From Patescibacteria group bacterium (lineage in GTDB: Bacteria > Patescibacteriota > Microgenomatia > UBA1406 > GWC2-37-13): a stretch of 42,521 nucleotides of DNA. Every line of letters begins with the position of its first letter. Position 1 is the first letter of the stretch. A program made the position numbers and the translations under genes. The notes beneath the pieces were generated by a model. That model did no database searches and was not told where the DNA came from. It saw only the letters and a list, made by a program, of their open reading frames with translations. The stretch lies in contig JBBTSP010000001.1 of the NCBI GenBank assembly GCA_038064655.1, positions 1 through 42,521 of the forward strand, written 5' to 3'. Below are positions 1-42,521 of this stretch, one piece after another.

Positions 1-1
1 C

Positions 2-244
2 ATCGAAAAACCGGTATTGATCGATTGGGTTAACGGAGGTTATATGGTTTTTGATAAGCGAGTATTTAATTATTTTAAAATTGGTGAGACCGAACATCCG
101 GCTTTAAAAAGATTGTCAAATAACAAACAGTTATCTGCCAGTAAGCACGATGGGTTTTGGTTTTGCATGGATACCTATAAAGAAGTGGAAGATTTAAATA
201 AAATTTGGAAGACGGGCAAGGCGCCGTGGAAGATATGGAAATAA
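2..244 (+). CDS. rfbF: Glucose-1-phosphate cytidylyltransferase, 3' part (truncated by window edge)
   Basis: Frame is open from base 2 (IEKPVLIDWVNGGYMVF...). C-terminal HDGFWFCMDT and KAPWKIW motifs are typical of RfbF/DdhA. Overlaps the rfbG start. Confidence 0.9.
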   Translation: MEKPVLIDWVNGGYMVFDKRVFNYFKIGETEHPALKRLSNNKQLSASKHDGFWFCMDTYKEVEDLNKIWKTGKAPWKIWK

Positions 245-1185
245 AAAATAAAAACATCTTAGTTACCGGTGGAGCGGGTTTTGTTGGCGGACATTTGGTC
301 GAAGAATTAATTAAACTAAAAGCCAATGTAATTGTTGTTGATATCAATCTTGATAAACAGTCTTATCTATTTACAGAAAATCTTCATAAAAAATCCAAAG
401 TTATTAACCTGGACATCTGCAATTATAAAAAAATATCAGCGTTAATTAAAAAATATAAAATTGAATTTATTTTTCATTTGGCCGCCCAGGCTTTGGTTGA
501 GGAGGGTTATAAAAATCCAAAATATACTTTAGAAAATAATATCGTCAGTACAATCAACATTCTTGAGGCAGTGCGAATTAATCCACAAATCAAAGGGTTA
601 ATCGTTGCATCATCAGACAAAGCTTATGGAAAACTGAACAAAACCAAATATACCGAAGACTTCCCCCTCTCGGGTAACCATCCTTATGATACTTCAAAAT
701 CGGTCACAGATCTAATCAGTACGACTTATTTCAAAACCTATAAAATCCCGGTCGTTGTTACCCGATTTGGAAATATTTACGGCGAAGGCGATCTAAATTT
801 CTCCAGAATTATTCCGGGGATTATGAAATCTATAATTCAGAATTCAGAATTGAGAATTAGAAGCAATGGCAAGTATGTGAGGGATTATCTATATGTCAAG
901 GATGTCGTAAACGGCTATTTATTGTTAGCTGAAAATATTGAAAAAGTTAGGGGTGAGGCTTTTAATTTCGGATCAGATGAGACGCTAACCGTTTTGGATT
1001 TAATAAAATTAACTGGAAAAATTTTAAATAAGAAAATAAAATTTAAAATTTTAAATATGGCCTATAACGAAATCCCCTACCAGTCGCTTGATTATTCAAA
1101 GATAAAAAAAACTTTGGGTTGGAAACCAAAAGAAAGCATCAAATCAACAGCGAAGAAAATATTTGGGTGGTATAAATATAAATAA
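235..1185 (+). CDS. rfbG: CDP-glucose 4,6-dehydratase-like extended SDR
   Basis: TGGAGFVG Rossmann motif, HLAAQALV, SSDKAYG, YDTSK (YxxxK), TRFGNIYGEGD. Directly follows rfbF. ATG at 235 preferred over the non-ATG start at 205. Confidence 0.85.
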   Translation: MEIKNKNILVTGGAGFVGGHLVEELIKLKANVIVVDINLDKQSYLFTENLHKKSKVINLDICNYKKISALIKKYKIEFIFHLAAQALVEEGYKNPKYTLENNIVSTINILEAVRINPQIKGLIVASSDKAYGKLNKTKYTEDFPLSGNHPYDTSKSVTDLISTTYFKTYKIPVVVTRFGNIYGEGDLNFSRIIPGIMKSIIQNSELRIRSNGKYVRDYLYVKDVVNGYLLLAENIEKVRGEAFNFGSDETLTVLDLIKLTGKILNKKIKFKILNMAYNEIPYQSLDYSKIKKTLGWKPKESIKSTAKKIFGWYKYK

Positions 1186-1212
1186 GAAGGATGGAATAAA
1201 ATTTATTAATTC

Positions 1213-2454
1213 CTATAGTTTCCAAAACGGAATAAAATTCACTTTTGTTTTACCAAATGTTTTTTGTTCATTTAATGTCAGATTTACAACAATAGCTTCT
1301 TCTGGATCATATTTATTCAAAAATACAGATAATGATTTTTCAATTTTCGGTGATTTAAGTGCAGAATATTTTACTTCGATGGGTGTTATTTTAGCACCCT
1401 CATCAATAATGAAATCAACTTCCCTACCAGTAGTCGTTCTCCAAAACTTTATGCGAGCATTGCTCCACCGATTGCGCTCTAAAAGGATATTCGTGATAAA
1501 ATTTTGAAACGCAAAACTATAATCTTTCTCCTGAAGATTGCCAAAAACACCTAATAATGAATTACGTAATCCAAGATCATTAAAATATACGATGGGTGAT
1601 TTTACGATTTCTTTATAATCATTCTTAAAATATGGCGTAATTAGATTAACCGTAAAGGTTTTTTTTGCGTACCAAAGATATTTTTTCAATGTTGGAAAGC
1701 TAATATGAGAATCCCTGCAAAGATTGGCATATGAGATTATTTGTCCTGTTTGCGCTGCCATTAATCTAAGTAAAAGTTCAAAAGATTCAACTCGATCAAC
1801 TTTCAAAAAATATGCAATATCTTTTTCTGCATAGCTTCGGAAGATTTCATTAATAATTTTTTTCTTTTCCTCTTGTTCCAAGGACAATATTACTCGAGGA
1901 TATCCACCAAAATTTAGATATTCTTTGAGCAGTCTTAAAGATAATTCTTGATTGATATGAAAAAAATCAGTTAAACGATCAGTATATTTATAATCTGTTT
2001 TGAAGTCAGAAAATTCAGTAAAAGTTATGGGACTCATCTCAAACAGTCTTTTTCGTCCAGCAAGCGATTCATGAATCTTTTCCTTAAGTTCAAGACTTCC
2101 GGACCCTGAAACTATAAGTTTGTATGGAGTATTCGAATCATATATTCCCTTTAAGAATATTCCTGCGTCCGTTTTACGTTGGATTTCATCTATAAAAACA
2201 TAGCCTTTTTTATCGCCAAATTCTAGACGCAGACGATCTAAAAGAATTGCCTGAGAAGTAAAAAAACGAACGTCTGCCTCAACGTCCAAATTTAAAAATA
2301 TGGCTTTTTCACCTGATTGAAGTACTTGGTTATACAGGTTAGTCATAAGAGTAGTTTTCCCAACCTGACGTGCGCCAACAATCATTGTTATTTCTTTTTT
2401 TGAAAGATGTGTTTTTATATCTTTTGATATTGTTCGATTTATTATATTGCTCAT
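1213..2454 (-). CDS. AAA+ ATPase (AAA_14) with DUF4143 / PD-(D/E)xK-like C-terminus
   Basis: Walker A GARQVGKT, Walker B FIDEIQ, SGS, LAGR, GGYP, YFNDLGLRN, C-terminal EVDFII...PIEVK. Confidence 0.9.
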   Translation of the reverse strand: MSNIINRTISKDIKTHLSKKEITMIVGARQVGKTTLMTNLYNQVLQSGEKAIFLNLDVEADVRFFTSQAILLDRLRLEFGDKKGYVFIDEIQRKTDAGIFLKGIYDSNTPYKLIVSGSGSLELKEKIHESLAGRKRLFEMSPITFTEFSDFKTDYKYTDRLTDFFHINQELSLRLLKEYLNFGGYPRVILSLEQEEKKKIINEIFRSYAEKDIAYFLKVDRVESFELLLRLMAAQTGQIISYANLCRDSHISFPTLKKYLWYAKKTFTVNLITPYFKNDYKEIVKSPIVYFNDLGLRNSLLGVFGNLQEKDYSFAFQNFITNILLERNRWSNARIKFWRTTTGREVDFIIDEGAKITPIEVKYSALKSPKIEKSLSVFLNKYDPEEAIVVNLTLNEQKTFGKTKVNFIPFWKL

Positions 2455-2484
2455 AATGTTAGATAATCATTAAACTACACTTTA

Positions 2485-2512
2485 ATTATAAACGGTTTAT
2501 TATGAAAGTCAA
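2485..2512 (-). promoter_or_regulatory. Sigma70-type promoter of the AAA+ gene with overlapping palindrome
   Basis: Minus strand TTGACT (2512-2507), 16-nt spacer, TATAAT (2490-2485). Inverted repeat ATAAAC-G-GTTTAT at 2488-2500. Confidence 0.6.
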
Positions 2513-2515
2513 ATT

Positions 2516-2598
2516 GAATTAATTTACGAATTAATTTGCGAGCATAACCCGAGAATATGTGGAATGCAATTGCTTTTTTTGCCGAGAATATGCGGGAT
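2516..2598. repeat. Short intergenic direct repeats
   Basis: GAATTAATTT(A/G)C twice in tandem (2516-2539). CCGAGAATATG(T/C)GG(A/G)AT twice (2549-2565, 2582-2598; 15/17 identical). Confidence 0.75.
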
Positions 2599-2612
2599 AG
2601 ATCAATAAATTA

Positions 2613-2648
2613 AAATCAACCACAGAAAGAATATTGGATTGGTATAAA
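2613..2648 (+). pseudogene. Orphan second copy of the rfbG 3' end
   Basis: Translates KSTTERILDWYK versus rfbG tail KSTAKKIFGWYK. 27/36 nt match to 1141-1176 without gaps. Confidence 0.55.
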
Positions 2649-2652
2649 AAAA

Positions 2653-3786
2653 TTATTTTGTTTTTTTCTTTTTTACCTTATTTACTATTTTGATGGGTGT
2701 CATATCGATTCCCCTTTGATATATTGATTTTTTAAGCTCTTCGTTATAAGCATAAGGACTGTCAATCATATCAATAAAAATTGGCTCATCTTTTTTAACA
2801 GATTTGATAAGTAATTCCCCATCCATCAGTTCACGACATGAAATTTGACCTTTCAAAAGAGGTACGGCCAAATATACATCTTCATCGCTTAATTTGTGAT
2901 TTACAGGTAAATCTTTTTTTACGTAAACACCTCTAATAAGTTGATCTAAATAAGCAATTTCTTTTTTTGGAGGGACTCTTTTATTATTTCCTGAGTTTCC
3001 GCACATTTCTCGAGCTTTGTTAAATGCTTTAAACCAAATATCAATCTGTTCTGGAAGCGAACAATAGGGCGATACTTCTTTGTCTGAAGTTTTGATATCT
3101 ATATGTCTTTCAAAAGTTCGAGCGCCTTTAGCATAAGCAACCAACATGGAAGAAGACCAATCGTGGTATTCATGAGTAGAGAAACCGATAACATGACCCG
3201 GATATCTTTCTTTTAAAAAGTCTATTTGATTTAACTCAAGTTCATTATCTTCCGAAGGATATAATGAGACGCAGTGATTAATAGCAAAGGGAATATTTCT
3301 ATTTTCAAAAAATTTAACCAGATCATCCATATCCTTTAATGAAGATCCTCCGGTTGATGCTATGACTGGTTTTTTGGTTTTAGCAATTTTTTCAATAAGA
3401 ATCCAATCATTAATATCGGAACTGGCTAATTTTATGATCTCAATTCCAAGTTCTGTGCAAAGATCAACCGACCTTTCGTCAAAGGGAGTAGCCATAGGGA
3501 TACAACCATTTTTTTTAATCGAGTTAATCATAATTTCATAATCATCATCTGACATTTGAGTGGATAAAGTTTTTTTTATATACCTCACATCGGTTCTATT
3601 TTTATATTTTTTATGAATGAAATTATTTACATCCCTGAATTGAAGTTTGATTGCGGCCCGGACGCTATTGAATCGAACTATTTTTGAAAAATCCCCTATT
3701 ATTTTTAATCCCCTATTTAAATCACCCCAGTGATTATTAGCTAATTCTAAAACGAATAGGTCATCAAAAATTGTTTTATTGTTCAT
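2653..3786 (-). CDS. NeuB-family PEP-dependent ulosonic acid synthase (divergent) with C-terminal SAF-like domain
   Basis: ELANNHWGD, IKLQ, ATPFD, KLASSD, STGG, HCVSLYP, GFSTH and FERH match the NeuB motif order, with non-canonical residues (usual SDH, EKH). Confidence 0.85.
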   Translation of the reverse strand: MNNKTIFDDLFVLELANNHWGDLNRGLKIIGDFSKIVRFNSVRAAIKLQFRDVNNFIHKKYKNRTDVRYIKKTLSTQMSDDDYEIMINSIKKNGCIPMATPFDERSVDLCTELGIEIIKLASSDINDWILIEKIAKTKKPVIASTGGSSLKDMDDLVKFFENRNIPFAINHCVSLYPSEDNELELNQIDFLKERYPGHVIGFSTHEYHDWSSSMLVAYAKGARTFERHIDIKTSDKEVSPYCSLPEQIDIWFKAFNKAREMCGNSGNNKRVPPKKEIAYLDQLIRGVYVKKDLPVNHKLSDEDVYLAVPLLKGQISCRELMDGELLIKSVKKDEPIFIDMIDSPYAYNEELKKSIYQRGIDMTPIKIVNKVKKKKTK

Positions 3787-3857
3787 ATATAAATATTTGA
3801 TAAATTTATAGGATAATTTTTATCACAATATTTTTATAATGTCAACAGATTTAGATT

Positions 3858-4736
3858 TTACTGAAGCGATTTAATAATAAAATTATGAATTGATTCAACT
3901 TTTAAATTGGTAAAAGTAAAGGGAAGATGACTATCGATTAATATTCCTCGGTCGTTACCTTCAGGCATATTTCCAAAAACAGCCACTTGTTCATCTTTTA
4001 AATTCAATTTTTTAATAATCGTTTTTAGCGCATAAAGTTTTGGATCAATTTTAAATGAGCGGCTGATTTGTAAAAATACATCATCCCCTTTTACGACTGA
4101 AAATTTATTGTCTAAATTTTGACTTATTTTATCTTTAAATAAATTAATAATTTTTTTATGGCTTTTTATATTATTAGGTAAAATAAAGGCAACTTTCGCT
4201 TCTTCCGAAAAGCAAATTCCTTTATACAATTTATTTTCTTCAATAAAATTATTAGGAATCAATTTTAACCAATTTTTTTTCAAAAATGATTTATGAATCT
4301 TTATTCCTAAATCATTTAATTCTGACGAAGTTATTTTTAAATCTAAATAAATTTTTTTACCTAATTTCATAATTATTTTAGCCTCTTCAAAGGTAAGGGC
4401 ATTATCATAAATTTTGAATAATCCTTTATTTGAATATTGATATAATATTGACCCATTTCCACCACCAATAAATATTGGTTTTATATTTTGATTTTTTTTA
4501 TAAAATTTTTCAAAATTTTTAATATGCAAGTCAAAAAATGATGAGCAACGGGCAGATAATATTAAACAAAATCTTTTTTTTAACAAAACCTTTTTAATTA
4601 ATAAAAATGCTTTTTGATGATTGAATTTTTTGTCTCCTATATCATAAATAGTTCCATCATAGTCAAAAACATAAAGCTTGATTTTATTTTTTATTTTTTT
4701 AGCTATTTTAGATGTATCAACTAATTTTATTTTCAT
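3858..4736 (-). CDS. HAD-superfamily hydrolase (IIB-like), probable phosphatase
   Basis: Motif I FDYDGT, motif II LSAR, motif III Lys (DPK), motif IV variant FGNMPEGND. Confidence 0.7.
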   Translation of the reverse strand: MKIKLVDTSKIAKKIKNKIKLYVFDYDGTIYDIGDKKFNHQKAFLLIKKVLLKKRFCLILSARCSSFFDLHIKNFEKFYKKNQNIKPIFIGGGNGSILYQYSNKGLFKIYDNALTFEEAKIIMKLGKKIYLDLKITSSELNDLGIKIHKSFLKKNWLKLIPNNFIEENKLYKGICFSEEAKVAFILPNNIKSHKKIINLFKDKISQNLDNKFSVVKGDDVFLQISRSFKIDPKLYALKTIIKKLNLKDEQVAVFGNMPEGNDRGILIDSHLPFTFTNLKVESIHNFIIKSLQ

Positions 4737-4777
4737 AGAATATGAATTGATACTGGTATTATAGTATAATTCTACAT

Positions 4778-6586
4778 ATGCAATCAGATATTGTTAAAAT
4801 CTCCGATTATGTTATTGATTATTTAGTCTCCCTTGGCATTAAAAATATATTCCTCATTTCTGGCGGCGGATGTATTCATTTAATTGATTCGGTTGGAAAA
4901 AATAAAAAAATAAAATTCATTTGCAATCACCACGAACAAGCCTCTGCGATTGCCGCCGAAGCTTATTCGCGTGTGACCGAGAAAATAAGCGCTTGTTTGG
5001 TGACAACTGGTCCGGGAAGTACAAATACTCTAACGGGATTAATCGGGGCCTGGCTCGATTCAATTCCAATGATTTTTATATCCGGTCAAGTAAAAAGGGA
5101 AACAATCGCCGATTATTCTAAATTACGTCAGATAGGAGATCAGGAAATAAACATTATTGATATGGTAAAACCGGTGACAAAGTATGCTGTGACTATTTTC
5201 AAGGAAGAGGAAATATCCTATCACATGGAAAAGGCTGTGTACTTGGCAACTCATGGCAGGCCAGGACCTGTTTGGATTAATATCCCGCTTGATATTCAAG
5301 GAGCAAAAATTCAAAAATCTTTACTAAAACATTTCAGTCAAAAAGAAATTGAAAAAACTATCATCAACCAAAAGGAACTAAAAAAAGAAGTTGAATTTAT
5401 CATTGAAAAAATTAAAAAAGCAAAACGCCCCTTACTTTTTGTAGGAAACGGGGTAAGATTGTCCGGAGCCCAAAAAGAACTTTTAAATTTAATTTCTTTG
5501 CTGAAGATCCCGGTTGTCACCGGTTTTGCTGGTTTTGATATGATCTCTTCCTCAAATCCTTATTTTGCTGGTCGACCGGGAACAATCGGTCAACGATCCG
5601 GAAATTTTGCCGTCCAAAATTCAGACCTGTTACTGGTAATTGGTTCTAAATTAAATATCAGGATGATTGGATATGATTTTAAATCTTTTGCCAGAGGCGC
5701 ATACAAGATAATGGCAGATATAGATAAGGAAGAAATGAGTAAGCCAACTCTTTCGATTGATAAAAAAATACTGTCTGATGCAAAAGATTTTATAAATGAA
5801 ATGATTATTCAATTAAAAAATTACCCAATCAGATTATCAATAGAAAATTGGATAACTAAAACTAAATATTGGAAAAAAAAATATCCAACAGTTTTGCCAC
5901 AGTATTGGCAAGAAAAAAAAGTTAATCCTTATTGTTTCATTGATACTTTGTCAAAATATCTAAACAAAAATGATGTAATAGCCGTATCAAATGCCACAGC
6001 GGCAATATGTACTTATCAAGCGATTCGTTTTCCGCAGGGCTTAAGAATAATAAATAATTCAGGATGTGCCGCGATGGGTTATGGACTTCCGGCCGCAATA
6101 GGCGCAAGCGTTGCCAACAAAAAAGGTAGAACAATCTGCCTTGAAGGTGATGGAAGTATTCAAATGAATGTTCAAGAATTTCAAACGATAGTTCATAACA
6201 AATTACCACTTAAAATATTTGTTTATAATAATAAGGGTTATGTCTCAATACGATTAACACAAAACGGATTGTTTGATGGAAGGTTAGTTGCCTCAAGCGA
6301 GGGCAGTGGGGTAAGTTGTCCCGACGTTATCAAAATAGCCAAAGCTTATGGAATTCATACAGAAAGGATTGTCAGTCATAAAGGTATGGATCAGATTGTT
6401 AAAAAAGTTTTGTCATATAAAGGTCCAGTCGTATGCGAAATAGTTGTTTCTCCGAATATGCAGTTTATGCCGAAGTCGGCCAGTATGCAGTTAAAAGATG
6501 GATCATTTGTTTCTCGTCCGCTTGAAGACATGGCCCCTTTCTTATCGAGAGAAGAATTAAAAGATAATATGTATATTTCACTATGA
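4778..6586 (+). CDS. ThDP-dependent enzyme 1 (acetolactate synthase-like, YerE-type sugar-branching carboligase)
   Basis: HHEQ catalytic Glu, TTGPGSTN, WLDSIP, RPGPVW, GDGS...NNKGY ThDP motif, RPLEDMAPFL tail. Sugar-cluster context and no small regulatory subunit. Confidence 0.85.
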   Translation: MQSDIVKISDYVIDYLVSLGIKNIFLISGGGCIHLIDSVGKNKKIKFICNHHEQASAIAAEAYSRVTEKISACLVTTGPGSTNTLTGLIGAWLDSIPMIFISGQVKRETIADYSKLRQIGDQEINIIDMVKPVTKYAVTIFKEEEISYHMEKAVYLATHGRPGPVWINIPLDIQGAKIQKSLLKHFSQKEIEKTIINQKELKKEVEFIIEKIKKAKRPLLFVGNGVRLSGAQKELLNLISLLKIPVVTGFAGFDMISSSNPYFAGRPGTIGQRSGNFAVQNSDLLLVIGSKLNIRMIGYDFKSFARGAYKIMADIDKEEMSKPTLSIDKKILSDAKDFINEMIIQLKNYPIRLSIENWITKTKYWKKKYPTVLPQYWQEKKVNPYCFIDTLSKYLNKNDVIAVSNATAAICTYQAIRFPQGLRIINNSGCAAMGYGLPAAIGASVANKKGRTICLEGDGSIQMNVQEFQTIVHNKLPLKIFVYNNKGYVSIRLTQNGLFDGRLVASSEGSGVSCPDVIKIAKAYGIHTERIVSHKGMDQIVKKVLSYKGPVVCEIVVSPNMQFMPKSASMQLKDGSFVSRPLEDMAPFLSREELKDNMYISL

Positions 6587-7449
6587 ACAAAATAAAAAAA
6601 ACAGTTTTCATTACCGGAGCGGGAGGGTTTATTGGAAAAAATCTTACAGAGCAGTTAAGTAAAAAATATAATTTATTAACTCCTGGTCATAAAGATTTGG
6701 ATCTATTGGATGAAAAAGCGGTTAATGATTTTTTTAAGAAAAATAAAATTGACGTCGTTATTAATTGCGCGGTCATCGGAGGAAGCCGAAAAGAAGAACA
6801 TGTTGATTCTTCCCTATTAGGAAACTTAAGAATTTTTTTTAATCTTTTAAAAAACAAAAATAAATACAAAAAAATGATTCATTTTGGGTCAGGAGCGGAA
6901 TATGACAAAAGCAAACCCATTATTCAAGTTAAAGAAACCGATCTGGGCAATACAATCCCACAGGATGAATACGGTTTTTTTAAATACATCTGTTCAAAAT
7001 ACATCGAGAAAGAAAAAAATATTGTTTGCATTAGAATCTTTGGATTATTTGGCAAATATGAGGACTATCGTTACAGGTTTATTTCAAATGCGATTGTCAA
7101 TAATTCAAGCGGGCTTCCAATAACCATGAACCAAAACGTATTTTTTGACTATGTTTATATAAATGATTTTATTAGGATCGTTGATCACTTTATAAATCAT
7201 AAAGCTAAATATAAATTTTATAATTCAGGGACAGGAAATAAGATAGATATATTAACAATTGCTAAAAAAATAAATTTAATTTCTGATAAAAAATCAAAAA
7301 TAATAATAAAAAATAAGGGATGGAATAATGAATATACTTGTGATAATAAAAGATTAAAAAATGAATTGAAAAAATTTAAATTTACTTCTTTTGACGAATC
7401 TCTTAAGGAATTATATAGATGGTATAAAGAAATATGGAAAAGAAATTAG
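6583..7449 (+). CDS. NAD-dependent epimerase/dehydratase/reductase (extended SDR)
   Basis: TGAGGFIG, GSGAEY, YGFFK (YxxxK). ATGA overlap with ThDP enzyme 1. Confidence 0.85.
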   Translation: MNKIKKTVFITGAGGFIGKNLTEQLSKKYNLLTPGHKDLDLLDEKAVNDFFKKNKIDVVINCAVIGGSRKEEHVDSSLLGNLRIFFNLLKNKNKYKKMIHFGSGAEYDKSKPIIQVKETDLGNTIPQDEYGFFKYICSKYIEKEKNIVCIRIFGLFGKYEDYRYRFISNAIVNNSSGLPITMNQNVFFDYVYINDFIRIVDHFINHKAKYKFYNSGTGNKIDILTIAKKINLISDKKSKIIIKNKGWNNEYTCDNKRLKNELKKFKFTSFDESLKELYRWYKEIWKRN

Positions 7450-8552
7450 GCGATTTATTATCAAAAACTGCTAATCACTACAAAGAATTAATATTAAAAA
7501 ATAATCCGAAATTTAATTTTAAAAAACCTGTTGTCTTATTCGGCGCTGCCAAACTATCACCTTATTTTATTAAATATTTTGAAAGCAAAAGAACAAAAAT
7601 TCTGTCTTTAACAGATAATGACAAAAGTAAAATTGGAAAAAAATTATTAGGATTAACGATTATTAGTAAAAAAAATTTACTTAAAAAATTTGGTAAAAAT
7701 ATACAGATAGTCGTCGCATCAGTCCACTACGACGAAATAATTAAAGAGCTTAAAAAAATGGGATTTAATAATGTGTTTAATCCAATGTTTTTTTTCACAT
7801 TAGATCACAAGGATTTTAATTTATTGACTTGGAGGAACAACATTGATTTAATCTTTAAAAATAAGAAAAAAATAAAATCGGCGTTTGCATTGTTTAAAGA
7901 TGAAAAGTCAAAAAAGATATATATAGAAATACTCAGATTTAGATTAGCATTTGATCAATCAATTTTCAGCAAGATTAAAGATGATAAAACAGAGTATTTT
8001 GATGAAAAAATAATTAAATTATCCCCAAAAGAAATATTTCTCGACGGCGGAGCCTATGATGGAGATACTGTCAAAATGTTTATTGAAAAATCTAAAAATA
8101 TTTTTAATAAAATATATGCTTTTGAGCCAGATGATAGTAATTATATTCAACTAAGTAAATATATAAACAAACTTTCTGATAAACGAATAATCAGTTATAA
8201 GATCGGATTAGGTGAAAAAAAAGAAAAATTATATTTTACAAATGAGGGAAATCTTCAATCTAAAATTACAAGCAAAAGTAAAACATTAATAAAAATATTG
8301 CCGATAGATTTTTTGAAAGATATTATTTTTACATATATAAAGTTAGATATAGAGGGATTTGAGAAGCAGGCATTGTTGGGCGCAAAAAAAATGATAAGTA
8401 AATTCAAACCAAAATTAGCAGTTTGTTTATATCATAATATTGAGGATTTATGGGATGTTCCTTGCTTAATAAATACGATTAACAAAAATTACAAATTTTA
8501 TATACGTCATTATACAAATTTTTTATTTGATACAATTTGCTATGCTGTCTAA
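7434..8552 (+). CDS. FkbM-family O-methyltransferase
   Basis: FLDGGAYDGD, AFEPD, IKLDIEGFE, KPKLAVCLYH. N-terminal Rossmann-like extension. Confidence 0.85.
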   Translation: MEKKLGDLLSKTANHYKELILKNNPKFNFKKPVVLFGAAKLSPYFIKYFESKRTKILSLTDNDKSKIGKKLLGLTIISKKNLLKKFGKNIQIVVASVHYDEIIKELKKMGFNNVFNPMFFFTLDHKDFNLLTWRNNIDLIFKNKKKIKSAFALFKDEKSKKIYIEILRFRLAFDQSIFSKIKDDKTEYFDEKIIKLSPKEIFLDGGAYDGDTVKMFIEKSKNIFNKIYAFEPDDSNYIQLSKYINKLSDKRIISYKIGLGEKKEKLYFTNEGNLQSKITSKSKTLIKILPIDFLKDIIFTYIKLDIEGFEKQALLGAKKMISKFKPKLAVCLYHNIEDLWDVPCLINTINKNYKFYIRHYTNFLFDTICYAV

Positions 8553-8557
8553 CATCT

Positions 8558-9628
8558 ATGAATAAAATTAGAGTTTGTCCAATTTGTTTAAATAGTAAAA
8601 GCGAATTATTACATATCCAAAAATTTGCTGATCATTTTGAACATAAAATAGTCAGCTGTACTTATTGTGATTTTATTTATGTTAATAATGCGCCTTCTCA
8701 AAAATATTACGATGCATATTACAAAAATCAATCAAAATATGAAGGAACAAGACAACATGAAATGCATGATAAATTTACTTTTGAAACATTTAGTTTTATT
8801 TTGAAAAAATATATACTCAAAGATGCAGAGATTCTTGATGTAGGGTGTTCAACAGGAAAATTACTTTATTTTATTAAGCAAAAAAGTTATAGAAATTTGT
8901 TAGGAATTGAGCCGGCTCCGGAATGTAAAATAATTGCAAAAAAAAATTATGATATCACGGTTAAGACATCAACTTTAGATAACTTTAAAACCAAAAAAAA
9001 ATACGATTTAATAATATTTTCCCAAGTCTTCGAACATTTAGTTGATCTGAGAAATACCATTATTAAAGGGAGATCTTTGTTGAAAGATGAAGGAATGATT
9101 TTTATCGGCGTTCCTGATGCAGGGAATTTCTATAAAGAATTTGACGAGCCGTATGGAGAATTTTCAACTGAGCACATTAATTTTTTTACAAAACAGTCTT
9201 TATCAATGTTGCTTAACGGATTTGAAAATGTTTATATAAAAACTGATAATTTTGCCCTTCTATCTCTTTGGTTGAAAAAAAATAAAAAGGAAGCAAGCAT
9301 AAACAAATATATAAATTTATCTCAATTGAAAATGAAAAAAATATTAAAAACTATTAATTCCTTGCCAAAAAATACAATTGTTTGGGGAGTTGGAGCTTTA
9401 ACTCAAAGACTGTTAAAAACTACCAATATAAAAAATAAAGTTTTTAAATTTGTTGATAGTAATATAAATTTAATAGGAAAAAAAATTGATAGTATTAATA
9501 TAATTTCTCCTAATGAATTAAAATACTATAATAATCCAGTATTGATTTGTTCGTTTAGATTTAAAAAAGAAATTATAATGTATATTCGTAAAAACAAAAT
9601 TAAAAATAAAATTTTAACTTTTAAATAA
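8558..9628 (+). CDS. Class I SAM-dependent methyltransferase with N-terminal zinc ribbon (NDP-sugar methyltransferase-like)
   Basis: CPIC...CTYC, LDVGCSTG, GIEP, VFEHL, EHINFF, C-terminal WGVG domain. ATG at 8558. Confidence 0.8.
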   Translation: MNKIRVCPICLNSKSELLHIQKFADHFEHKIVSCTYCDFIYVNNAPSQKYYDAYYKNQSKYEGTRQHEMHDKFTFETFSFILKKYILKDAEILDVGCSTGKLLYFIKQKSYRNLLGIEPAPECKIIAKKNYDITVKTSTLDNFKTKKKYDLIIFSQVFEHLVDLRNTIIKGRSLLKDEGMIFIGVPDAGNFYKEFDEPYGEFSTEHINFFTKQSLSMLLNGFENVYIKTDNFALLSLWLKKNKKEASINKYINLSQLKMKKILKTINSLPKNTIVWGVGALTQRLLKTTNIKNKVFKFVDSNINLIGKKIDSINIISPNELKYYNNPVLICSFRFKKEIIMYIRKNKIKNKILTFK

Positions 9629-9629
9629 T

Positions 9630-10565
9630 ATGAAGAAAAAAATTTCGATTGTAGTTCCATGTTTTAATGAAGAAGCGAATATTGAATCAACATATAAAAA
9701 AATAGAATCTGTTTTAAATAAACTTCATCTATATGATTTTGAATATATTATTGTTGATAATGGTAGCGAAGATAAAACAAGGAATCTAGTTAAGAAGTTA
9801 ATAAAAAAGGATAAGCGAATCATAGGAATATTTTTGTCCAGGAATTTTGGTCCAGAAGCGTCAATAAATGCTGCTTATACATATGCAACCGGAGAAGCAA
9901 TAATAGGAATTGCTGCTGATTTGCAAGATCCTCCAGAACTAATTCCTCAATTTATAAAAAAGTGGGAACAAGGAAATGATATTGTATTTGGGATATATAC
10001 AAAAACTGAAGACCCCATATTTATTACTTGGTTAAGAAGAATATTTTATAAAATATTTAAATATATTTCGAATATAGATGTCCCAGTAAATGCCACCGGA
10101 TTTGGTTTAGTTAGTAGAAAAGCACTAAACGCATTTTTGTCACTTCCAGAAAAATTTAGATTTAGTAGGGGGCTCTTATCATGGGTTGGTTTCAAGCGAG
10201 ATTATGTTTATTACAATAAAAATCGAAGAGAGAGAGGAAAAAGTTCTTATAATATCTTTGATTATGTGAAACATGCTGAGAGAGGAATCTTCGGATTTTC
10301 ATATTTGGTATTAGATTTAATGGTTTATGGAGGGTTCATTTTGGTATTTTTTTCATTTTTATTTATTATTGGATATTTATACACAGTTTTTGTGATAGGC
10401 AATCCTATCAATGCTTCAATCCCAATCATGTTGGGGATAGTTTTTTTTGGAGGAATTCAATTACTGGCGATTTCTATTATAGGCAAATACATCCAAGTGA
10501 TCGTTGAGGAAACGAAAAATAGACCCATCTACATAGTTGACGAAACAATTAACGTTAAAAAATAA
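9630..10565 (+). CDS. GT2 polyprenyl-phosphate glycosyltransferase (GtrB/ArnC-like)
   Basis: SIVVPCFNEE, VDNGSEDKT, LSRNFG, ADLQDPPE, two C-terminal hydrophobic helices, ETKNRPIYIV. Confidence 0.9.
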   Translation: MKKKISIVVPCFNEEANIESTYKKIESVLNKLHLYDFEYIIVDNGSEDKTRNLVKKLIKKDKRIIGIFLSRNFGPEASINAAYTYATGEAIIGIAADLQDPPELIPQFIKKWEQGNDIVFGIYTKTEDPIFITWLRRIFYKIFKYISNIDVPVNATGFGLVSRKALNAFLSLPEKFRFSRGLLSWVGFKRDYVYYNKNRRERGKSSYNIFDYVKHAERGIFGFSYLVLDLMVYGGFILVFFSFLFIIGYLYTVFVIGNPINASIPIMLGIVFFGGIQLLAISIIGKYIQVIVEETKNRPIYIVDETINVKK

Positions 10566-10573
10566 TTGTTTTT

Positions 10574-12352
10574 TTATGGCCGATTGACTTTTTTAAATTC
10601 ATTTCGATCTAAGAATGGAAACATATCTTCATACGGTTTAGCAACTAAAGTTCCATCAGGTCGTTTTTCTGATGCTATTCTTGGAATTAAGAGTTGCCAG
10701 TCTGGTGTCATCACATCACAAATGACTGGACCTTTAAAATCAAGAACCTCTTTGACTTTTTTTTCAACTTCATCTATTGAACTGATTCTCACTCCCTTGA
10801 TTCCATAGGCCATGGCAATTTTAAGAGAATCTGGACACCAGACGCCATTTTTTGCGCTTTCTCCCATGAGTCTTCCTTCCATAAAATTTTTTTGGGTATG
10901 TCTGATCAACAAATAACCGTTATTATTAAAAATAAAAACTTTTATGGGAAGATTATTATATTTGATCGTGGCAAATTCTTGAATGTTGAATTGGAGACTA
11001 CCGTCCCCTGTTATCACAATCGTATTTGCCCGATTATTTGCCAAACAGGCGCCGATTCCGGCCGCCCAATAACCCATAGAAGAAATACCACCAGTAGTCA
11101 AAAAGCGCTGATTCTTTTTTATTTTCCATGTTTGGCAGGCGACATGAAAACAGGAACCCGTATCAACCAAAATCATATCTTTATCAGATGCAAGTTTGGA
11201 TAATTTTTCGGTAAAATAATAAGAATTAATCGGTTTTTCCTTTTTATATTCCGGCAAAACCACCTGATATTTATTTTTCCAAAAATTGCATCTTTTAATC
11301 CAGTTATTATAATTGGAAAACTTATACTTGGTTAATTGCTTTAATAATTCTTTTAAAAATAATTTGATATCGGAGTGGATTTTCAGGAAAATGTCAACTC
11401 CTGGTTTTTCGAGTTCCTCAATGTCAATATCGACAACAACTTTTTTAGCATTCTTACCAAATTCTTTTGAGTTATGACCAACTGTTGAAGTTGAAAGTCT
11501 TGAGCCAACGGCTAAGATAAAATCAGAGTTTTGAATGGCAAAATGAGCGGCTCTTTCCCCATAAGTGCCTGGTCGACCAACATATAATTTATTGTCACTA
11601 TCGATAAGATCAATTCCAAGTCTTGAGGTAATCACTGGCATTTGAAGTTTTTTGACAGTTTCATCAAATTCTTTGAAAGCATTTGCCAACCTGATTCCCT
11701 GGCCAACAAAAAGAATTGGACGTTTTGACCTTGATAGTATTTTTAATGTCTCTTTTACCTTTAAAGAAAGATTATTATCTTCATCACTGCTTTCTTCAGG
11801 GACAAATTCTTTTAAAAGTTTCTCAGGAACTTTCATTCTTTGAATATCGAGAGGAACTTCGATCCAAACCGGGCCCGGTCGGCCATTTAAAGCTAAATAA
11901 TAAGCTTTTTGCATATAATATTGTATTAAAGAAGGATCGTCGACGGTAACAAAATACTTTGTGACCTTTTCAACGATCGGCTTGATATTTATTCCCTGAA
12001 TTCCATATTGTCTAATCTTGGTTTTTTGCTGATACTGGACGTAAGATAAAGCAGACTGGCCGGAAATAACCATCATTGGAGCCGAATCAACCCAACCACC
12101 AACGACTCCATTCATGATGTTGATGGCGGCCGGTCCGGCAGTAACTAAAGTAACTCCTAATTTTCCAGTAATGCGACCATAAGCATCAGCTGACATTCCC
12201 AAAGCCTGTTCATGGTGACCACAAATATATTTCAATTTTTTGTTACGAAAAACCGCATCATTCAAAAACATAGCCTGACCACCGGTAATCATGAATACAG
12301 TATCAACCCCTTTTGAGGACAAAAATTTAAAGATATAGTCGCTGACAGTCAT
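10574..12352 (-). CDS. ThDP-dependent enzyme 2 (YerE/ErwE-type sugar-branching carboligase)
   Basis: HHEQ, TAGP, WVDS, RPGPVW, GDGS...NNNGY, KPYEDMFPFL. Last gene of the GT2-dmpF-dmpG unit. Confidence 0.85.
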   Translation of the reverse strand: MTVSDYIFKFLSSKGVDTVFMITGGQAMFLNDAVFRNKKLKYICGHHEQALGMSADAYGRITGKLGVTLVTAGPAAINIMNGVVGGWVDSAPMMVISGQSALSYVQYQQKTKIRQYGIQGINIKPIVEKVTKYFVTVDDPSLIQYYMQKAYYLALNGRPGPVWIEVPLDIQRMKVPEKLLKEFVPEESSDEDNNLSLKVKETLKILSRSKRPILFVGQGIRLANAFKEFDETVKKLQMPVITSRLGIDLIDSDNKLYVGRPGTYGERAAHFAIQNSDFILAVGSRLSTSTVGHNSKEFGKNAKKVVVDIDIEELEKPGVDIFLKIHSDIKLFLKELLKQLTKYKFSNYNNWIKRCNFWKNKYQVVLPEYKKEKPINSYYFTEKLSKLASDKDMILVDTGSCFHVACQTWKIKKNQRFLTTGGISSMGYWAAGIGACLANNRANTIVITGDGSLQFNIQEFATIKYNNLPIKVFIFNNNGYLLIRHTQKNFMEGRLMGESAKNGVWCPDSLKIAMAYGIKGVRISSIDEVEKKVKEVLDFKGPVICDVMTPDWQLLIPRIASEKRPDGTLVAKPYEDMFPFLDRNEFKKVNRP

Positions 12353-12353
12353 A

Positions 12354-13409
12354 TTATAATAATGATTCTATCTGATAATCTTCATTTTTAAACTCTTTTT
12401 TCTGTTTGAGAAAATTGGCCACATCGATAATAATATCTTCTTGTCCGCCGACGACCTTTCTTCTACCTAATTCTTTGAGAATATCTCGTACATCGACACC
12501 AAATTTGATAGCCGCTTTTTCCGCATGGGGAGCAAAGCCGGAAAAGACTCCGGCAAGACCACTGGTGAGAGTTATATAATTAATTTCAGGAGATTTTTTC
12601 ATTAATTTAGCAATAATATTTTCACTATTATCCATTAATTGATAAAGATCAAGTCCTGTTTTATAACCTATTTTTTCAAGAACAGCAACAATTACTTCAA
12701 GTTGGCAGTTTCCAGCCCCAGCTCCAAGTCCACGGGAACAGGCGTCGATAATCTTTGCTCCGGATTCAACCGCAATTAAAGAATTGGCAATGGCCATGCC
12801 CAAATTATTATGAGCGTGAAAACCAACCTCAACTTTCAAGCCCTTGACTAAAGTTGAAACTTTTTCGGTCACATCCTGAGGAAGATATGTTCCCGCTGAG
12901 TCCATCAACATTACCCCACTAGCTCCATATTCCTCCATCAGTTTTGCCTGGGCAAGAAGTTCCGACTCCGAAATCATATGAGACATCATTAAGACTCCAT
13001 AAGTTTTTATATTATTTTTTACAGCATATTGAATATGCTGACGAGTGATATTGGCTTCAGTACAGTGGCAGGCGACCATCATCACTTCAATCCCCGCTTT
13101 AATTGCCGGAGCAATATCATTTTTGATGGTTCCAAAACCAGGAATAAGAAAAGCACCGAGCTGGGTTTTTTTTAATTGTTTTTTGGCAGTTTTTAGCATT
13201 TCCTGATCTGACAATAATGAAATTCCCAGTTGAAGAGAAGAAGCGCCCAGTCCATTACCATGTCCAACGATAAGAATTTTTGTCCCAGCTAATTCAGCCC
13301 CCCTAGCATATTGAGTAATATCTTGAGCGGTAAGTTGGTGTTTCATGGCGTGGGATCCGTCACGAAGTGTTGAATCAACGATTAAAATTTCTTTATTATT
13401 ATTTTTCAT
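12354..13409 (-). CDS. dmpG: 4-hydroxy-2-oxovalerate aldolase (DmpG/MhpE)
   Basis: DSTLRDGSH, HGNGLG, HCTEA, GFHAHNNLG, GAGAGN, C-terminal VGGQEDIIIDVA communication domain. Confidence 0.92.
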   Translation of the reverse strand: MKNNNKEILIVDSTLRDGSHAMKHQLTAQDITQYARGAELAGTKILIVGHGNGLGASSLQLGISLLSDQEMLKTAKKQLKKTQLGAFLIPGFGTIKNDIAPAIKAGIEVMMVACHCTEANITRQHIQYAVKNNIKTYGVLMMSHMISESELLAQAKLMEEYGASGVMLMDSAGTYLPQDVTEKVSTLVKGLKVEVGFHAHNNLGMAIANSLIAVESGAKIIDACSRGLGAGAGNCQLEVIVAVLEKIGYKTGLDLYQLMDNSENIIAKLMKKSPEINYITLTSGLAGVFSGFAPHAEKAAIKFGVDVRDILKELGRRKVVGGQEDIIIDVANFLKQKKEFKNEDYQIESLL

Positions 13410-14304
13410 GTTTTTTTGTTTTTAATTTTCGTCTGGCGTATTCTTCGGCTACGGCAATAGCTGCACAGTTAATTATATCTAAATTTCCGGCGTAAATTGG
13501 AAGATAATCTCCCCTTCCGACTACTTCAATCATAGTTGTTAATTTACCATCGTCAAAGATGGGTTCTAAAACAAGTTTATATCCAGGGACATATTGCTGA
13601 ATTTTTTTAACTACTTTTTTTATTTCTTCTGTAATTAATTCTATTTTGGGATTTTTCATTTTGGCATAAATAGTATTATGCATCAATATTGGCGGATCGG
13701 CCGGATTAAGATTAACGATTGCTTTTGCTTTTTTTACACCGCTAAAATACATCAAAGCTTCGCTGGTTGTCTGGGTATACTCATCGATATTATTTCGTGT
13801 CCCAATGCCTGCCGATTTTGAGGAGATACTGGAAACAATCTCAATATATTCAGTATCCGGATTAATTTTCATAATTGCCTGTGCGATGGGTATAGTTGCT
13901 TGTCCTCCGCAACTTACCATATTAATATTAAATTCTTTTAAAGATTTATTAAGATTAATAATTGGTATACACATCTTTCCGATTCTCGATGGGGTCATAT
14001 CAATGACAAATTTTTTCAGTCTTTTTAATATGGGGGCATTATACTGATGGGCTTCGGCTGAGGTTGCGTCAAACACTATTTCACAAAGTCCAGGACTTTT
14101 TTCAATAGCGCGAATTGATTCAAATGAAGTTTTGACCCCAAGTTTTTTAGCTCTGGCAATCCCTTTTGACTCAGGATTGTGTCCGGTAAAAATTCCACAT
14201 TCCAGTACGGGCGATCTTAAAATTTTGGTTAATAAGTCTGAGCCGATATTTCCCGTGCCGATTATACCAACTTTTATTTTTTTTGAAGCGGTTCTTTCCT
14301 TCAT
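13399..14304 (-). CDS. dmpF: Acetaldehyde dehydrogenase (acylating), DmpF/MhpF
   Basis: IIGTGNIGSDL, FDATSA, NMVSCGGQATIP (catalytic Cys), GTRNNIDEY, YAGNLDII. Adjacent to dmpG. Confidence 0.92.
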   Translation of the reverse strand: MKERTASKKIKVGIIGTGNIGSDLLTKILRSPVLECGIFTGHNPESKGIARAKKLGVKTSFESIRAIEKSPGLCEIVFDATSAEAHQYNAPILKRLKKFVIDMTPSRIGKMCIPIINLNKSLKEFNINMVSCGGQATIPIAQAIMKINPDTEYIEIVSSISSKSAGIGTRNNIDEYTQTTSEALMYFSGVKKAKAIVNLNPADPPILMHNTIYAKMKNPKIELITEEIKKVVKKIQQYVPGYKLVLEPIFDDGKLTTMIEVVGRGDYLPIYAGNLDIINCAAIAVAEEYARRKLKTKKHEK

Positions 14305-14307
14305 TGT

Positions 14308-15243
14308 TTAAAAATTAACCTTATTTTTAATAATAAAAGATGGACGGGCTTTGACTTCATCATAAATACGGGCTAAATATTCGCTGATAATTCCAAGGAC
14401 AAAAAAAAGAATTCCAAATAAGCTCAAGGTTAGTATGATCATTGTTGCGGCTCCGGGTGCTTCTCGTCCATGGACGAGAAATAAATAAAGATAAAAAATA
14501 ATCATAAAAAATGAGACGACGGTAATTCCGATTCCAAGAAAAGTGACAAATCTTAAAGGTAAATAAGAGAAAGAAAAGATACCGTTGAGGGCGACCTTAA
14601 GAGCTGTTTTAAAATCAGCTTTTGATTCTCCGGCAAATCTGTTTGCCCGGTTAAATGAAATACCAATATGTTTGAAGCCGGTCCACATAATCAAGCCTCT
14701 TAAATATTTATTCTGTTCCCCCATTTGGTTGATTGTTTGATAAACCCTTTTATCAATTAATCGAAAGTCGCTGGCATTTTCAGGGAACATGTTTTTTGTA
14801 AATAAATTAATTATTTTATAAAATAAAACAGAGCTGACATTTCTAAAAAAACCGGCAGTTCTTTTTTTGACCTGGCCATAAACAATTTCATACCCGGCTT
14901 CCCATTTTTCGATAAACTTGGAAATAAGATCAATCGGCTCTTGAAGATCAGCCATCATGATAACGCAGGCGTCTCCTGTCACAAAATGCATACCGGCCGC
15001 AATGCCGCCGTCGCAACCAAAGTTTTTAGAAAGCTGAAGTATCTTTAATCGTCGATCTTTTCGGGAAAATTTTTGTAAGAGAACAAAAGAATTATCAACA
15101 GAGCCGTGTTCAACAAATACGACTTCAAAATCATAAGCGGGATTTTTATTCATAAAGTTTGTCAGTTGTTTAATTAATTCAGGGATTCCAAGAGATTCAT
15201 TATAAATCGGAATGACAACAGAGATAAGTTTTTTAGATTTCAT
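14308..15243 (-). CDS. GT2 polyprenyl-phosphate glycosyltransferase (GtrB-like)
   Basis: SVVIPIYNE, LSKNFG, ADLQEP, SDFRLID, two C-terminal TM helices, EVKARPSFII. Start 15243 chosen because the ATG at 15252 overlaps a TATAAT box. Confidence 0.88.
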   Translation of the reverse strand: MKSKKLISVVIPIYNESLGIPELIKQLTNFMNKNPAYDFEVVFVEHGSVDNSFVLLQKFSRKDRRLKILQLSKNFGCDGGIAAGMHFVTGDACVIMMADLQEPIDLISKFIEKWEAGYEIVYGQVKKRTAGFFRNVSSVLFYKIINLFTKNMFPENASDFRLIDKRVYQTINQMGEQNKYLRGLIMWTGFKHIGISFNRANRFAGESKADFKTALKVALNGIFSFSYLPLRFVTFLGIGITVVSFFMIIFYLYLFLVHGREAPGAATMIILTLSLFGILFFVLGIISEYLARIYDEVKARPSFIIKNKVNF

Positions 15244-15288
15244 TGTTCTCATTATACAATATCATTATTTTTTTGGTAAAATAATTTC

Positions 15289-16530
15289 ATGTTTATTCCC
15301 GGCAAGACCTACATACCAGTCTCAGGAAAAGTTTTTGATAAAGAAGAGATAAATAATGCCATTGAAGCGGCCAAAGACGGCTGGTGGACTGAAGGAAGAT
15401 GGGCTAAACAGTTTGAATCAGATTTTAAAAAATTTCTTGGTGTCAATTACGTTTCACTTGTTAATTCCGGTTCTTCAGCTAATTTAGTTGCATTGGCCTG
15501 TTTAACTTCAACAGTATTTGGCGAACGGCAATTAAAACCGGGTGATGAATATATTACTACATCAGTCGCTTTTCCAACGACTGTTAATCCCGGACTTCAA
15601 TATGGTTTAAAACCGATTTTTATTGATGCGGAACTTGATACTTTAAACATTGACGTTGATCAAATTGAGAAAGCGATTACAAAGAAGACGAAATTAATCA
15701 TGGTCGCTCATACTTTAGGTAAACCATATAACTTAAAAAAAATCATGAAATTGGCAAAAAAATATAATCTTTGGGTGATTGAAGATTGCTGTGATGCATT
15801 GGGTAGTAAATATAAAGGTAAGATGGTTGGCACTTGGGGAGATATAGCAACACATAGTTTTTACCCAGCGCACATAATCACGATGGGAGAGGGAGGCGCT
15901 GTGACAACCCAAAACCCATTAATTCATCGGTCAATTCGGCAGTTTCGCGATTGGGGTCGGGACTGTTGGTGTGATACGGGAAAAGATGACACCTGCAGAA
16001 AAAGATTTGGTTGGAAATTGGGAGAGCTACCTCAAGGTTATGATCATAAATATATCTATTCTCAGATTGGCTATAATTTAAAATCAACTGACTTTCAAGC
16101 CGCCATTGGCTGTGCCCAACTAAAAAAACTCCCCGATTTTATCAAAAAAAGACAAGAAAATTATAAAATTCTTTATAATTTTTTTAGTCAATATAAAAAA
16201 TATTTTATTTTGATGAAAGAGGATAAAAATGAGGAAGTGAGCTATTTTGGATTTCCGGCAATTGTTAAACCTCACTCCCCTTTTACCCGTAATCAACTGA
16301 CAGAATATCTGGAAAATAATAAAATCGGCACAAGAAATATTTTTTCCGGCAATCTCCTCCGTCATCCGGCTTACCTGAAATTAAAAAATAAATTTAAAAT
16401 CATCGGTAATCATAAAAATGCCGATTTAATTATGAACAATGCTTTTTGGTTGGGAGTTTGGCCGGGAATTAATGATGAAATGATAACGTATATTAAGGAA
16501 AGAATATTTAATTTTCTTCAAATTTATTAA
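15289..16530 (+). CDS. rfbH: CDP-4-keto-6-deoxyglucose 3-dehydrase (E1, RfbH/DdhC)
   Basis: NSGSSANL, FPTTVNP, EDCCDALGS, SFYPAH (His in place of the Schiff-base Lys), RDCWC...TC...YDHKY Fe-S ligand motif. Confidence 0.93.
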   Translation: MFIPGKTYIPVSGKVFDKEEINNAIEAAKDGWWTEGRWAKQFESDFKKFLGVNYVSLVNSGSSANLVALACLTSTVFGERQLKPGDEYITTSVAFPTTVNPGLQYGLKPIFIDAELDTLNIDVDQIEKAITKKTKLIMVAHTLGKPYNLKKIMKLAKKYNLWVIEDCCDALGSKYKGKMVGTWGDIATHSFYPAHIITMGEGGAVTTQNPLIHRSIRQFRDWGRDCWCDTGKDDTCRKRFGWKLGELPQGYDHKYIYSQIGYNLKSTDFQAAIGCAQLKKLPDFIKKRQENYKILYNFFSQYKKYFILMKEDKNEEVSYFGFPAIVKPHSPFTRNQLTEYLENNKIGTRNIFSGNLLRHPAYLKLKNKFKIIGNHKNADLIMNNAFWLGVWPGINDEMITYIKERIFNFLQIY

Positions 16531-17278
16531 TCAAATAAGCTTGAATATATTCAAATCTCTCCATTAATTTGTTACGTTCACCCATTGGTACAAAAGGTCG
16601 CATATCAGTTTCAAATTCTTTCTCAGAGATTTTTTTTATTGAATTCAATAATTTTTTATTTGAATAATCTGTTTTTTGGTAATACTTTAGCTTTTCTTTA
16701 ACTAAATCGTTGTTTATGAGTGTGCCTTGCGATATCAGAAACCAAAGATCAAAAAGATCTCTCCCCTTTTTCCTCGTTAAAAGAGCTCTGATTTTTTCGG
16801 CACATATTTCTTCACGCGAAAGATGATAAATAAATGAAGTAAAAATAACTGGATATATCGTATCAAATGTTGATTTGCTTGGTTGAAGCACTTTTTCTCT
16901 AAATGAAAAATCAAGATTAATAAATGTTGCATAAGGCAGGATATCGCGAGTGGCTGTTAGCAAAAATCGTTTGCCGGTAATAGTTTTTCTTTCCTTAAAA
17001 GAAAACTCCCCTTCTTTTACAAATTCTTTAAATATTAAATTAATAAGTGATAAAAATTCGTCTTCAGAAGAAGTAACTGTAAAATCTAAATCTTCAGAAA
17101 ATCTTGAAGCACCGAGTAAAAAATGGATAGCGGTTCCTCCTTTAAAAAAAACTTGAGAACTTTTTTCGTTTTTATAAAGCTTATTTAAAAAAAGGATTTG
17201 CAGATATTCACGGTAAATCGTTGATTCATTTGTTTTAAACTTACGAGCAAATGAATTGATTTGATCTTTTGTAATCAT
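16508..17278 (-). CDS. AbiEii-family nucleotidyltransferase toxin (type IV TA)
   Basis: FKGGTAI, RFSEDLDF, EKIRALLTR, RDLFDL. Confidence 0.9.
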   Translation of the reverse strand: MITKDQINSFARKFKTNESTIYREYLQILFLNKLYKNEKSSQVFFKGGTAIHFLLGASRFSEDLDFTVTSSEDEFLSLINLIFKEFVKEGEFSFKERKTITGKRFLLTATRDILPYATFINLDFSFREKVLQPSKSTFDTIYPVIFTSFIYHLSREEICAEKIRALLTRKKGRDLFDLWFLISQGTLINNDLVKEKLKYYQKTDYSNKKLLNSIKKISEKEFETDMRPFVPMGERNKLMERFEYIQAYLINKFEEN

Positions 17279-17280
17279 AC

Positions 17281-17877
17281 TTAAATATTTTTAAAATTTG
17301 CAGTTGCCTTTTTAAATTGACTTGTTTGAGGATATTTTAAGATATATGATTTGAGTTTTGATTTATTAATTAATGATAAATCGTATTCTTCGAGATGAAT
17401 TTTTTTTATACCTTTTGAAGAAAGATAAAGTTGGTCAACAAGGGCTTTTTCTTTGTCAGCAATGAGATAATTATCTTCTTTTATATATCCCCAGAAAAGC
17501 GATTTTTTAAGATGGTAATATCCATATTCTTTTTCATTGAACTTTTTTAATCGGGTCTGACCAAGGGTGGCACTCGTTACTTCATATGGGAATTGCGAAA
17601 GAACACCATAAAAACTTAAGGCACTTTCAAATGATACGTATGACGACTCGTACATAAAATTAGCTAATGCAAATTCACTGCAAGAATATTTTTTTAAACT
17701 GTATTTGTTTCGCTCAATTTTAATCAGTACTCCACTTTCAATCAAACGATTGACGATATTAAATAGAGAACTGGATTTATCTATATTCAAATGCTCTCTT
17801 AATGTTTTGAGTGTGAATAATTGAGTAGATGATTCATATATTTTTTTGGTTAAAAAACTCATATCGTACAATTTCAT
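17281..17877 (-). CDS. AbiEi-like antitoxin / transcriptional regulator (type IV TA)
   Basis: N-terminal wHTH-like segment (RLIESGVLIKIERNKY), SYVSFESALSFYG, IADKEKALVD. Upstream of abiEii with a 2-nt gap. Confidence 0.85.
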   Translation of the reverse strand: MKLYDMSFLTKKIYESSTQLFTLKTLREHLNIDKSSSLFNIVNRLIESGVLIKIERNKYSLKKYSCSEFALANFMYESSYVSFESALSFYGVLSQFPYEVTSATLGQTRLKKFNEKEYGYYHLKKSLFWGYIKEDNYLIADKEKALVDQLYLSSKGIKKIHLEEYDLSLINKSKLKSYILKYPQTSQFKKATANFKNI

Positions 17878-17886
17878 ATACTATCA

Positions 17887-17915
17887 ATCTTAAAGAGTTT
17901 ATGCAATCTTGTCAA
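17887..17915 (-). promoter_or_regulatory. Sigma70-type promoter of the abiE operon
   Basis: Minus strand TTGACA (17915-17910), 17-nt spacer, TAAGAT (17892-17887), 9 nt before the ATG. Confidence 0.7.
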
Positions 17916-17982
17916 GAGCATTTTTATAATAAAATTCATTATGTTGATACGAGGTAAGAAAGTGTAGTAATATATACACTAT

Positions 17983-18174
17983 ATGGATACGAAGAAAATA
18001 ACAAATATTTATAAAGAAACATCGGCATTAGTTTGGAAGGAAGCGAATCTTTTTATGGCAAAATCCCTTATCGTTATTGTTCCTAATCACAAACAGATAG
18101 CCCACGGAACCCTTGAAAGTATATTAAAACAATCAGATATGAGTTATCTTGAATTTGAATCTTACTATAAATAA
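17983..18174 (+). pseudogene. hicB-N/hicA-C chimeric remnant
   Basis: C-terminal VIVPNHKQIAHGTLESILKQS is a HicA signature. N-terminal ALVWKEANLFMAK resembles HicB first strands. The HicA GSH catalytic motif is absent. Confidence 0.6.
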
Positions 18175-18292
18175 TGCCGACTTAATTATGAATAATGCTT
18201 TTTGGCTGGGAGTATATCCTGGAATTTCAAAAAATACGATTAAATATGTTAAAGAAAAAATAAAAGATTTTATCATGTCTCTCCATATATGA
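18173..18292 (+). pseudogene. Orphan second copy of the rfbH 3' end
   Basis: NADLIMNNAFWLGVYPGISKNTIKYVKEKIKDFIMSLHI* versus rfbH NADLIMNNAFWLGVWPGINDEMITYIKERIFNFLQIY*. 38/41 nt identical to 16417-16457. Its TGA overlaps the next ATG (ATGA). Confidence 0.9.
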
Positions 18293-19101
18293 AATCAGCT
18301 TTAATTGGATATACAGGGTTTGTTGGAAGCAATATAAATGACCAACATAAATTTACCGAACTTTATAATTCAAAAAATATTACCAAGATCAAAAATAAAA
18401 AATATGATTTGGTTGTTAGCGCAGGAATTCCTGGAACAAAATGGATAGCCAATAAATATCCCGTAAAAGACCTTGAAAATATAAAGAAATTTATAAATTC
18501 CATAAAAACTGTTCAAGCCAGAAAATTTGTTTTAATATCTACGGAAGACGTTTACGAAAATCCTTATAAAGTAAACGAAAAAACCAAAATTAATTCGGCC
18601 AATGTCCAACCTTATGGAAAAAACAGACTATTTTTAGAAAAAAAACTCAAAAATATATTCAAAAAATCATTGATAGTTATCAGACTGCCCGGTTTAATCG
18701 GAAAAAATTTAAAAAAAAACTTCATATATGATTTTATTCATGAAAGAAAATATTATTTAAGCAATAGTGAAAGTATGGTCCAGGTATATGATCTAAAAAA
18801 TATTTGGAAAGATTTAAAAAAAACAATCAAATATTCTTTACCCATTATCAATTTTGCGCCGGAACCGATTAGAGTTGCTGACATAGTTAAATATGTGTTT
18901 GGAATAAATTTTGTTAATAAAGACAAAAAACGTTTTTTAAATTATGATGTCTCATCCGTTTATGCCCATCACTACGGTAATAGCGATAAATACTTATATA
19001 ACAAAAAACGAGTTTTAAATAGTATAAAAAAATTTGTTTATCTAGAAAAACTCAAACTCGAAGGAAAACCTTTAAAGAAAATGAAAGATATTATTTATTA
19101 A
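18289..19101 (+). CDS. NAD(P)-dependent extended SDR (sugar reductase/epimerase)
   Basis: ALIGYTGFVG, ISTEDVY, PYGKNR (YxxxR variant), IRLPGLIG. Confidence 0.75.
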   Translation: MKSALIGYTGFVGSNINDQHKFTELYNSKNITKIKNKKYDLVVSAGIPGTKWIANKYPVKDLENIKKFINSIKTVQARKFVLISTEDVYENPYKVNEKTKINSANVQPYGKNRLFLEKKLKNIFKKSLIVIRLPGLIGKNLKKNFIYDFIHERKYYLSNSESMVQVYDLKNIWKDLKKTIKYSLPIINFAPEPIRVADIVKYVFGINFVNKDKKRFLNYDVSSVYAHHYGNSDKYLYNKKRVLNSIKKFVYLEKLKLEGKPLKKMKDIIY

Positions 19102-20194
19102 TGATTTCATTTACGGCCATTCTTATCCGGTTAATAGGTTTTTTTAATCTAATAATTTCTCCTTTTAATTTCTTTATTAAATCATCCTGATAAGTAATAT
19201 GATTTACATGATAAATATCATATTTACCTGTCAGTTCAATAAAGTCTGCATAATCGAATTTGCTCTGTTTGTTTAATTTGGAAACTATTTTTTTGTTTTG
19301 CAATAAATCAAACAGCACATCAAGAGCAAATTTTTGATGAAAGACATGTTCAACTTCAAGAGTCTGTCTGGCTACATAAAAGGGTATTAATTCGTCATCA
19401 GTGATGTCACAATATTTTTCTTGGGATAGGGGGAAGATTTTTATAAATTCTCCGATGTTCATTATTTTTAAATAATGTTTTAAAACATGGGAAAACTCAA
19501 ACATGCTGCGGACAACAGCCTTGGGGGTGGCGGCGCTGGCATTCATCTCGCCGGCCCTGATTCTGAATTTTGTCAGTTTTTCTTGAATGATATGTTGCTC
19601 ATATTTTAGACTGAGCCTTATTCCTATATCAAAATCTTGGATTTGAGCCAAACAAGGATTGTGGTATCCGATGAAGTCATAAACTTTTTTTCTCATCATC
19701 ATACTTGGATGCCATAACCAACGACAGTTATAGAAAAAATAATTTAGCCACTGGAATCGGTTCCTGTTTTCCAATGAATTCATTTTGCCGTGAAAATGCT
19801 CTGAGTCCGGAATATTTGATCCCCCTTCATCAATCATCTGGGCCTGGGTAAAAACCGCTCCGGTTTCCGGATGAGCGTCAAGATACGCAACCTGTTTTTC
19901 AAGTTTTTCAGGAAAAAAAGCGTCATCGGAATTTAGATGGGCGATGTATTTGCCTTTAGCAAGAACCAAACAGTTATTTATAGCCACACAAACCCCGTGA
20001 TTTTTAGTTGAAATAAATAATTTAATTCTTGGATCTTTGAATTTTTTTATTTCCTCGACCGTTTTATCAGAAGAATGATCGTCGTTGATGATTATCTCAA
20101 AATCCTGGAAAGTCTGACCTAAAACGCTTTCAAGCGCGTAAGCGATGTATTTTTCGTGATTATACGATGGAATGATGACGCTAACTTTTGGCAT
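19091..20194 (-). CDS. GT2 family glycosyltransferase
   Basis: SVIIPSYNH, DDHSSDKT, HLNSDD, QDFD. Paralog of the adjacent gene. Confidence 0.9.
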   Translation of the reverse strand: MPKVSVIIPSYNHEKYIAYALESVLGQTFQDFEIIINDDHSSDKTVEEIKKFKDPRIKLFISTKNHGVCVAINNCLVLAKGKYIAHLNSDDAFFPEKLEKQVAYLDAHPETGAVFTQAQMIDEGGSNIPDSEHFHGKMNSLENRNRFQWLNYFFYNCRWLWHPSMMMRKKVYDFIGYHNPCLAQIQDFDIGIRLSLKYEQHIIQEKLTKFRIRAGEMNASAATPKAVVRSMFEFSHVLKHYLKIMNIGEFIKIFPLSQEKYCDITDDELIPFYVARQTLEVEHVFHQKFALDVLFDLLQNKKIVSKLNKQSKFDYADFIELTGKYDIYHVNHITYQDDLIKKLKGEIIRLKKPINRIRMAVNEIINK

Positions 20195-21278
20195 ATATGA
20201 TTTTTTTTAATTTTTTTAAAGGATATTTTAAATCTTCGTATTGTTTTGTCAATGTTTTCACTAATTCTTCCTGATAGGCGATGTGATTAACATGATAGAT
20301 ATCCCGTTCGCCAGACAGTCTAATAAAATCTGTATAGTCAAAATTACTTTTTTTATTTAGTTTCGACACTATTTTTTTATTTTGCAATAAATCAAATAAC
20401 ACATCTAAAGCAAACTTCTGATGAAAGACATGTTTGACATCCAATGCTTGTCTGGCCACATAAAAGGGAATTAATTCATTATCATTTATGTCATCAAATC
20501 TTTTTTTTGCTTCAGGAAATATCTTAAAAAATTCGCCGACATTTTTTATTTCTAAATAATGTTTAAGAATATGGCCAAATTCAAACATACTCCGGACTTT
20601 ATTTTCAATCGTATCGGCTCCGACGTTCATGTTTCCTGATCTGATTCTGAATTTAACAAGTTTATCATCGAAGATATAAATATCCTGTTCAAAACACAGC
20701 CTTATCCAAACATCAAAATCATGGAGTTGCGCCAGCCGTTCGTTTTCATATTTTATTTTTTTATAAAAAGACTTTCTAATTAAGGCGGACGGAAAACAGA
20801 TACAGTTGCCGTTGTGAAAAAAATAATTAAGCCATTCATATCGATTCCTGTTCTTTTGATCAAAAACTTTATCATAATAATATTCTTTTATTTCGTTTCC
20901 TTCCTCATCAATCATCTGGGCCTGGGTAAAAACCGCTCCAACACCCGGGTTATCATCTAAATATTTAACCTGTTTTTTAAGCTTATCAGGTAAACAGATA
21001 TCATCGGAACTAAATAAAGATATATATTCTCCCCGACTCTTGTTTAAAGCATAATTCAGAGCATGTCCAAAACCGATGTTTTTCTTTATTCGGAAAACCC
21101 TGATTCTTGGGTCTTTAATAGTTTTAATTATTTTGTAAGTCGAGTCGGTGGAGCCATTGTCAACAACGATCAATTCAAAATCCACAAACGTTTGGCTAAG
21201 AATGCTATTGATACTTTCAGCTACATATTTTTCGTGATTAAAAGCAGAGATAATTACGCTGACTTTAGGCATGCTCAT
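20181..21278 (-). CDS. GT2 family glycosyltransferase (tandem paralog)
   Basis: SVIISAFNH, DNGSTDST, FSSDD, HDFD. Shares HVFHQKFALDVLFDLLQNKKIVSKLNK with its neighbour. Confidence 0.9.
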   Translation of the reverse strand: MSMPKVSVIISAFNHEKYVAESINSILSQTFVDFELIVVDNGSTDSTYKIIKTIKDPRIRVFRIKKNIGFGHALNYALNKSRGEYISLFSSDDICLPDKLKKQVKYLDDNPGVGAVFTQAQMIDEEGNEIKEYYYDKVFDQKNRNRYEWLNYFFHNGNCICFPSALIRKSFYKKIKYENERLAQLHDFDVWIRLCFEQDIYIFDDKLVKFRIRSGNMNVGADTIENKVRSMFEFGHILKHYLEIKNVGEFFKIFPEAKKRFDDINDNELIPFYVARQALDVKHVFHQKFALDVLFDLLQNKKIVSKLNKKSNFDYTDFIRLSGERDIYHVNHIAYQEELVKTLTKQYEDLKYPLKKLKKIIYAKS

Positions 21279-22367
21279 TTATTTATAATTTGACTTTTTT
21301 AGTAGCATAGGTCTTTCGATCAAATTATATAACATTATCGATATAATTAAAATTATTGATGAAGCGGTTATAACCGATAAAAAAATATTTAAAAATTTTA
21401 AATTATTTTCAAAGTAGGTATATATTTCATAATGAATCAGAAAGATTGAAAAAGAAAACATACTTAGTTTAGTAAAAAAATAATATATTAATTTTTTATT
21501 TATCAATATTTTATTTATGAATAAATTATTTTCTAAATAAACAACAAAGATAATTAACCCTAAGCTCATAAGTGGCCAACTGAATGCTCGAAATAAAATA
21601 GATCTATCAAAAAAGTTAATCCCATAATTCACCATTAGATATACATAATAAAAATAGAATACCGTTAAAACAATTAATGAAACCGCAAACGAATTAAAAT
21701 TTGAAAATTTTTCATATAGGATTTTAAACCTTAATTTTAGGATGGCAAACAAAACGCCTATAAACAAAGAATCAAATCTTAGTAATATATTTTTCCTTAC
21801 ACCAAAATCAAAAATAGGGTTATATAAATAAATATAGATAAATCTGAAAAAGTTTATTAATATGATAATAAAAATAAATGTTCTCAGTAATTTCACAGAT
21901 GAGTATTTTGCATTATTGATAATCATAAATATGACAGGGATAATTAAGTAAAACCAAAACTGTATAGATAAAGTCCAGGAAACGGCAAAAAAACCTACTT
22001 CATTCGGAAAAAAATTTTGCAGGAAAACAAAATGTAGTAAGTGCAATGATTTAGATCCGAATATAAAATTATCAATAAAAACAAGAATAACCAATACGAC
22101 AAAATAAAGGGGCATTATTCTTAATAATCGCCTCACATAAAAATTTATGATTTCCTTAAAAGAAAAATTTGGAGTTAATTTTGTAAGTATAGTTTTTCCT
22201 ATAAGAAAACCACTAAGAACAAAAAATAGCTCAACCCCATAAAGTCCCGAATTGTATAATAAATTAAAAAAAACTGGGTTATTTTTGAAAAATGGTGATA
22301 GATGAGCAATAACAACCAGAATAATCGCTATACTCCTTGCAATTTCAAGGCCAAAATTTTTTTGCAT
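21279..22367 (-). CDS. Acyltransferase-3 family membrane O-acyltransferase (OafA-like)
   Basis: GLEIARSIAIILVVIAH, GVELFFVLSGFLI, RRLLRIMPLY, WTLSIQFWFY, SFSIFLIH, IERP. Confidence 0.9.
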   Translation of the reverse strand: MQKNFGLEIARSIAIILVVIAHLSPFFKNNPVFFNLLYNSGLYGVELFFVLSGFLIGKTILTKLTPNFSFKEIINFYVRRLLRIMPLYFVVLVILVFIDNFIFGSKSLHLLHFVFLQNFFPNEVGFFAVSWTLSIQFWFYLIIPVIFMIINNAKYSSVKLLRTFIFIIILINFFRFIYIYLYNPIFDFGVRKNILLRFDSLFIGVLFAILKLRFKILYEKFSNFNSFAVSLIVLTVFYFYYVYLMVNYGINFFDRSILFRAFSWPLMSLGLIIFVVYLENNLFINKILINKKLIYYFFTKLSMFSFSIFLIHYEIYTYFENNLKFLNIFLSVITASSIILIISIMLYNLIERPMLLKKSNYK

Positions 22368-22399
22368 ATAAGTTATTCTATACTATAATATAGTCGCAA

Positions 22400-24241
22400 A
22401 TGTATAATCTAAAAACAAAACCCATCTTTATTATTACCTTTTTTATTGCAGTTTCAATAGTTTTTAATTTTTCAGTATGGAGTGAATTTTTTGGAAGTAG
22501 ACTAACACTAAGTGACAATATCATCACGGAACTATTGGTTGAAAATAGTTATAAAAATATTCTTCATCTGAAAAACCCTTTTATCGTTGATTCAGTTTTT
22601 TACCCATTTACTGTAAACATTTCTCTTAACGATCCGGCAATTTCAAGCACAATTTTTTTCTTTTTTTTAAGACCTTTTTTTACATCTTACCAGTCATTAA
22701 TAATAATTACTCTCTTAAGTTTTTTTCTTAATAATTTTTTTATGTATTTGATGTTGAGAAGGTTTAAGATCAACCAATTTATATCAATATTAATTAGCTT
22801 GGTTTATGGCTTCACTCCATTTTTATCACATAAGATAATCGGACATTATACTTATATTCCGATTTATTTTTTCCCTCTATCTTATTTGGTAGTTGATCAA
22901 TTTCTGGAAGCAAGATCAAAAAATAAGAAACATTTTTTATCGATCATTTTTGGGTTATTTTTGGCTTTTGTCTTGCTTAGTAACTTTTATTATTTTTTTA
23001 TGATTGTTTTAGGTATTTTAGCGTTTATAGTGTACTTTACCATTCTTAATAGAAAAAAAATATTTCAATTTATTGCTTCAAATTTTAAATATTTGATGAT
23101 TTCTATCGTTGTTTTTTGTTTATCGTTAATTCCGTGGTTTGTATCTGTTTATCAGATAACAAAAAGCGGCAATCTGTCAACAATTCCGGGATTTGGCGGA
23201 GCAATTACTTTATCAGCCGATGTTTTAAGTTTTTTTACACCAAGTGAATATAATCCATTTTATAGAAATATATTTTCTTTTCTTTCCTTACGTATACCCT
23301 ATTTTACAAAGTACAATGATTTTTTTCTTAACAGCTGGGAAAGGTTTGTTTATCCGGGAATAATTATTCTTGGAGTGTATTGCTCAGTAATTTTATTAAA
23401 AATATTTAAAAAATTTCCACTAATTTTGTGGAATAAGATAAAACAACATTTCTTTATAAGTTTAGTTTTTGCTATTCTGATGTTGGGTCCTTTCCTTAAA
23501 GTATTTAACCGCTGGTCAATCAATCTTGACGGGGTAGCAGTCGTATTTCCTTTACCATTTTTACTGCTTCATTATATCCCCGGACTATCAACCTTGCGGG
23601 CACCTTCAAGGTTTACTCCGATTTTTATTTTTTTTGCTTGTTTTGTTACAGCGTATGTACTCGATTTTTTAGTAATAAAAATTGGCAAAAAAAAATCCTT
23701 TATATTAATAATTACTTTATTTGTCTTGTTTTTCCTTGATCAATTCTATGTTATCCCAACTAAATTAAACCAGGAAATCCCAATAAAAATTTATAATAAT
23801 TTGAAAGATAAACCGCAGGGAACAGTCTTGGAAATTCCATTTACCGTCCGTGATGGTTTTCAATATATGGGATTTGTCCACGCAATTCAGCCAATGGCCG
23901 GGCAACTTATCCATGGAAAGCCTATAATTGGCGGGTATATGGCCAGAGTCTCTGATAATGTATTTAATTATTACAAAAATTTGAAATTCGTTAATTACCT
24001 ATCAAGCATAATTGACAAAGGAAATTACATTCCTCTTAAGGAGGAACCTCGAAATATCAATCTTTTTCCTTACCCTTATCCTATAAATACTGCCAAAAAT
24101 GAAGTACAATCTTTGAATATTAAATATGTGATATTGAAGAACGATGAAAAATACTCAAATTATTTGATAAATTTATTCAAGCAAATAGGATTTTCTGAAA
24201 AACAGAAGAATATTAATTATCTTTTGTTAGAAAAACAATAA
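22400..24241 (+). CDS. GT-C-like polytopic membrane protein, family A
   Basis: Many TM segments, FYPF, SADVLSFFTP, LGPFL, RAPSRF, VLEIPFTVRDG, HGKPIIGGYMAR. GT-C role is inferred from architecture and context. Confidence 0.65.
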   Translation: MYNLKTKPIFIITFFIAVSIVFNFSVWSEFFGSRLTLSDNIITELLVENSYKNILHLKNPFIVDSVFYPFTVNISLNDPAISSTIFFFFLRPFFTSYQSLIIITLLSFFLNNFFMYLMLRRFKINQFISILISLVYGFTPFLSHKIIGHYTYIPIYFFPLSYLVVDQFLEARSKNKKHFLSIIFGLFLAFVLLSNFYYFFMIVLGILAFIVYFTILNRKKIFQFIASNFKYLMISIVVFCLSLIPWFVSVYQITKSGNLSTIPGFGGAITLSADVLSFFTPSEYNPFYRNIFSFLSLRIPYFTKYNDFFLNSWERFVYPGIIILGVYCSVILLKIFKKFPLILWNKIKQHFFISLVFAILMLGPFLKVFNRWSINLDGVAVVFPLPFLLLHYIPGLSTLRAPSRFTPIFIFFACFVTAYVLDFLVIKIGKKKSFILIITLFVLFFLDQFYVIPTKLNQEIPIKIYNNLKDKPQGTVLEIPFTVRDGFQYMGFVHAIQPMAGQLIHGKPIIGGYMARVSDNVFNYYKNLKFVNYLSSIIDKGNYIPLKEEPRNINLFPYPYPINTAKNEVQSLNIKYVILKNDEKYSNYLINLFKQIGFSEKQKNINYLLLEKQ

Positions 24242-24242
24242 T

Positions 24243-26054
24243 ATGGAAATATTTTTGCTTTTATTTAAAATAATTTTTTTATTATTTTTTGCAGGCTATG
24301 GATTTACGGCAATTTTTATTCCTGAAAAACTTCGCCGGGATGCTTTTTGGATGATCCCCTGGTTCGGGCTAATATTTATCAGTGTTATTGGAGTTTTTTT
24401 AAGCATGGCAGGAGTTCCAATGAATCAAGCTAAATATTTAATTCTCGCCTTAGCTTTAGTACTTGTTATATATGCTTTTATTACCAATAAAAAAATATCT
24501 TTCGTATCATGGGAAACAGGATTGATAACCTTATTGACGATAGTATGTTTATTGTTTAATCTTTGGCCATTGATTAAGGTAGGATTTCCAACGACGATTT
24601 CTTTAGGCAATTTAGATCCGATTTCCTATGTTCATACGTCTGATTTTTTGATAAATCACACAGTTTTTGATGGAAAAGATTTTATCCATTACAAGCCTTA
24701 TCTTTGGGCAACAGGAGACTTACTTCATAACGGTTTTCGCTGGGGAACACCGATGATTTTAAGTTTTTTTACAAGCATTTTTGGACTGAAATCTTATCAG
24801 ATATATTCGATACTTATAACAATAATTTTTGCTTTATCTTTTCCAATCACTTATATTCTTGCTAAACAAATAATAAATAGAAAAAAATCATATTTGTTGT
24901 TATTCCTAATCTTTCTCACTCAAGCGTTTAATTCCACCAATCTTTATATGCTGTATCATGTTTTTTTTGCCCAATTTATTTTTTTGGGTGTATTTATTAC
25001 TATCATTATTTTACTTCATTCATATTTTTCAGAAGAAAATATTAATTTATATAATTTTAACAGTTATGATTTTTTGACAGCCTTTAGCTTATCATCTTTA
25101 ACGACGCTTTATGTAGAAGGATTATTTTTTATTTTTATCCCTCTTTTTATATTTATTTTTTTAAAGCTATTGCAAAAAAAATATTGGTTTTTATTATACG
25201 GACTAAAAATTATTCTACTTTTATTAGTTATTAATCCAACGACTTTTGGAAACGCTCTCAGGGTTAATTATAAAGTGTTTATTAGCACAACTAAAATAGG
25301 AGTGATTGGCTGGGAAAAAATCAGATACGCAAAACCCATGGAAATAATCGGATTTTATAATTTGTATCACTCAAGAAAAATTCCTTATTTGGCTGAATTG
25401 ATTAGTTCAGTGATACTGATGGGGATAATGATAATAGGTTATTTTAAAAGTAAGCAAAAGCTTTTTGTAGCTTCATTTATGGGTTTTTTCGTTTTTTTAT
25501 ATTTGATTTTTGCATTATATTTCAAGAACTTCTTTACCTATCATCGAACAATAACCTATACTGTTTTTTTTATTTCAATTTTATTTTCGTCCGGTATGCT
25601 TTCAGTTTTTGATTTATTAAAGAACAAAGTTGTTACAACAATTATTATTGTAATATTTACTTTAATGTCGATTAGATCTTCATATAGAACGATGTATCAA
25701 CTTTATTGGCATCCGAAAATAGTAGATAAGTCTTTAATTTCCTTAACAGAATTAAATAATAATAAAAGTTTTACCAGTGCTTTTTATACTTCTGACGTAT
25801 TTCTTGGAGAATATGATTTGTGGAAACGTCTTTGGAGAGAATATTTACTTACAGATAAATACATCGTGACTAGACAAAATTATCCGACGGAAAGAATTTT
25901 TTTGGAAGGAATGAATTTGGTCTTAAGTGAAAAAAATTATTTAGAGGGAGAAGGAAAAAAAATCGTTTATAAAAATATAGTTTGGGAAAATGAATATTAT
26001 CAGTTGGGAGAAATAAAATCTATAAAAGTGGCAAAAGATTTACAGAAATATTAA
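24243..26054 (+). CDS. GT-C-like polytopic membrane protein, family B
   Basis: Many TM segments, WMIPW, TTISLGNLD in the first external loop, FRWGTP, LWKRLW, IVWENE. Confidence 0.6.
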   Translation: MEIFLLLFKIIFLLFFAGYGFTAIFIPEKLRRDAFWMIPWFGLIFISVIGVFLSMAGVPMNQAKYLILALALVLVIYAFITNKKISFVSWETGLITLLTIVCLLFNLWPLIKVGFPTTISLGNLDPISYVHTSDFLINHTVFDGKDFIHYKPYLWATGDLLHNGFRWGTPMILSFFTSIFGLKSYQIYSILITIIFALSFPITYILAKQIINRKKSYLLLFLIFLTQAFNSTNLYMLYHVFFAQFIFLGVFITIIILLHSYFSEENINLYNFNSYDFLTAFSLSSLTTLYVEGLFFIFIPLFIFIFLKLLQKKYWFLLYGLKIILLLLVINPTTFGNALRVNYKVFISTTKIGVIGWEKIRYAKPMEIIGFYNLYHSRKIPYLAELISSVILMGIMIIGYFKSKQKLFVASFMGFFVFLYLIFALYFKNFFTYHRTITYTVFFISILFSSGMLSVFDLLKNKVVTTIIIVIFTLMSIRSSYRTMYQLYWHPKIVDKSLISLTELNNNKSFTSAFYTSDVFLGEYDLWKRLWREYLLTDKYIVTRQNYPTERIFLEGMNLVLSEKNYLEGEGKKIVYKNIVWENEYYQLGEIKSIKVAKDLQKY

Positions 26055-26060
26055 TCGAAA

Positions 26061-28340
26061 ATGAAAAATTTAATAAAAATTATTACAGGAAGGTTTTCTT
26101 GGCTGTTGATGATTGCTGGTTATGTATTGGTCAATATAATATTTAATTATCGTGTTTATTGGCACCAATTAGTTACCGATCTTTCAAAGAGCGGAGCTGT
26201 TTGGGGGGAAGTCCAATCATACGAATGGTTGACGGATAAATTTTATCAGACAATAATGTCAGGCCAAAATCCTTTCGGGTTGGTTCAAGGAATACTTTAT
26301 CCGTTCAACTTTCATTTAGGTTTAACTGATGCGGCTAACGGATTTTATTTCTTGTTTTTAAGACCTTTTTTTTCAGCACACCAGTCAATGTCGATAATCG
26401 TCGCCCTTTCCCTCCTTTTTGCCAATATAGGTATGTATCTTCTTCTTAGAACATTAAAGTTTGATAAATTAATAGCTTTTTTTATAGGTCTATCTTATGG
26501 TTATATGACGTTTCTTTTTCCACGAGGAGGGCACTTGAATTATTGGTGTATATATCTTTTTCCATGGTTTTATTATTGCCTCGCAAATTTATTACAATCA
26601 GATAAAAAATTTGTGAGGATTTTGTCTTCCTTTGGGGCCTCTCTTTTTTTTGTATTGACCTTATGGCTTAATTTTTATTATTTTGTGATGCTGCTTATAT
26701 CTTTATTTTGTTTATTTTTATACTATCTTTCATTTAAAAGGCAGTTATTTTATGAGCAGATTAAAAAATTATGGCCTTATGGAATATTAACTTTTTTATT
26801 AACGGCCATTTTTCTTGTACCTTGGGCAACAGGTTTATATGAAGCGATCACATTTGATGAAATTCCAAAAACAAGCGGTTGGGGCGGGGCGATTGAATTT
26901 GCTTCAGATTTATTTAATTATTTTATTCCCAGCGGTTATGGTTATTATGTCAGCAAGTTTCCATTTTTATATAAACCTTTTCTATTATTTTTGAAATTAT
27001 TTAGGTCCGAGGCCCGTTCGATTTTTGAAAATTTTACTTATCCTGGGGTTATTATTCTCTTCAGCTACTTTGTTTTAATATTTTTTTTAAAAAAATTTGA
27101 TAAGAAAACAAAAGAAAATATCAAACCATTTTTATTTACCAGTATCGTGTTTTTTATCCTAACTTTAGGTCCGTTTTTACACGTATTTGGCCACTGGACG
27201 TTGACGGTTGATGAAGGAATAAAAATCGTGATTCCGTTACCTTACATTATTTTGCATTATATCCCCTTTCTAAATAATATTCGTGTTCCAGGTCGATTGA
27301 TTGTTGGCTTTATTTTCTTTGCTTACGTTGTCTGCGCCTATCTGATTAACTATTTTCTTAAAAATAAATCGATCCATTTTAAGCAGATTTTCTTTGCCAT
27401 ATTTTTACTCGTTTTTATTTTTGATCAAAGAGTGGCTGATAATATTTTTCCTCCCCCGCAAGTTTACCCTTATAAAATATTTCAAACGATTAAATCTGAT
27501 AAAGAAAAGGTTTCGGTATTAGAAATTCCATTTACCGTGAGGGACGGATTTACTTATTTTGGCAATGGAGATGCAATCGGAATGACGATCGGCGAATCAT
27601 GGCATGGAAAACCGGCTATTGGCGGGTATATGGGGCGAGTTTCTGATTATAAAAAAAATTATTACCGGTTGAATCCGTTTTTTGGTTATCTAGGCAGACT
27701 CATAGACGACAGTCTTTACAATAATCCGATTATTGATAAGGATGATTTGATCAATTGGACAGATTTAGATATCAATAAAAGCAGGGAAACAATTGATTTT
27801 CTTAGCCTTAAATATATTATTTTAAACAATGAAATGTTATATGCGGCAACATTGTCCGCTAAACTTAAAGAGTTGGGTTTTGAAAAACAAATGGCTGATA
27901 AAAAATTTTCTCTTTTGAAAAGAATTTCAGAGAATAAAGATTTTTTGTCAATAGATTTGGGTAGTGAAAATGACATTAATTATCTGGGAATGGGTTGGCA
28001 TAACCAGGAAGGAAATTTTCGTTGGTCTGATAAAAAAAATTTTGTGATGTTTAAAACAACAAAGCAAAAAAAATACGATCTTCATTTTAAAGCAGCGGCT
28101 TTCAACAAAGATCAATTGGTCACAATTTATTTAAACAAAAAGAAGATATCAAAAGTTAATATTTCAACAGCGGTTAAAGAATATTCTGTTCCTATAAATA
28201 TCAAATTTGAAACGGGAATAAACAAGGTTTATTTTATATTTGATGGATATTTCCGACCGATTGATGTTATCCCGGGTAGTCTTGACGAGCGAAAAATATC
28301 AACAAAGTTTTTAGAAATTTATTTAACAGAAATTAAGTAA
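26061..28340 (+). CDS. GT-C-like membrane protein, family A, with extra C-terminal beta-rich domain
   Basis: LYPF, ASDLFNYFIP, FENFTYPG, RVPGRL, VLEIPFTVRDG, HGKPAIGGYMGR. C-terminal GWHNQEGNFRW domain. Confidence 0.65.
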   Translation: MKNLIKIITGRFSWLLMIAGYVLVNIIFNYRVYWHQLVTDLSKSGAVWGEVQSYEWLTDKFYQTIMSGQNPFGLVQGILYPFNFHLGLTDAANGFYFLFLRPFFSAHQSMSIIVALSLLFANIGMYLLLRTLKFDKLIAFFIGLSYGYMTFLFPRGGHLNYWCIYLFPWFYYCLANLLQSDKKFVRILSSFGASLFFVLTLWLNFYYFVMLLISLFCLFLYYLSFKRQLFYEQIKKLWPYGILTFLLTAIFLVPWATGLYEAITFDEIPKTSGWGGAIEFASDLFNYFIPSGYGYYVSKFPFLYKPFLLFLKLFRSEARSIFENFTYPGVIILFSYFVLIFFLKKFDKKTKENIKPFLFTSIVFFILTLGPFLHVFGHWTLTVDEGIKIVIPLPYIILHYIPFLNNIRVPGRLIVGFIFFAYVVCAYLINYFLKNKSIHFKQIFFAIFLLVFIFDQRVADNIFPPPQVYPYKIFQTIKSDKEKVSVLEIPFTVRDGFTYFGNGDAIGMTIGESWHGKPAIGGYMGRVSDYKKNYYRLNPFFGYLGRLIDDSLYNNPIIDKDDLINWTDLDINKSRETIDFLSLKYIILNNEMLYAATLSAKLKELGFEKQMADKKFSLLKRISENKDFLSIDLGSENDINYLGMGWHNQEGNFRWSDKKNFVMFKTTKQKKYDLHFKAAAFNKDQLVTIYLNKKKISKVNISTAVKEYSVPINIKFETGINKVYFIFDGYFRPIDVIPGSLDERKISTKFLEIYLTEIK

Positions 28341-28348
28341 GCAAAATT

Positions 28349-30589
28349 ATGATAATAACAACTTTAACTATTTTGTTTTACTCTTTTTCAACAATTATTA
28401 TTCTCTTCCTTTTGGGTATTGGATTAACTTTGTTATCAATACCAGATAAATTAAAGCCATATTCTCTTTGGCTAAGTCCATGGTATGCAATGTTTTTTTT
28501 AATATTTTTTTTAGTTATCTTTAGTCTTTTTGGTCTTTCTGTGAAACAAGTATCTCCTCTTTTAATTATTTTACTTTTATTTTTTGATGTATATGCAATT
28601 TTTAGCAATAAATTGAAACTAAAAATTGAGCCAAAAGCAGATATTATTATATTGATCTTTGTTCTGATAAGTATTCTTTTTAATTCCAGTCCGCTTATTA
28701 GGAGGGTTAAAATATTAACGACACTTTCATTAGGTAATAATGATGTTCTTATATATGCATCATTACCTGATTATCTTGTTGATTATTCGATCGCAGACAA
28801 TTACACTGTAGAAAACGAACCTTTAAAACCAACTACATACGGAGTCAATGGAATGATTAAAGACAATTTTCGTTGGGGTAGTCCTATTATAGTCTCGTTT
28901 TTTTTGAACATTTTTCAATTAAAAGGTTATCAATATGTTTACTTATTTCAATTACTTCTTTTTGGATTGACAATCCCCCTAATATATTTGCTATTTAATC
29001 TGTTGTACAAAAGCTCATTTTACGGCTTATTACTCTCTTTTTTTATTTTTACATTTAATGTTAATTTACTTTACATACTTTACCATGATTTCTTGGGACA
29101 GATATTTTTTTGGGGAATTGAAGTTTTTCTATTAATACATTTATTTTCTTATTTTTTTTCGAATGAAATAAAGAAAAATATTTTCAATAAGTCCGATTTC
29201 ATTATCGGTTTAACAATGTCCGTATTGTTTTTTTCTTATCATGAAGGAGTGGTTCTGATTATTGCACCAATATTTATATTTTTATTATTTAATTTAATAA
29301 CAGGAAATAATGTCATTTATTATCTACAAACTTTAATACGTATTTTTTTTATAACAGGGGTGACTAGTTTTTTATCAATCGCTCGCGCAGTTAAAATTGA
29401 TTTTTTGCAAGCTGGCGGGCTTGATGCTCCAATTGGATGGCAATTATTCAGAAATAAAATTCCTTTTGCTAATCCGTTTGAGGCATTGGGTTTTTATAGC
29501 ATCCATTCATTTGAGCCGTTGCCAACGATTCTGGCGATTTTACTTAGTTTATTTATAATTTTAGCTATTGTGAAAGGCGTCTTTCATTCCAAACAAAAAC
29601 TTCTCGTAATAAGTTTTTTGATTCTTTATCTATTTTTTTATTATTGGACGGGAATATTGCATAATAATTTTTTTGCCTATAATAGGGCGTTAACATATAC
29701 TCTTCCATTAGTAATAGTTTTGTTTTCGATTGGGACAACAAAATTTTACGAAAATAACAGGAAATTGGGAATTATTATCATCATTTTTCTCATTGGTGCG
29801 GTATTATATTCCGGTGTAAAATTAAATGGACGTTTTATCAGGGAATATCTTGCTGTTGACAGCTCACTTATTTCGTCAAAAGAACTTAACGATAACGAAA
29901 AAATTAACGAACCAATATTTACTGAGCAAACCATTACCGGACCCACAAATTTATGGCGGCAATTTTGGACAGATTATTTTTTATATCCAAATAAGTCAAT
30001 CTACACCCCGTTTAATATTAATAAAACAAAAGATAGTATTGCTGATGAAAGCTTGATATTAATATCAAAATTTTCATCGTCAAACAGCAATCCCTCAAAA
30101 ATTATTTTTAATAAAATAGAGTGGGAAAATGAACACTACATATTGGGACGTCTTTGTAACAGTGACAAATGCCTTTTAAGTCGAAATGAAGATTTGTCAA
30201 AAATTTTAGTGGGTAAAAATGAGTATGAAGACAGTTTATTATTTAGTGGCTGGGGAATAAAAGAGGGTAAAACCCGCTGGGCTAATGAAAAAGAATCTAC
30301 TTTAAGACTTGTAACTAAGGATATTTATCCGACCAATTTAACAATAGAAGCATTGAGTCTTGGTAAACCTCAGAAAATGACCGTATATCTTGATGATCAA
30401 CTGCTTGGAGAAATATTGATCAGTACAGAATGGAAAATTTATAACTTACCTATTAACTACATTCTTAACCCTGGCGTTCACAGGATAAAATTTGTATATT
30501 ATCATGGATATAGGCCAATGGATGTAATTCCGGATAATCTTGATGGTCGGACGCTTTATGTTAATTTCAAAAAAATTGCCTTAGAATAA
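28349..30589 (+). CDS. GT-C-like membrane protein, family B, with extra C-terminal beta-rich domain
   Basis: WLSPW, TTLSLGNND, FRWGSP, LWRQFW, IEWENE. C-terminal GWGIKEGKTRW domain. Confidence 0.6.
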   Translation: MIITTLTILFYSFSTIIILFLLGIGLTLLSIPDKLKPYSLWLSPWYAMFFLIFFLVIFSLFGLSVKQVSPLLIILLLFFDVYAIFSNKLKLKIEPKADIIILIFVLISILFNSSPLIRRVKILTTLSLGNNDVLIYASLPDYLVDYSIADNYTVENEPLKPTTYGVNGMIKDNFRWGSPIIVSFFLNIFQLKGYQYVYLFQLLLFGLTIPLIYLLFNLLYKSSFYGLLLSFFIFTFNVNLLYILYHDFLGQIFFWGIEVFLLIHLFSYFFSNEIKKNIFNKSDFIIGLTMSVLFFSYHEGVVLIIAPIFIFLLFNLITGNNVIYYLQTLIRIFFITGVTSFLSIARAVKIDFLQAGGLDAPIGWQLFRNKIPFANPFEALGFYSIHSFEPLPTILAILLSLFIILAIVKGVFHSKQKLLVISFLILYLFFYYWTGILHNNFFAYNRALTYTLPLVIVLFSIGTTKFYENNRKLGIIIIIFLIGAVLYSGVKLNGRFIREYLAVDSSLISSKELNDNEKINEPIFTEQTITGPTNLWRQFWTDYFLYPNKSIYTPFNINKTKDSIADESLILISKFSSSNSNPSKIIFNKIEWENEHYILGRLCNSDKCLLSRNEDLSKILVGKNEYEDSLLFSGWGIKEGKTRWANEKESTLRLVTKDIYPTNLTIEALSLGKPQKMTVYLDDQLLGEILISTEWKIYNLPINYILNPGVHRIKFVYYHGYRPMDVIPDNLDGRTLYVNFKKIALE

Positions 30590-30594
30590 TAACT

Positions 30595-32781
30595 ATGAAA
30601 AAAAAATTTGATTTTTCTTGGATTTTGGTCACTTTGATAATTTTTTTAATAAGCCTGTTTTTTTATAGAAATTTGTGGAACCAAGTTATAACCAAAGATA
30701 AAGTAAATCAATTGACAATTCAGGGAGAATCCCCTGTTTACGAATTTGTTGCCGAGACAGTCAGAAATAATATTCTTTCTTTAAAAAATCCTTTTTCTAA
30801 AACGGACTCAGTGCTATATCCATTTGGCTGGCGATTTGCTCTAGATGATGTTACTCCTATTTTTGGAGTTTATTTTTTATTGCTAAGACCGTTTTTATCG
30901 ATTCACCAGTCATTTATACTGATCATTCTTTTGGGAGTAATTATTTCCGGTTTGACAATGTATTATCTTCTTTTGCTTCTAAAAATAGATAAGTTGCCTG
31001 CATTATTGGTGGGATTGATATTTTGTTACAGTCCATTTGTAACTGTACGTATAGGAGCTCATCCTTCTTATACTACTCTTTATCTTTTTACTTTCCCGGC
31101 AATTTTTTTTATCAAATTGATCAGAGAAAAAAAGCAGTTTAAAAAATATTTATTTTCAACTCTACTTGCGATTAGTTTGTCGATTATTTTTTTAACCAAT
31201 TTATATTTTGCCGTAATGATGGCGATTATGGTATTTGTTTTATTAATTATTAATTATCTATATTTTCACAAACAAGTATTAAAAATAATAATAAGAGACA
31301 AAAAATACTTTTTGACTACTTTTAGTTTATTTTTTTTGATTTTATCTCCTTGGATACTTGAAGTTTTAAAAGTTATATCTGTAGGTCGGGATGTTTCATC
31401 GGATTGGAATGACATTATTTCTTATTCGGCGGATCTAACCAATATATTTATACCTCTTGGTTCAAATCCTTTTTACCGTCAGATACTTGAAATATTGGGT
31501 TCAAAATATTTATATATTTCAAATATATTTGAGAATTTTATCTATCCCGGGTTAATAATAATAGTTTCCATGACAGCTTTCCTATTTGTTTCAAAAAAAC
31601 TGCCAAAATTACTAAAGCCGATTTATTTTACAGCTTTATTATTTTTGGTATTAACTTTTGGCCCGTTTCTTAAAATTTTCGGTTTTAATCTGAAAATACC
31701 CCTTCCTTATATAATTATTCCTTATATCCCCTATCTGCAAATGGCCCGATCGCCGGGAAGATTTATTGTCCCATTTATTTTTTTATCATCGATTATAGTT
31801 GCTTTTGTAATCCAACATTTTATAAACAAAATCAAGAAAAAATGGCTTAAAGTTCTTATTTTGTTTACTTTATTTTTTATATTTATCTTTGATCAGATTA
31901 CCATAGTTAGTTCACCTACGACTGTCAAAATTCCAAATAAGATTTACGAATATTTATCCAAACAAAAAACCGGTCCCGTTTTGGAAATTCCTTTTTCAAT
32001 AAGAGATTCGATAAAGAATTTTGGTTATGCTAATGTAATTTGGTCGCCTTACGCCCAACTGTTGCATCACCAAAAAATTTTTGGAGTATATGCGGGAAGA
32101 ATACCTAATGTATTGTTTAATTATTATTTAAAAGATTCATTAATTGGTCAATTGGGTAAGATTATAACTTCAGCTAATGTTGACTATGAATCTTTGATAA
32201 AAAAAATCAATCGTCAAGATTTTATAAATAAAATTGATTTTTATCAAATTTCTTATGTTATAAATAAAAACAACGAAAAATATTCTCCTTTTATCACTTC
32301 TTTATTTAAGGAAATTGGATTTGTAAAAATAATAAATGAGGGTGATTATGATTTGTATTTTCGAAAACCCACAATGACTATTACAGAGATAAATTTTGAT
32401 TCTCCAACTGATGAATTAGCTTTGACTGATGAAGGATGGGGTAAAAAAGAGCCAAATGTCAAAACTCGTTGGATGATGACTAAGGCAAACAAGGTATTTA
32501 TGAGTTTAGAAAAGACTAATAAAAAAAATTTAATTGTTGAAGGGGAAGCAATCGTTAATACTCAGATTGCCAAAGTTTATGTTAATGATAAATATATAGG
32601 AAAAATGACATTTCCAATAGGAAGATACAGCAGACAACAATTATCGATAAATAATCTTAGGCAAGGTTTAAATATAATTACTTTTAAATTTAAAAATACT
32701 CATGACCTGTCACAGCTTATTCCTGGGTCAAAAGACAAAAGACAGTTGACTCTTCACGTAAAATATATAGGATTGAAATAG
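30595..32781 (+). CDS. GT-C-like membrane protein, family A, with extra C-terminal beta-rich domain
   Basis: LYPF, SADLTNIFIP, FENFIYPG, RSPGRF, VLEIPFSIRD. C-terminal GWGKKEPNVKTRW domain. Confidence 0.65.
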   Translation: MKKKFDFSWILVTLIIFLISLFFYRNLWNQVITKDKVNQLTIQGESPVYEFVAETVRNNILSLKNPFSKTDSVLYPFGWRFALDDVTPIFGVYFLLLRPFLSIHQSFILIILLGVIISGLTMYYLLLLLKIDKLPALLVGLIFCYSPFVTVRIGAHPSYTTLYLFTFPAIFFIKLIREKKQFKKYLFSTLLAISLSIIFLTNLYFAVMMAIMVFVLLIINYLYFHKQVLKIIIRDKKYFLTTFSLFFLILSPWILEVLKVISVGRDVSSDWNDIISYSADLTNIFIPLGSNPFYRQILEILGSKYLYISNIFENFIYPGLIIIVSMTAFLFVSKKLPKLLKPIYFTALLFLVLTFGPFLKIFGFNLKIPLPYIIIPYIPYLQMARSPGRFIVPFIFLSSIIVAFVIQHFINKIKKKWLKVLILFTLFFIFIFDQITIVSSPTTVKIPNKIYEYLSKQKTGPVLEIPFSIRDSIKNFGYANVIWSPYAQLLHHQKIFGVYAGRIPNVLFNYYLKDSLIGQLGKIITSANVDYESLIKKINRQDFINKIDFYQISYVINKNNEKYSPFITSLFKEIGFVKIINEGDYDLYFRKPTMTITEINFDSPTDELALTDEGWGKKEPNVKTRWMMTKANKVFMSLEKTNKKNLIVEGEAIVNTQIAKVYVNDKYIGKMTFPIGRYSRQQLSINNLRQGLNIITFKFKNTHDLSQLIPGSKDKRQLTLHVKYIGLK

Positions 32782-32785
32782 CTTT

Positions 32786-33505
32786 TTATTTCTTGGCTAC
32801 GATAATTACTGAAAGACCAAATGGAAGATCAAAATATTTAATTAATACTGCTTCAAAAAAAAGAGGAATTTTAAATAGCCAGTTTAAAATAGGATTGATT
32901 TGTTTAACGTCAGAGACGGAAGATTTATCCAACATTCTTTTTAATATCGCCAAAGGAAATAAAAAACAATTAACATAGCTGGCTTTTAAAACTTCAAAAT
33001 TATTATTTTTTAATAATATTTTTAATTCTTCTTTTTCAAATCGGTGTTTTGTGTGGACAGCAATATCATGGCTGCCGTAGAGAAATTGGAAAGCAGGGAC
33101 CCGAATAAATAAAACGCCTCCGGGTTTCAATATCCGGTAAAATTCCTTGATTACTTTTTTATAATCTTTCACTTGCTTATGGTATAAGACATCAAAACAG
33201 GCAACGACGTCAAACGATTTATTTTTAAAAGAAATTTTATCGACGTTTCCGAGTTTTAAATTTGTTAGCTTTCTTTTTTTACAGAATTTTATTGCTTCTT
33301 GTGATATATCTATTCCAAAAACTTGACCATAATTTTTTAAAAATAAAATATTTCTTCCCGTTCCACAACCGGCGTCAAGAATTTTTAACTGTTTATTTTT
33401 AGGTAAATATTTATCAAGTAAAGTTTTAGTTATTCTTCTCATTCCTTGATACCAAAAATGACTGTCCTCAACTTCATACATTATTTTGTACTCACGTGTT
33501 TCCAT
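32786..33505 (-). CDS. Class I SAM-dependent methyltransferase
   Basis: EDSHFWY, ILDAGCGTG, FDVLYH, LKPGG, VPAFQFLYGSHD. Confidence 0.9.
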   Translation of the reverse strand: METREYKIMYEVEDSHFWYQGMRRITKTLLDKYLPKNKQLKILDAGCGTGRNILFLKNYGQVFGIDISQEAIKFCKKRKLTNLKLGNVDKISFKNKSFDVVACFDVLYHKQVKDYKKVIKEFYRILKPGGVLFIRVPAFQFLYGSHDIAVHTKHRFEKEELKILLKNNNFEVLKASYVNCFLFPLAILKRMLDKSSVSDVKQINPILNWLFKIPLFFEAVLIKYFDLPFGLSVIIVAKK

Positions 33506-33510
33506 GAAAT

Positions 33511-34821
33511 TTACAAGGTATTTAAAAAATGATAAAGCTTGGATGCAGAATTACTCCAGCTAAATTTTTTACTTTGCTTAATTCCCGATCGTCCCAGTTT
33601 TTGAGCAATTTTCGGATATTTGATTAAATGTTTAATTTTATTTTTCAAATCATAGTAATCAAACGGATCAATATATAAAACGGAATTTTTTCCCACTTCC
33701 GGTAACGATGAATTATTGGAGCAAATAACAGGAGTTCCCAAAAACATACTTTCCAGTACAGGTAGTCCGAATCCTTCATATAAACTTGGATAAATAACCG
33801 CGTATGAATTTATTATAAGATCGATGAGATATTCATCATTGAGATATTCAAGAATTAAAATTCTATTTTTACTTTTAATTGGAAAATTCTCTTTTACAAA
33901 ATTAGCTACATTAACTTTAATGTTTCCCCAGCCTTCCCCACCCATAAGAACAAATTTAAAATCAGCGGGTATTTGTTTTTCTTTATGGAGGTCAAAAAAA
34001 GCCTGGACAAGGTTAATAATATTTTTTCTTGGCTCAAAGGTGCTATAAAATAATAAATAGCGACCCTTTTTAATATTACAGATTTGTTTCTGGCTCAAGT
34101 CATCAAAATTTGACTTATGTTTTGACAAAAATACTGAGTCAATACCAGGATAGCAGATTGTAATTTCTTTGTTTTTAAATGCAGGATATGATTTTAATAG
34201 ATCATCCTTGGTGCATTTACTAATGCACACTATTCCTTGACAATGCCTTTGAGCAAAATAAAGTTTTCTTTTTGATAAGTCAACTGTTTCAAAACGGTGA
34301 TATTGAGACATAATTACCGGAGTTAAATCAAAAATCGTAATGACATTTTTAAAATCTTTTAGGGGATAAAAACTGGTTTCAGAATGATAAACTACGGTCA
34401 CCTTATATTTACTTAATTGTTTTTTTAAAAAAGAAATATATTCCTGAAAACGGAGTTCATCAATAATATGGAAATATAATTTTTTAATGGGTAGAATGAG
34501 GTTGATTATTTTTAAAAAAGGTTTTAAAAAAGATTCAAGAAGTCTCAATCCAAAAAATGAAGAATATTTTTGGATTGTGGGAATATTTTTTATGAATAAA
34601 ATAGATTGATTATTCAATAGATCGATTATGTCCTTATTGATGGGAGAATTAAGAAGGTCTTTATTAAAAGAAAAAAGAATTATCTTAGTGTTTTTTTTGT
34701 TACTTTTTACATAAGTGCCCATGGCTTTTATCAGTCCGTAATAATATCTGTAAACTCCTGATTTGTCACCAAAACTACCAGATGCTAAAAGAAGCGGACT
34801 GATTTCAAAAGCAATATTCAT
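33511..34821 (-). CDS. GT4 family glycosyltransferase
   Basis: [41 protein letters not shown]. Confidence 0.9.
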
Positions 34822-34876
34822 CCTGACATTTTATCACATTGAATAATCGATAAATATAGATTAGAATGTTGGCTAT

Positions 34877-35431
34877 ATGAAATTGTCCTTTTTAACAATC
34901 GGAGATATCGATGAGAAAAATCAGAAAAATATATATAAACAAAATTATTTATCTCCTCAATCGATTGAGGGAGTAAAAATAATTGATTTCAAAAATATTG
35001 CCAGTGAGGAAGGCGACTTCTCCGAAATAGTCCGTCTCAAAAAAGGAAAGATAAAACAAATTCCGGATTTTGAAATTGCCCAGATCAATAGAACCCGACT
35101 AATTCCCGGGTCAATAAAAGCGTGGCACCTACATTTTAAACAAGATTTTATTTGGTATGTCTCCCCTTTTGATCATCTTTTTGTTGGCTTATGGGATTTG
35201 AGAAAAAGATCTAAAACTAATGGCCAGGTAATGAGGATTATTTTGGGAACAGGTAATTCTCAATTATTATTTATCCCTAAGGGAGTCGCTCAGGGAACGG
35301 CAGTCTTTCAACACTTACCCTTGGATCTGTATGTTTTTTGCAACAAGCAGTTCAATATTAAGGAGCCTGATGAAAAAAGATTACCTTGGGATAGTTTGGG
35401 AAAAGATTTTTGGCTTCCAAAAAAAGATTAA
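34877..35431 (+). CDS. RmlC-like cupin (dTDP-4-dehydrorhamnose 3,5-epimerase family)
   Basis: GDFSE, PGSIKAWHLH, DLRKRSKT, LFIPKGVAQG, PDEKRLPWD. The usual second His (GVAHG) is Gln. Confidence 0.8.
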   Translation: MKLSFLTIGDIDEKNQKNIYKQNYLSPQSIEGVKIIDFKNIASEEGDFSEIVRLKKGKIKQIPDFEIAQINRTRLIPGSIKAWHLHFKQDFIWYVSPFDHLFVGLWDLRKRSKTNGQVMRIILGTGNSQLLFIPKGVAQGTAVFQHLPLDLYVFCNKQFNIKEPDEKRLPWDSLGKDFWLPKKD

Positions 35432-35432
35432 T

Positions 35433-36539
35433 ATGAATTTATCTTTCAACCACACTAAACTTAAAGCGATTAGAAATAAAAAAGAAATCCTCAAACAAAT
35501 AGGCCATATTATTGATCAAGGCATTTTTCTTAATGGTAAATACGTCAAAGAAACAGAAGAGCTGTTAAAAAAATATTTTGAAGTAAAATATTTTTTAACT
35601 TGCGGTTCAGGTCATGATTCTTTACTTTTGTCTCTTCAATCTTTAGGCTTGAAAAAGGAAGATGAAATTATTTTTCCGGTCAATGCTTATCCAACCGCTT
35701 TTCCTGTATTTATGAGCGGATCAAAAGGTGTTCCTGCCGATGTTGATGATAATGGACAGTTGGACCCCGATCAGGTCATTAAATTGATCACTTCAAAAAC
35801 AAAGGCAATAATTATTGTTCATCTATACGGGTTAGTTGGTGATCTGAAAAAGATTATTAATATATGCAAAAAAAATAAAATATTTTTGATTGAAGACTGT
35901 GCTCAGGCTTTTGGAAGTAGATATCATGGTAAATTGGTCGGTACTTTTGGGAACATCGGATGTTTCTCCTTTTACCCAACAAAAAATCTGAGCACTCTTG
36001 GAGATGGAGGGGGAATAATAACAAAAAATAAAAAACATTTTGATTTTTTAAAAAAAGCAGTTCAATACGGAGAAAAATATCGTTATCAAAGTGAATTTAT
36101 TGCCGGTCATAGTCGGTTGCCGGAAATTCAATCATCAATAATTAATTTATATTTGAAGACAATTGACAGGGAATTTTCAAAAAGAAAATATTTAGCAAAC
36201 TATTATGTGAAACAAATAATAAAATATGATTTAAATAAAAATATCACAGTATTAACATCAGATAAGGACAGCGACCCCGTAAATCATCTATTTGTAATAA
36301 AAGCAAGGTCACGGGACGGACTGAGGAATTTTCTAAAAAAAGAGAATATTAAAACTTTTATTCATTATCCCTTTATAATAAATAAAGTTCCTGCTTTCAA
36401 TTTTTTATCAAAAAATTCATTCCCAAGAGCAGAAAAATTATCAAAACAAATTATTAGTCTGCCTTTCCATCAATATCTTGATAAAGAACAGATTAATTAT
36501 ATTATTCAAACATTGGCAAAATTTTATCTAAGTAAATGA
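35433..36539 (+). CDS. DegT/DnrJ/EryC1/StrS sugar aminotransferase
   Basis: VHLYG, IEDCAQAFG, SFYPTKNL (Schiff-base Lys), GDGG, SRLPEIQ, HYP, SLP. ATG at 35433 follows the cupin stop. Confidence 0.9.
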   Translation: MNLSFNHTKLKAIRNKKEILKQIGHIIDQGIFLNGKYVKETEELLKKYFEVKYFLTCGSGHDSLLLSLQSLGLKKEDEIIFPVNAYPTAFPVFMSGSKGVPADVDDNGQLDPDQVIKLITSKTKAIIIVHLYGLVGDLKKIINICKKNKIFLIEDCAQAFGSRYHGKLVGTFGNIGCFSFYPTKNLSTLGDGGGIITKNKKHFDFLKKAVQYGEKYRYQSEFIAGHSRLPEIQSSIINLYLKTIDREFSKRKYLANYYVKQIIKYDLNKNITVLTSDKDSDPVNHLFVIKARSRDGLRNFLKKENIKTFIHYPFIINKVPAFNFLSKNSFPRAEKLSKQIISLPFHQYLDKEQINYIIQTLAKFYLSK

Positions 36540-37261
36540 AAAAAATTAGCAGTCTATCGATCTTTTTTCCGTTCTTAAATGATGAGGCAACCGTATCAAG
36601 GCAGATTATTTGTGCTTATTCAATAGGAAAAGAAGTTGCTTCTGATTTAGAGGTGATTGCCCTTCATGGAGGGAATTCAAGAGATAAAACTTTCAAAAAA
36701 ATTAAAGAAATGAAAATGATTTTTCCAAATTTAAAAATTATTAATAGACCAAAGAATAATGAAGGATATGCGGTCATTAAATATGGATTTAAAAAAGCAA
36801 CCAAAGATTGGGTTTTTTATACCGATGGAGATGCTCAATATCATTTGGAAGAAAACTTGCCAAAGTTAGTAAAAAAACAAATGGAGACAGGCGCAACTAT
36901 CATTAACGGTTATAAAATTAGACGGCATGATAATATTTTGAGAGTATTGTTAGGAAACATTTATCGTTTATTGGCAAAGTTTATATTTAAACTGCCAATC
37001 AGGGATATTGACTGCGATTTTCGCTTAATTAAAAAATCATTGTTGAACAAGGTTAATCTTGAAAGTAAAGACGCATCCATTCTTACCGAACTAATAAAAA
37101 AATTACAATTTGCCGGTGGTAAATTTTCTGAAGTCCCGGTTGGTCATTATTCAAGAACTTATGGAAAATCGAACTATAAAATACTTGATCTTATAAAAGA
37201 AAAAATATTAGGTGACATTAAGTTGTATCTTTCTCTCAGAAAGAAAAATTTGATAAAATAG
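36536..37261 (+). CDS. GT2 polyprenyl/dolichyl-phosphate glycosyltransferase-like (short, DPM1-like)
   Basis: SIFFPFLND, NEGY, YTDGDAQY, RDIDCDFRLI, EVPV..R.YGKS. ATGA overlap with the aminotransferase. Confidence 0.85.
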   Translation: MKKISSLSIFFPFLNDEATVSRQIICAYSIGKEVASDLEVIALHGGNSRDKTFKKIKEMKMIFPNLKIINRPKNNEGYAVIKYGFKKATKDWVFYTDGDAQYHLEENLPKLVKKQMETGATIINGYKIRRHDNILRVLLGNIYRLLAKFIFKLPIRDIDCDFRLIKKSLLNKVNLESKDASILTELIKKLQFAGGKFSEVPVGHYSRTYGKSNYKILDLIKEKILGDIKLYLSLRKKNLIK

Positions 37262-37288
37262 TGTTCAATTTTGTGATAAAATCTAATC

Positions 37289-38008
37289 ATGGACACGGTC
37301 ATCGCTTTTGAAAAAGTCGATAAGTATTTTTTTCTTCAACACCAAAAAACACTCAAGGAGTTAGTCCAAGCTATCTTCAGGAAACAAAAAACTTTAGAGA
37401 GAGTCCATGCTTTAAAAAATATTAATTTTTCTGTAAAAAAAGGCGAGACGGTTGGGGTCATTGGGAAAAACGGCGCCGGAAAATCCACCTTGCTTAAACT
37501 TATGGCTGGTGTCTCTTCTCCAACGTCAGGTAACATAAAAATTACCGGTAGAGTGTCACCTCTTATCGAACTTGGGGCGGGATTTCATCCGGAACTAAGC
37601 GGAAAAGAAAACATTTTTTTAAATGGCGTTATACTCGGGATGGAAGAAAAATTCTTGATTGATAAGTTTCAAGAAATAGTTGATTTTTCCGAAATTGACA
37701 TGAAATTTATTTATACTCCAGTCAAATATTATTCATCGGGCATGTATATGAGATTAGCTTTTGCTGTTGCTGTATTTACTCAACCCGATATCTTATTGAT
37801 TGATGAGATACTGGCAGTTGGAGATACGGCTTTTCAGACAAAGTGCATAAAAAAAATGGAAGAATTCAAAAAACTTGGGGTGACGACGATCTTTGTCTCC
37901 CACTCGCTTGAAACGGTTAAACAATTTTGTTCGAGAGTAATATATTTGAAAGAAGGTAAGGTGGAATTTGATGGGGACGTGGAGGAAGGAATTAAAAAAT
38001 ATGTTTAA
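37289..38008 (+). CDS. wzt: Polysaccharide ABC exporter ATPase (Wzt/TagH-like, no C-terminal CBM)
   Basis: GKNGAGKST, ELGAGFHPELSGKEN, YSSGMYMRLAF, IDEILAVGD, SH. Confidence 0.92.
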   Translation: MDTVIAFEKVDKYFFLQHQKTLKELVQAIFRKQKTLERVHALKNINFSVKKGETVGVIGKNGAGKSTLLKLMAGVSSPTSGNIKITGRVSPLIELGAGFHPELSGKENIFLNGVILGMEEKFLIDKFQEIVDFSEIDMKFIYTPVKYYSSGMYMRLAFAVAVFTQPDILLIDEILAVGDTAFQTKCIKKMEEFKKLGVTTIFVSHSLETVKQFCSRVIYLKEGKVEFDGDVEEGIKKYV

Positions 38009-38762
38009 ATACTGGTCTTTACTAAAAAAACTAACATCGCGGGAGATTAAGGCGAGGTATAAGCAGTCTTTTTTGGGCTTTTTTTGGATTATTTTAAATC
38101 CCCTTTTTCAGATGATTATCATGAGCTTTGTTTTTTCCAAAATCATGAAAATGACGGGAATTGGCGTCCCCTACCCAATCTATCTTTATGCCGGTTTACT
38201 GCCCTGGTTGTTTTTTGCCAACTCCATTTCTTCGGCAATGGGGGCGTTGACAAACAATGCTTCTCTCATTAAAAAAATTTATTTCCCCCGGGAAATACTT
38301 ATTTTATCGACTCTTTTGGCCAAAGTGTTTGATTTTAGTCTGGCGATCTTCGTCTTTGTTGTTTTGATGATATTTTTCAAAATCCCCTTCACTTTTTTTA
38401 TGTTCTTCTTTTTCCCGATATTTTTACTACAATTTATTTTTACTTATGGTCTATCCCTGCTTCTTTCGGCTTTAAATCTTTTTTACCGTGACATCCAGTA
38501 TTTATTTGATTTGGTAATGACCCTTTGGTTTTATCTGACTCCGGTAATTTATGCAACAGAATTTTTCCCGGCAGAATATCGTTATATTTTTAAAATTAAC
38601 CCGATGTCAGTGTTTATAAATGCTTACCGCCAAGTTTTATTTAACGGCACTTTTCCTAATTGGGAAAGTCTTACGATTGGGTTTTTAGTTTCTATTGGAT
38701 TATATTTGATCGCTCACAAAATATTCAAAAAATTAGAAGGAATGTTTGCCGATGTGGTCTAA
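38001..38762 (+). CDS. wzm: Polysaccharide ABC exporter permease (Wzm/TagG-like)
   Basis: REIKARYKQSFLGFFW, KKIYFPRE, YRDI, WFYLTPVIY, NPM. GGAGGA-like sequence upstream of the ATG at 38001. Confidence 0.92.
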   Translation: MFKYWSLLKKLTSREIKARYKQSFLGFFWIILNPLFQMIIMSFVFSKIMKMTGIGVPYPIYLYAGLLPWLFFANSISSAMGALTNNASLIKKIYFPREILILSTLLAKVFDFSLAIFVFVVLMIFFKIPFTFFMFFFFPIFLLQFIFTYGLSLLLSALNLFYRDIQYLFDLVMTLWFYLTPVIYATEFFPAEYRYIFKINPMSVFINAYRQVLFNGTFPNWESLTIGFLVSIGLYLIAHKIFKKLEGMFADVV

Positions 38763-38763
38763 T

Positions 38764-40032
38764 ATGGAAAAGATAATCAATATTTACAAAAGAAACAGGA
38801 TTAAGTTTTTAATTTTTTTGAGTATCTTCGGGCCGGCGACGATCACCGCTATGGCTGATAATGATGCGGCTGGAGTGGCTACTTACGCAATTGCCGGATC
38901 ACACCTTGGTTACCCTATTCTTTTTGTACTATTTTGGGTGACAATACTACTGGCGATTACCCAGGAAATGGGAATGAGAGTGAGTTTGGTCACCCGCAAA
39001 GGACTGGGTGATTTAATCAGGGAATATCATGGCGTAGGTGTTTCTGTCCTTATTTTTTCTACCTTATTTATTGCCAATATGGGAGTTATTGTTGTCAACA
39101 TAGCAGCTTTTAAGACAACCGCTTTAATTTTAAATCTCCCAGCGATTCCTTTGATAATTTTTATGATTGGACTGATATTTTTATTTGTCATAAAAGGCAA
39201 CTATAAATTGACTCAGAATATCATGCTCTTTGCCTCTCTTTTTTATCTGGCCTATATTTTTTCTGCCTTCAAATCTAATCCGGACTGGAACTTAGCTTTT
39301 AAAAATTTGGCCTGGCCACAGGGAATAAATTTTACTTCTGAATATTGGAAAAATTATATTATCATCGGCCTTGGAGTACTGGGTACAACAATCACTCCCT
39401 GGGGACAGTTTTTTATCAGTAGTTTTGGCCTTGACAAAAAGATAAGCACGGCCAAACTAAAGTTTTCCCAGATAGAAACTTACTGGGGAGCTTTTTTAAC
39501 CGATTTTTTTTCATTTTTTATGATTGTGGCAACGGCGGCTACCCTTTTTGTCAACAAAATTCCTTTGATTGACGGTACTCAAGCGGCTTTAGCTATTGAG
39601 CCTTTTGCCGGTAAATTGGCCGCAGTTCTATTTGCTGTTGGAATAATGAACGCCGGATTTATGGGGGTAGTCATCGTTGGATTAACAACTACTTATGCTT
39701 TTTCCGAATTTTTCGGCTTAACCGGAAGTTTGGACGCCCCTTACAACAAAAGTAAGATATTTTATTCGGTCTTTATTGGTCAAGTATTGATCGCTTTTTT
39801 CATCGCGTTGCTACCCGTGGTAGATCTATTTAAAATAGTCGTCACCGTTCAGATCTTAAATGCAATGGCCCTGCCTCCGATATTTTATTTTCTGATAAAG
39901 TTTACTAACAATACCGAAATCATGGGTAAATATGTTAATAATCGATTTCAAAAATGGTTTGCAATCGGAGGGACAACCATTATTTTATTGGCTTCAATTT
40001 TTACCACTTTTTATACAATATTCGGAAATTAA
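38764..40032 (+). CDS. NRAMP/SLC11-related divalent metal transporter (NRMT-like)
   Basis: GPA...ADNDAAG.ATY, QEM..R, GLGDLIRE, GTTITPW, IMGKYVN. About 11 hydrophobic segments. Confidence 0.85.
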   Translation: MEKIINIYKRNRIKFLIFLSIFGPATITAMADNDAAGVATYAIAGSHLGYPILFVLFWVTILLAITQEMGMRVSLVTRKGLGDLIREYHGVGVSVLIFSTLFIANMGVIVVNIAAFKTTALILNLPAIPLIIFMIGLIFLFVIKGNYKLTQNIMLFASLFYLAYIFSAFKSNPDWNLAFKNLAWPQGINFTSEYWKNYIIIGLGVLGTTITPWGQFFISSFGLDKKISTAKLKFSQIETYWGAFLTDFFSFFMIVATAATLFVNKIPLIDGTQAALAIEPFAGKLAAVLFAVGIMNAGFMGVVIVGLTTTYAFSEFFGLTGSLDAPYNKSKIFYSVFIGQVLIAFFIALLPVVDLFKIVVTVQILNAMALPPIFYFLIKFTNNTEIMGKYVNNRFQKWFAIGGTTIILLASIFTTFYTIFGN

Positions 40033-40038
40033 CGATTT

Positions 40039-41013
40039 ATGTTTAAATACAAAAACGTCTATGTCACCGGCTCAATCGCTTACGATACGATCATGAATTT
40101 CCCAAGTGAGTTTCAAGATTACTTTCATCCGGAAAAGCTACACCAGATAAATGTATCGTTTGTGGTAAATAAACTTGAAAAACAGTTGGGAGGAACGGGA
40201 ACGAATATTGCATACAACATAAAACATGTAACATGTAACATGAAACATTTAAACGTGCATTTGTTTGGATCAATTGGGAAAGATGGAAAAGAGTTTATTA
40301 ATTTTTTTAGGAAAAATAAAATTGATGCGAGTGGAGTTATTGTTGATAAAGAATTATATACATCGGCAGGTTCGGTCATCACCGATATAAAAAATAATCA
40401 AATCTGGGGATTTTATTATGGTGCTTCGGAAAGAATTCCTTACATTGACTTTAAAAAATTAAATAAAAAAACCGATCTTTTTGTTATTTCCGCCAATCAT
40501 AAAAACTCCTTTTTATATTTTCAGCGCGAGGCGATCAAAAACAAAATTCCATATTTTTACGATCCAGGTATGACTTTGACCTGGATAACGGATAAGGACT
40601 TGAAACAGGGAGTTATGAATTGCCGATATTTGGTTGGCAATGATTACGAGATTGCGATGATTTTGAAACGATTAAATGTATCAATTAATCGATTAATCGA
40701 TACAGGGGTAATAGTAATTACGACGTTGGGGGAAGAAGGGGTGAAGTATGAAGAAAGATCTGTTGTAGGGAACAGGCATGCCTATTCCGTACTTGTAAAA
40801 GGATATAAGATAAAAAAAATGGTTGATCCGACGGGGGCGGGAGATGCTTTGAGAGGAGGGTTCGTTGCCGGTTTGTTAATGGGTTATTCAACAAAAAATT
40901 GTTTAAAATTAGGTAATGTTATGGCCAGTTTCGCGATTGAGAAATATGGAACAGTGAATCATCGGCCCACATTGGAAGAGATTAAAAAGAGAATGATGAA
41001 ATTAAAATCATAA
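40039..41013 (+). CDS. PfkB-family kinase, bacterial adenosine kinase-like
   Basis: TGSIAYDTIM, GGTGTNIAY, DPG, NDYE, TTLGEEG, DPTGAGDALRGG. Adjacent to ahcY. Confidence 0.8.
   Translation: MFKYKNVYVTGSIAYDTIMNFPSEFQDYFHPEKLHQINVSFVVNKLEKQLGGTGTNIAYNIKHVTCNMKHLNVHLFGSIGKDGKEFINFFRKNKIDASGVIVDKELYTSAGSVITDIKNNQIWGFYYGASERIPYIDFKKLNKKTDLFVISANHKNSFLYFQREAIKNKIPYFYDPGMTLTWITDKDLKQGVMNCRYLVGNDYEIAMILKRLNVSINRLIDTGVIVITTLGEEGVKYEERSVVGNRHAYSVLVKGYKIKKMVDPTGAGDALRGGFVAGLLMGYSTKNCLKLGNVMASFAIEKYGTVNHRPTLEEIKKRMMKLKS
40216..40250 (+). repeat. 7-nt tandem repeat inside the PfkB CDS
   Basis: AACATAA AACATGT AACATGT AACATGA AACATTT. Confidence 0.8.
40677..40704. repeat. 28-bp near-perfect palindrome inside the PfkB CDS
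   Basis: TGTATCAATTAATCGATTAATCGATACA, one mismatched pair. Confidence 0.75.
40765..40792 (+). repeat. GTAG-type REP-like palindrome inside the PfkB CDS
   Basis: GTAGGGAACAGGCATGCCTATTCCGTAC, two mismatched pairs, 5' GTAG. Confidence 0.7.
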
Positions 41014-41055
41014 AGCTCGATAACGTCGGGAGTTATCTTCGCTTTACTTTTTTTT
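41012..41055 (+). terminator. Possible intrinsic terminator after the PfkB gene
   Basis: AAAGC-tc-GATAAC-loop-GTTATC-ttc-GCTTT followed closely by a T8 run. Confidence 0.45.
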
Positions 41056-41081
41056 AATTTATTTGTTATAGTTTATAAATT

Positions 41082-42335
41082 ATGAAATACGACATCAAAG
41101 ATATTAGACTTGCTCCGCAGGGAAATCAATTAATTGATTGGGCCTACCTACAAATGCCGGTTTTGGATTTAATTAGAAAAAGATTTAAACGAGAGCAAAC
41201 TTTAAAAGGCGTAACTTTAGCCGCCTGTCTTCATGTTACGTCAGAAACGGCCAATTTAATGATTACCTTAAAAGAGGGTGGAGCGAAAGTATTTTTATGT
41301 GCGTCCAATCCCCTATCAACCAACGATGCCGTGGCCGCTTCTTTAGTCAAGGATTATTCAATTCCGGTTTTTGCCATAAAAGGAGAAGATAATAAAAGTT
41401 ATTATTTACACCTTAATGCCGTTCTTGATGAAAAACCAAATCTAACGATGGATGACGGGGCCGATTTAGTCAGTTTACTTCATAGCAAAAGAGTTAACCT
41501 GTTGAAAGGCGTTATTGGTTCGAGCGAGGAAACGACCACAGGAGTGATTCGTCTGCGGGCGATGGAAAAAGATAAGGCTTTAAAAATTCCTGTCTTGGCG
41601 GTCAATGATAATTTAACCAAGCATCTTTTTGATAATCGTTACGGTACAGGACAGTCCAGTATTGACGGAATTATCAGGGCAACCAATATTTTGTTGGCCG
41701 GAAAAAAATTTGTCGTCTGTGGATATGGTTGGTGCGGACGCGGAGTGGCAATGAGAGCTAAAGGCATGGGCAGCCAGGTGATTATTTGTGAAGTTGATCC
41801 GGTCAAGGCTCTTGAAGCCCTGATGGATGGATTTTTAGTGATGTCTCTAAGTCAAGCCATTAAACAGGCAGATATTGTTTTATCAACGACGGGAGATAAA
41901 CATGTAATTGATGAAGAACATTTGAAAATAGCAAAACCAGGTGTGATTTTGGCCAATGCCGGTCATTTTGATGTCGAAATAAATAAAAACGCTTTAAAGA
42001 AATTGGCGAAAAAAATTACTCGAGTGAGGCCTATGGTTGAAGAATTCGATTTGGGGAAAAAGAAAATTTACTTATTGGCGGAGGGGCGCTTAGTTAATCT
42101 GGCGGCGGCGGAAGGTCATCCGGCCTCGGTCATGGATATGAGTTTTGCCGGTCAGGCAATGGGGGCGGAATATCTTTGGATTAATCGCGGAAAATTAAAA
42201 AACAAAGTTTATTCATTGCCAAAAGAATTGGATAACGAAATTGCCCGCTTGAAATTAAATTCAGAAGGTGTTAAAATTGACAAATTAACAAAAGAACAAA
42301 AAAAATATTTAAATAGTTGGCAAGAAGGAACTTAA
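41082..42335 (+). CDS. ahcY: Adenosylhomocysteinase (SAH hydrolase)
   Basis: [71 protein letters not shown]. Confidence 0.97.
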
Positions 42336-42426
42336 TTATCAAGAGTGATGGAGAGAGGTTTAGCTCGCTATGATCCATCCAGCAACCGTCCTGATTTAAT
42401 CGGGAACGGTGCTAAAACTAAGATAG
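42336..42426 (+). ncRNA. SAM-I clan riboswitch aptamer lacking P4
   Basis: TTATCAAGAG, P2 GATGG/CCATC, GAG-GTTTAG-CTC, P3 AGCAACCGT...ACGGTGCT, pseudoknot TTAG/CTAA, P1 3' strand GATAG. Confidence 0.85.
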
Positions 42427-42449
42427 ATATGCTCGACAGAGAAATTTAT

Positions 42450-42474
42450 AACCTGCTGTTGAGCAGGTTTTTTT
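42450..42474 (+). terminator. Intrinsic terminator (probable riboswitch expression platform)
   Basis: AACCTGCT-GTTG-AGCAGGTT perfect 8-bp stem followed by a T run. Confidence 0.85.
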
Positions 42475-42521
42475 GTAATATGACTCAGCAACGTTAATTT
42501 TTCAGAAAACCAACAAAACTG

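What the first reader, a model, noticed from the sequence alone, without database searches (positions are those of the whole stretch)
235..19101. Twin-module C4-branched sugar pathway: one CDP-3,6-dideoxy-4-keto core, two ThDP enzymes, two donor supplies
Seen: rfbF/rfbG/rfbH, two divergent YerE-like ThDP genes, each grouped with a different 2-oxo-acid-forming enzyme and its own GtrB-like GT2, plus two SDRs. Established: YerE adds a decarboxylated 2-oxo acid to C4 of CDP-4-keto-3,6-dideoxyglucose and an SDR reduces the product (yersiniose); erwiniose and caryophyllose carry longer branches. Inference: this cell makes two different branched higher-carbon sugars from one intermediate and loads each onto a lipid carrier separately. 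I do not know of a described dual system of this kind.
Basis: partly seen in the sequence, partly recalled or inferred. Interest (0 to 1): 0.9.

Follow-up and report, generated by a model that had tools for sequence, protein, structure and literature searches.

The report
Stacked branched-sugar cassettes in CPR bacterium
Two intact gene cassettes sit between the genes of a CDP-deoxysugar pathway in a tiny uncultured bacterium and likely graft two different carbon side chains onto the same sugar: one matches the published erwiniose route, and the other likely uses a sialic-acid-synthase relative to supply a longer chain.

Summary
Largely confirmed. Between rfbF/rfbG and rfbH lie two cassettes, each with a YerE-like ThDP enzyme (44% identical; nearest solved relative JanthE; true AHAS is on another contig), its own keto-acid supply and its own GtrB-like GT2. 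Cassette B (ErwJ/ErwI/ThDP/GT2) is the published erwiniose type. Its aldolase carries F87/F289 (14 of 14 relatives), mirroring the engineered (R)-selective BphI. Cassette A (NeuB-family synthase, HAD, ThDP, SDR, two methyltransferases, GT2) likely grafts a PEP-derived 3-deoxy-ulosonate: this NeuB clade lies beside a YerE-like gene in 75 of 80 loci, with a CMP-transferase in 0 of 80, and swaps with HpcH aldolases within one ThDP clade. Corrections: the second SDR (18289) is not cassette B's reductase; twin clusters are common in kin (6 of 16 positive relatives), made by cassette stacking. No chemistry or expression was tested; two key 2024 papers were unavailable. This scan already reported the NeuB-donor and erwiniose cassettes separately on other DNA. 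New variant of a known kind.

The parts
2..244 (+). rfbF/ddhA (glucose-1-phosphate cytidylyltransferase), 3' end only; 5' part on contig C47
235..1185 (+). rfbG/ddhB-like CDP-glucose 4,6-dehydratase
   Evidence: best NCBIfam TIGR02622, 199 bits, below its cut-off of 278; follows rfbF in relatives
2653..3786 (-). Cassette A: NeuB-family PEP-dependent synthase ('NeuB-X' clade), likely donor supplier
   Evidence: PF03102; nearest solved 3G8R; neighbourhood survey
3858..4736 (-). Cassette A: HAD phosphatase
   Evidence: PF08282; DYDGT motif; same place in G002, G035, G017, G051
4778..6586 (+). Cassette A: YerE-like ThDP carboligase (ThDP-1)
   Evidence: 471 bits to JanthE 8RPH, 285 to 5AHK, at most 226 to AHAS; tree
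6583..7449 (+). SDR1, likely YerF/ErwF-type side-chain ketoreductase; the only conserved SDR for both cassettes
   Evidence: PF01370; GxxGxxG and YxxxK motifs; co-occurrence
7434..8552 (+). Cassette A: FkbM-type methyltransferase
   Evidence: PF05050
8558..9628 (+). Cassette A: class I SAM methyltransferase
   Evidence: PF13489; ATG at 8558
9630..10565 (+). Cassette A: GtrB/DPM-synthase-like GT2 (GT2a)
   Evidence: PF00535, NF047588 and NF007986 below cut-off; 2 predicted TM helices; clade
10574..12352 (-). Cassette B: ErwE-type YerE-like ThDP carboligase (ThDP-2)
   Evidence: 405 bits to JanthE vs at most 247 to AHAS; clade with adjacent aldolase in 12 of 12
12354..13409 (-). Cassette B: ErwI/DmpG-type 4-hydroxy-2-oxopentanoate aldolase with F87 and F289
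   Evidence: TIGR03217 over cut-off; residues
13399..14304 (-). Cassette B: ErwJ/DmpF-type acetylating acetaldehyde dehydrogenase
   Evidence: TIGR03215 over cut-off; Cys132 in the SCGGQAT motif
14308..15252 (-). Cassette B: GtrB/DPM-synthase-like GT2 (GT2b)
15289..16530 (+). rfbH/ddhC (E1, CDP-4-keto-6-deoxyglucose 3-dehydrase)
   Evidence: NF011936 over cut-off; 467 bits to 3BCX with the FYPAH, EDCCD, DCWC and YDHKY motifs kept

Best explanation
The locus holds one CDP-3,6-dideoxy-4-ketohexose core (rfbF, rfbG, rfbH) and two inserted cassettes that likely add two different acyl branches at C4 and likely load each product on a polyprenyl-phosphate carrier through its own GT2. Cassette B: ErwJ likely reduces acetyl-CoA to acetaldehyde, ErwI likely adds pyruvate to give (R)-4-hydroxy-2-oxopentanoate, and ThDP-2 likely decarboxylates it and transfers the C4 unit, giving the erwiniose skeleton (C10); the ketone is reduced by the shared SDR1 or left as it is. 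Cassette A: NeuB-X likely condenses PEP with an aldose phosphate to a 3-deoxy-ulosonate phosphate, most likely a C7 DAHP-like acid from a tetrose 4-phosphate (about 50% within this reading; C8 or C9 otherwise). The HAD likely removes the phosphate, ThDP-1 transfers the decarboxylated chain, SDR1 reduces it and the two methyltransferases O-methylate it, giving a caryophyllose-like C12 sugar with a terminal CH2OH. Shown here: gene content, motifs, clades and co-occurrence. Inferred: every reaction, the chain length, the order of phosphatase and ligase, and the lipid carrier.
For: (1) Not AHAS: both enzymes score far higher to JanthE than to AHAS; a true ilvB sits in an ilv operon on C44 at about 30% identity. 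(2) ThDP-2 clade: 12 of 12 members have the aldolase within 71 bases. Conversely, of the 8 other genomes among 400 with TIGR03217, all 8 have it beside a ThDP-2-type gene. This is the ErwE/I/J set of PMC9306805. (3) Aldolase F87 and F289 in 14 of 14, where three solved catabolic aldolases have Tyr at the second site; BphI L87W/Y290F is (4R)-specific (PMC3962088, passages) and ErwE takes the (R) acid. (4) NeuB-X: a YerE-like gene in 75 of 80 loci (56 of 57 with 5 kb on both sides), rfbH in 46, rfbF in 41, GtrB-like GT2 in 55, a HAD in 26, across several phyla; CMP-ulosonate transferase in 0 of 80, control 6 of 6; none over cut-off in the own genome. (5) In the 20-row ThDP-1 clade the donor slot holds NeuB-X or an HpcH-family aldolase, the enzyme type of caryophyllose clusters. 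Sister cassettes add an AroB-like enzyme (10 regions) or transaldolase (2), which points to a C7 7-phosphate. (6) Relatives place whole pseudaminate- or legionaminate-type gene sets beside a YerE-like gene with no PF02348 match in the genome (0 of 5). (7) GT2a and GT2b lie in separate well-supported clades that follow the cassettes; a GtrA-type flippase is on C20.
Against: No assay and no expression data. ErwE, YerE and MyGE sequences could not be placed in the tree, so ThDP-2 = ErwE rests on gene context. No dedicated SDR for cassette B. E3 (DdhD) was not found: no Fer2 match; only an FNR-like protein on C11. A HAD is seen in only 26 of 80 NeuB-X loci and an SDR1-type gene in 8 of 80 (a more distant SDR is present in many). 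The one-GT2-per-enzyme rule fails in several class-level regions: G545, G626, G671, G706 have fewer, G758 and G821 more, and about ten single-enzyme regions show none. No transaldolase was found in the own genome with one query. One of five further relatives (G035) has a weak over-cut-off PF02348 match (28.7 bits, partial; the best match in each Gram-negative genome scored 182-207). GT-C acceptor enzymes are not demonstrated.
Confidence: 0.7

Rival explanations
1. NeuB-X plus HAD make a free ulosonic acid (KDN-like) for direct display, and ThDP-1 simply uses pyruvate to make a yersiniose-type C2 branch.
For: A NeuB synthase with a HAD phosphatase is the known KDN-9-phosphate logic (recalled). 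JanthE, the nearest solved relative, accepts pyruvate (PMC12188165, passages). The genome is 90% complete, so a CMP-transferase could be missing from the assembly.
Against: No CMP-transferase in 80 of 80 NeuB-X loci, in the own genome, or in G002 and G017. The near-obligate link to a ThDP gene (75 of 80) and the exchange with HpcH aldolases would be unexplained.
Confidence: 0.1
2. The two ThDP enzymes cooperate on a single sugar (heteromer or sequential use), so there is one product and not two.
For: In this genus cassette B never stood alone (5 of 5 genomes carry a second YerE-like cassette) and there is only one conserved SDR.
Against: Cassette A stands alone in G035 (88% identical ThDP-1) and G017; ThDP-2-type cassettes stand alone in G817, G785, G531, G757. 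Cassette B pairs with different partners: NeuB-X (G000, G002), HpcH (G834), pseudaminate-type (G022, G033). C4 offers one ketone, and each cassette brings its own GT2.
Confidence: 0.07
3. Both cassettes are real, but only one is used at a time or one is a recent passenger; the locus is a turnover hotspot and not a working two-product pathway.
For: Displaced 3' ends of rfbG and rfbH and inserted AAA and AbiE genes show recent turnover. The cassettes are on opposite strands. No RNA evidence exists.
Against: All frames are intact with catalytic motifs, and the same pair is kept in G002 at 73-91% identity, which suggests long joint retention.
Confidence: 0.1
4. Both enzymes are acetohydroxyacid synthases or catabolic enzymes (DmpFG for aromatic degradation).
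For: Best NCBIfam labels are acetolactate synthase, all below cut-off, and 4-hydroxy-2-oxovalerate aldolase.
Against: A true AHAS exists in an ilv operon; both group away from it; the aldolase lacks the Tyr of catabolic enzymes and occurs only beside ThDP-2-type genes in the class sample.
Confidence: 0.03

Closest known systems
Erwiniose cluster of Pectobacterium atrosepticum (ErwE, ErwF, ErwI, ErwJ; Steitz et al. 2022, PMC9306805)
   Same: Cassette B has the same three-gene donor and ligase set (BphJ/BphI-like pair plus ThDP enzyme) inside a CDP-3,6-dideoxy-4-ketohexose cluster, with a glycosyltransferase.
   Different: No ErwF in the cassette; no E3 found; host is a likely Patescibacteria cell, not an LPS producer; a second cassette shares the core. 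ErwE itself was not aligned.
Caryophyllose (M. marinum MMAR_2331/2332/2333), gastriose (MygI/MyGE/MygF) and R. palustris clusters (PMC9306805)
   Same: Polyhydroxylated 2-oxo acid as donor, ThDP ligase, reductase, methyltransferase (R. palustris) and a DPM-synthase-like GT2 (PMC4403928, passages). The ThDP-1 clade includes cassettes with HpcH-family aldolases.
   Different: The donor is likely made by a PEP-dependent NeuB-family synthase and a HAD phosphatase, not by a pyruvate aldolase; two methyltransferases; no AroB-like gene, so probably no terminal methyl.
Yersiniose A pathway (YerE/YerF) and JanthE (PDB 8RPH)
   Same: YerE-like decarboxylase-family ThDP enzymes; JanthE is the best solved match to both.
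   Different: YerE needs no donor-supply genes (pyruvate); JanthE has a CDG motif and an unknown natural substrate, whereas both window enzymes keep GDG.
Sialic/nonulosonic acid synthases (NeuB, PseI, LegI; KDN-9-P synthase plus HAD)
   Same: Fold and core residues E14, K47, Q49, K119, S122, S144, S203, H205, E226, H228 align with NeuB E25, K53, Q55, K129, S132, S154, S213, H215, E234, H236 (their PEP and metal roles are recalled).
   Different: Below TIGR03569 and TIGR03586 cut-offs; NeuB R314 aligns with V308 and D247 with S239; no NeuA, NeuC or amino-sugar genes; nearest structure is the uncharacterised 3G8R.

Membership tests
YerE-like ThDP carboligases (both enzymes) | Three-domain decarboxylase-family ThDP enzyme with GDG motif | tested here: met
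   PF02776, PF00205, PF02775; GDG in both sequences
YerE-like ThDP carboligases (both enzymes) | Closer to YerE-like enzymes than to AHAS | tested here: met
   JanthE 471 and 405 bits vs AHAS at most 226 and 247; own AHAS outside
YerE-like ThDP carboligases (both enzymes) | Encoded with CDP-3,6-dideoxy-4-ketohexose genes | tested here: met
   rfbF, rfbG, rfbH flank both cassettes
YerE-like ThDP carboligases (both enzymes) | Transfers an acyl anion to the CDP-4-ketosugar | not testable with these tools
   needs an assay
Erwiniose pathway (cassette B) | BphI/BphJ-like aldolase-dehydrogenase pair next to the ThDP gene | tested here: met
   TIGR03217 and TIGR03215 over cut-off, adjacent
Erwiniose pathway (cassette B) | (R)-4-hydroxy-2-oxopentanoate supply | tested here: inconclusive
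   F87/F289 resembles the (R)-selective BphI double variant, but F87 is not W or N and nothing was assayed
Erwiniose pathway (cassette B) | ErwF-type reductase | tested here: inconclusive
   None inside the cassette; SDR1 of cassette A could serve; SDR2 is not conserved
Erwiniose pathway (cassette B) | ThDP-2 orthologous to ErwE (WP_011093010) | not tested
   no tool returned the ErwE sequence
Caryophyllose/gastriose pathway (cassette A) | HpcH/citrate-lyase-family pyruvate aldolase as donor supplier | tested here: not met
   NeuB-family gene in its place; no HpcH hit in the genome with one query
Caryophyllose/gastriose pathway (cassette A) | ThDP enzyme, reductase and DPM-like GT2 together | tested here: met
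Nonulosonic (sialic) acid pathway | NeuB-family synthase with PEP and metal site | tested here: met
   PF03102; residues aligned to 1XUU
Nonulosonic (sialic) acid pathway | CMP-ulosonate synthetase (NeuA/KdsB) | tested here: not met
   none over cut-off in the 90% complete genome; 0 of 80 loci
Acetohydroxyacid synthase | Score over the TIGR00118 cut-off and ilv context | tested here: not met
   376 and 369 bits vs 538; ilv operon elsewhere
CDP-3,6-dideoxyhexose core | E3 reductase DdhD (2Fe-2S ferredoxin plus flavin domain) | tested here: not met
   no PF00111 match; a stand-alone PF00970 protein on C11

The most novel reading that the evidence does not exclude
The rfbFG-rfbH interval of these CPR bacteria is a plug-in array in which each cassette adds one keto-acid supply, one ThDP branching enzyme and one lipid-loading GT2, so that one cell displays two or three different C10-C14 branched sugars; NeuB-X is a DAHP-synthase-like enzyme on a sialic-acid-synthase scaffold, whole pseudaminate and legionaminate pathways are rerouted as acyl donors without CMP activation, and the ErwI clade is a natural (R)-selective version of an aldolase that had to be engineered in BphI.
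Probability: 0.4. Interest if true: 0.72.

Novelty: new variant of a known kind. Interest (0 to 1): 0.52.

Why it matters
It warns that NeuB genes, even whole pseudaminate or legionaminate gene sets, do not prove sialic-acid-like surface sugars when the CMP-transferase is missing. It shows that a 0.94 Mb genome spends about 15 genes on two exotic surface sugars, a candidate means of host contact or phage evasion (inference). The pair is a clean in vitro test of donor selectivity between two 44% identical enzymes, and the F87/F289 aldolase is a ready candidate for a natural (R)-selective biocatalyst.

Tried and rejected
Plasmid collection: no match for NeuB-X at 1e-40 or ThDP-2 at 1e-100. SDR2 as cassette B's reductase: rejected. 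Invertible-segment idea for the alternating strands: no telling inverted repeats; the best pair lies inside the two ThDP paralogs, and the orientations are the same in G002. Promoter scan: 105 sites vs 100 expected, uninformative. GT-C identity of the five membrane proteins at 22400-32781: no Pfam family over cut-off, single-sequence model unusable (pLDDT 40), no PDB match; GT87/PMT_2 hits came from other members of the alignment, several of them only 12-20% identical to the first; the Atlas gives DUF6311. The NeuB-X model and fold search confirm the family but do not name the substrate. No RNA holder listed; no read-level check of contiguity was obtained. The Atlas did not answer for SDR2. 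Trees leave out 60 or so of the NeuB-X-locus rows (76 of 125 rows, 33) and use quick methods. Krug 2024, Lanza 2024, Sarkar 2011 and van der Woude 2012 were not held. The claim in earlier notes that the M. marinum locus has an AroB-like gene could not be confirmed (no 'dehydroquinate' in PMC4703794 or PMC5706390).


Full report
Setting. The window is contig C1 of a 937,584-base, 90% complete genome. Named homologs point to Roizmanbacteria-like Patescibacteria (inference). The first 19 kb hold a CDP-deoxysugar cluster; glycosyltransferases, five large membrane proteins and an ABC exporter pair follow.

Observation. rfbF is split between C47 and C1. RfbH aligns with E1 (3BCX, 467 bits) and keeps the FYPAH histidine and the cysteine motifs (their roles are recalled). 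Layout: rfbF rfbG, [AAA gene], cassette A (NeuB-X and HAD on the minus strand; ThDP-1, SDR1, FkbM, MT, GT2a on the plus strand), cassette B (GT2b, ErwJ, ErwI, ThDP-2 on the minus strand), rfbH, [AbiE pair], an rfbH 3' remnant, SDR2. G002 has the same order and orientations; G035 has cassette A with nothing but a short ORF where cassette B would be. Cassette B is therefore a unit that is gained or lost.

Not AHAS. Both ThDP enzymes match JanthE (8RPH; 471 and 405 bits) far better than AHAS (at most 226 and 247). JanthE is described as YerE-like with unknown natural substrates (PMC12188165, passages; PMC12247030, parts 1-2 of 5). A true AHAS lies on C44 with ilvA, ilvD and ilvC-like genes (names read from the sequences), 30% identical to either. 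Both trees place the two enzymes in separate, well-supported clades away from it (FastTree, 76 of 125 rows, IQ-TREE quick, 33 rows).

Cassette B. Steitz et al. 2022 (PMC9306805; main text parts 1-2 of 3, supplement part 3 of 6 and one search; figures not seen) describe ErwJ, ErwI, ErwE and ErwF: acetaldehyde plus pyruvate gives (R)-4-hydroxy-2-oxopentanoate, which ErwE transfers and ErwF reduces; ErwE rejects pyruvate. The window has the first three types adjacent. All 12 members of the ThDP-2 clade have the aldolase within 71 bases. In 400 class genomes the aldolase family was found in 8, each beside a ThDP-2-type gene. The aldolase keeps R16, D17, H20, H198 and H200 and has F87 and F289 in 14 of 14 copies. 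Three solved catabolic aldolases have Tyr at the second site, and two of them Leu at the first. In BphI, Y290F abolishes (S) control and L87W/Y290F or L87N/Y290F inverts it to (R) (PMC3962088, passages). This fits an (R) supply; it is a sequence inference. The cassette has no reductase. SDR2 was found in 1 of 42 other genus genomes, broken, and not in G002, G022, G033 or G834. In the genus, cassette B came with a second, SDR1-bearing cassette in 5 of 5 genomes, so SDR1 is likely shared; otherwise the ketone stays. In other families an SDR1-type gene follows ThDP-2 directly in G817, G785 and G545, and an aminotransferase plus acetyltransferase does so in G531, G757 and G758.

Cassette A. The NeuB-family protein scores far below the NeuB and PseI cut-offs; its nearest structure is the uncharacterised 3G8R. 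It keeps the core residues of NeuB but has V308 at R314 and S239 at D247, which suggests another sugar substrate. The best 80 of 586 confirmed stretches from the genome collection span Patescibacteria, Acidobacteria, Rhodocyclales, Planctomycetes, Bacteroidota and others. By tblastn, 75 of 80 hold a YerE-like gene (56 of 57 with 5 kb on both sides), 55 a GtrB-like GT2, 46 rfbH, 41 rfbF, 38 rfbG, 31 and 25 the two methyltransferase types, 26 a HAD of either of two unrelated types, 8 an SDR1-type gene. A profile of four CMP-transferases found 0 of 80, against 6 of 6 controls and 3 hits in other CPR regions. These loci are the top hits and many are kin, so the counts are not independent. PF02348 is not over cut-off in the own genome, absent in 5 of 5 relatives, and weakly over cut-off in 1 of 5 more. 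Within the 20-row ThDP-1 clade the donor slot holds NeuB-X in 11, an HpcH-family aldolase in 4 and neither in 5, most of these on short contigs. HpcH-family aldolases supply the donor in caryophyllose-type clusters. Ten regions add an AroB-like enzyme, usually with a second short SDR, and two add transaldolase and PEP carboxylase. AroB-type enzymes act on C7 2-ulose 7-phosphates (established knowledge), hence the C7 guess. The reading that this enzyme makes a methyl end came from earlier scan notes and is untested. The window lacks it, so its chain would end in CH2OH after the HAD. The genome has a split transketolase that could give E4P and no DAHP synthase I match.

Wider pattern. G022 carries PseB, PseC, PseG/H and PseI-like genes, G033 a partial set of the same kind, and G049 and G832 legionaminate-type genes, next to a YerE-like gene, without a CMP-transferase over cut-off in the genome. 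Other cassettes pair the ThDP gene with aspartate-pathway genes, an aminotransferase, a DJ-1 protein or a split transketolase. Twin clusters: 16 of 60 close relatives have a match (one of them AHAS-like) and 6 have two or more; 2 of 5 further genus genomes have two; in a class-wide draw 31 of 400 have a match and 2 have two. G834 pairs cassette B with an HpcH/AroB-like cassette. The twin is thus one combination from a cassette pool, frequent in this order and rarer in the class.

Lipid loading. GT2a and GT2b have two predicted C-terminal helices and match PgfS and ArnC models below cut-off. They fall in separate clades: all 13 ThDP-1-clade cassettes in the GT2 tree use the GT2a clade; 10 of 12 ThDP-2 cassettes have a GT2b-clade gene, one has another clade and one none on its short contig. 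Both clades also serve other cassettes. In 8 of 8 multi-enzyme regions of the order the number of such GT2s equals the number of ThDP or transketolase enzymes; it fails in G545, G626, G671, G706, G758, G821 and about ten single-enzyme regions. DPM-like GT2s are proposed, not proven, to load polyprenol carriers in mycobacterial LOS clusters (PMC4403928, passages). A GtrA-type protein is on C20. The downstream membrane proteins are plausible GT-C acceptors, but this was not shown.

Gaps. No E3 was found; an FNR-like protein on C11 might serve (inference). No expression data. Reference enzymes are missing from the trees.

Novelty. Cassette B is a new member of a published kind. I found no paper on a NeuB-type donor or on double clusters in searches (listings and abstracts; 10.64898/2026.04.20.719630 passages had nothing on it). 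Krug 2024 and Lanza 2024 and their supplements, which survey over 200 YerE-like clusters, were not available and may cover both. Earlier notes of this scan report NeuB-donor and erwiniose cassettes singly on other DNA; I had reached the NeuB reading before opening them, and they are not independent support. None of the notes listed describes this pairing or the aldolase residues. Verdict: real, a new variant of a known kind, interest 0.52.

Noticed in passing
window:2613-2648 and window:18158-18277: Diverged copies of the 3' ends of rfbG and rfbH lie downstream of the intact genes, each behind an inserted gene set (AAA_14/DUF4143 ATPase 1213-2454; AbiEii/AbiEi pair 16508-17877). G002 and G008 show the same scar behind rfbG with a small two-gene insert. 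It looks like integration that replaces the gene end.
   Followed up: partly
L035:15111-19761 (G022), L037:2477-9201 (G049), L040, L221: Pseudaminate- and legionaminate-type gene sets beside a YerE-like gene in genomes without a CMP-ulosonate synthetase; predicted amino-substituted C14 branched sugars.
   Followed up: partly
L197, L199, L201, L202, L203, L198, L209, L219: Sister cassettes add an AroB-like enzyme (near TIGR04425) with a short SDR, and sometimes an FGGY kinase, transaldolase, PEP carboxylase or DHDPS-like aldolase.
   Followed up: partly
L204, L206, L032, L221: A YerE-like clade sits with aspartate kinase, homoserine dehydrogenase, Asd and an aminotransferase: possibly 4-hydroxy-2-oxobutanoate (from homoserine) as donor.
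   Followed up: no
L188, L190, L186, L192, L193: A YerE-like clade sits with a second cytidylyltransferase-like gene, a DJ-1/PfpI protein, an unknown 252-aa protein and an Ldh_2 dehydrogenase; donor unknown.
   Followed up: no
L042:3235-5894, L033, L041: Split transketolase genes with their own GtrB-like GT2 occupy the same cassette slot between rfbG and rfbH.
   Followed up: no
window:4737-4777 and window:15253-15288: Divergent genes are only 41 and 36 bases apart, with TATAAT-like hexamers on both strands a few bases before the starts: possible back-to-back leaderless promoters; the scan as a whole was at chance level.
   Followed up: no
window:22400-32781: Five paralogous 600-760 aa multi-pass membrane proteins in two subfamilies with no Pfam family; the Atlas places the first near DUF6311.
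   Followed up: partly
G000:C44:545-8141: An ilv operon (aminotransferase, ilvB, ilvA, ilvD, RidA-like, ilvC) in a likely Patescibacteria genome, a group that usually lacks amino-acid synthesis (recalled).
   Followed up: no
window:18289-19101: Atypical SDR (no YxxxK at the usual place, YxxxR instead) left behind the old rfbH end; probably a relic of an earlier cluster with the two GT2s at 19091-21278.
   Followed up: partly

What the first reader, a model, noticed from the sequence alone, without database searches (positions are those of the whole stretch)
2653..10565. NeuB-type synthase + HAD possibly repurposed to feed a ThDP branching enzyme
Seen: neuB-like and HAD genes are divergent (41-bp gap) from ThDP1-SDR-FkbM-MTase-GT2. 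No NeuA/CMP-transferase or NeuC is in the window, and the NeuB motifs are altered (STH, ERH). Established: NeuB products are 3-deoxy-2-ulosonates, which are 4-hydroxy-2-oxo acids. Inference: NeuB condenses PEP with an aldose phosphate, HAD dephosphorylates, ThDP1 grafts the polyol chain, the SDR reduces and two MTases methylate. That would give a long-branch methylated sugar reminiscent of the Mycobacterium gastri dimethoxy-heptyl sugar, and a non-sialic role for a NeuB subfamily.
Basis: inference. Interest (0 to 1): 0.85.

Follow-up and report, generated by a model that had tools for sequence, protein, structure and literature searches.

The report
NeuB-like enzyme supplies branched-sugar side chain
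A relative of sialic-acid synthase sits beside a thiamine-dependent sugar-branching gene here and in many unrelated bacteria, and it likely makes a seven-carbon sugar acid that the thiamine enzyme would graft as a six-carbon side chain onto a surface sugar, a likely new job for this enzyme family within a known kind of pathway.

Summary
The genes are as described, but ERH is the normal NeuB motif and the divergent layout is lineage-specific. The core idea holds. This NeuB subfamily (clade A) keeps the PEP/metal site and lacks the N-acetyl-binding Arg314. It has a YerE-type ThDP gene nearby in 65 of 65 fully flanked loci and NeuA in 0 of 65 (canonical NeuB controls: 1 and 13 of 20). The genome shows no NeuA or NeuC. 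The gastriose (C7 branch) analogy is probably wrong. Clade-A NeuB fills the aldolase slot of cassettes laid out like the Mycobacterium marinum caryophyllose cluster (kinase, AroB-like, SDR, aldolase, ThDP). Among 11 such loci found without a NeuB query, 4 have NeuB-A, 7 an HpcH aldolase, none both. So the donor is likely a 3-deoxy-heptulosonate from PEP plus erythrose(-4-phosphate), probably D-ribo, giving a C6 branch. The HAD step is weak (15 of 65 loci; atypical motif). No enzymology exists. Verdict: new variant of a known kind.

The parts
2..244 (+). 3' end of rfbF (glucose-1-phosphate cytidylyltransferase), cut by the contig start; the 5' part is on contig C47
   Evidence: tblastn
205..1185 (+). 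RfbG-like CDP-glucose 4,6-dehydratase; makes the 4-keto acceptor (inferred)
   Evidence: TIGR02622 best hit, below cut-off
2653..3786 (-). Clade-A NeuB-like synthase; predicted PEP + erythrose(-4-P) to 3-deoxy-heptulosonate(-7-P)
3858..4736 (-). HAD-IIB hydrolase, atypical (FGN in motif IV, C-terminal gap); candidate phosphatase for the donor or the product
4778..6586 (+). ThDP1, YerE/JanthE-type carboligase partnered with NeuB-A
   Evidence: best PDB hits 8rph (JanthE) E 4e-140 and 5ahk E 9e-84; tree
6583..7449 (+). Extended SDR, YerF/ErwF-like branch ketoreductase (inferred)
   Evidence: scheme in PMC9306805
7434..8552 (+). FkbM-family methyltransferase
8537..9628 (+). Class I SAM methyltransferase with N-terminal CxxC...CxxC; O- versus C-methylation unresolved
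9630..10565 (+). GT2a, GtrB/PgfS/ArnC-type; predicted to load the sugar on polyprenyl phosphate
   Evidence: NF047588 E 2e-71 and NF007986, both below cut-off
10574..12352 (-). ThDP2, ErwE-type carboligase of a second (erwiniose-type) module
12354..13409 (-). DmpG/ErwI 4-hydroxy-2-oxovalerate aldolase
   Evidence: TIGR03217 above cut-off
13399..14304 (-). DmpF/ErwJ acylating acetaldehyde dehydrogenase
   Evidence: TIGR03215 above cut-off
14308..15252 (-). GT2b, second GtrB-type transferase
15289..16530 (+). RfbH (C3-deoxygenation; gives the 3,6-dideoxy acceptor)
   Evidence: NF011936 above cut-off

Best explanation
The NeuB-like protein keeps the PEP and metal site but lacks the N-acetyl-binding arginine, and it likely condenses PEP with erythrose 4-phosphate (or erythrose) to a 3-deoxy-heptulosonate, predicted to be the D-ribo epimer of DAHP, which the YerE-type ThDP1 would decarboxylate and add as a six-carbon branch to C4 of CDP-4-keto-3,6-dideoxyglucose. 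Shown: gene content, residue conservation, co-occurrence, slot exchange with an HpcH aldolase, and ThDP1 grouping with NeuB-A/HpcH partners. Inferred: RfbF/G/H make the acceptor; the phosphate is removed before or after ligation (by the HAD here, otherwise a housekeeping phosphatase); the SDR reduces the branch ketone; two MTases methylate; GT2a loads the sugar on polyprenyl phosphate for transfer outside the cell. This genome lacks the AroB-like/SDR pair that in caryophyllose-type clusters likely removes the terminal oxygen. The product would therefore be a caryophyllose skeleton ending in CH2OH (C12H24O9 before methylation, hand arithmetic). ThDP2 with DmpG/DmpF likely makes an erwiniose-type C4 branch in parallel.
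For: (1) E14, K47, Q49, K119, S122, S144, Y176, S203, H205, E226 and H228 match N. meningitidis E25, K53, Q55, K129, S132, S154, Y186, S213, H215, E234 and H236 and are invariant in 81 of 81. Arg314 aligns to I/V (46/34; no Arg) and Asp247 to S/A/T. R51 and R68 and K72 are invariant new cations. Arg314 binds the N-acetyl and R314A is inactive (PMC11339185, PMC6795526, passages). (2) ThDP in 52 of 52 GTDB and 13 of 13 metagenome full-flank loci, NeuA in 0 of 65, GtrB-type GT2 in 60 of 65; canonical NeuB controls ThDP 1 of 20, NeuA 13 of 20. (3) M. marinum MMAR_2328-2335 are annotated sugar kinase, 3-dehydroquinate synthase family, SDR, aldolase/citrate lyase, ThDP, GT2, RfbF, RfbH (supplement tables of PMC12395582), and 2331-2333 mutants lack caryophyllose (PMC9306805). 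Five loci carry kinase + AroB-like + SDR + ThDP with NeuB-A instead of the aldolase (L070, L148, L161, L226, L230). (4) Of 11 AroB-like+ThDP loci found by ThDP or TIGR04425 queries, 4 have NeuB-A, 7 HpcH, none both or neither. HpcH appears in 0 of 160 NeuB-A loci. L255 and L256 have the same gene order with the slot swapped. L161 and L235 share 81-82% identity in ThDP and both SDRs but carry NeuB-A versus HpcH. (5) No active-site position separates NeuB-A of AroB+ loci (11) from AroB- loci (61); the window protein is 93% identical to AroB+ L147. (6) The AroB-like proteins are closer to DHQ synthases (E 2e-48) than to DOIS or ValA (4.5e-27, 1e-25). Three genomes with NeuB-A + AroB-like show no class I DAHP synthase (3 of 4 tested). 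(7) The caryophyllose side chain is made synthetically from D-digitoxose (PMC7821131), and ErwE and MMAR_2332 take the (R)-4-hydroxy donor while MyGE takes (S). (8) Transketolase and enolase are in the genome.
Against: No enzyme was assayed. The HpcH proteins were matched to MMAR_2331 only by family name and neighbours, not by sequence. The AroB-like proteins beside NeuB-A and beside HpcH differ (39% identity for L161 vs L235), which could mean different substrates. AroB-like + SDR pairs also occur without ThDP in another cassette (11 loci), so they are not specific to caryophyllose. HAD occurs even in AroB+ loci (5 of 8), which blurs the simple 'HAD or AroB' picture. The window HAD looks atypical. 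A few clade-A genes are orphans (L199, L204, L214) and L220 has both ThDP and a NeuA-like gene. The ribo assignment rests on recalled product stereochemistry of NeuB-family enzymes; no paper I read states it. The model gave no ligand geometry, so the phosphate site at R51/R68/K72 is untested. Loci are not phylogenetically independent.
Confidence: 0.6

Rival explanations
1. Same architecture, longer donor: NeuB-A uses a pentose 5-phosphate (or hexose 6-phosphate) to make a KDO-like or KDN-like acid, giving a gastriose-like C7 (or C8) branch that the two MTases O-methylate.
For: The co-occurrence data fit any chain length. RpiB is in the genome. The NeuB-cupin sister clade has a weak isomerase-like domain, which suggests varied aldoses.
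Against: Clade-A NeuB is interchangeable with the aldolase of caryophyllose-type cassettes and is sequence-indistinguishable between AroB+ and AroB- loci. DHQ-synthase chemistry fits a 7-phosphate C7 acid (established mechanism, recalled). MyGE prefers the opposite gamma-carbinol.
Confidence: 0.22
2. C7 donor but arabino: NeuB-A is an ordinary-stereochemistry DAHP synthase, and the branch is the epimer of the caryophyllose chain, or AroB+ loci cyclise it to a quinate-type ring.
For: The AroB-like proteins keep the DHQ-synthase motifs by eye, and 3 of 4 AroB+ genomes show no class I DAHP synthase.
Against: Dehydroquinate is not a 2-oxo acid and could not feed the ThDP enzyme. Characterised NeuB-family products have the opposite C4 configuration to DAHP (recalled).
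Confidence: 0.1
3. NeuB-A makes a free ulosonic acid for CMP activation by a NeuA missing from the assembly, and ThDP1 uses pyruvate (yersiniose).
For: The genome is 90% complete. Sister clade-B genes pair with NeuA in 4 of 10 loci. L220 has NeuA. 4 of 5 larger clade-A genomes have some PF02348 gene elsewhere, which may be KdsB.
Against: NeuA is in 0 of 65 and ThDP in 65 of 65 full-flank loci, with ThDP within 300 bp in 39 of 65. In clade B, ThDP and NeuA are mutually exclusive (6 ThDP-only, 4 NeuA-only).
Confidence: 0.05
4. The ThDP genes are acetolactate synthases, or NeuB feeds ThDP2 rather than ThDP1.
For: The best NCBIfam label is acetolactate synthase, below cut-off.
Against: A true AHAS above cut-off lies in an ilv cluster on C44. 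ThDP2 falls in a clade (SH-aLRT 100) with DmpG/F partners, while ThDP1 falls in a 20-row clade (99) with 15 NeuB-A and 4 HpcH partners. L001 has NeuB-A and ThDP1 without ThDP2.
Confidence: 0.03

Closest known systems
Caryophyllose cluster of Mycobacterium marinum (MMAR_2328-2335)
   Same: YerE-type ThDP, GT2, RfbF, RfbH; the same kinase/AroB-like/SDR cassette occurs around NeuB-A in related loci; predicted C7 donor and C6 branch.
   Different: The donor is made by a PEP-dependent NeuB-fold synthase instead of an HpcH pyruvate aldolase. The window lacks AroB-like, classical SDR and kinase, and has a HAD and two MTases, so the branch is predicted to keep its terminal oxygen.
Erwiniose (ErwI/J/E/F) and yersiniose (YerE/F) pathways; unifying scheme of Steitz et al. 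2022 (PMC9306805)
   Same: 2-oxo-acid donor, ThDP C4-branching of CDP-4-keto-3,6-dideoxyglucose, SDR reduction. The window's ThDP2-DmpG-DmpF module matches ErwE/I/J by family.
   Different: All donor suppliers named in the paper are pyruvate aldolases; none is a NeuB-family enzyme. The aldehyde proposed there for caryophyllose is preformed, with no role given to the AroB-like gene (main text read in parts 1-2; scheme images not visible).
Gastriose cluster of M. gastri (MyGE/MygI/MygF)
   Same: Long polyol branch on a 3,6-dideoxyhexose with methylation.
   Different: C7 branch, an aldolase as supplier, and the opposite (S) gamma-carbinol preference. Sequence relation of MyGE to ThDP1 was not tested.
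NeuB/LegI/PseI nonulosonate synthases (N. meningitidis NeuB, PDB 1xuu)
   Same: Fold (Foldseek E 1e-24) and PEP/Mn residues.
   Different: Lacks Arg314 and Asp247, about 20% identity, no NeuA/NeuC, and the product is predicted to be consumed by decarboxylation rather than CMP-activated.
PDB 3g8r, Chromobacterium violaceum 'SpsE' (uncharacterised)
   Same: Best sequence and structure match (E 8e-65; 6e-35); shares STHE, KLQxR and the loss of Arg314.
   Different: It has the sister clade-B motifs (KRF for KKT); its gene context was not checked.
JanthE (PDB 8rph)
   Same: Closest solved relative of ThDP1 and ThDP2; accepts ketones and longer donors.
   Different: CDG versus GDG motif; physiological substrate unknown.

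Membership tests
NeuB superfamily (alpha-carboxyketose synthase fold) | TIM barrel + SAF/AFP domain with PEP and metal residues (E25, K53, Q55, K129, S132, S154, S213, H215, E234, H236) | tested here: met
N-acetylneuraminate/Leg/Pse synthases (TIGR03569, TIGR03586) | Score above the equivalog cut-off | tested here: not met
   113 vs 400 and 112 vs 340 bits
N-acetylneuraminate/Leg/Pse synthases | Arg314 (N-acetyl binding) and Asp247 conserved | tested here: not met
   I/V and S/A/T
N-acetylneuraminate/Leg/Pse pathway | Cognate NeuA and NeuC-type precursor genes | tested here: not met
   genome 90% complete
Acyl-branched sugar pathways (YerE-type) | YerE-like ThDP enzyme | tested here: met
   best PDB hits JanthE and 5ahk (YerE; name recalled)
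Acyl-branched sugar pathways (YerE-type) | CDP-4-keto-3,6-dideoxyglucose genes (RfbF, G, H) | tested here: met
   the E3 reductase was not sought
Acyl-branched sugar pathways (YerE-type) | YerF-like NAD(P)H reductase | tested here: inconclusive
   An extended SDR follows ThDP1; not compared with YerF itself
Acyl-branched sugar pathways (YerE-type) | Pyruvate aldolase supplying the long donor | tested here: not met
   For ThDP1 the slot is held by NeuB-A; met for ThDP2 (DmpG)
Caryophyllose pathway proper | AroB-like + classical SDR + kinase + HpcH aldolase | tested here: not met
   No AroB-like or FGGY hit in the genome; NeuB-A occurs with them in other genomes
Acyl-branched sugar pathways (YerE-type) | Demonstrated carboligation and product structure | not testable with these tools
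   Needs assay and glycan analysis
HAD-IIB phosphatases | Motifs I-IV intact | tested here: inconclusive
   DYDGT and motif-III Lys kept; first motif-IV Asp is Asn in the window, L001 and L002; C-terminal gap only in the window copy

The most novel reading that the evidence does not exclude
Clade A is a widespread third route to a C7 3-deoxy-ulosonate: a sialic-acid-synthase-fold enzyme making 3-deoxy-D-ribo-heptulosonate 7-phosphate, the C4 epimer of DAHP, solely as a ThDP donor. Its interchange with the MMAR_2331-type aldolase also implies that the terminal methyl of caryophyllose comes from kinase + DHQ-synthase-like phosphate elimination (without cyclisation) + SDR reduction, not from a preformed 4-deoxytetrose.
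Probability: 0.4. Interest if true: 0.8.

Novelty: new variant of a known kind. Interest (0 to 1): 0.62.

Why it matters
It gives a testable function to a large, tightly conserved NeuB subfamily that databases label N-acetylneuraminate synthase or SpsE (311 and at least 494 confirmed stretches in the two collections). Counting such genes as evidence of sialic or nonulosonic acid is then wrong. It extends the acyl-branched sugar scheme with a PEP-driven, irreversible donor supplier. It suggests a specific role for the unexplained DHQ-synthase-like, SDR and kinase genes of the caryophyllose cluster. It predicts two different branched sugars in a 0.94 Mb genome. A ribo-selective PEP aldolase would also be a useful biocatalyst.

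Tried and rejected
The plasmid tblastn for the NeuB-like protein found no match. The promoter scan was at chance level. The HAD had no PDB relative. The second MTase gave only weak hits, with TcaB9 at E 0.005, so C- versus O-methylation stays open. Pfam and NCBIfam gave no family for the five large membrane proteins at 22400-32781; the Atlas gave DUF6311/DUF7024 leads for one. Transaldolase and class I DAHP synthase were not found in this genome; class II DAHP synthase was not searched. The 50% representative search showed that full-length clade A is essentially one cluster, followed by many proteins of about 500 aa, the length of the cupin-fused clade B; it added no context. The careful ThDP tree did not finish; the quick tree was used. 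I could not obtain the MMAR_2331 or R. palustris aldolase sequences, so their orthology with the HpcH proteins is untested. Literature searches listed no paper linking NeuB to YerE-type enzymes or naming a D-ribo-heptulosonate; none of the 15 papers listed contained YerE. Krug 2024 (survey of more than 200 YerE-like clusters), Lanza 2024, Alibaud 2014, van der Woude 2012, Sarkar 2011 and Rombouts 2009 were not held and may bear on novelty. No si/re-face statement was found. Rejected: 'ERH is altered'; 'divergence is meaningful'; 'HAD is a core partner'; 'ThDP = AHAS'.


Full report
Observation. The NeuB-like protein scores far below the NeuB and PseI equivalog cut-offs. The 937,584-bp, 90%-complete genome has one NeuB, no NeuA above cut-off and no NeuC. 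Two details fail. ERH is also the N. meningitidis motif. The divergent layout is found in only 17 of 136 related loci, against 107 with ThDP upstream on the same strand. The span is part of a larger cluster: rfbF (split over C47 and the window start), rfbG, rfbH, and a second module of GT2b, DmpF, DmpG and ThDP2.

The synthase. The closest structure by sequence and fold is the uncharacterised 3g8r, then the NeuB/PseI structures (model pLDDT 83.9). In 81 aligned sequences (window plus 80 GTDB loci, one truncated) the PEP and metal residues are invariant. The Arg314 position is I/V, Asp247 aligns to S/A/T, and R51, R68 and K72 are new invariant cations. Arg314 binds the N-acetyl group and R314A is inactive (PMC11339185 and PMC6795526, passages only). 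So the enzyme should still condense PEP with an aldose, but not an N-acetylated one (inference). A phosphate site at R51/R68/K72 is a guess. Full-length clade A is essentially one 50% cluster; a sister clade B carries a C-terminal cupin.

Context. I took the best 80 of 311 GTDB stretches and the best 80 of at least 494 metagenome stretches. A YerE-type ThDP gene lies nearby in 77 of 80 and 59 of 80. Most misses are short contigs or genes at a contig edge, but three are true orphans. With at least 8 kb on both sides: ThDP 65 of 65, GtrB-type GT2 60, extended SDR 49, RfbF or RfbH 48, MTase 44, any HAD 15, NeuA 0. Twenty high-scoring canonical NeuB loci chosen from a 301-genome phylum sample give ThDP 1 of 20 and NeuA 13 of 20 (NeuA detected with three queries, so possibly undercounted). 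Kin are not independent, but the loci span many phyla. In clade B, 6 loci have ThDP and no NeuA, and 4 have NeuA and no ThDP.

Which ThDP. Both ThDP proteins are closest to JanthE (8rph), and ThDP1 next to 5ahk; a true AHAS lies on C44. In a quick 74-row tree ThDP2 sits in a clade (SH-aLRT 100) of DmpG/F-linked enzymes. ThDP1 sits in a 20-row clade (99) with 15 NeuB-A, 4 HpcH and 1 unassigned partner (the careful search did not finish, and NeuB-A partners are not monophyletic overall). ThDP2-DmpG-DmpF matches ErwE/I/J of the erwiniose pathway (PMC9306805, parts 1-2 of the text read).

Reverse test and chain length. Of 25 YerE-like loci from 24 genomes of the same class, 3 have NeuB-A, 4 NeuB-B, 3 DmpG/F, 4 an HpcH-type aldolase and 11 other neighbours. 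An AroB-like gene with a classical SDR recurs in 8 of 160 NeuB-A loci. The supplement tables of PMC12395582 annotate M. marinum MMAR_2328-2335 as sugar kinase, 3-dehydroquinate synthase family, SDR, aldolase/citrate lyase, ThDP, GT2, RfbF and RfbH. Mutants in 2331-2333 lack caryophyllose. Five loci have the same kinase, AroB-like, SDR and ThDP set with NeuB-A in place of the aldolase. I then sampled TIGR04425 in four phylum samples. I fetched the 3 hits, 2 of the 17 hits (a third was already held as L235; the weaker hits were left out) and all 12 hits. Across loci found by ThDP or AroB-like queries, 11 have both genes: 4 with NeuB-A, 7 with HpcH, none with both or neither. Twelve have no ThDP in the stretch fetched, and 11 of these belong to a different cassette. 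HpcH occurs in 0 of 160 NeuB-A loci. L255 and L256 share gene order with only that slot changed. L161 and L235 have ThDP and both SDRs 81-82% identical but different donor modules, including AroB-like proteins only 39% identical. NeuB-A from AroB+ (11) and AroB- (61) loci are interleaved on a tree and alike at all key positions; none of the 22 differences between the window protein and AroB+ L147 is at a listed key position. The AroB-like proteins are nearer DHQ synthases than DOIS or ValA, and 3 of 4 tested genomes show no class I DAHP synthase. Together this says NeuB-A makes the same backbone as the caryophyllose aldolase: a C7 acid from a C4 aldose (inference; the link to MMAR_2331 is by family and neighbours, not sequence).

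Stereochemistry. The caryophyllose side chain is built synthetically from D-digitoxose (PMC7821131, passage), which is ribo (recalled). ErwE and MMAR_2332 select the (R)-4-hydroxy donor and MyGE the (S). From the recalled names of the products, NeuB-family acids have the C4 hydroxyl on the side that gives ribo with erythrose, and DAHP synthase gives the opposite, arabino. This would explain why large genomes do not simply borrow DAHP. No paper I could read states it.

Mechanism for this window. PEP + E4P (enolase and transketolase present) gives the heptulosonate phosphate. The phosphate is removed, and ThDP1 adds the C6 acyl unit to CDP-4-keto-3,6-dideoxyglucose. The SDR reduces, two MTases methylate, and GT2a loads polyprenyl phosphate, as proposed for DPM-like GT2s in mycobacterial LOS clusters (PMC4403928, passages). 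With no AroB-like or FGGY gene in the genome, the branch should end in CH2OH. The HAD step is the weakest: optional across loci, present also in AroB+ loci, and atypical here. The order of dephosphorylation and the type of methylation are open.

Comparison and novelty. It works like the acyl-branched sugar pathways, but its donor supplier is not the pyruvate aldolase that defines them. It has the NeuB fold but fails membership of the nonulosonate synthases. My searches listed no paper on the pairing; the 2025 review (PMC12247030, term search and section 2.1) has no NeuB mention. Krug 2024, Lanza 2024 and the original M. marinum papers were not held and could change this. PMC8208679 (passages and part of the discussion), PMC5706390, PMC9912281, PMC12531865, PMC12188165 and the SugarBase preprint were seen as passages only. 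Earlier scan notes report the same pairing in other genomes (consulted after my reading was formed); a keyword look-up for the AroB/caryophyllose link returned nothing.

Verdict. Confidence: donor-supply role about 0.9; C7 donor about 0.7; best explanation as a whole 0.6. New variant of a known kind; interest 0.62.

Noticed in passing
window 10574-15252 (-): Erwiniose-type module (GT2b, DmpF, DmpG, ThDP2) with no SDR of its own; it may share the SDR at 6583. The genome likely makes two branched sugars.
   Followed up: yes
L259-L264, L266-L269, L254: Separate recurring cassette without ThDP: AroB-like (mostly above the TIGR04425 cut-off) + classical SDR, usually with a GmhA-like SIS protein, GFO oxidoreductase, 2-hydroxyacid dehydrogenase and a cytidylyltransferase. 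It may make a CMP-activated 7-deoxy-heptulosonate; unexplained.
   Followed up: partly
L133-L135, L137-L139, L240, L246-L248: Sister clade B (NeuB + cupin with weak lyxose/mannose-isomerase hits) pairs with ThDP in 6 loci and NeuA in 4, never both. L133 is a triple fusion SDR-NeuB-cupin (863 aa).
   Followed up: partly
L220:5537-10123: Clade-A NeuB with HAD, ThDP, a NeuA-like gene and an unassigned 353-aa ORF that looks sialyltransferase-like by eye; the one exception to the no-NeuA rule.
   Followed up: partly
L199:6069-7157, L204:5022-6110, L214:3333-4421: Orphan clade-A genes in unrelated contexts.
   Followed up: no
L001:8429-9925, L013:5506-6957 and 9056-9847, L232:12797-13378: P-loop kinase-like and DapA-like aldolase genes, sometimes fused, sit between the HAD and NeuB-A; they may supply or recycle the aldose.
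   Followed up: partly
window 3858-4736: The HAD lacks about 20 residues near its C-terminus relative to the ortholog in L002, and has Asn at the first motif-IV Asp.
   Followed up: partly
window 22400-32781: Five large membrane proteins with no Pfam hit; two compared are 35% identical. DUF6311/DUF7024 leads. Candidate polyprenyl-dependent transferases for these sugars (inference).
   Followed up: partly
window 16508-17877 and 18173-18277: An AbiEi/AbiEii pair sits inside the glycan cluster, with a short rfbH-like fragment (66% over 35 aa) on its far side, which suggests an insertion.
   Followed up: no
window 1213-2454: AAA_14/DUF4143 ATPase between rfbG and the NeuB-like gene; absent at this place in L001.
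   Followed up: no
L001, L002, L007: Records titled Gammaproteobacteria carry cassettes 70-91% identical to this genome's, in similar gene context; possible mis-binning or transfer.
   Followed up: no
L234, L236, L244, L245, L249, L239, L251: YerE-like genes with yet other neighbours (DJ-1 + cupin + dehydrogenase; aminotransferase; split transketolase or E1), suggesting further donor types.
   Followed up: no
G000 contig C44 (L252): Branched-chain amino-acid cluster with a true AHAS, unusual for a genome under 1 Mb.
   Followed up: partly
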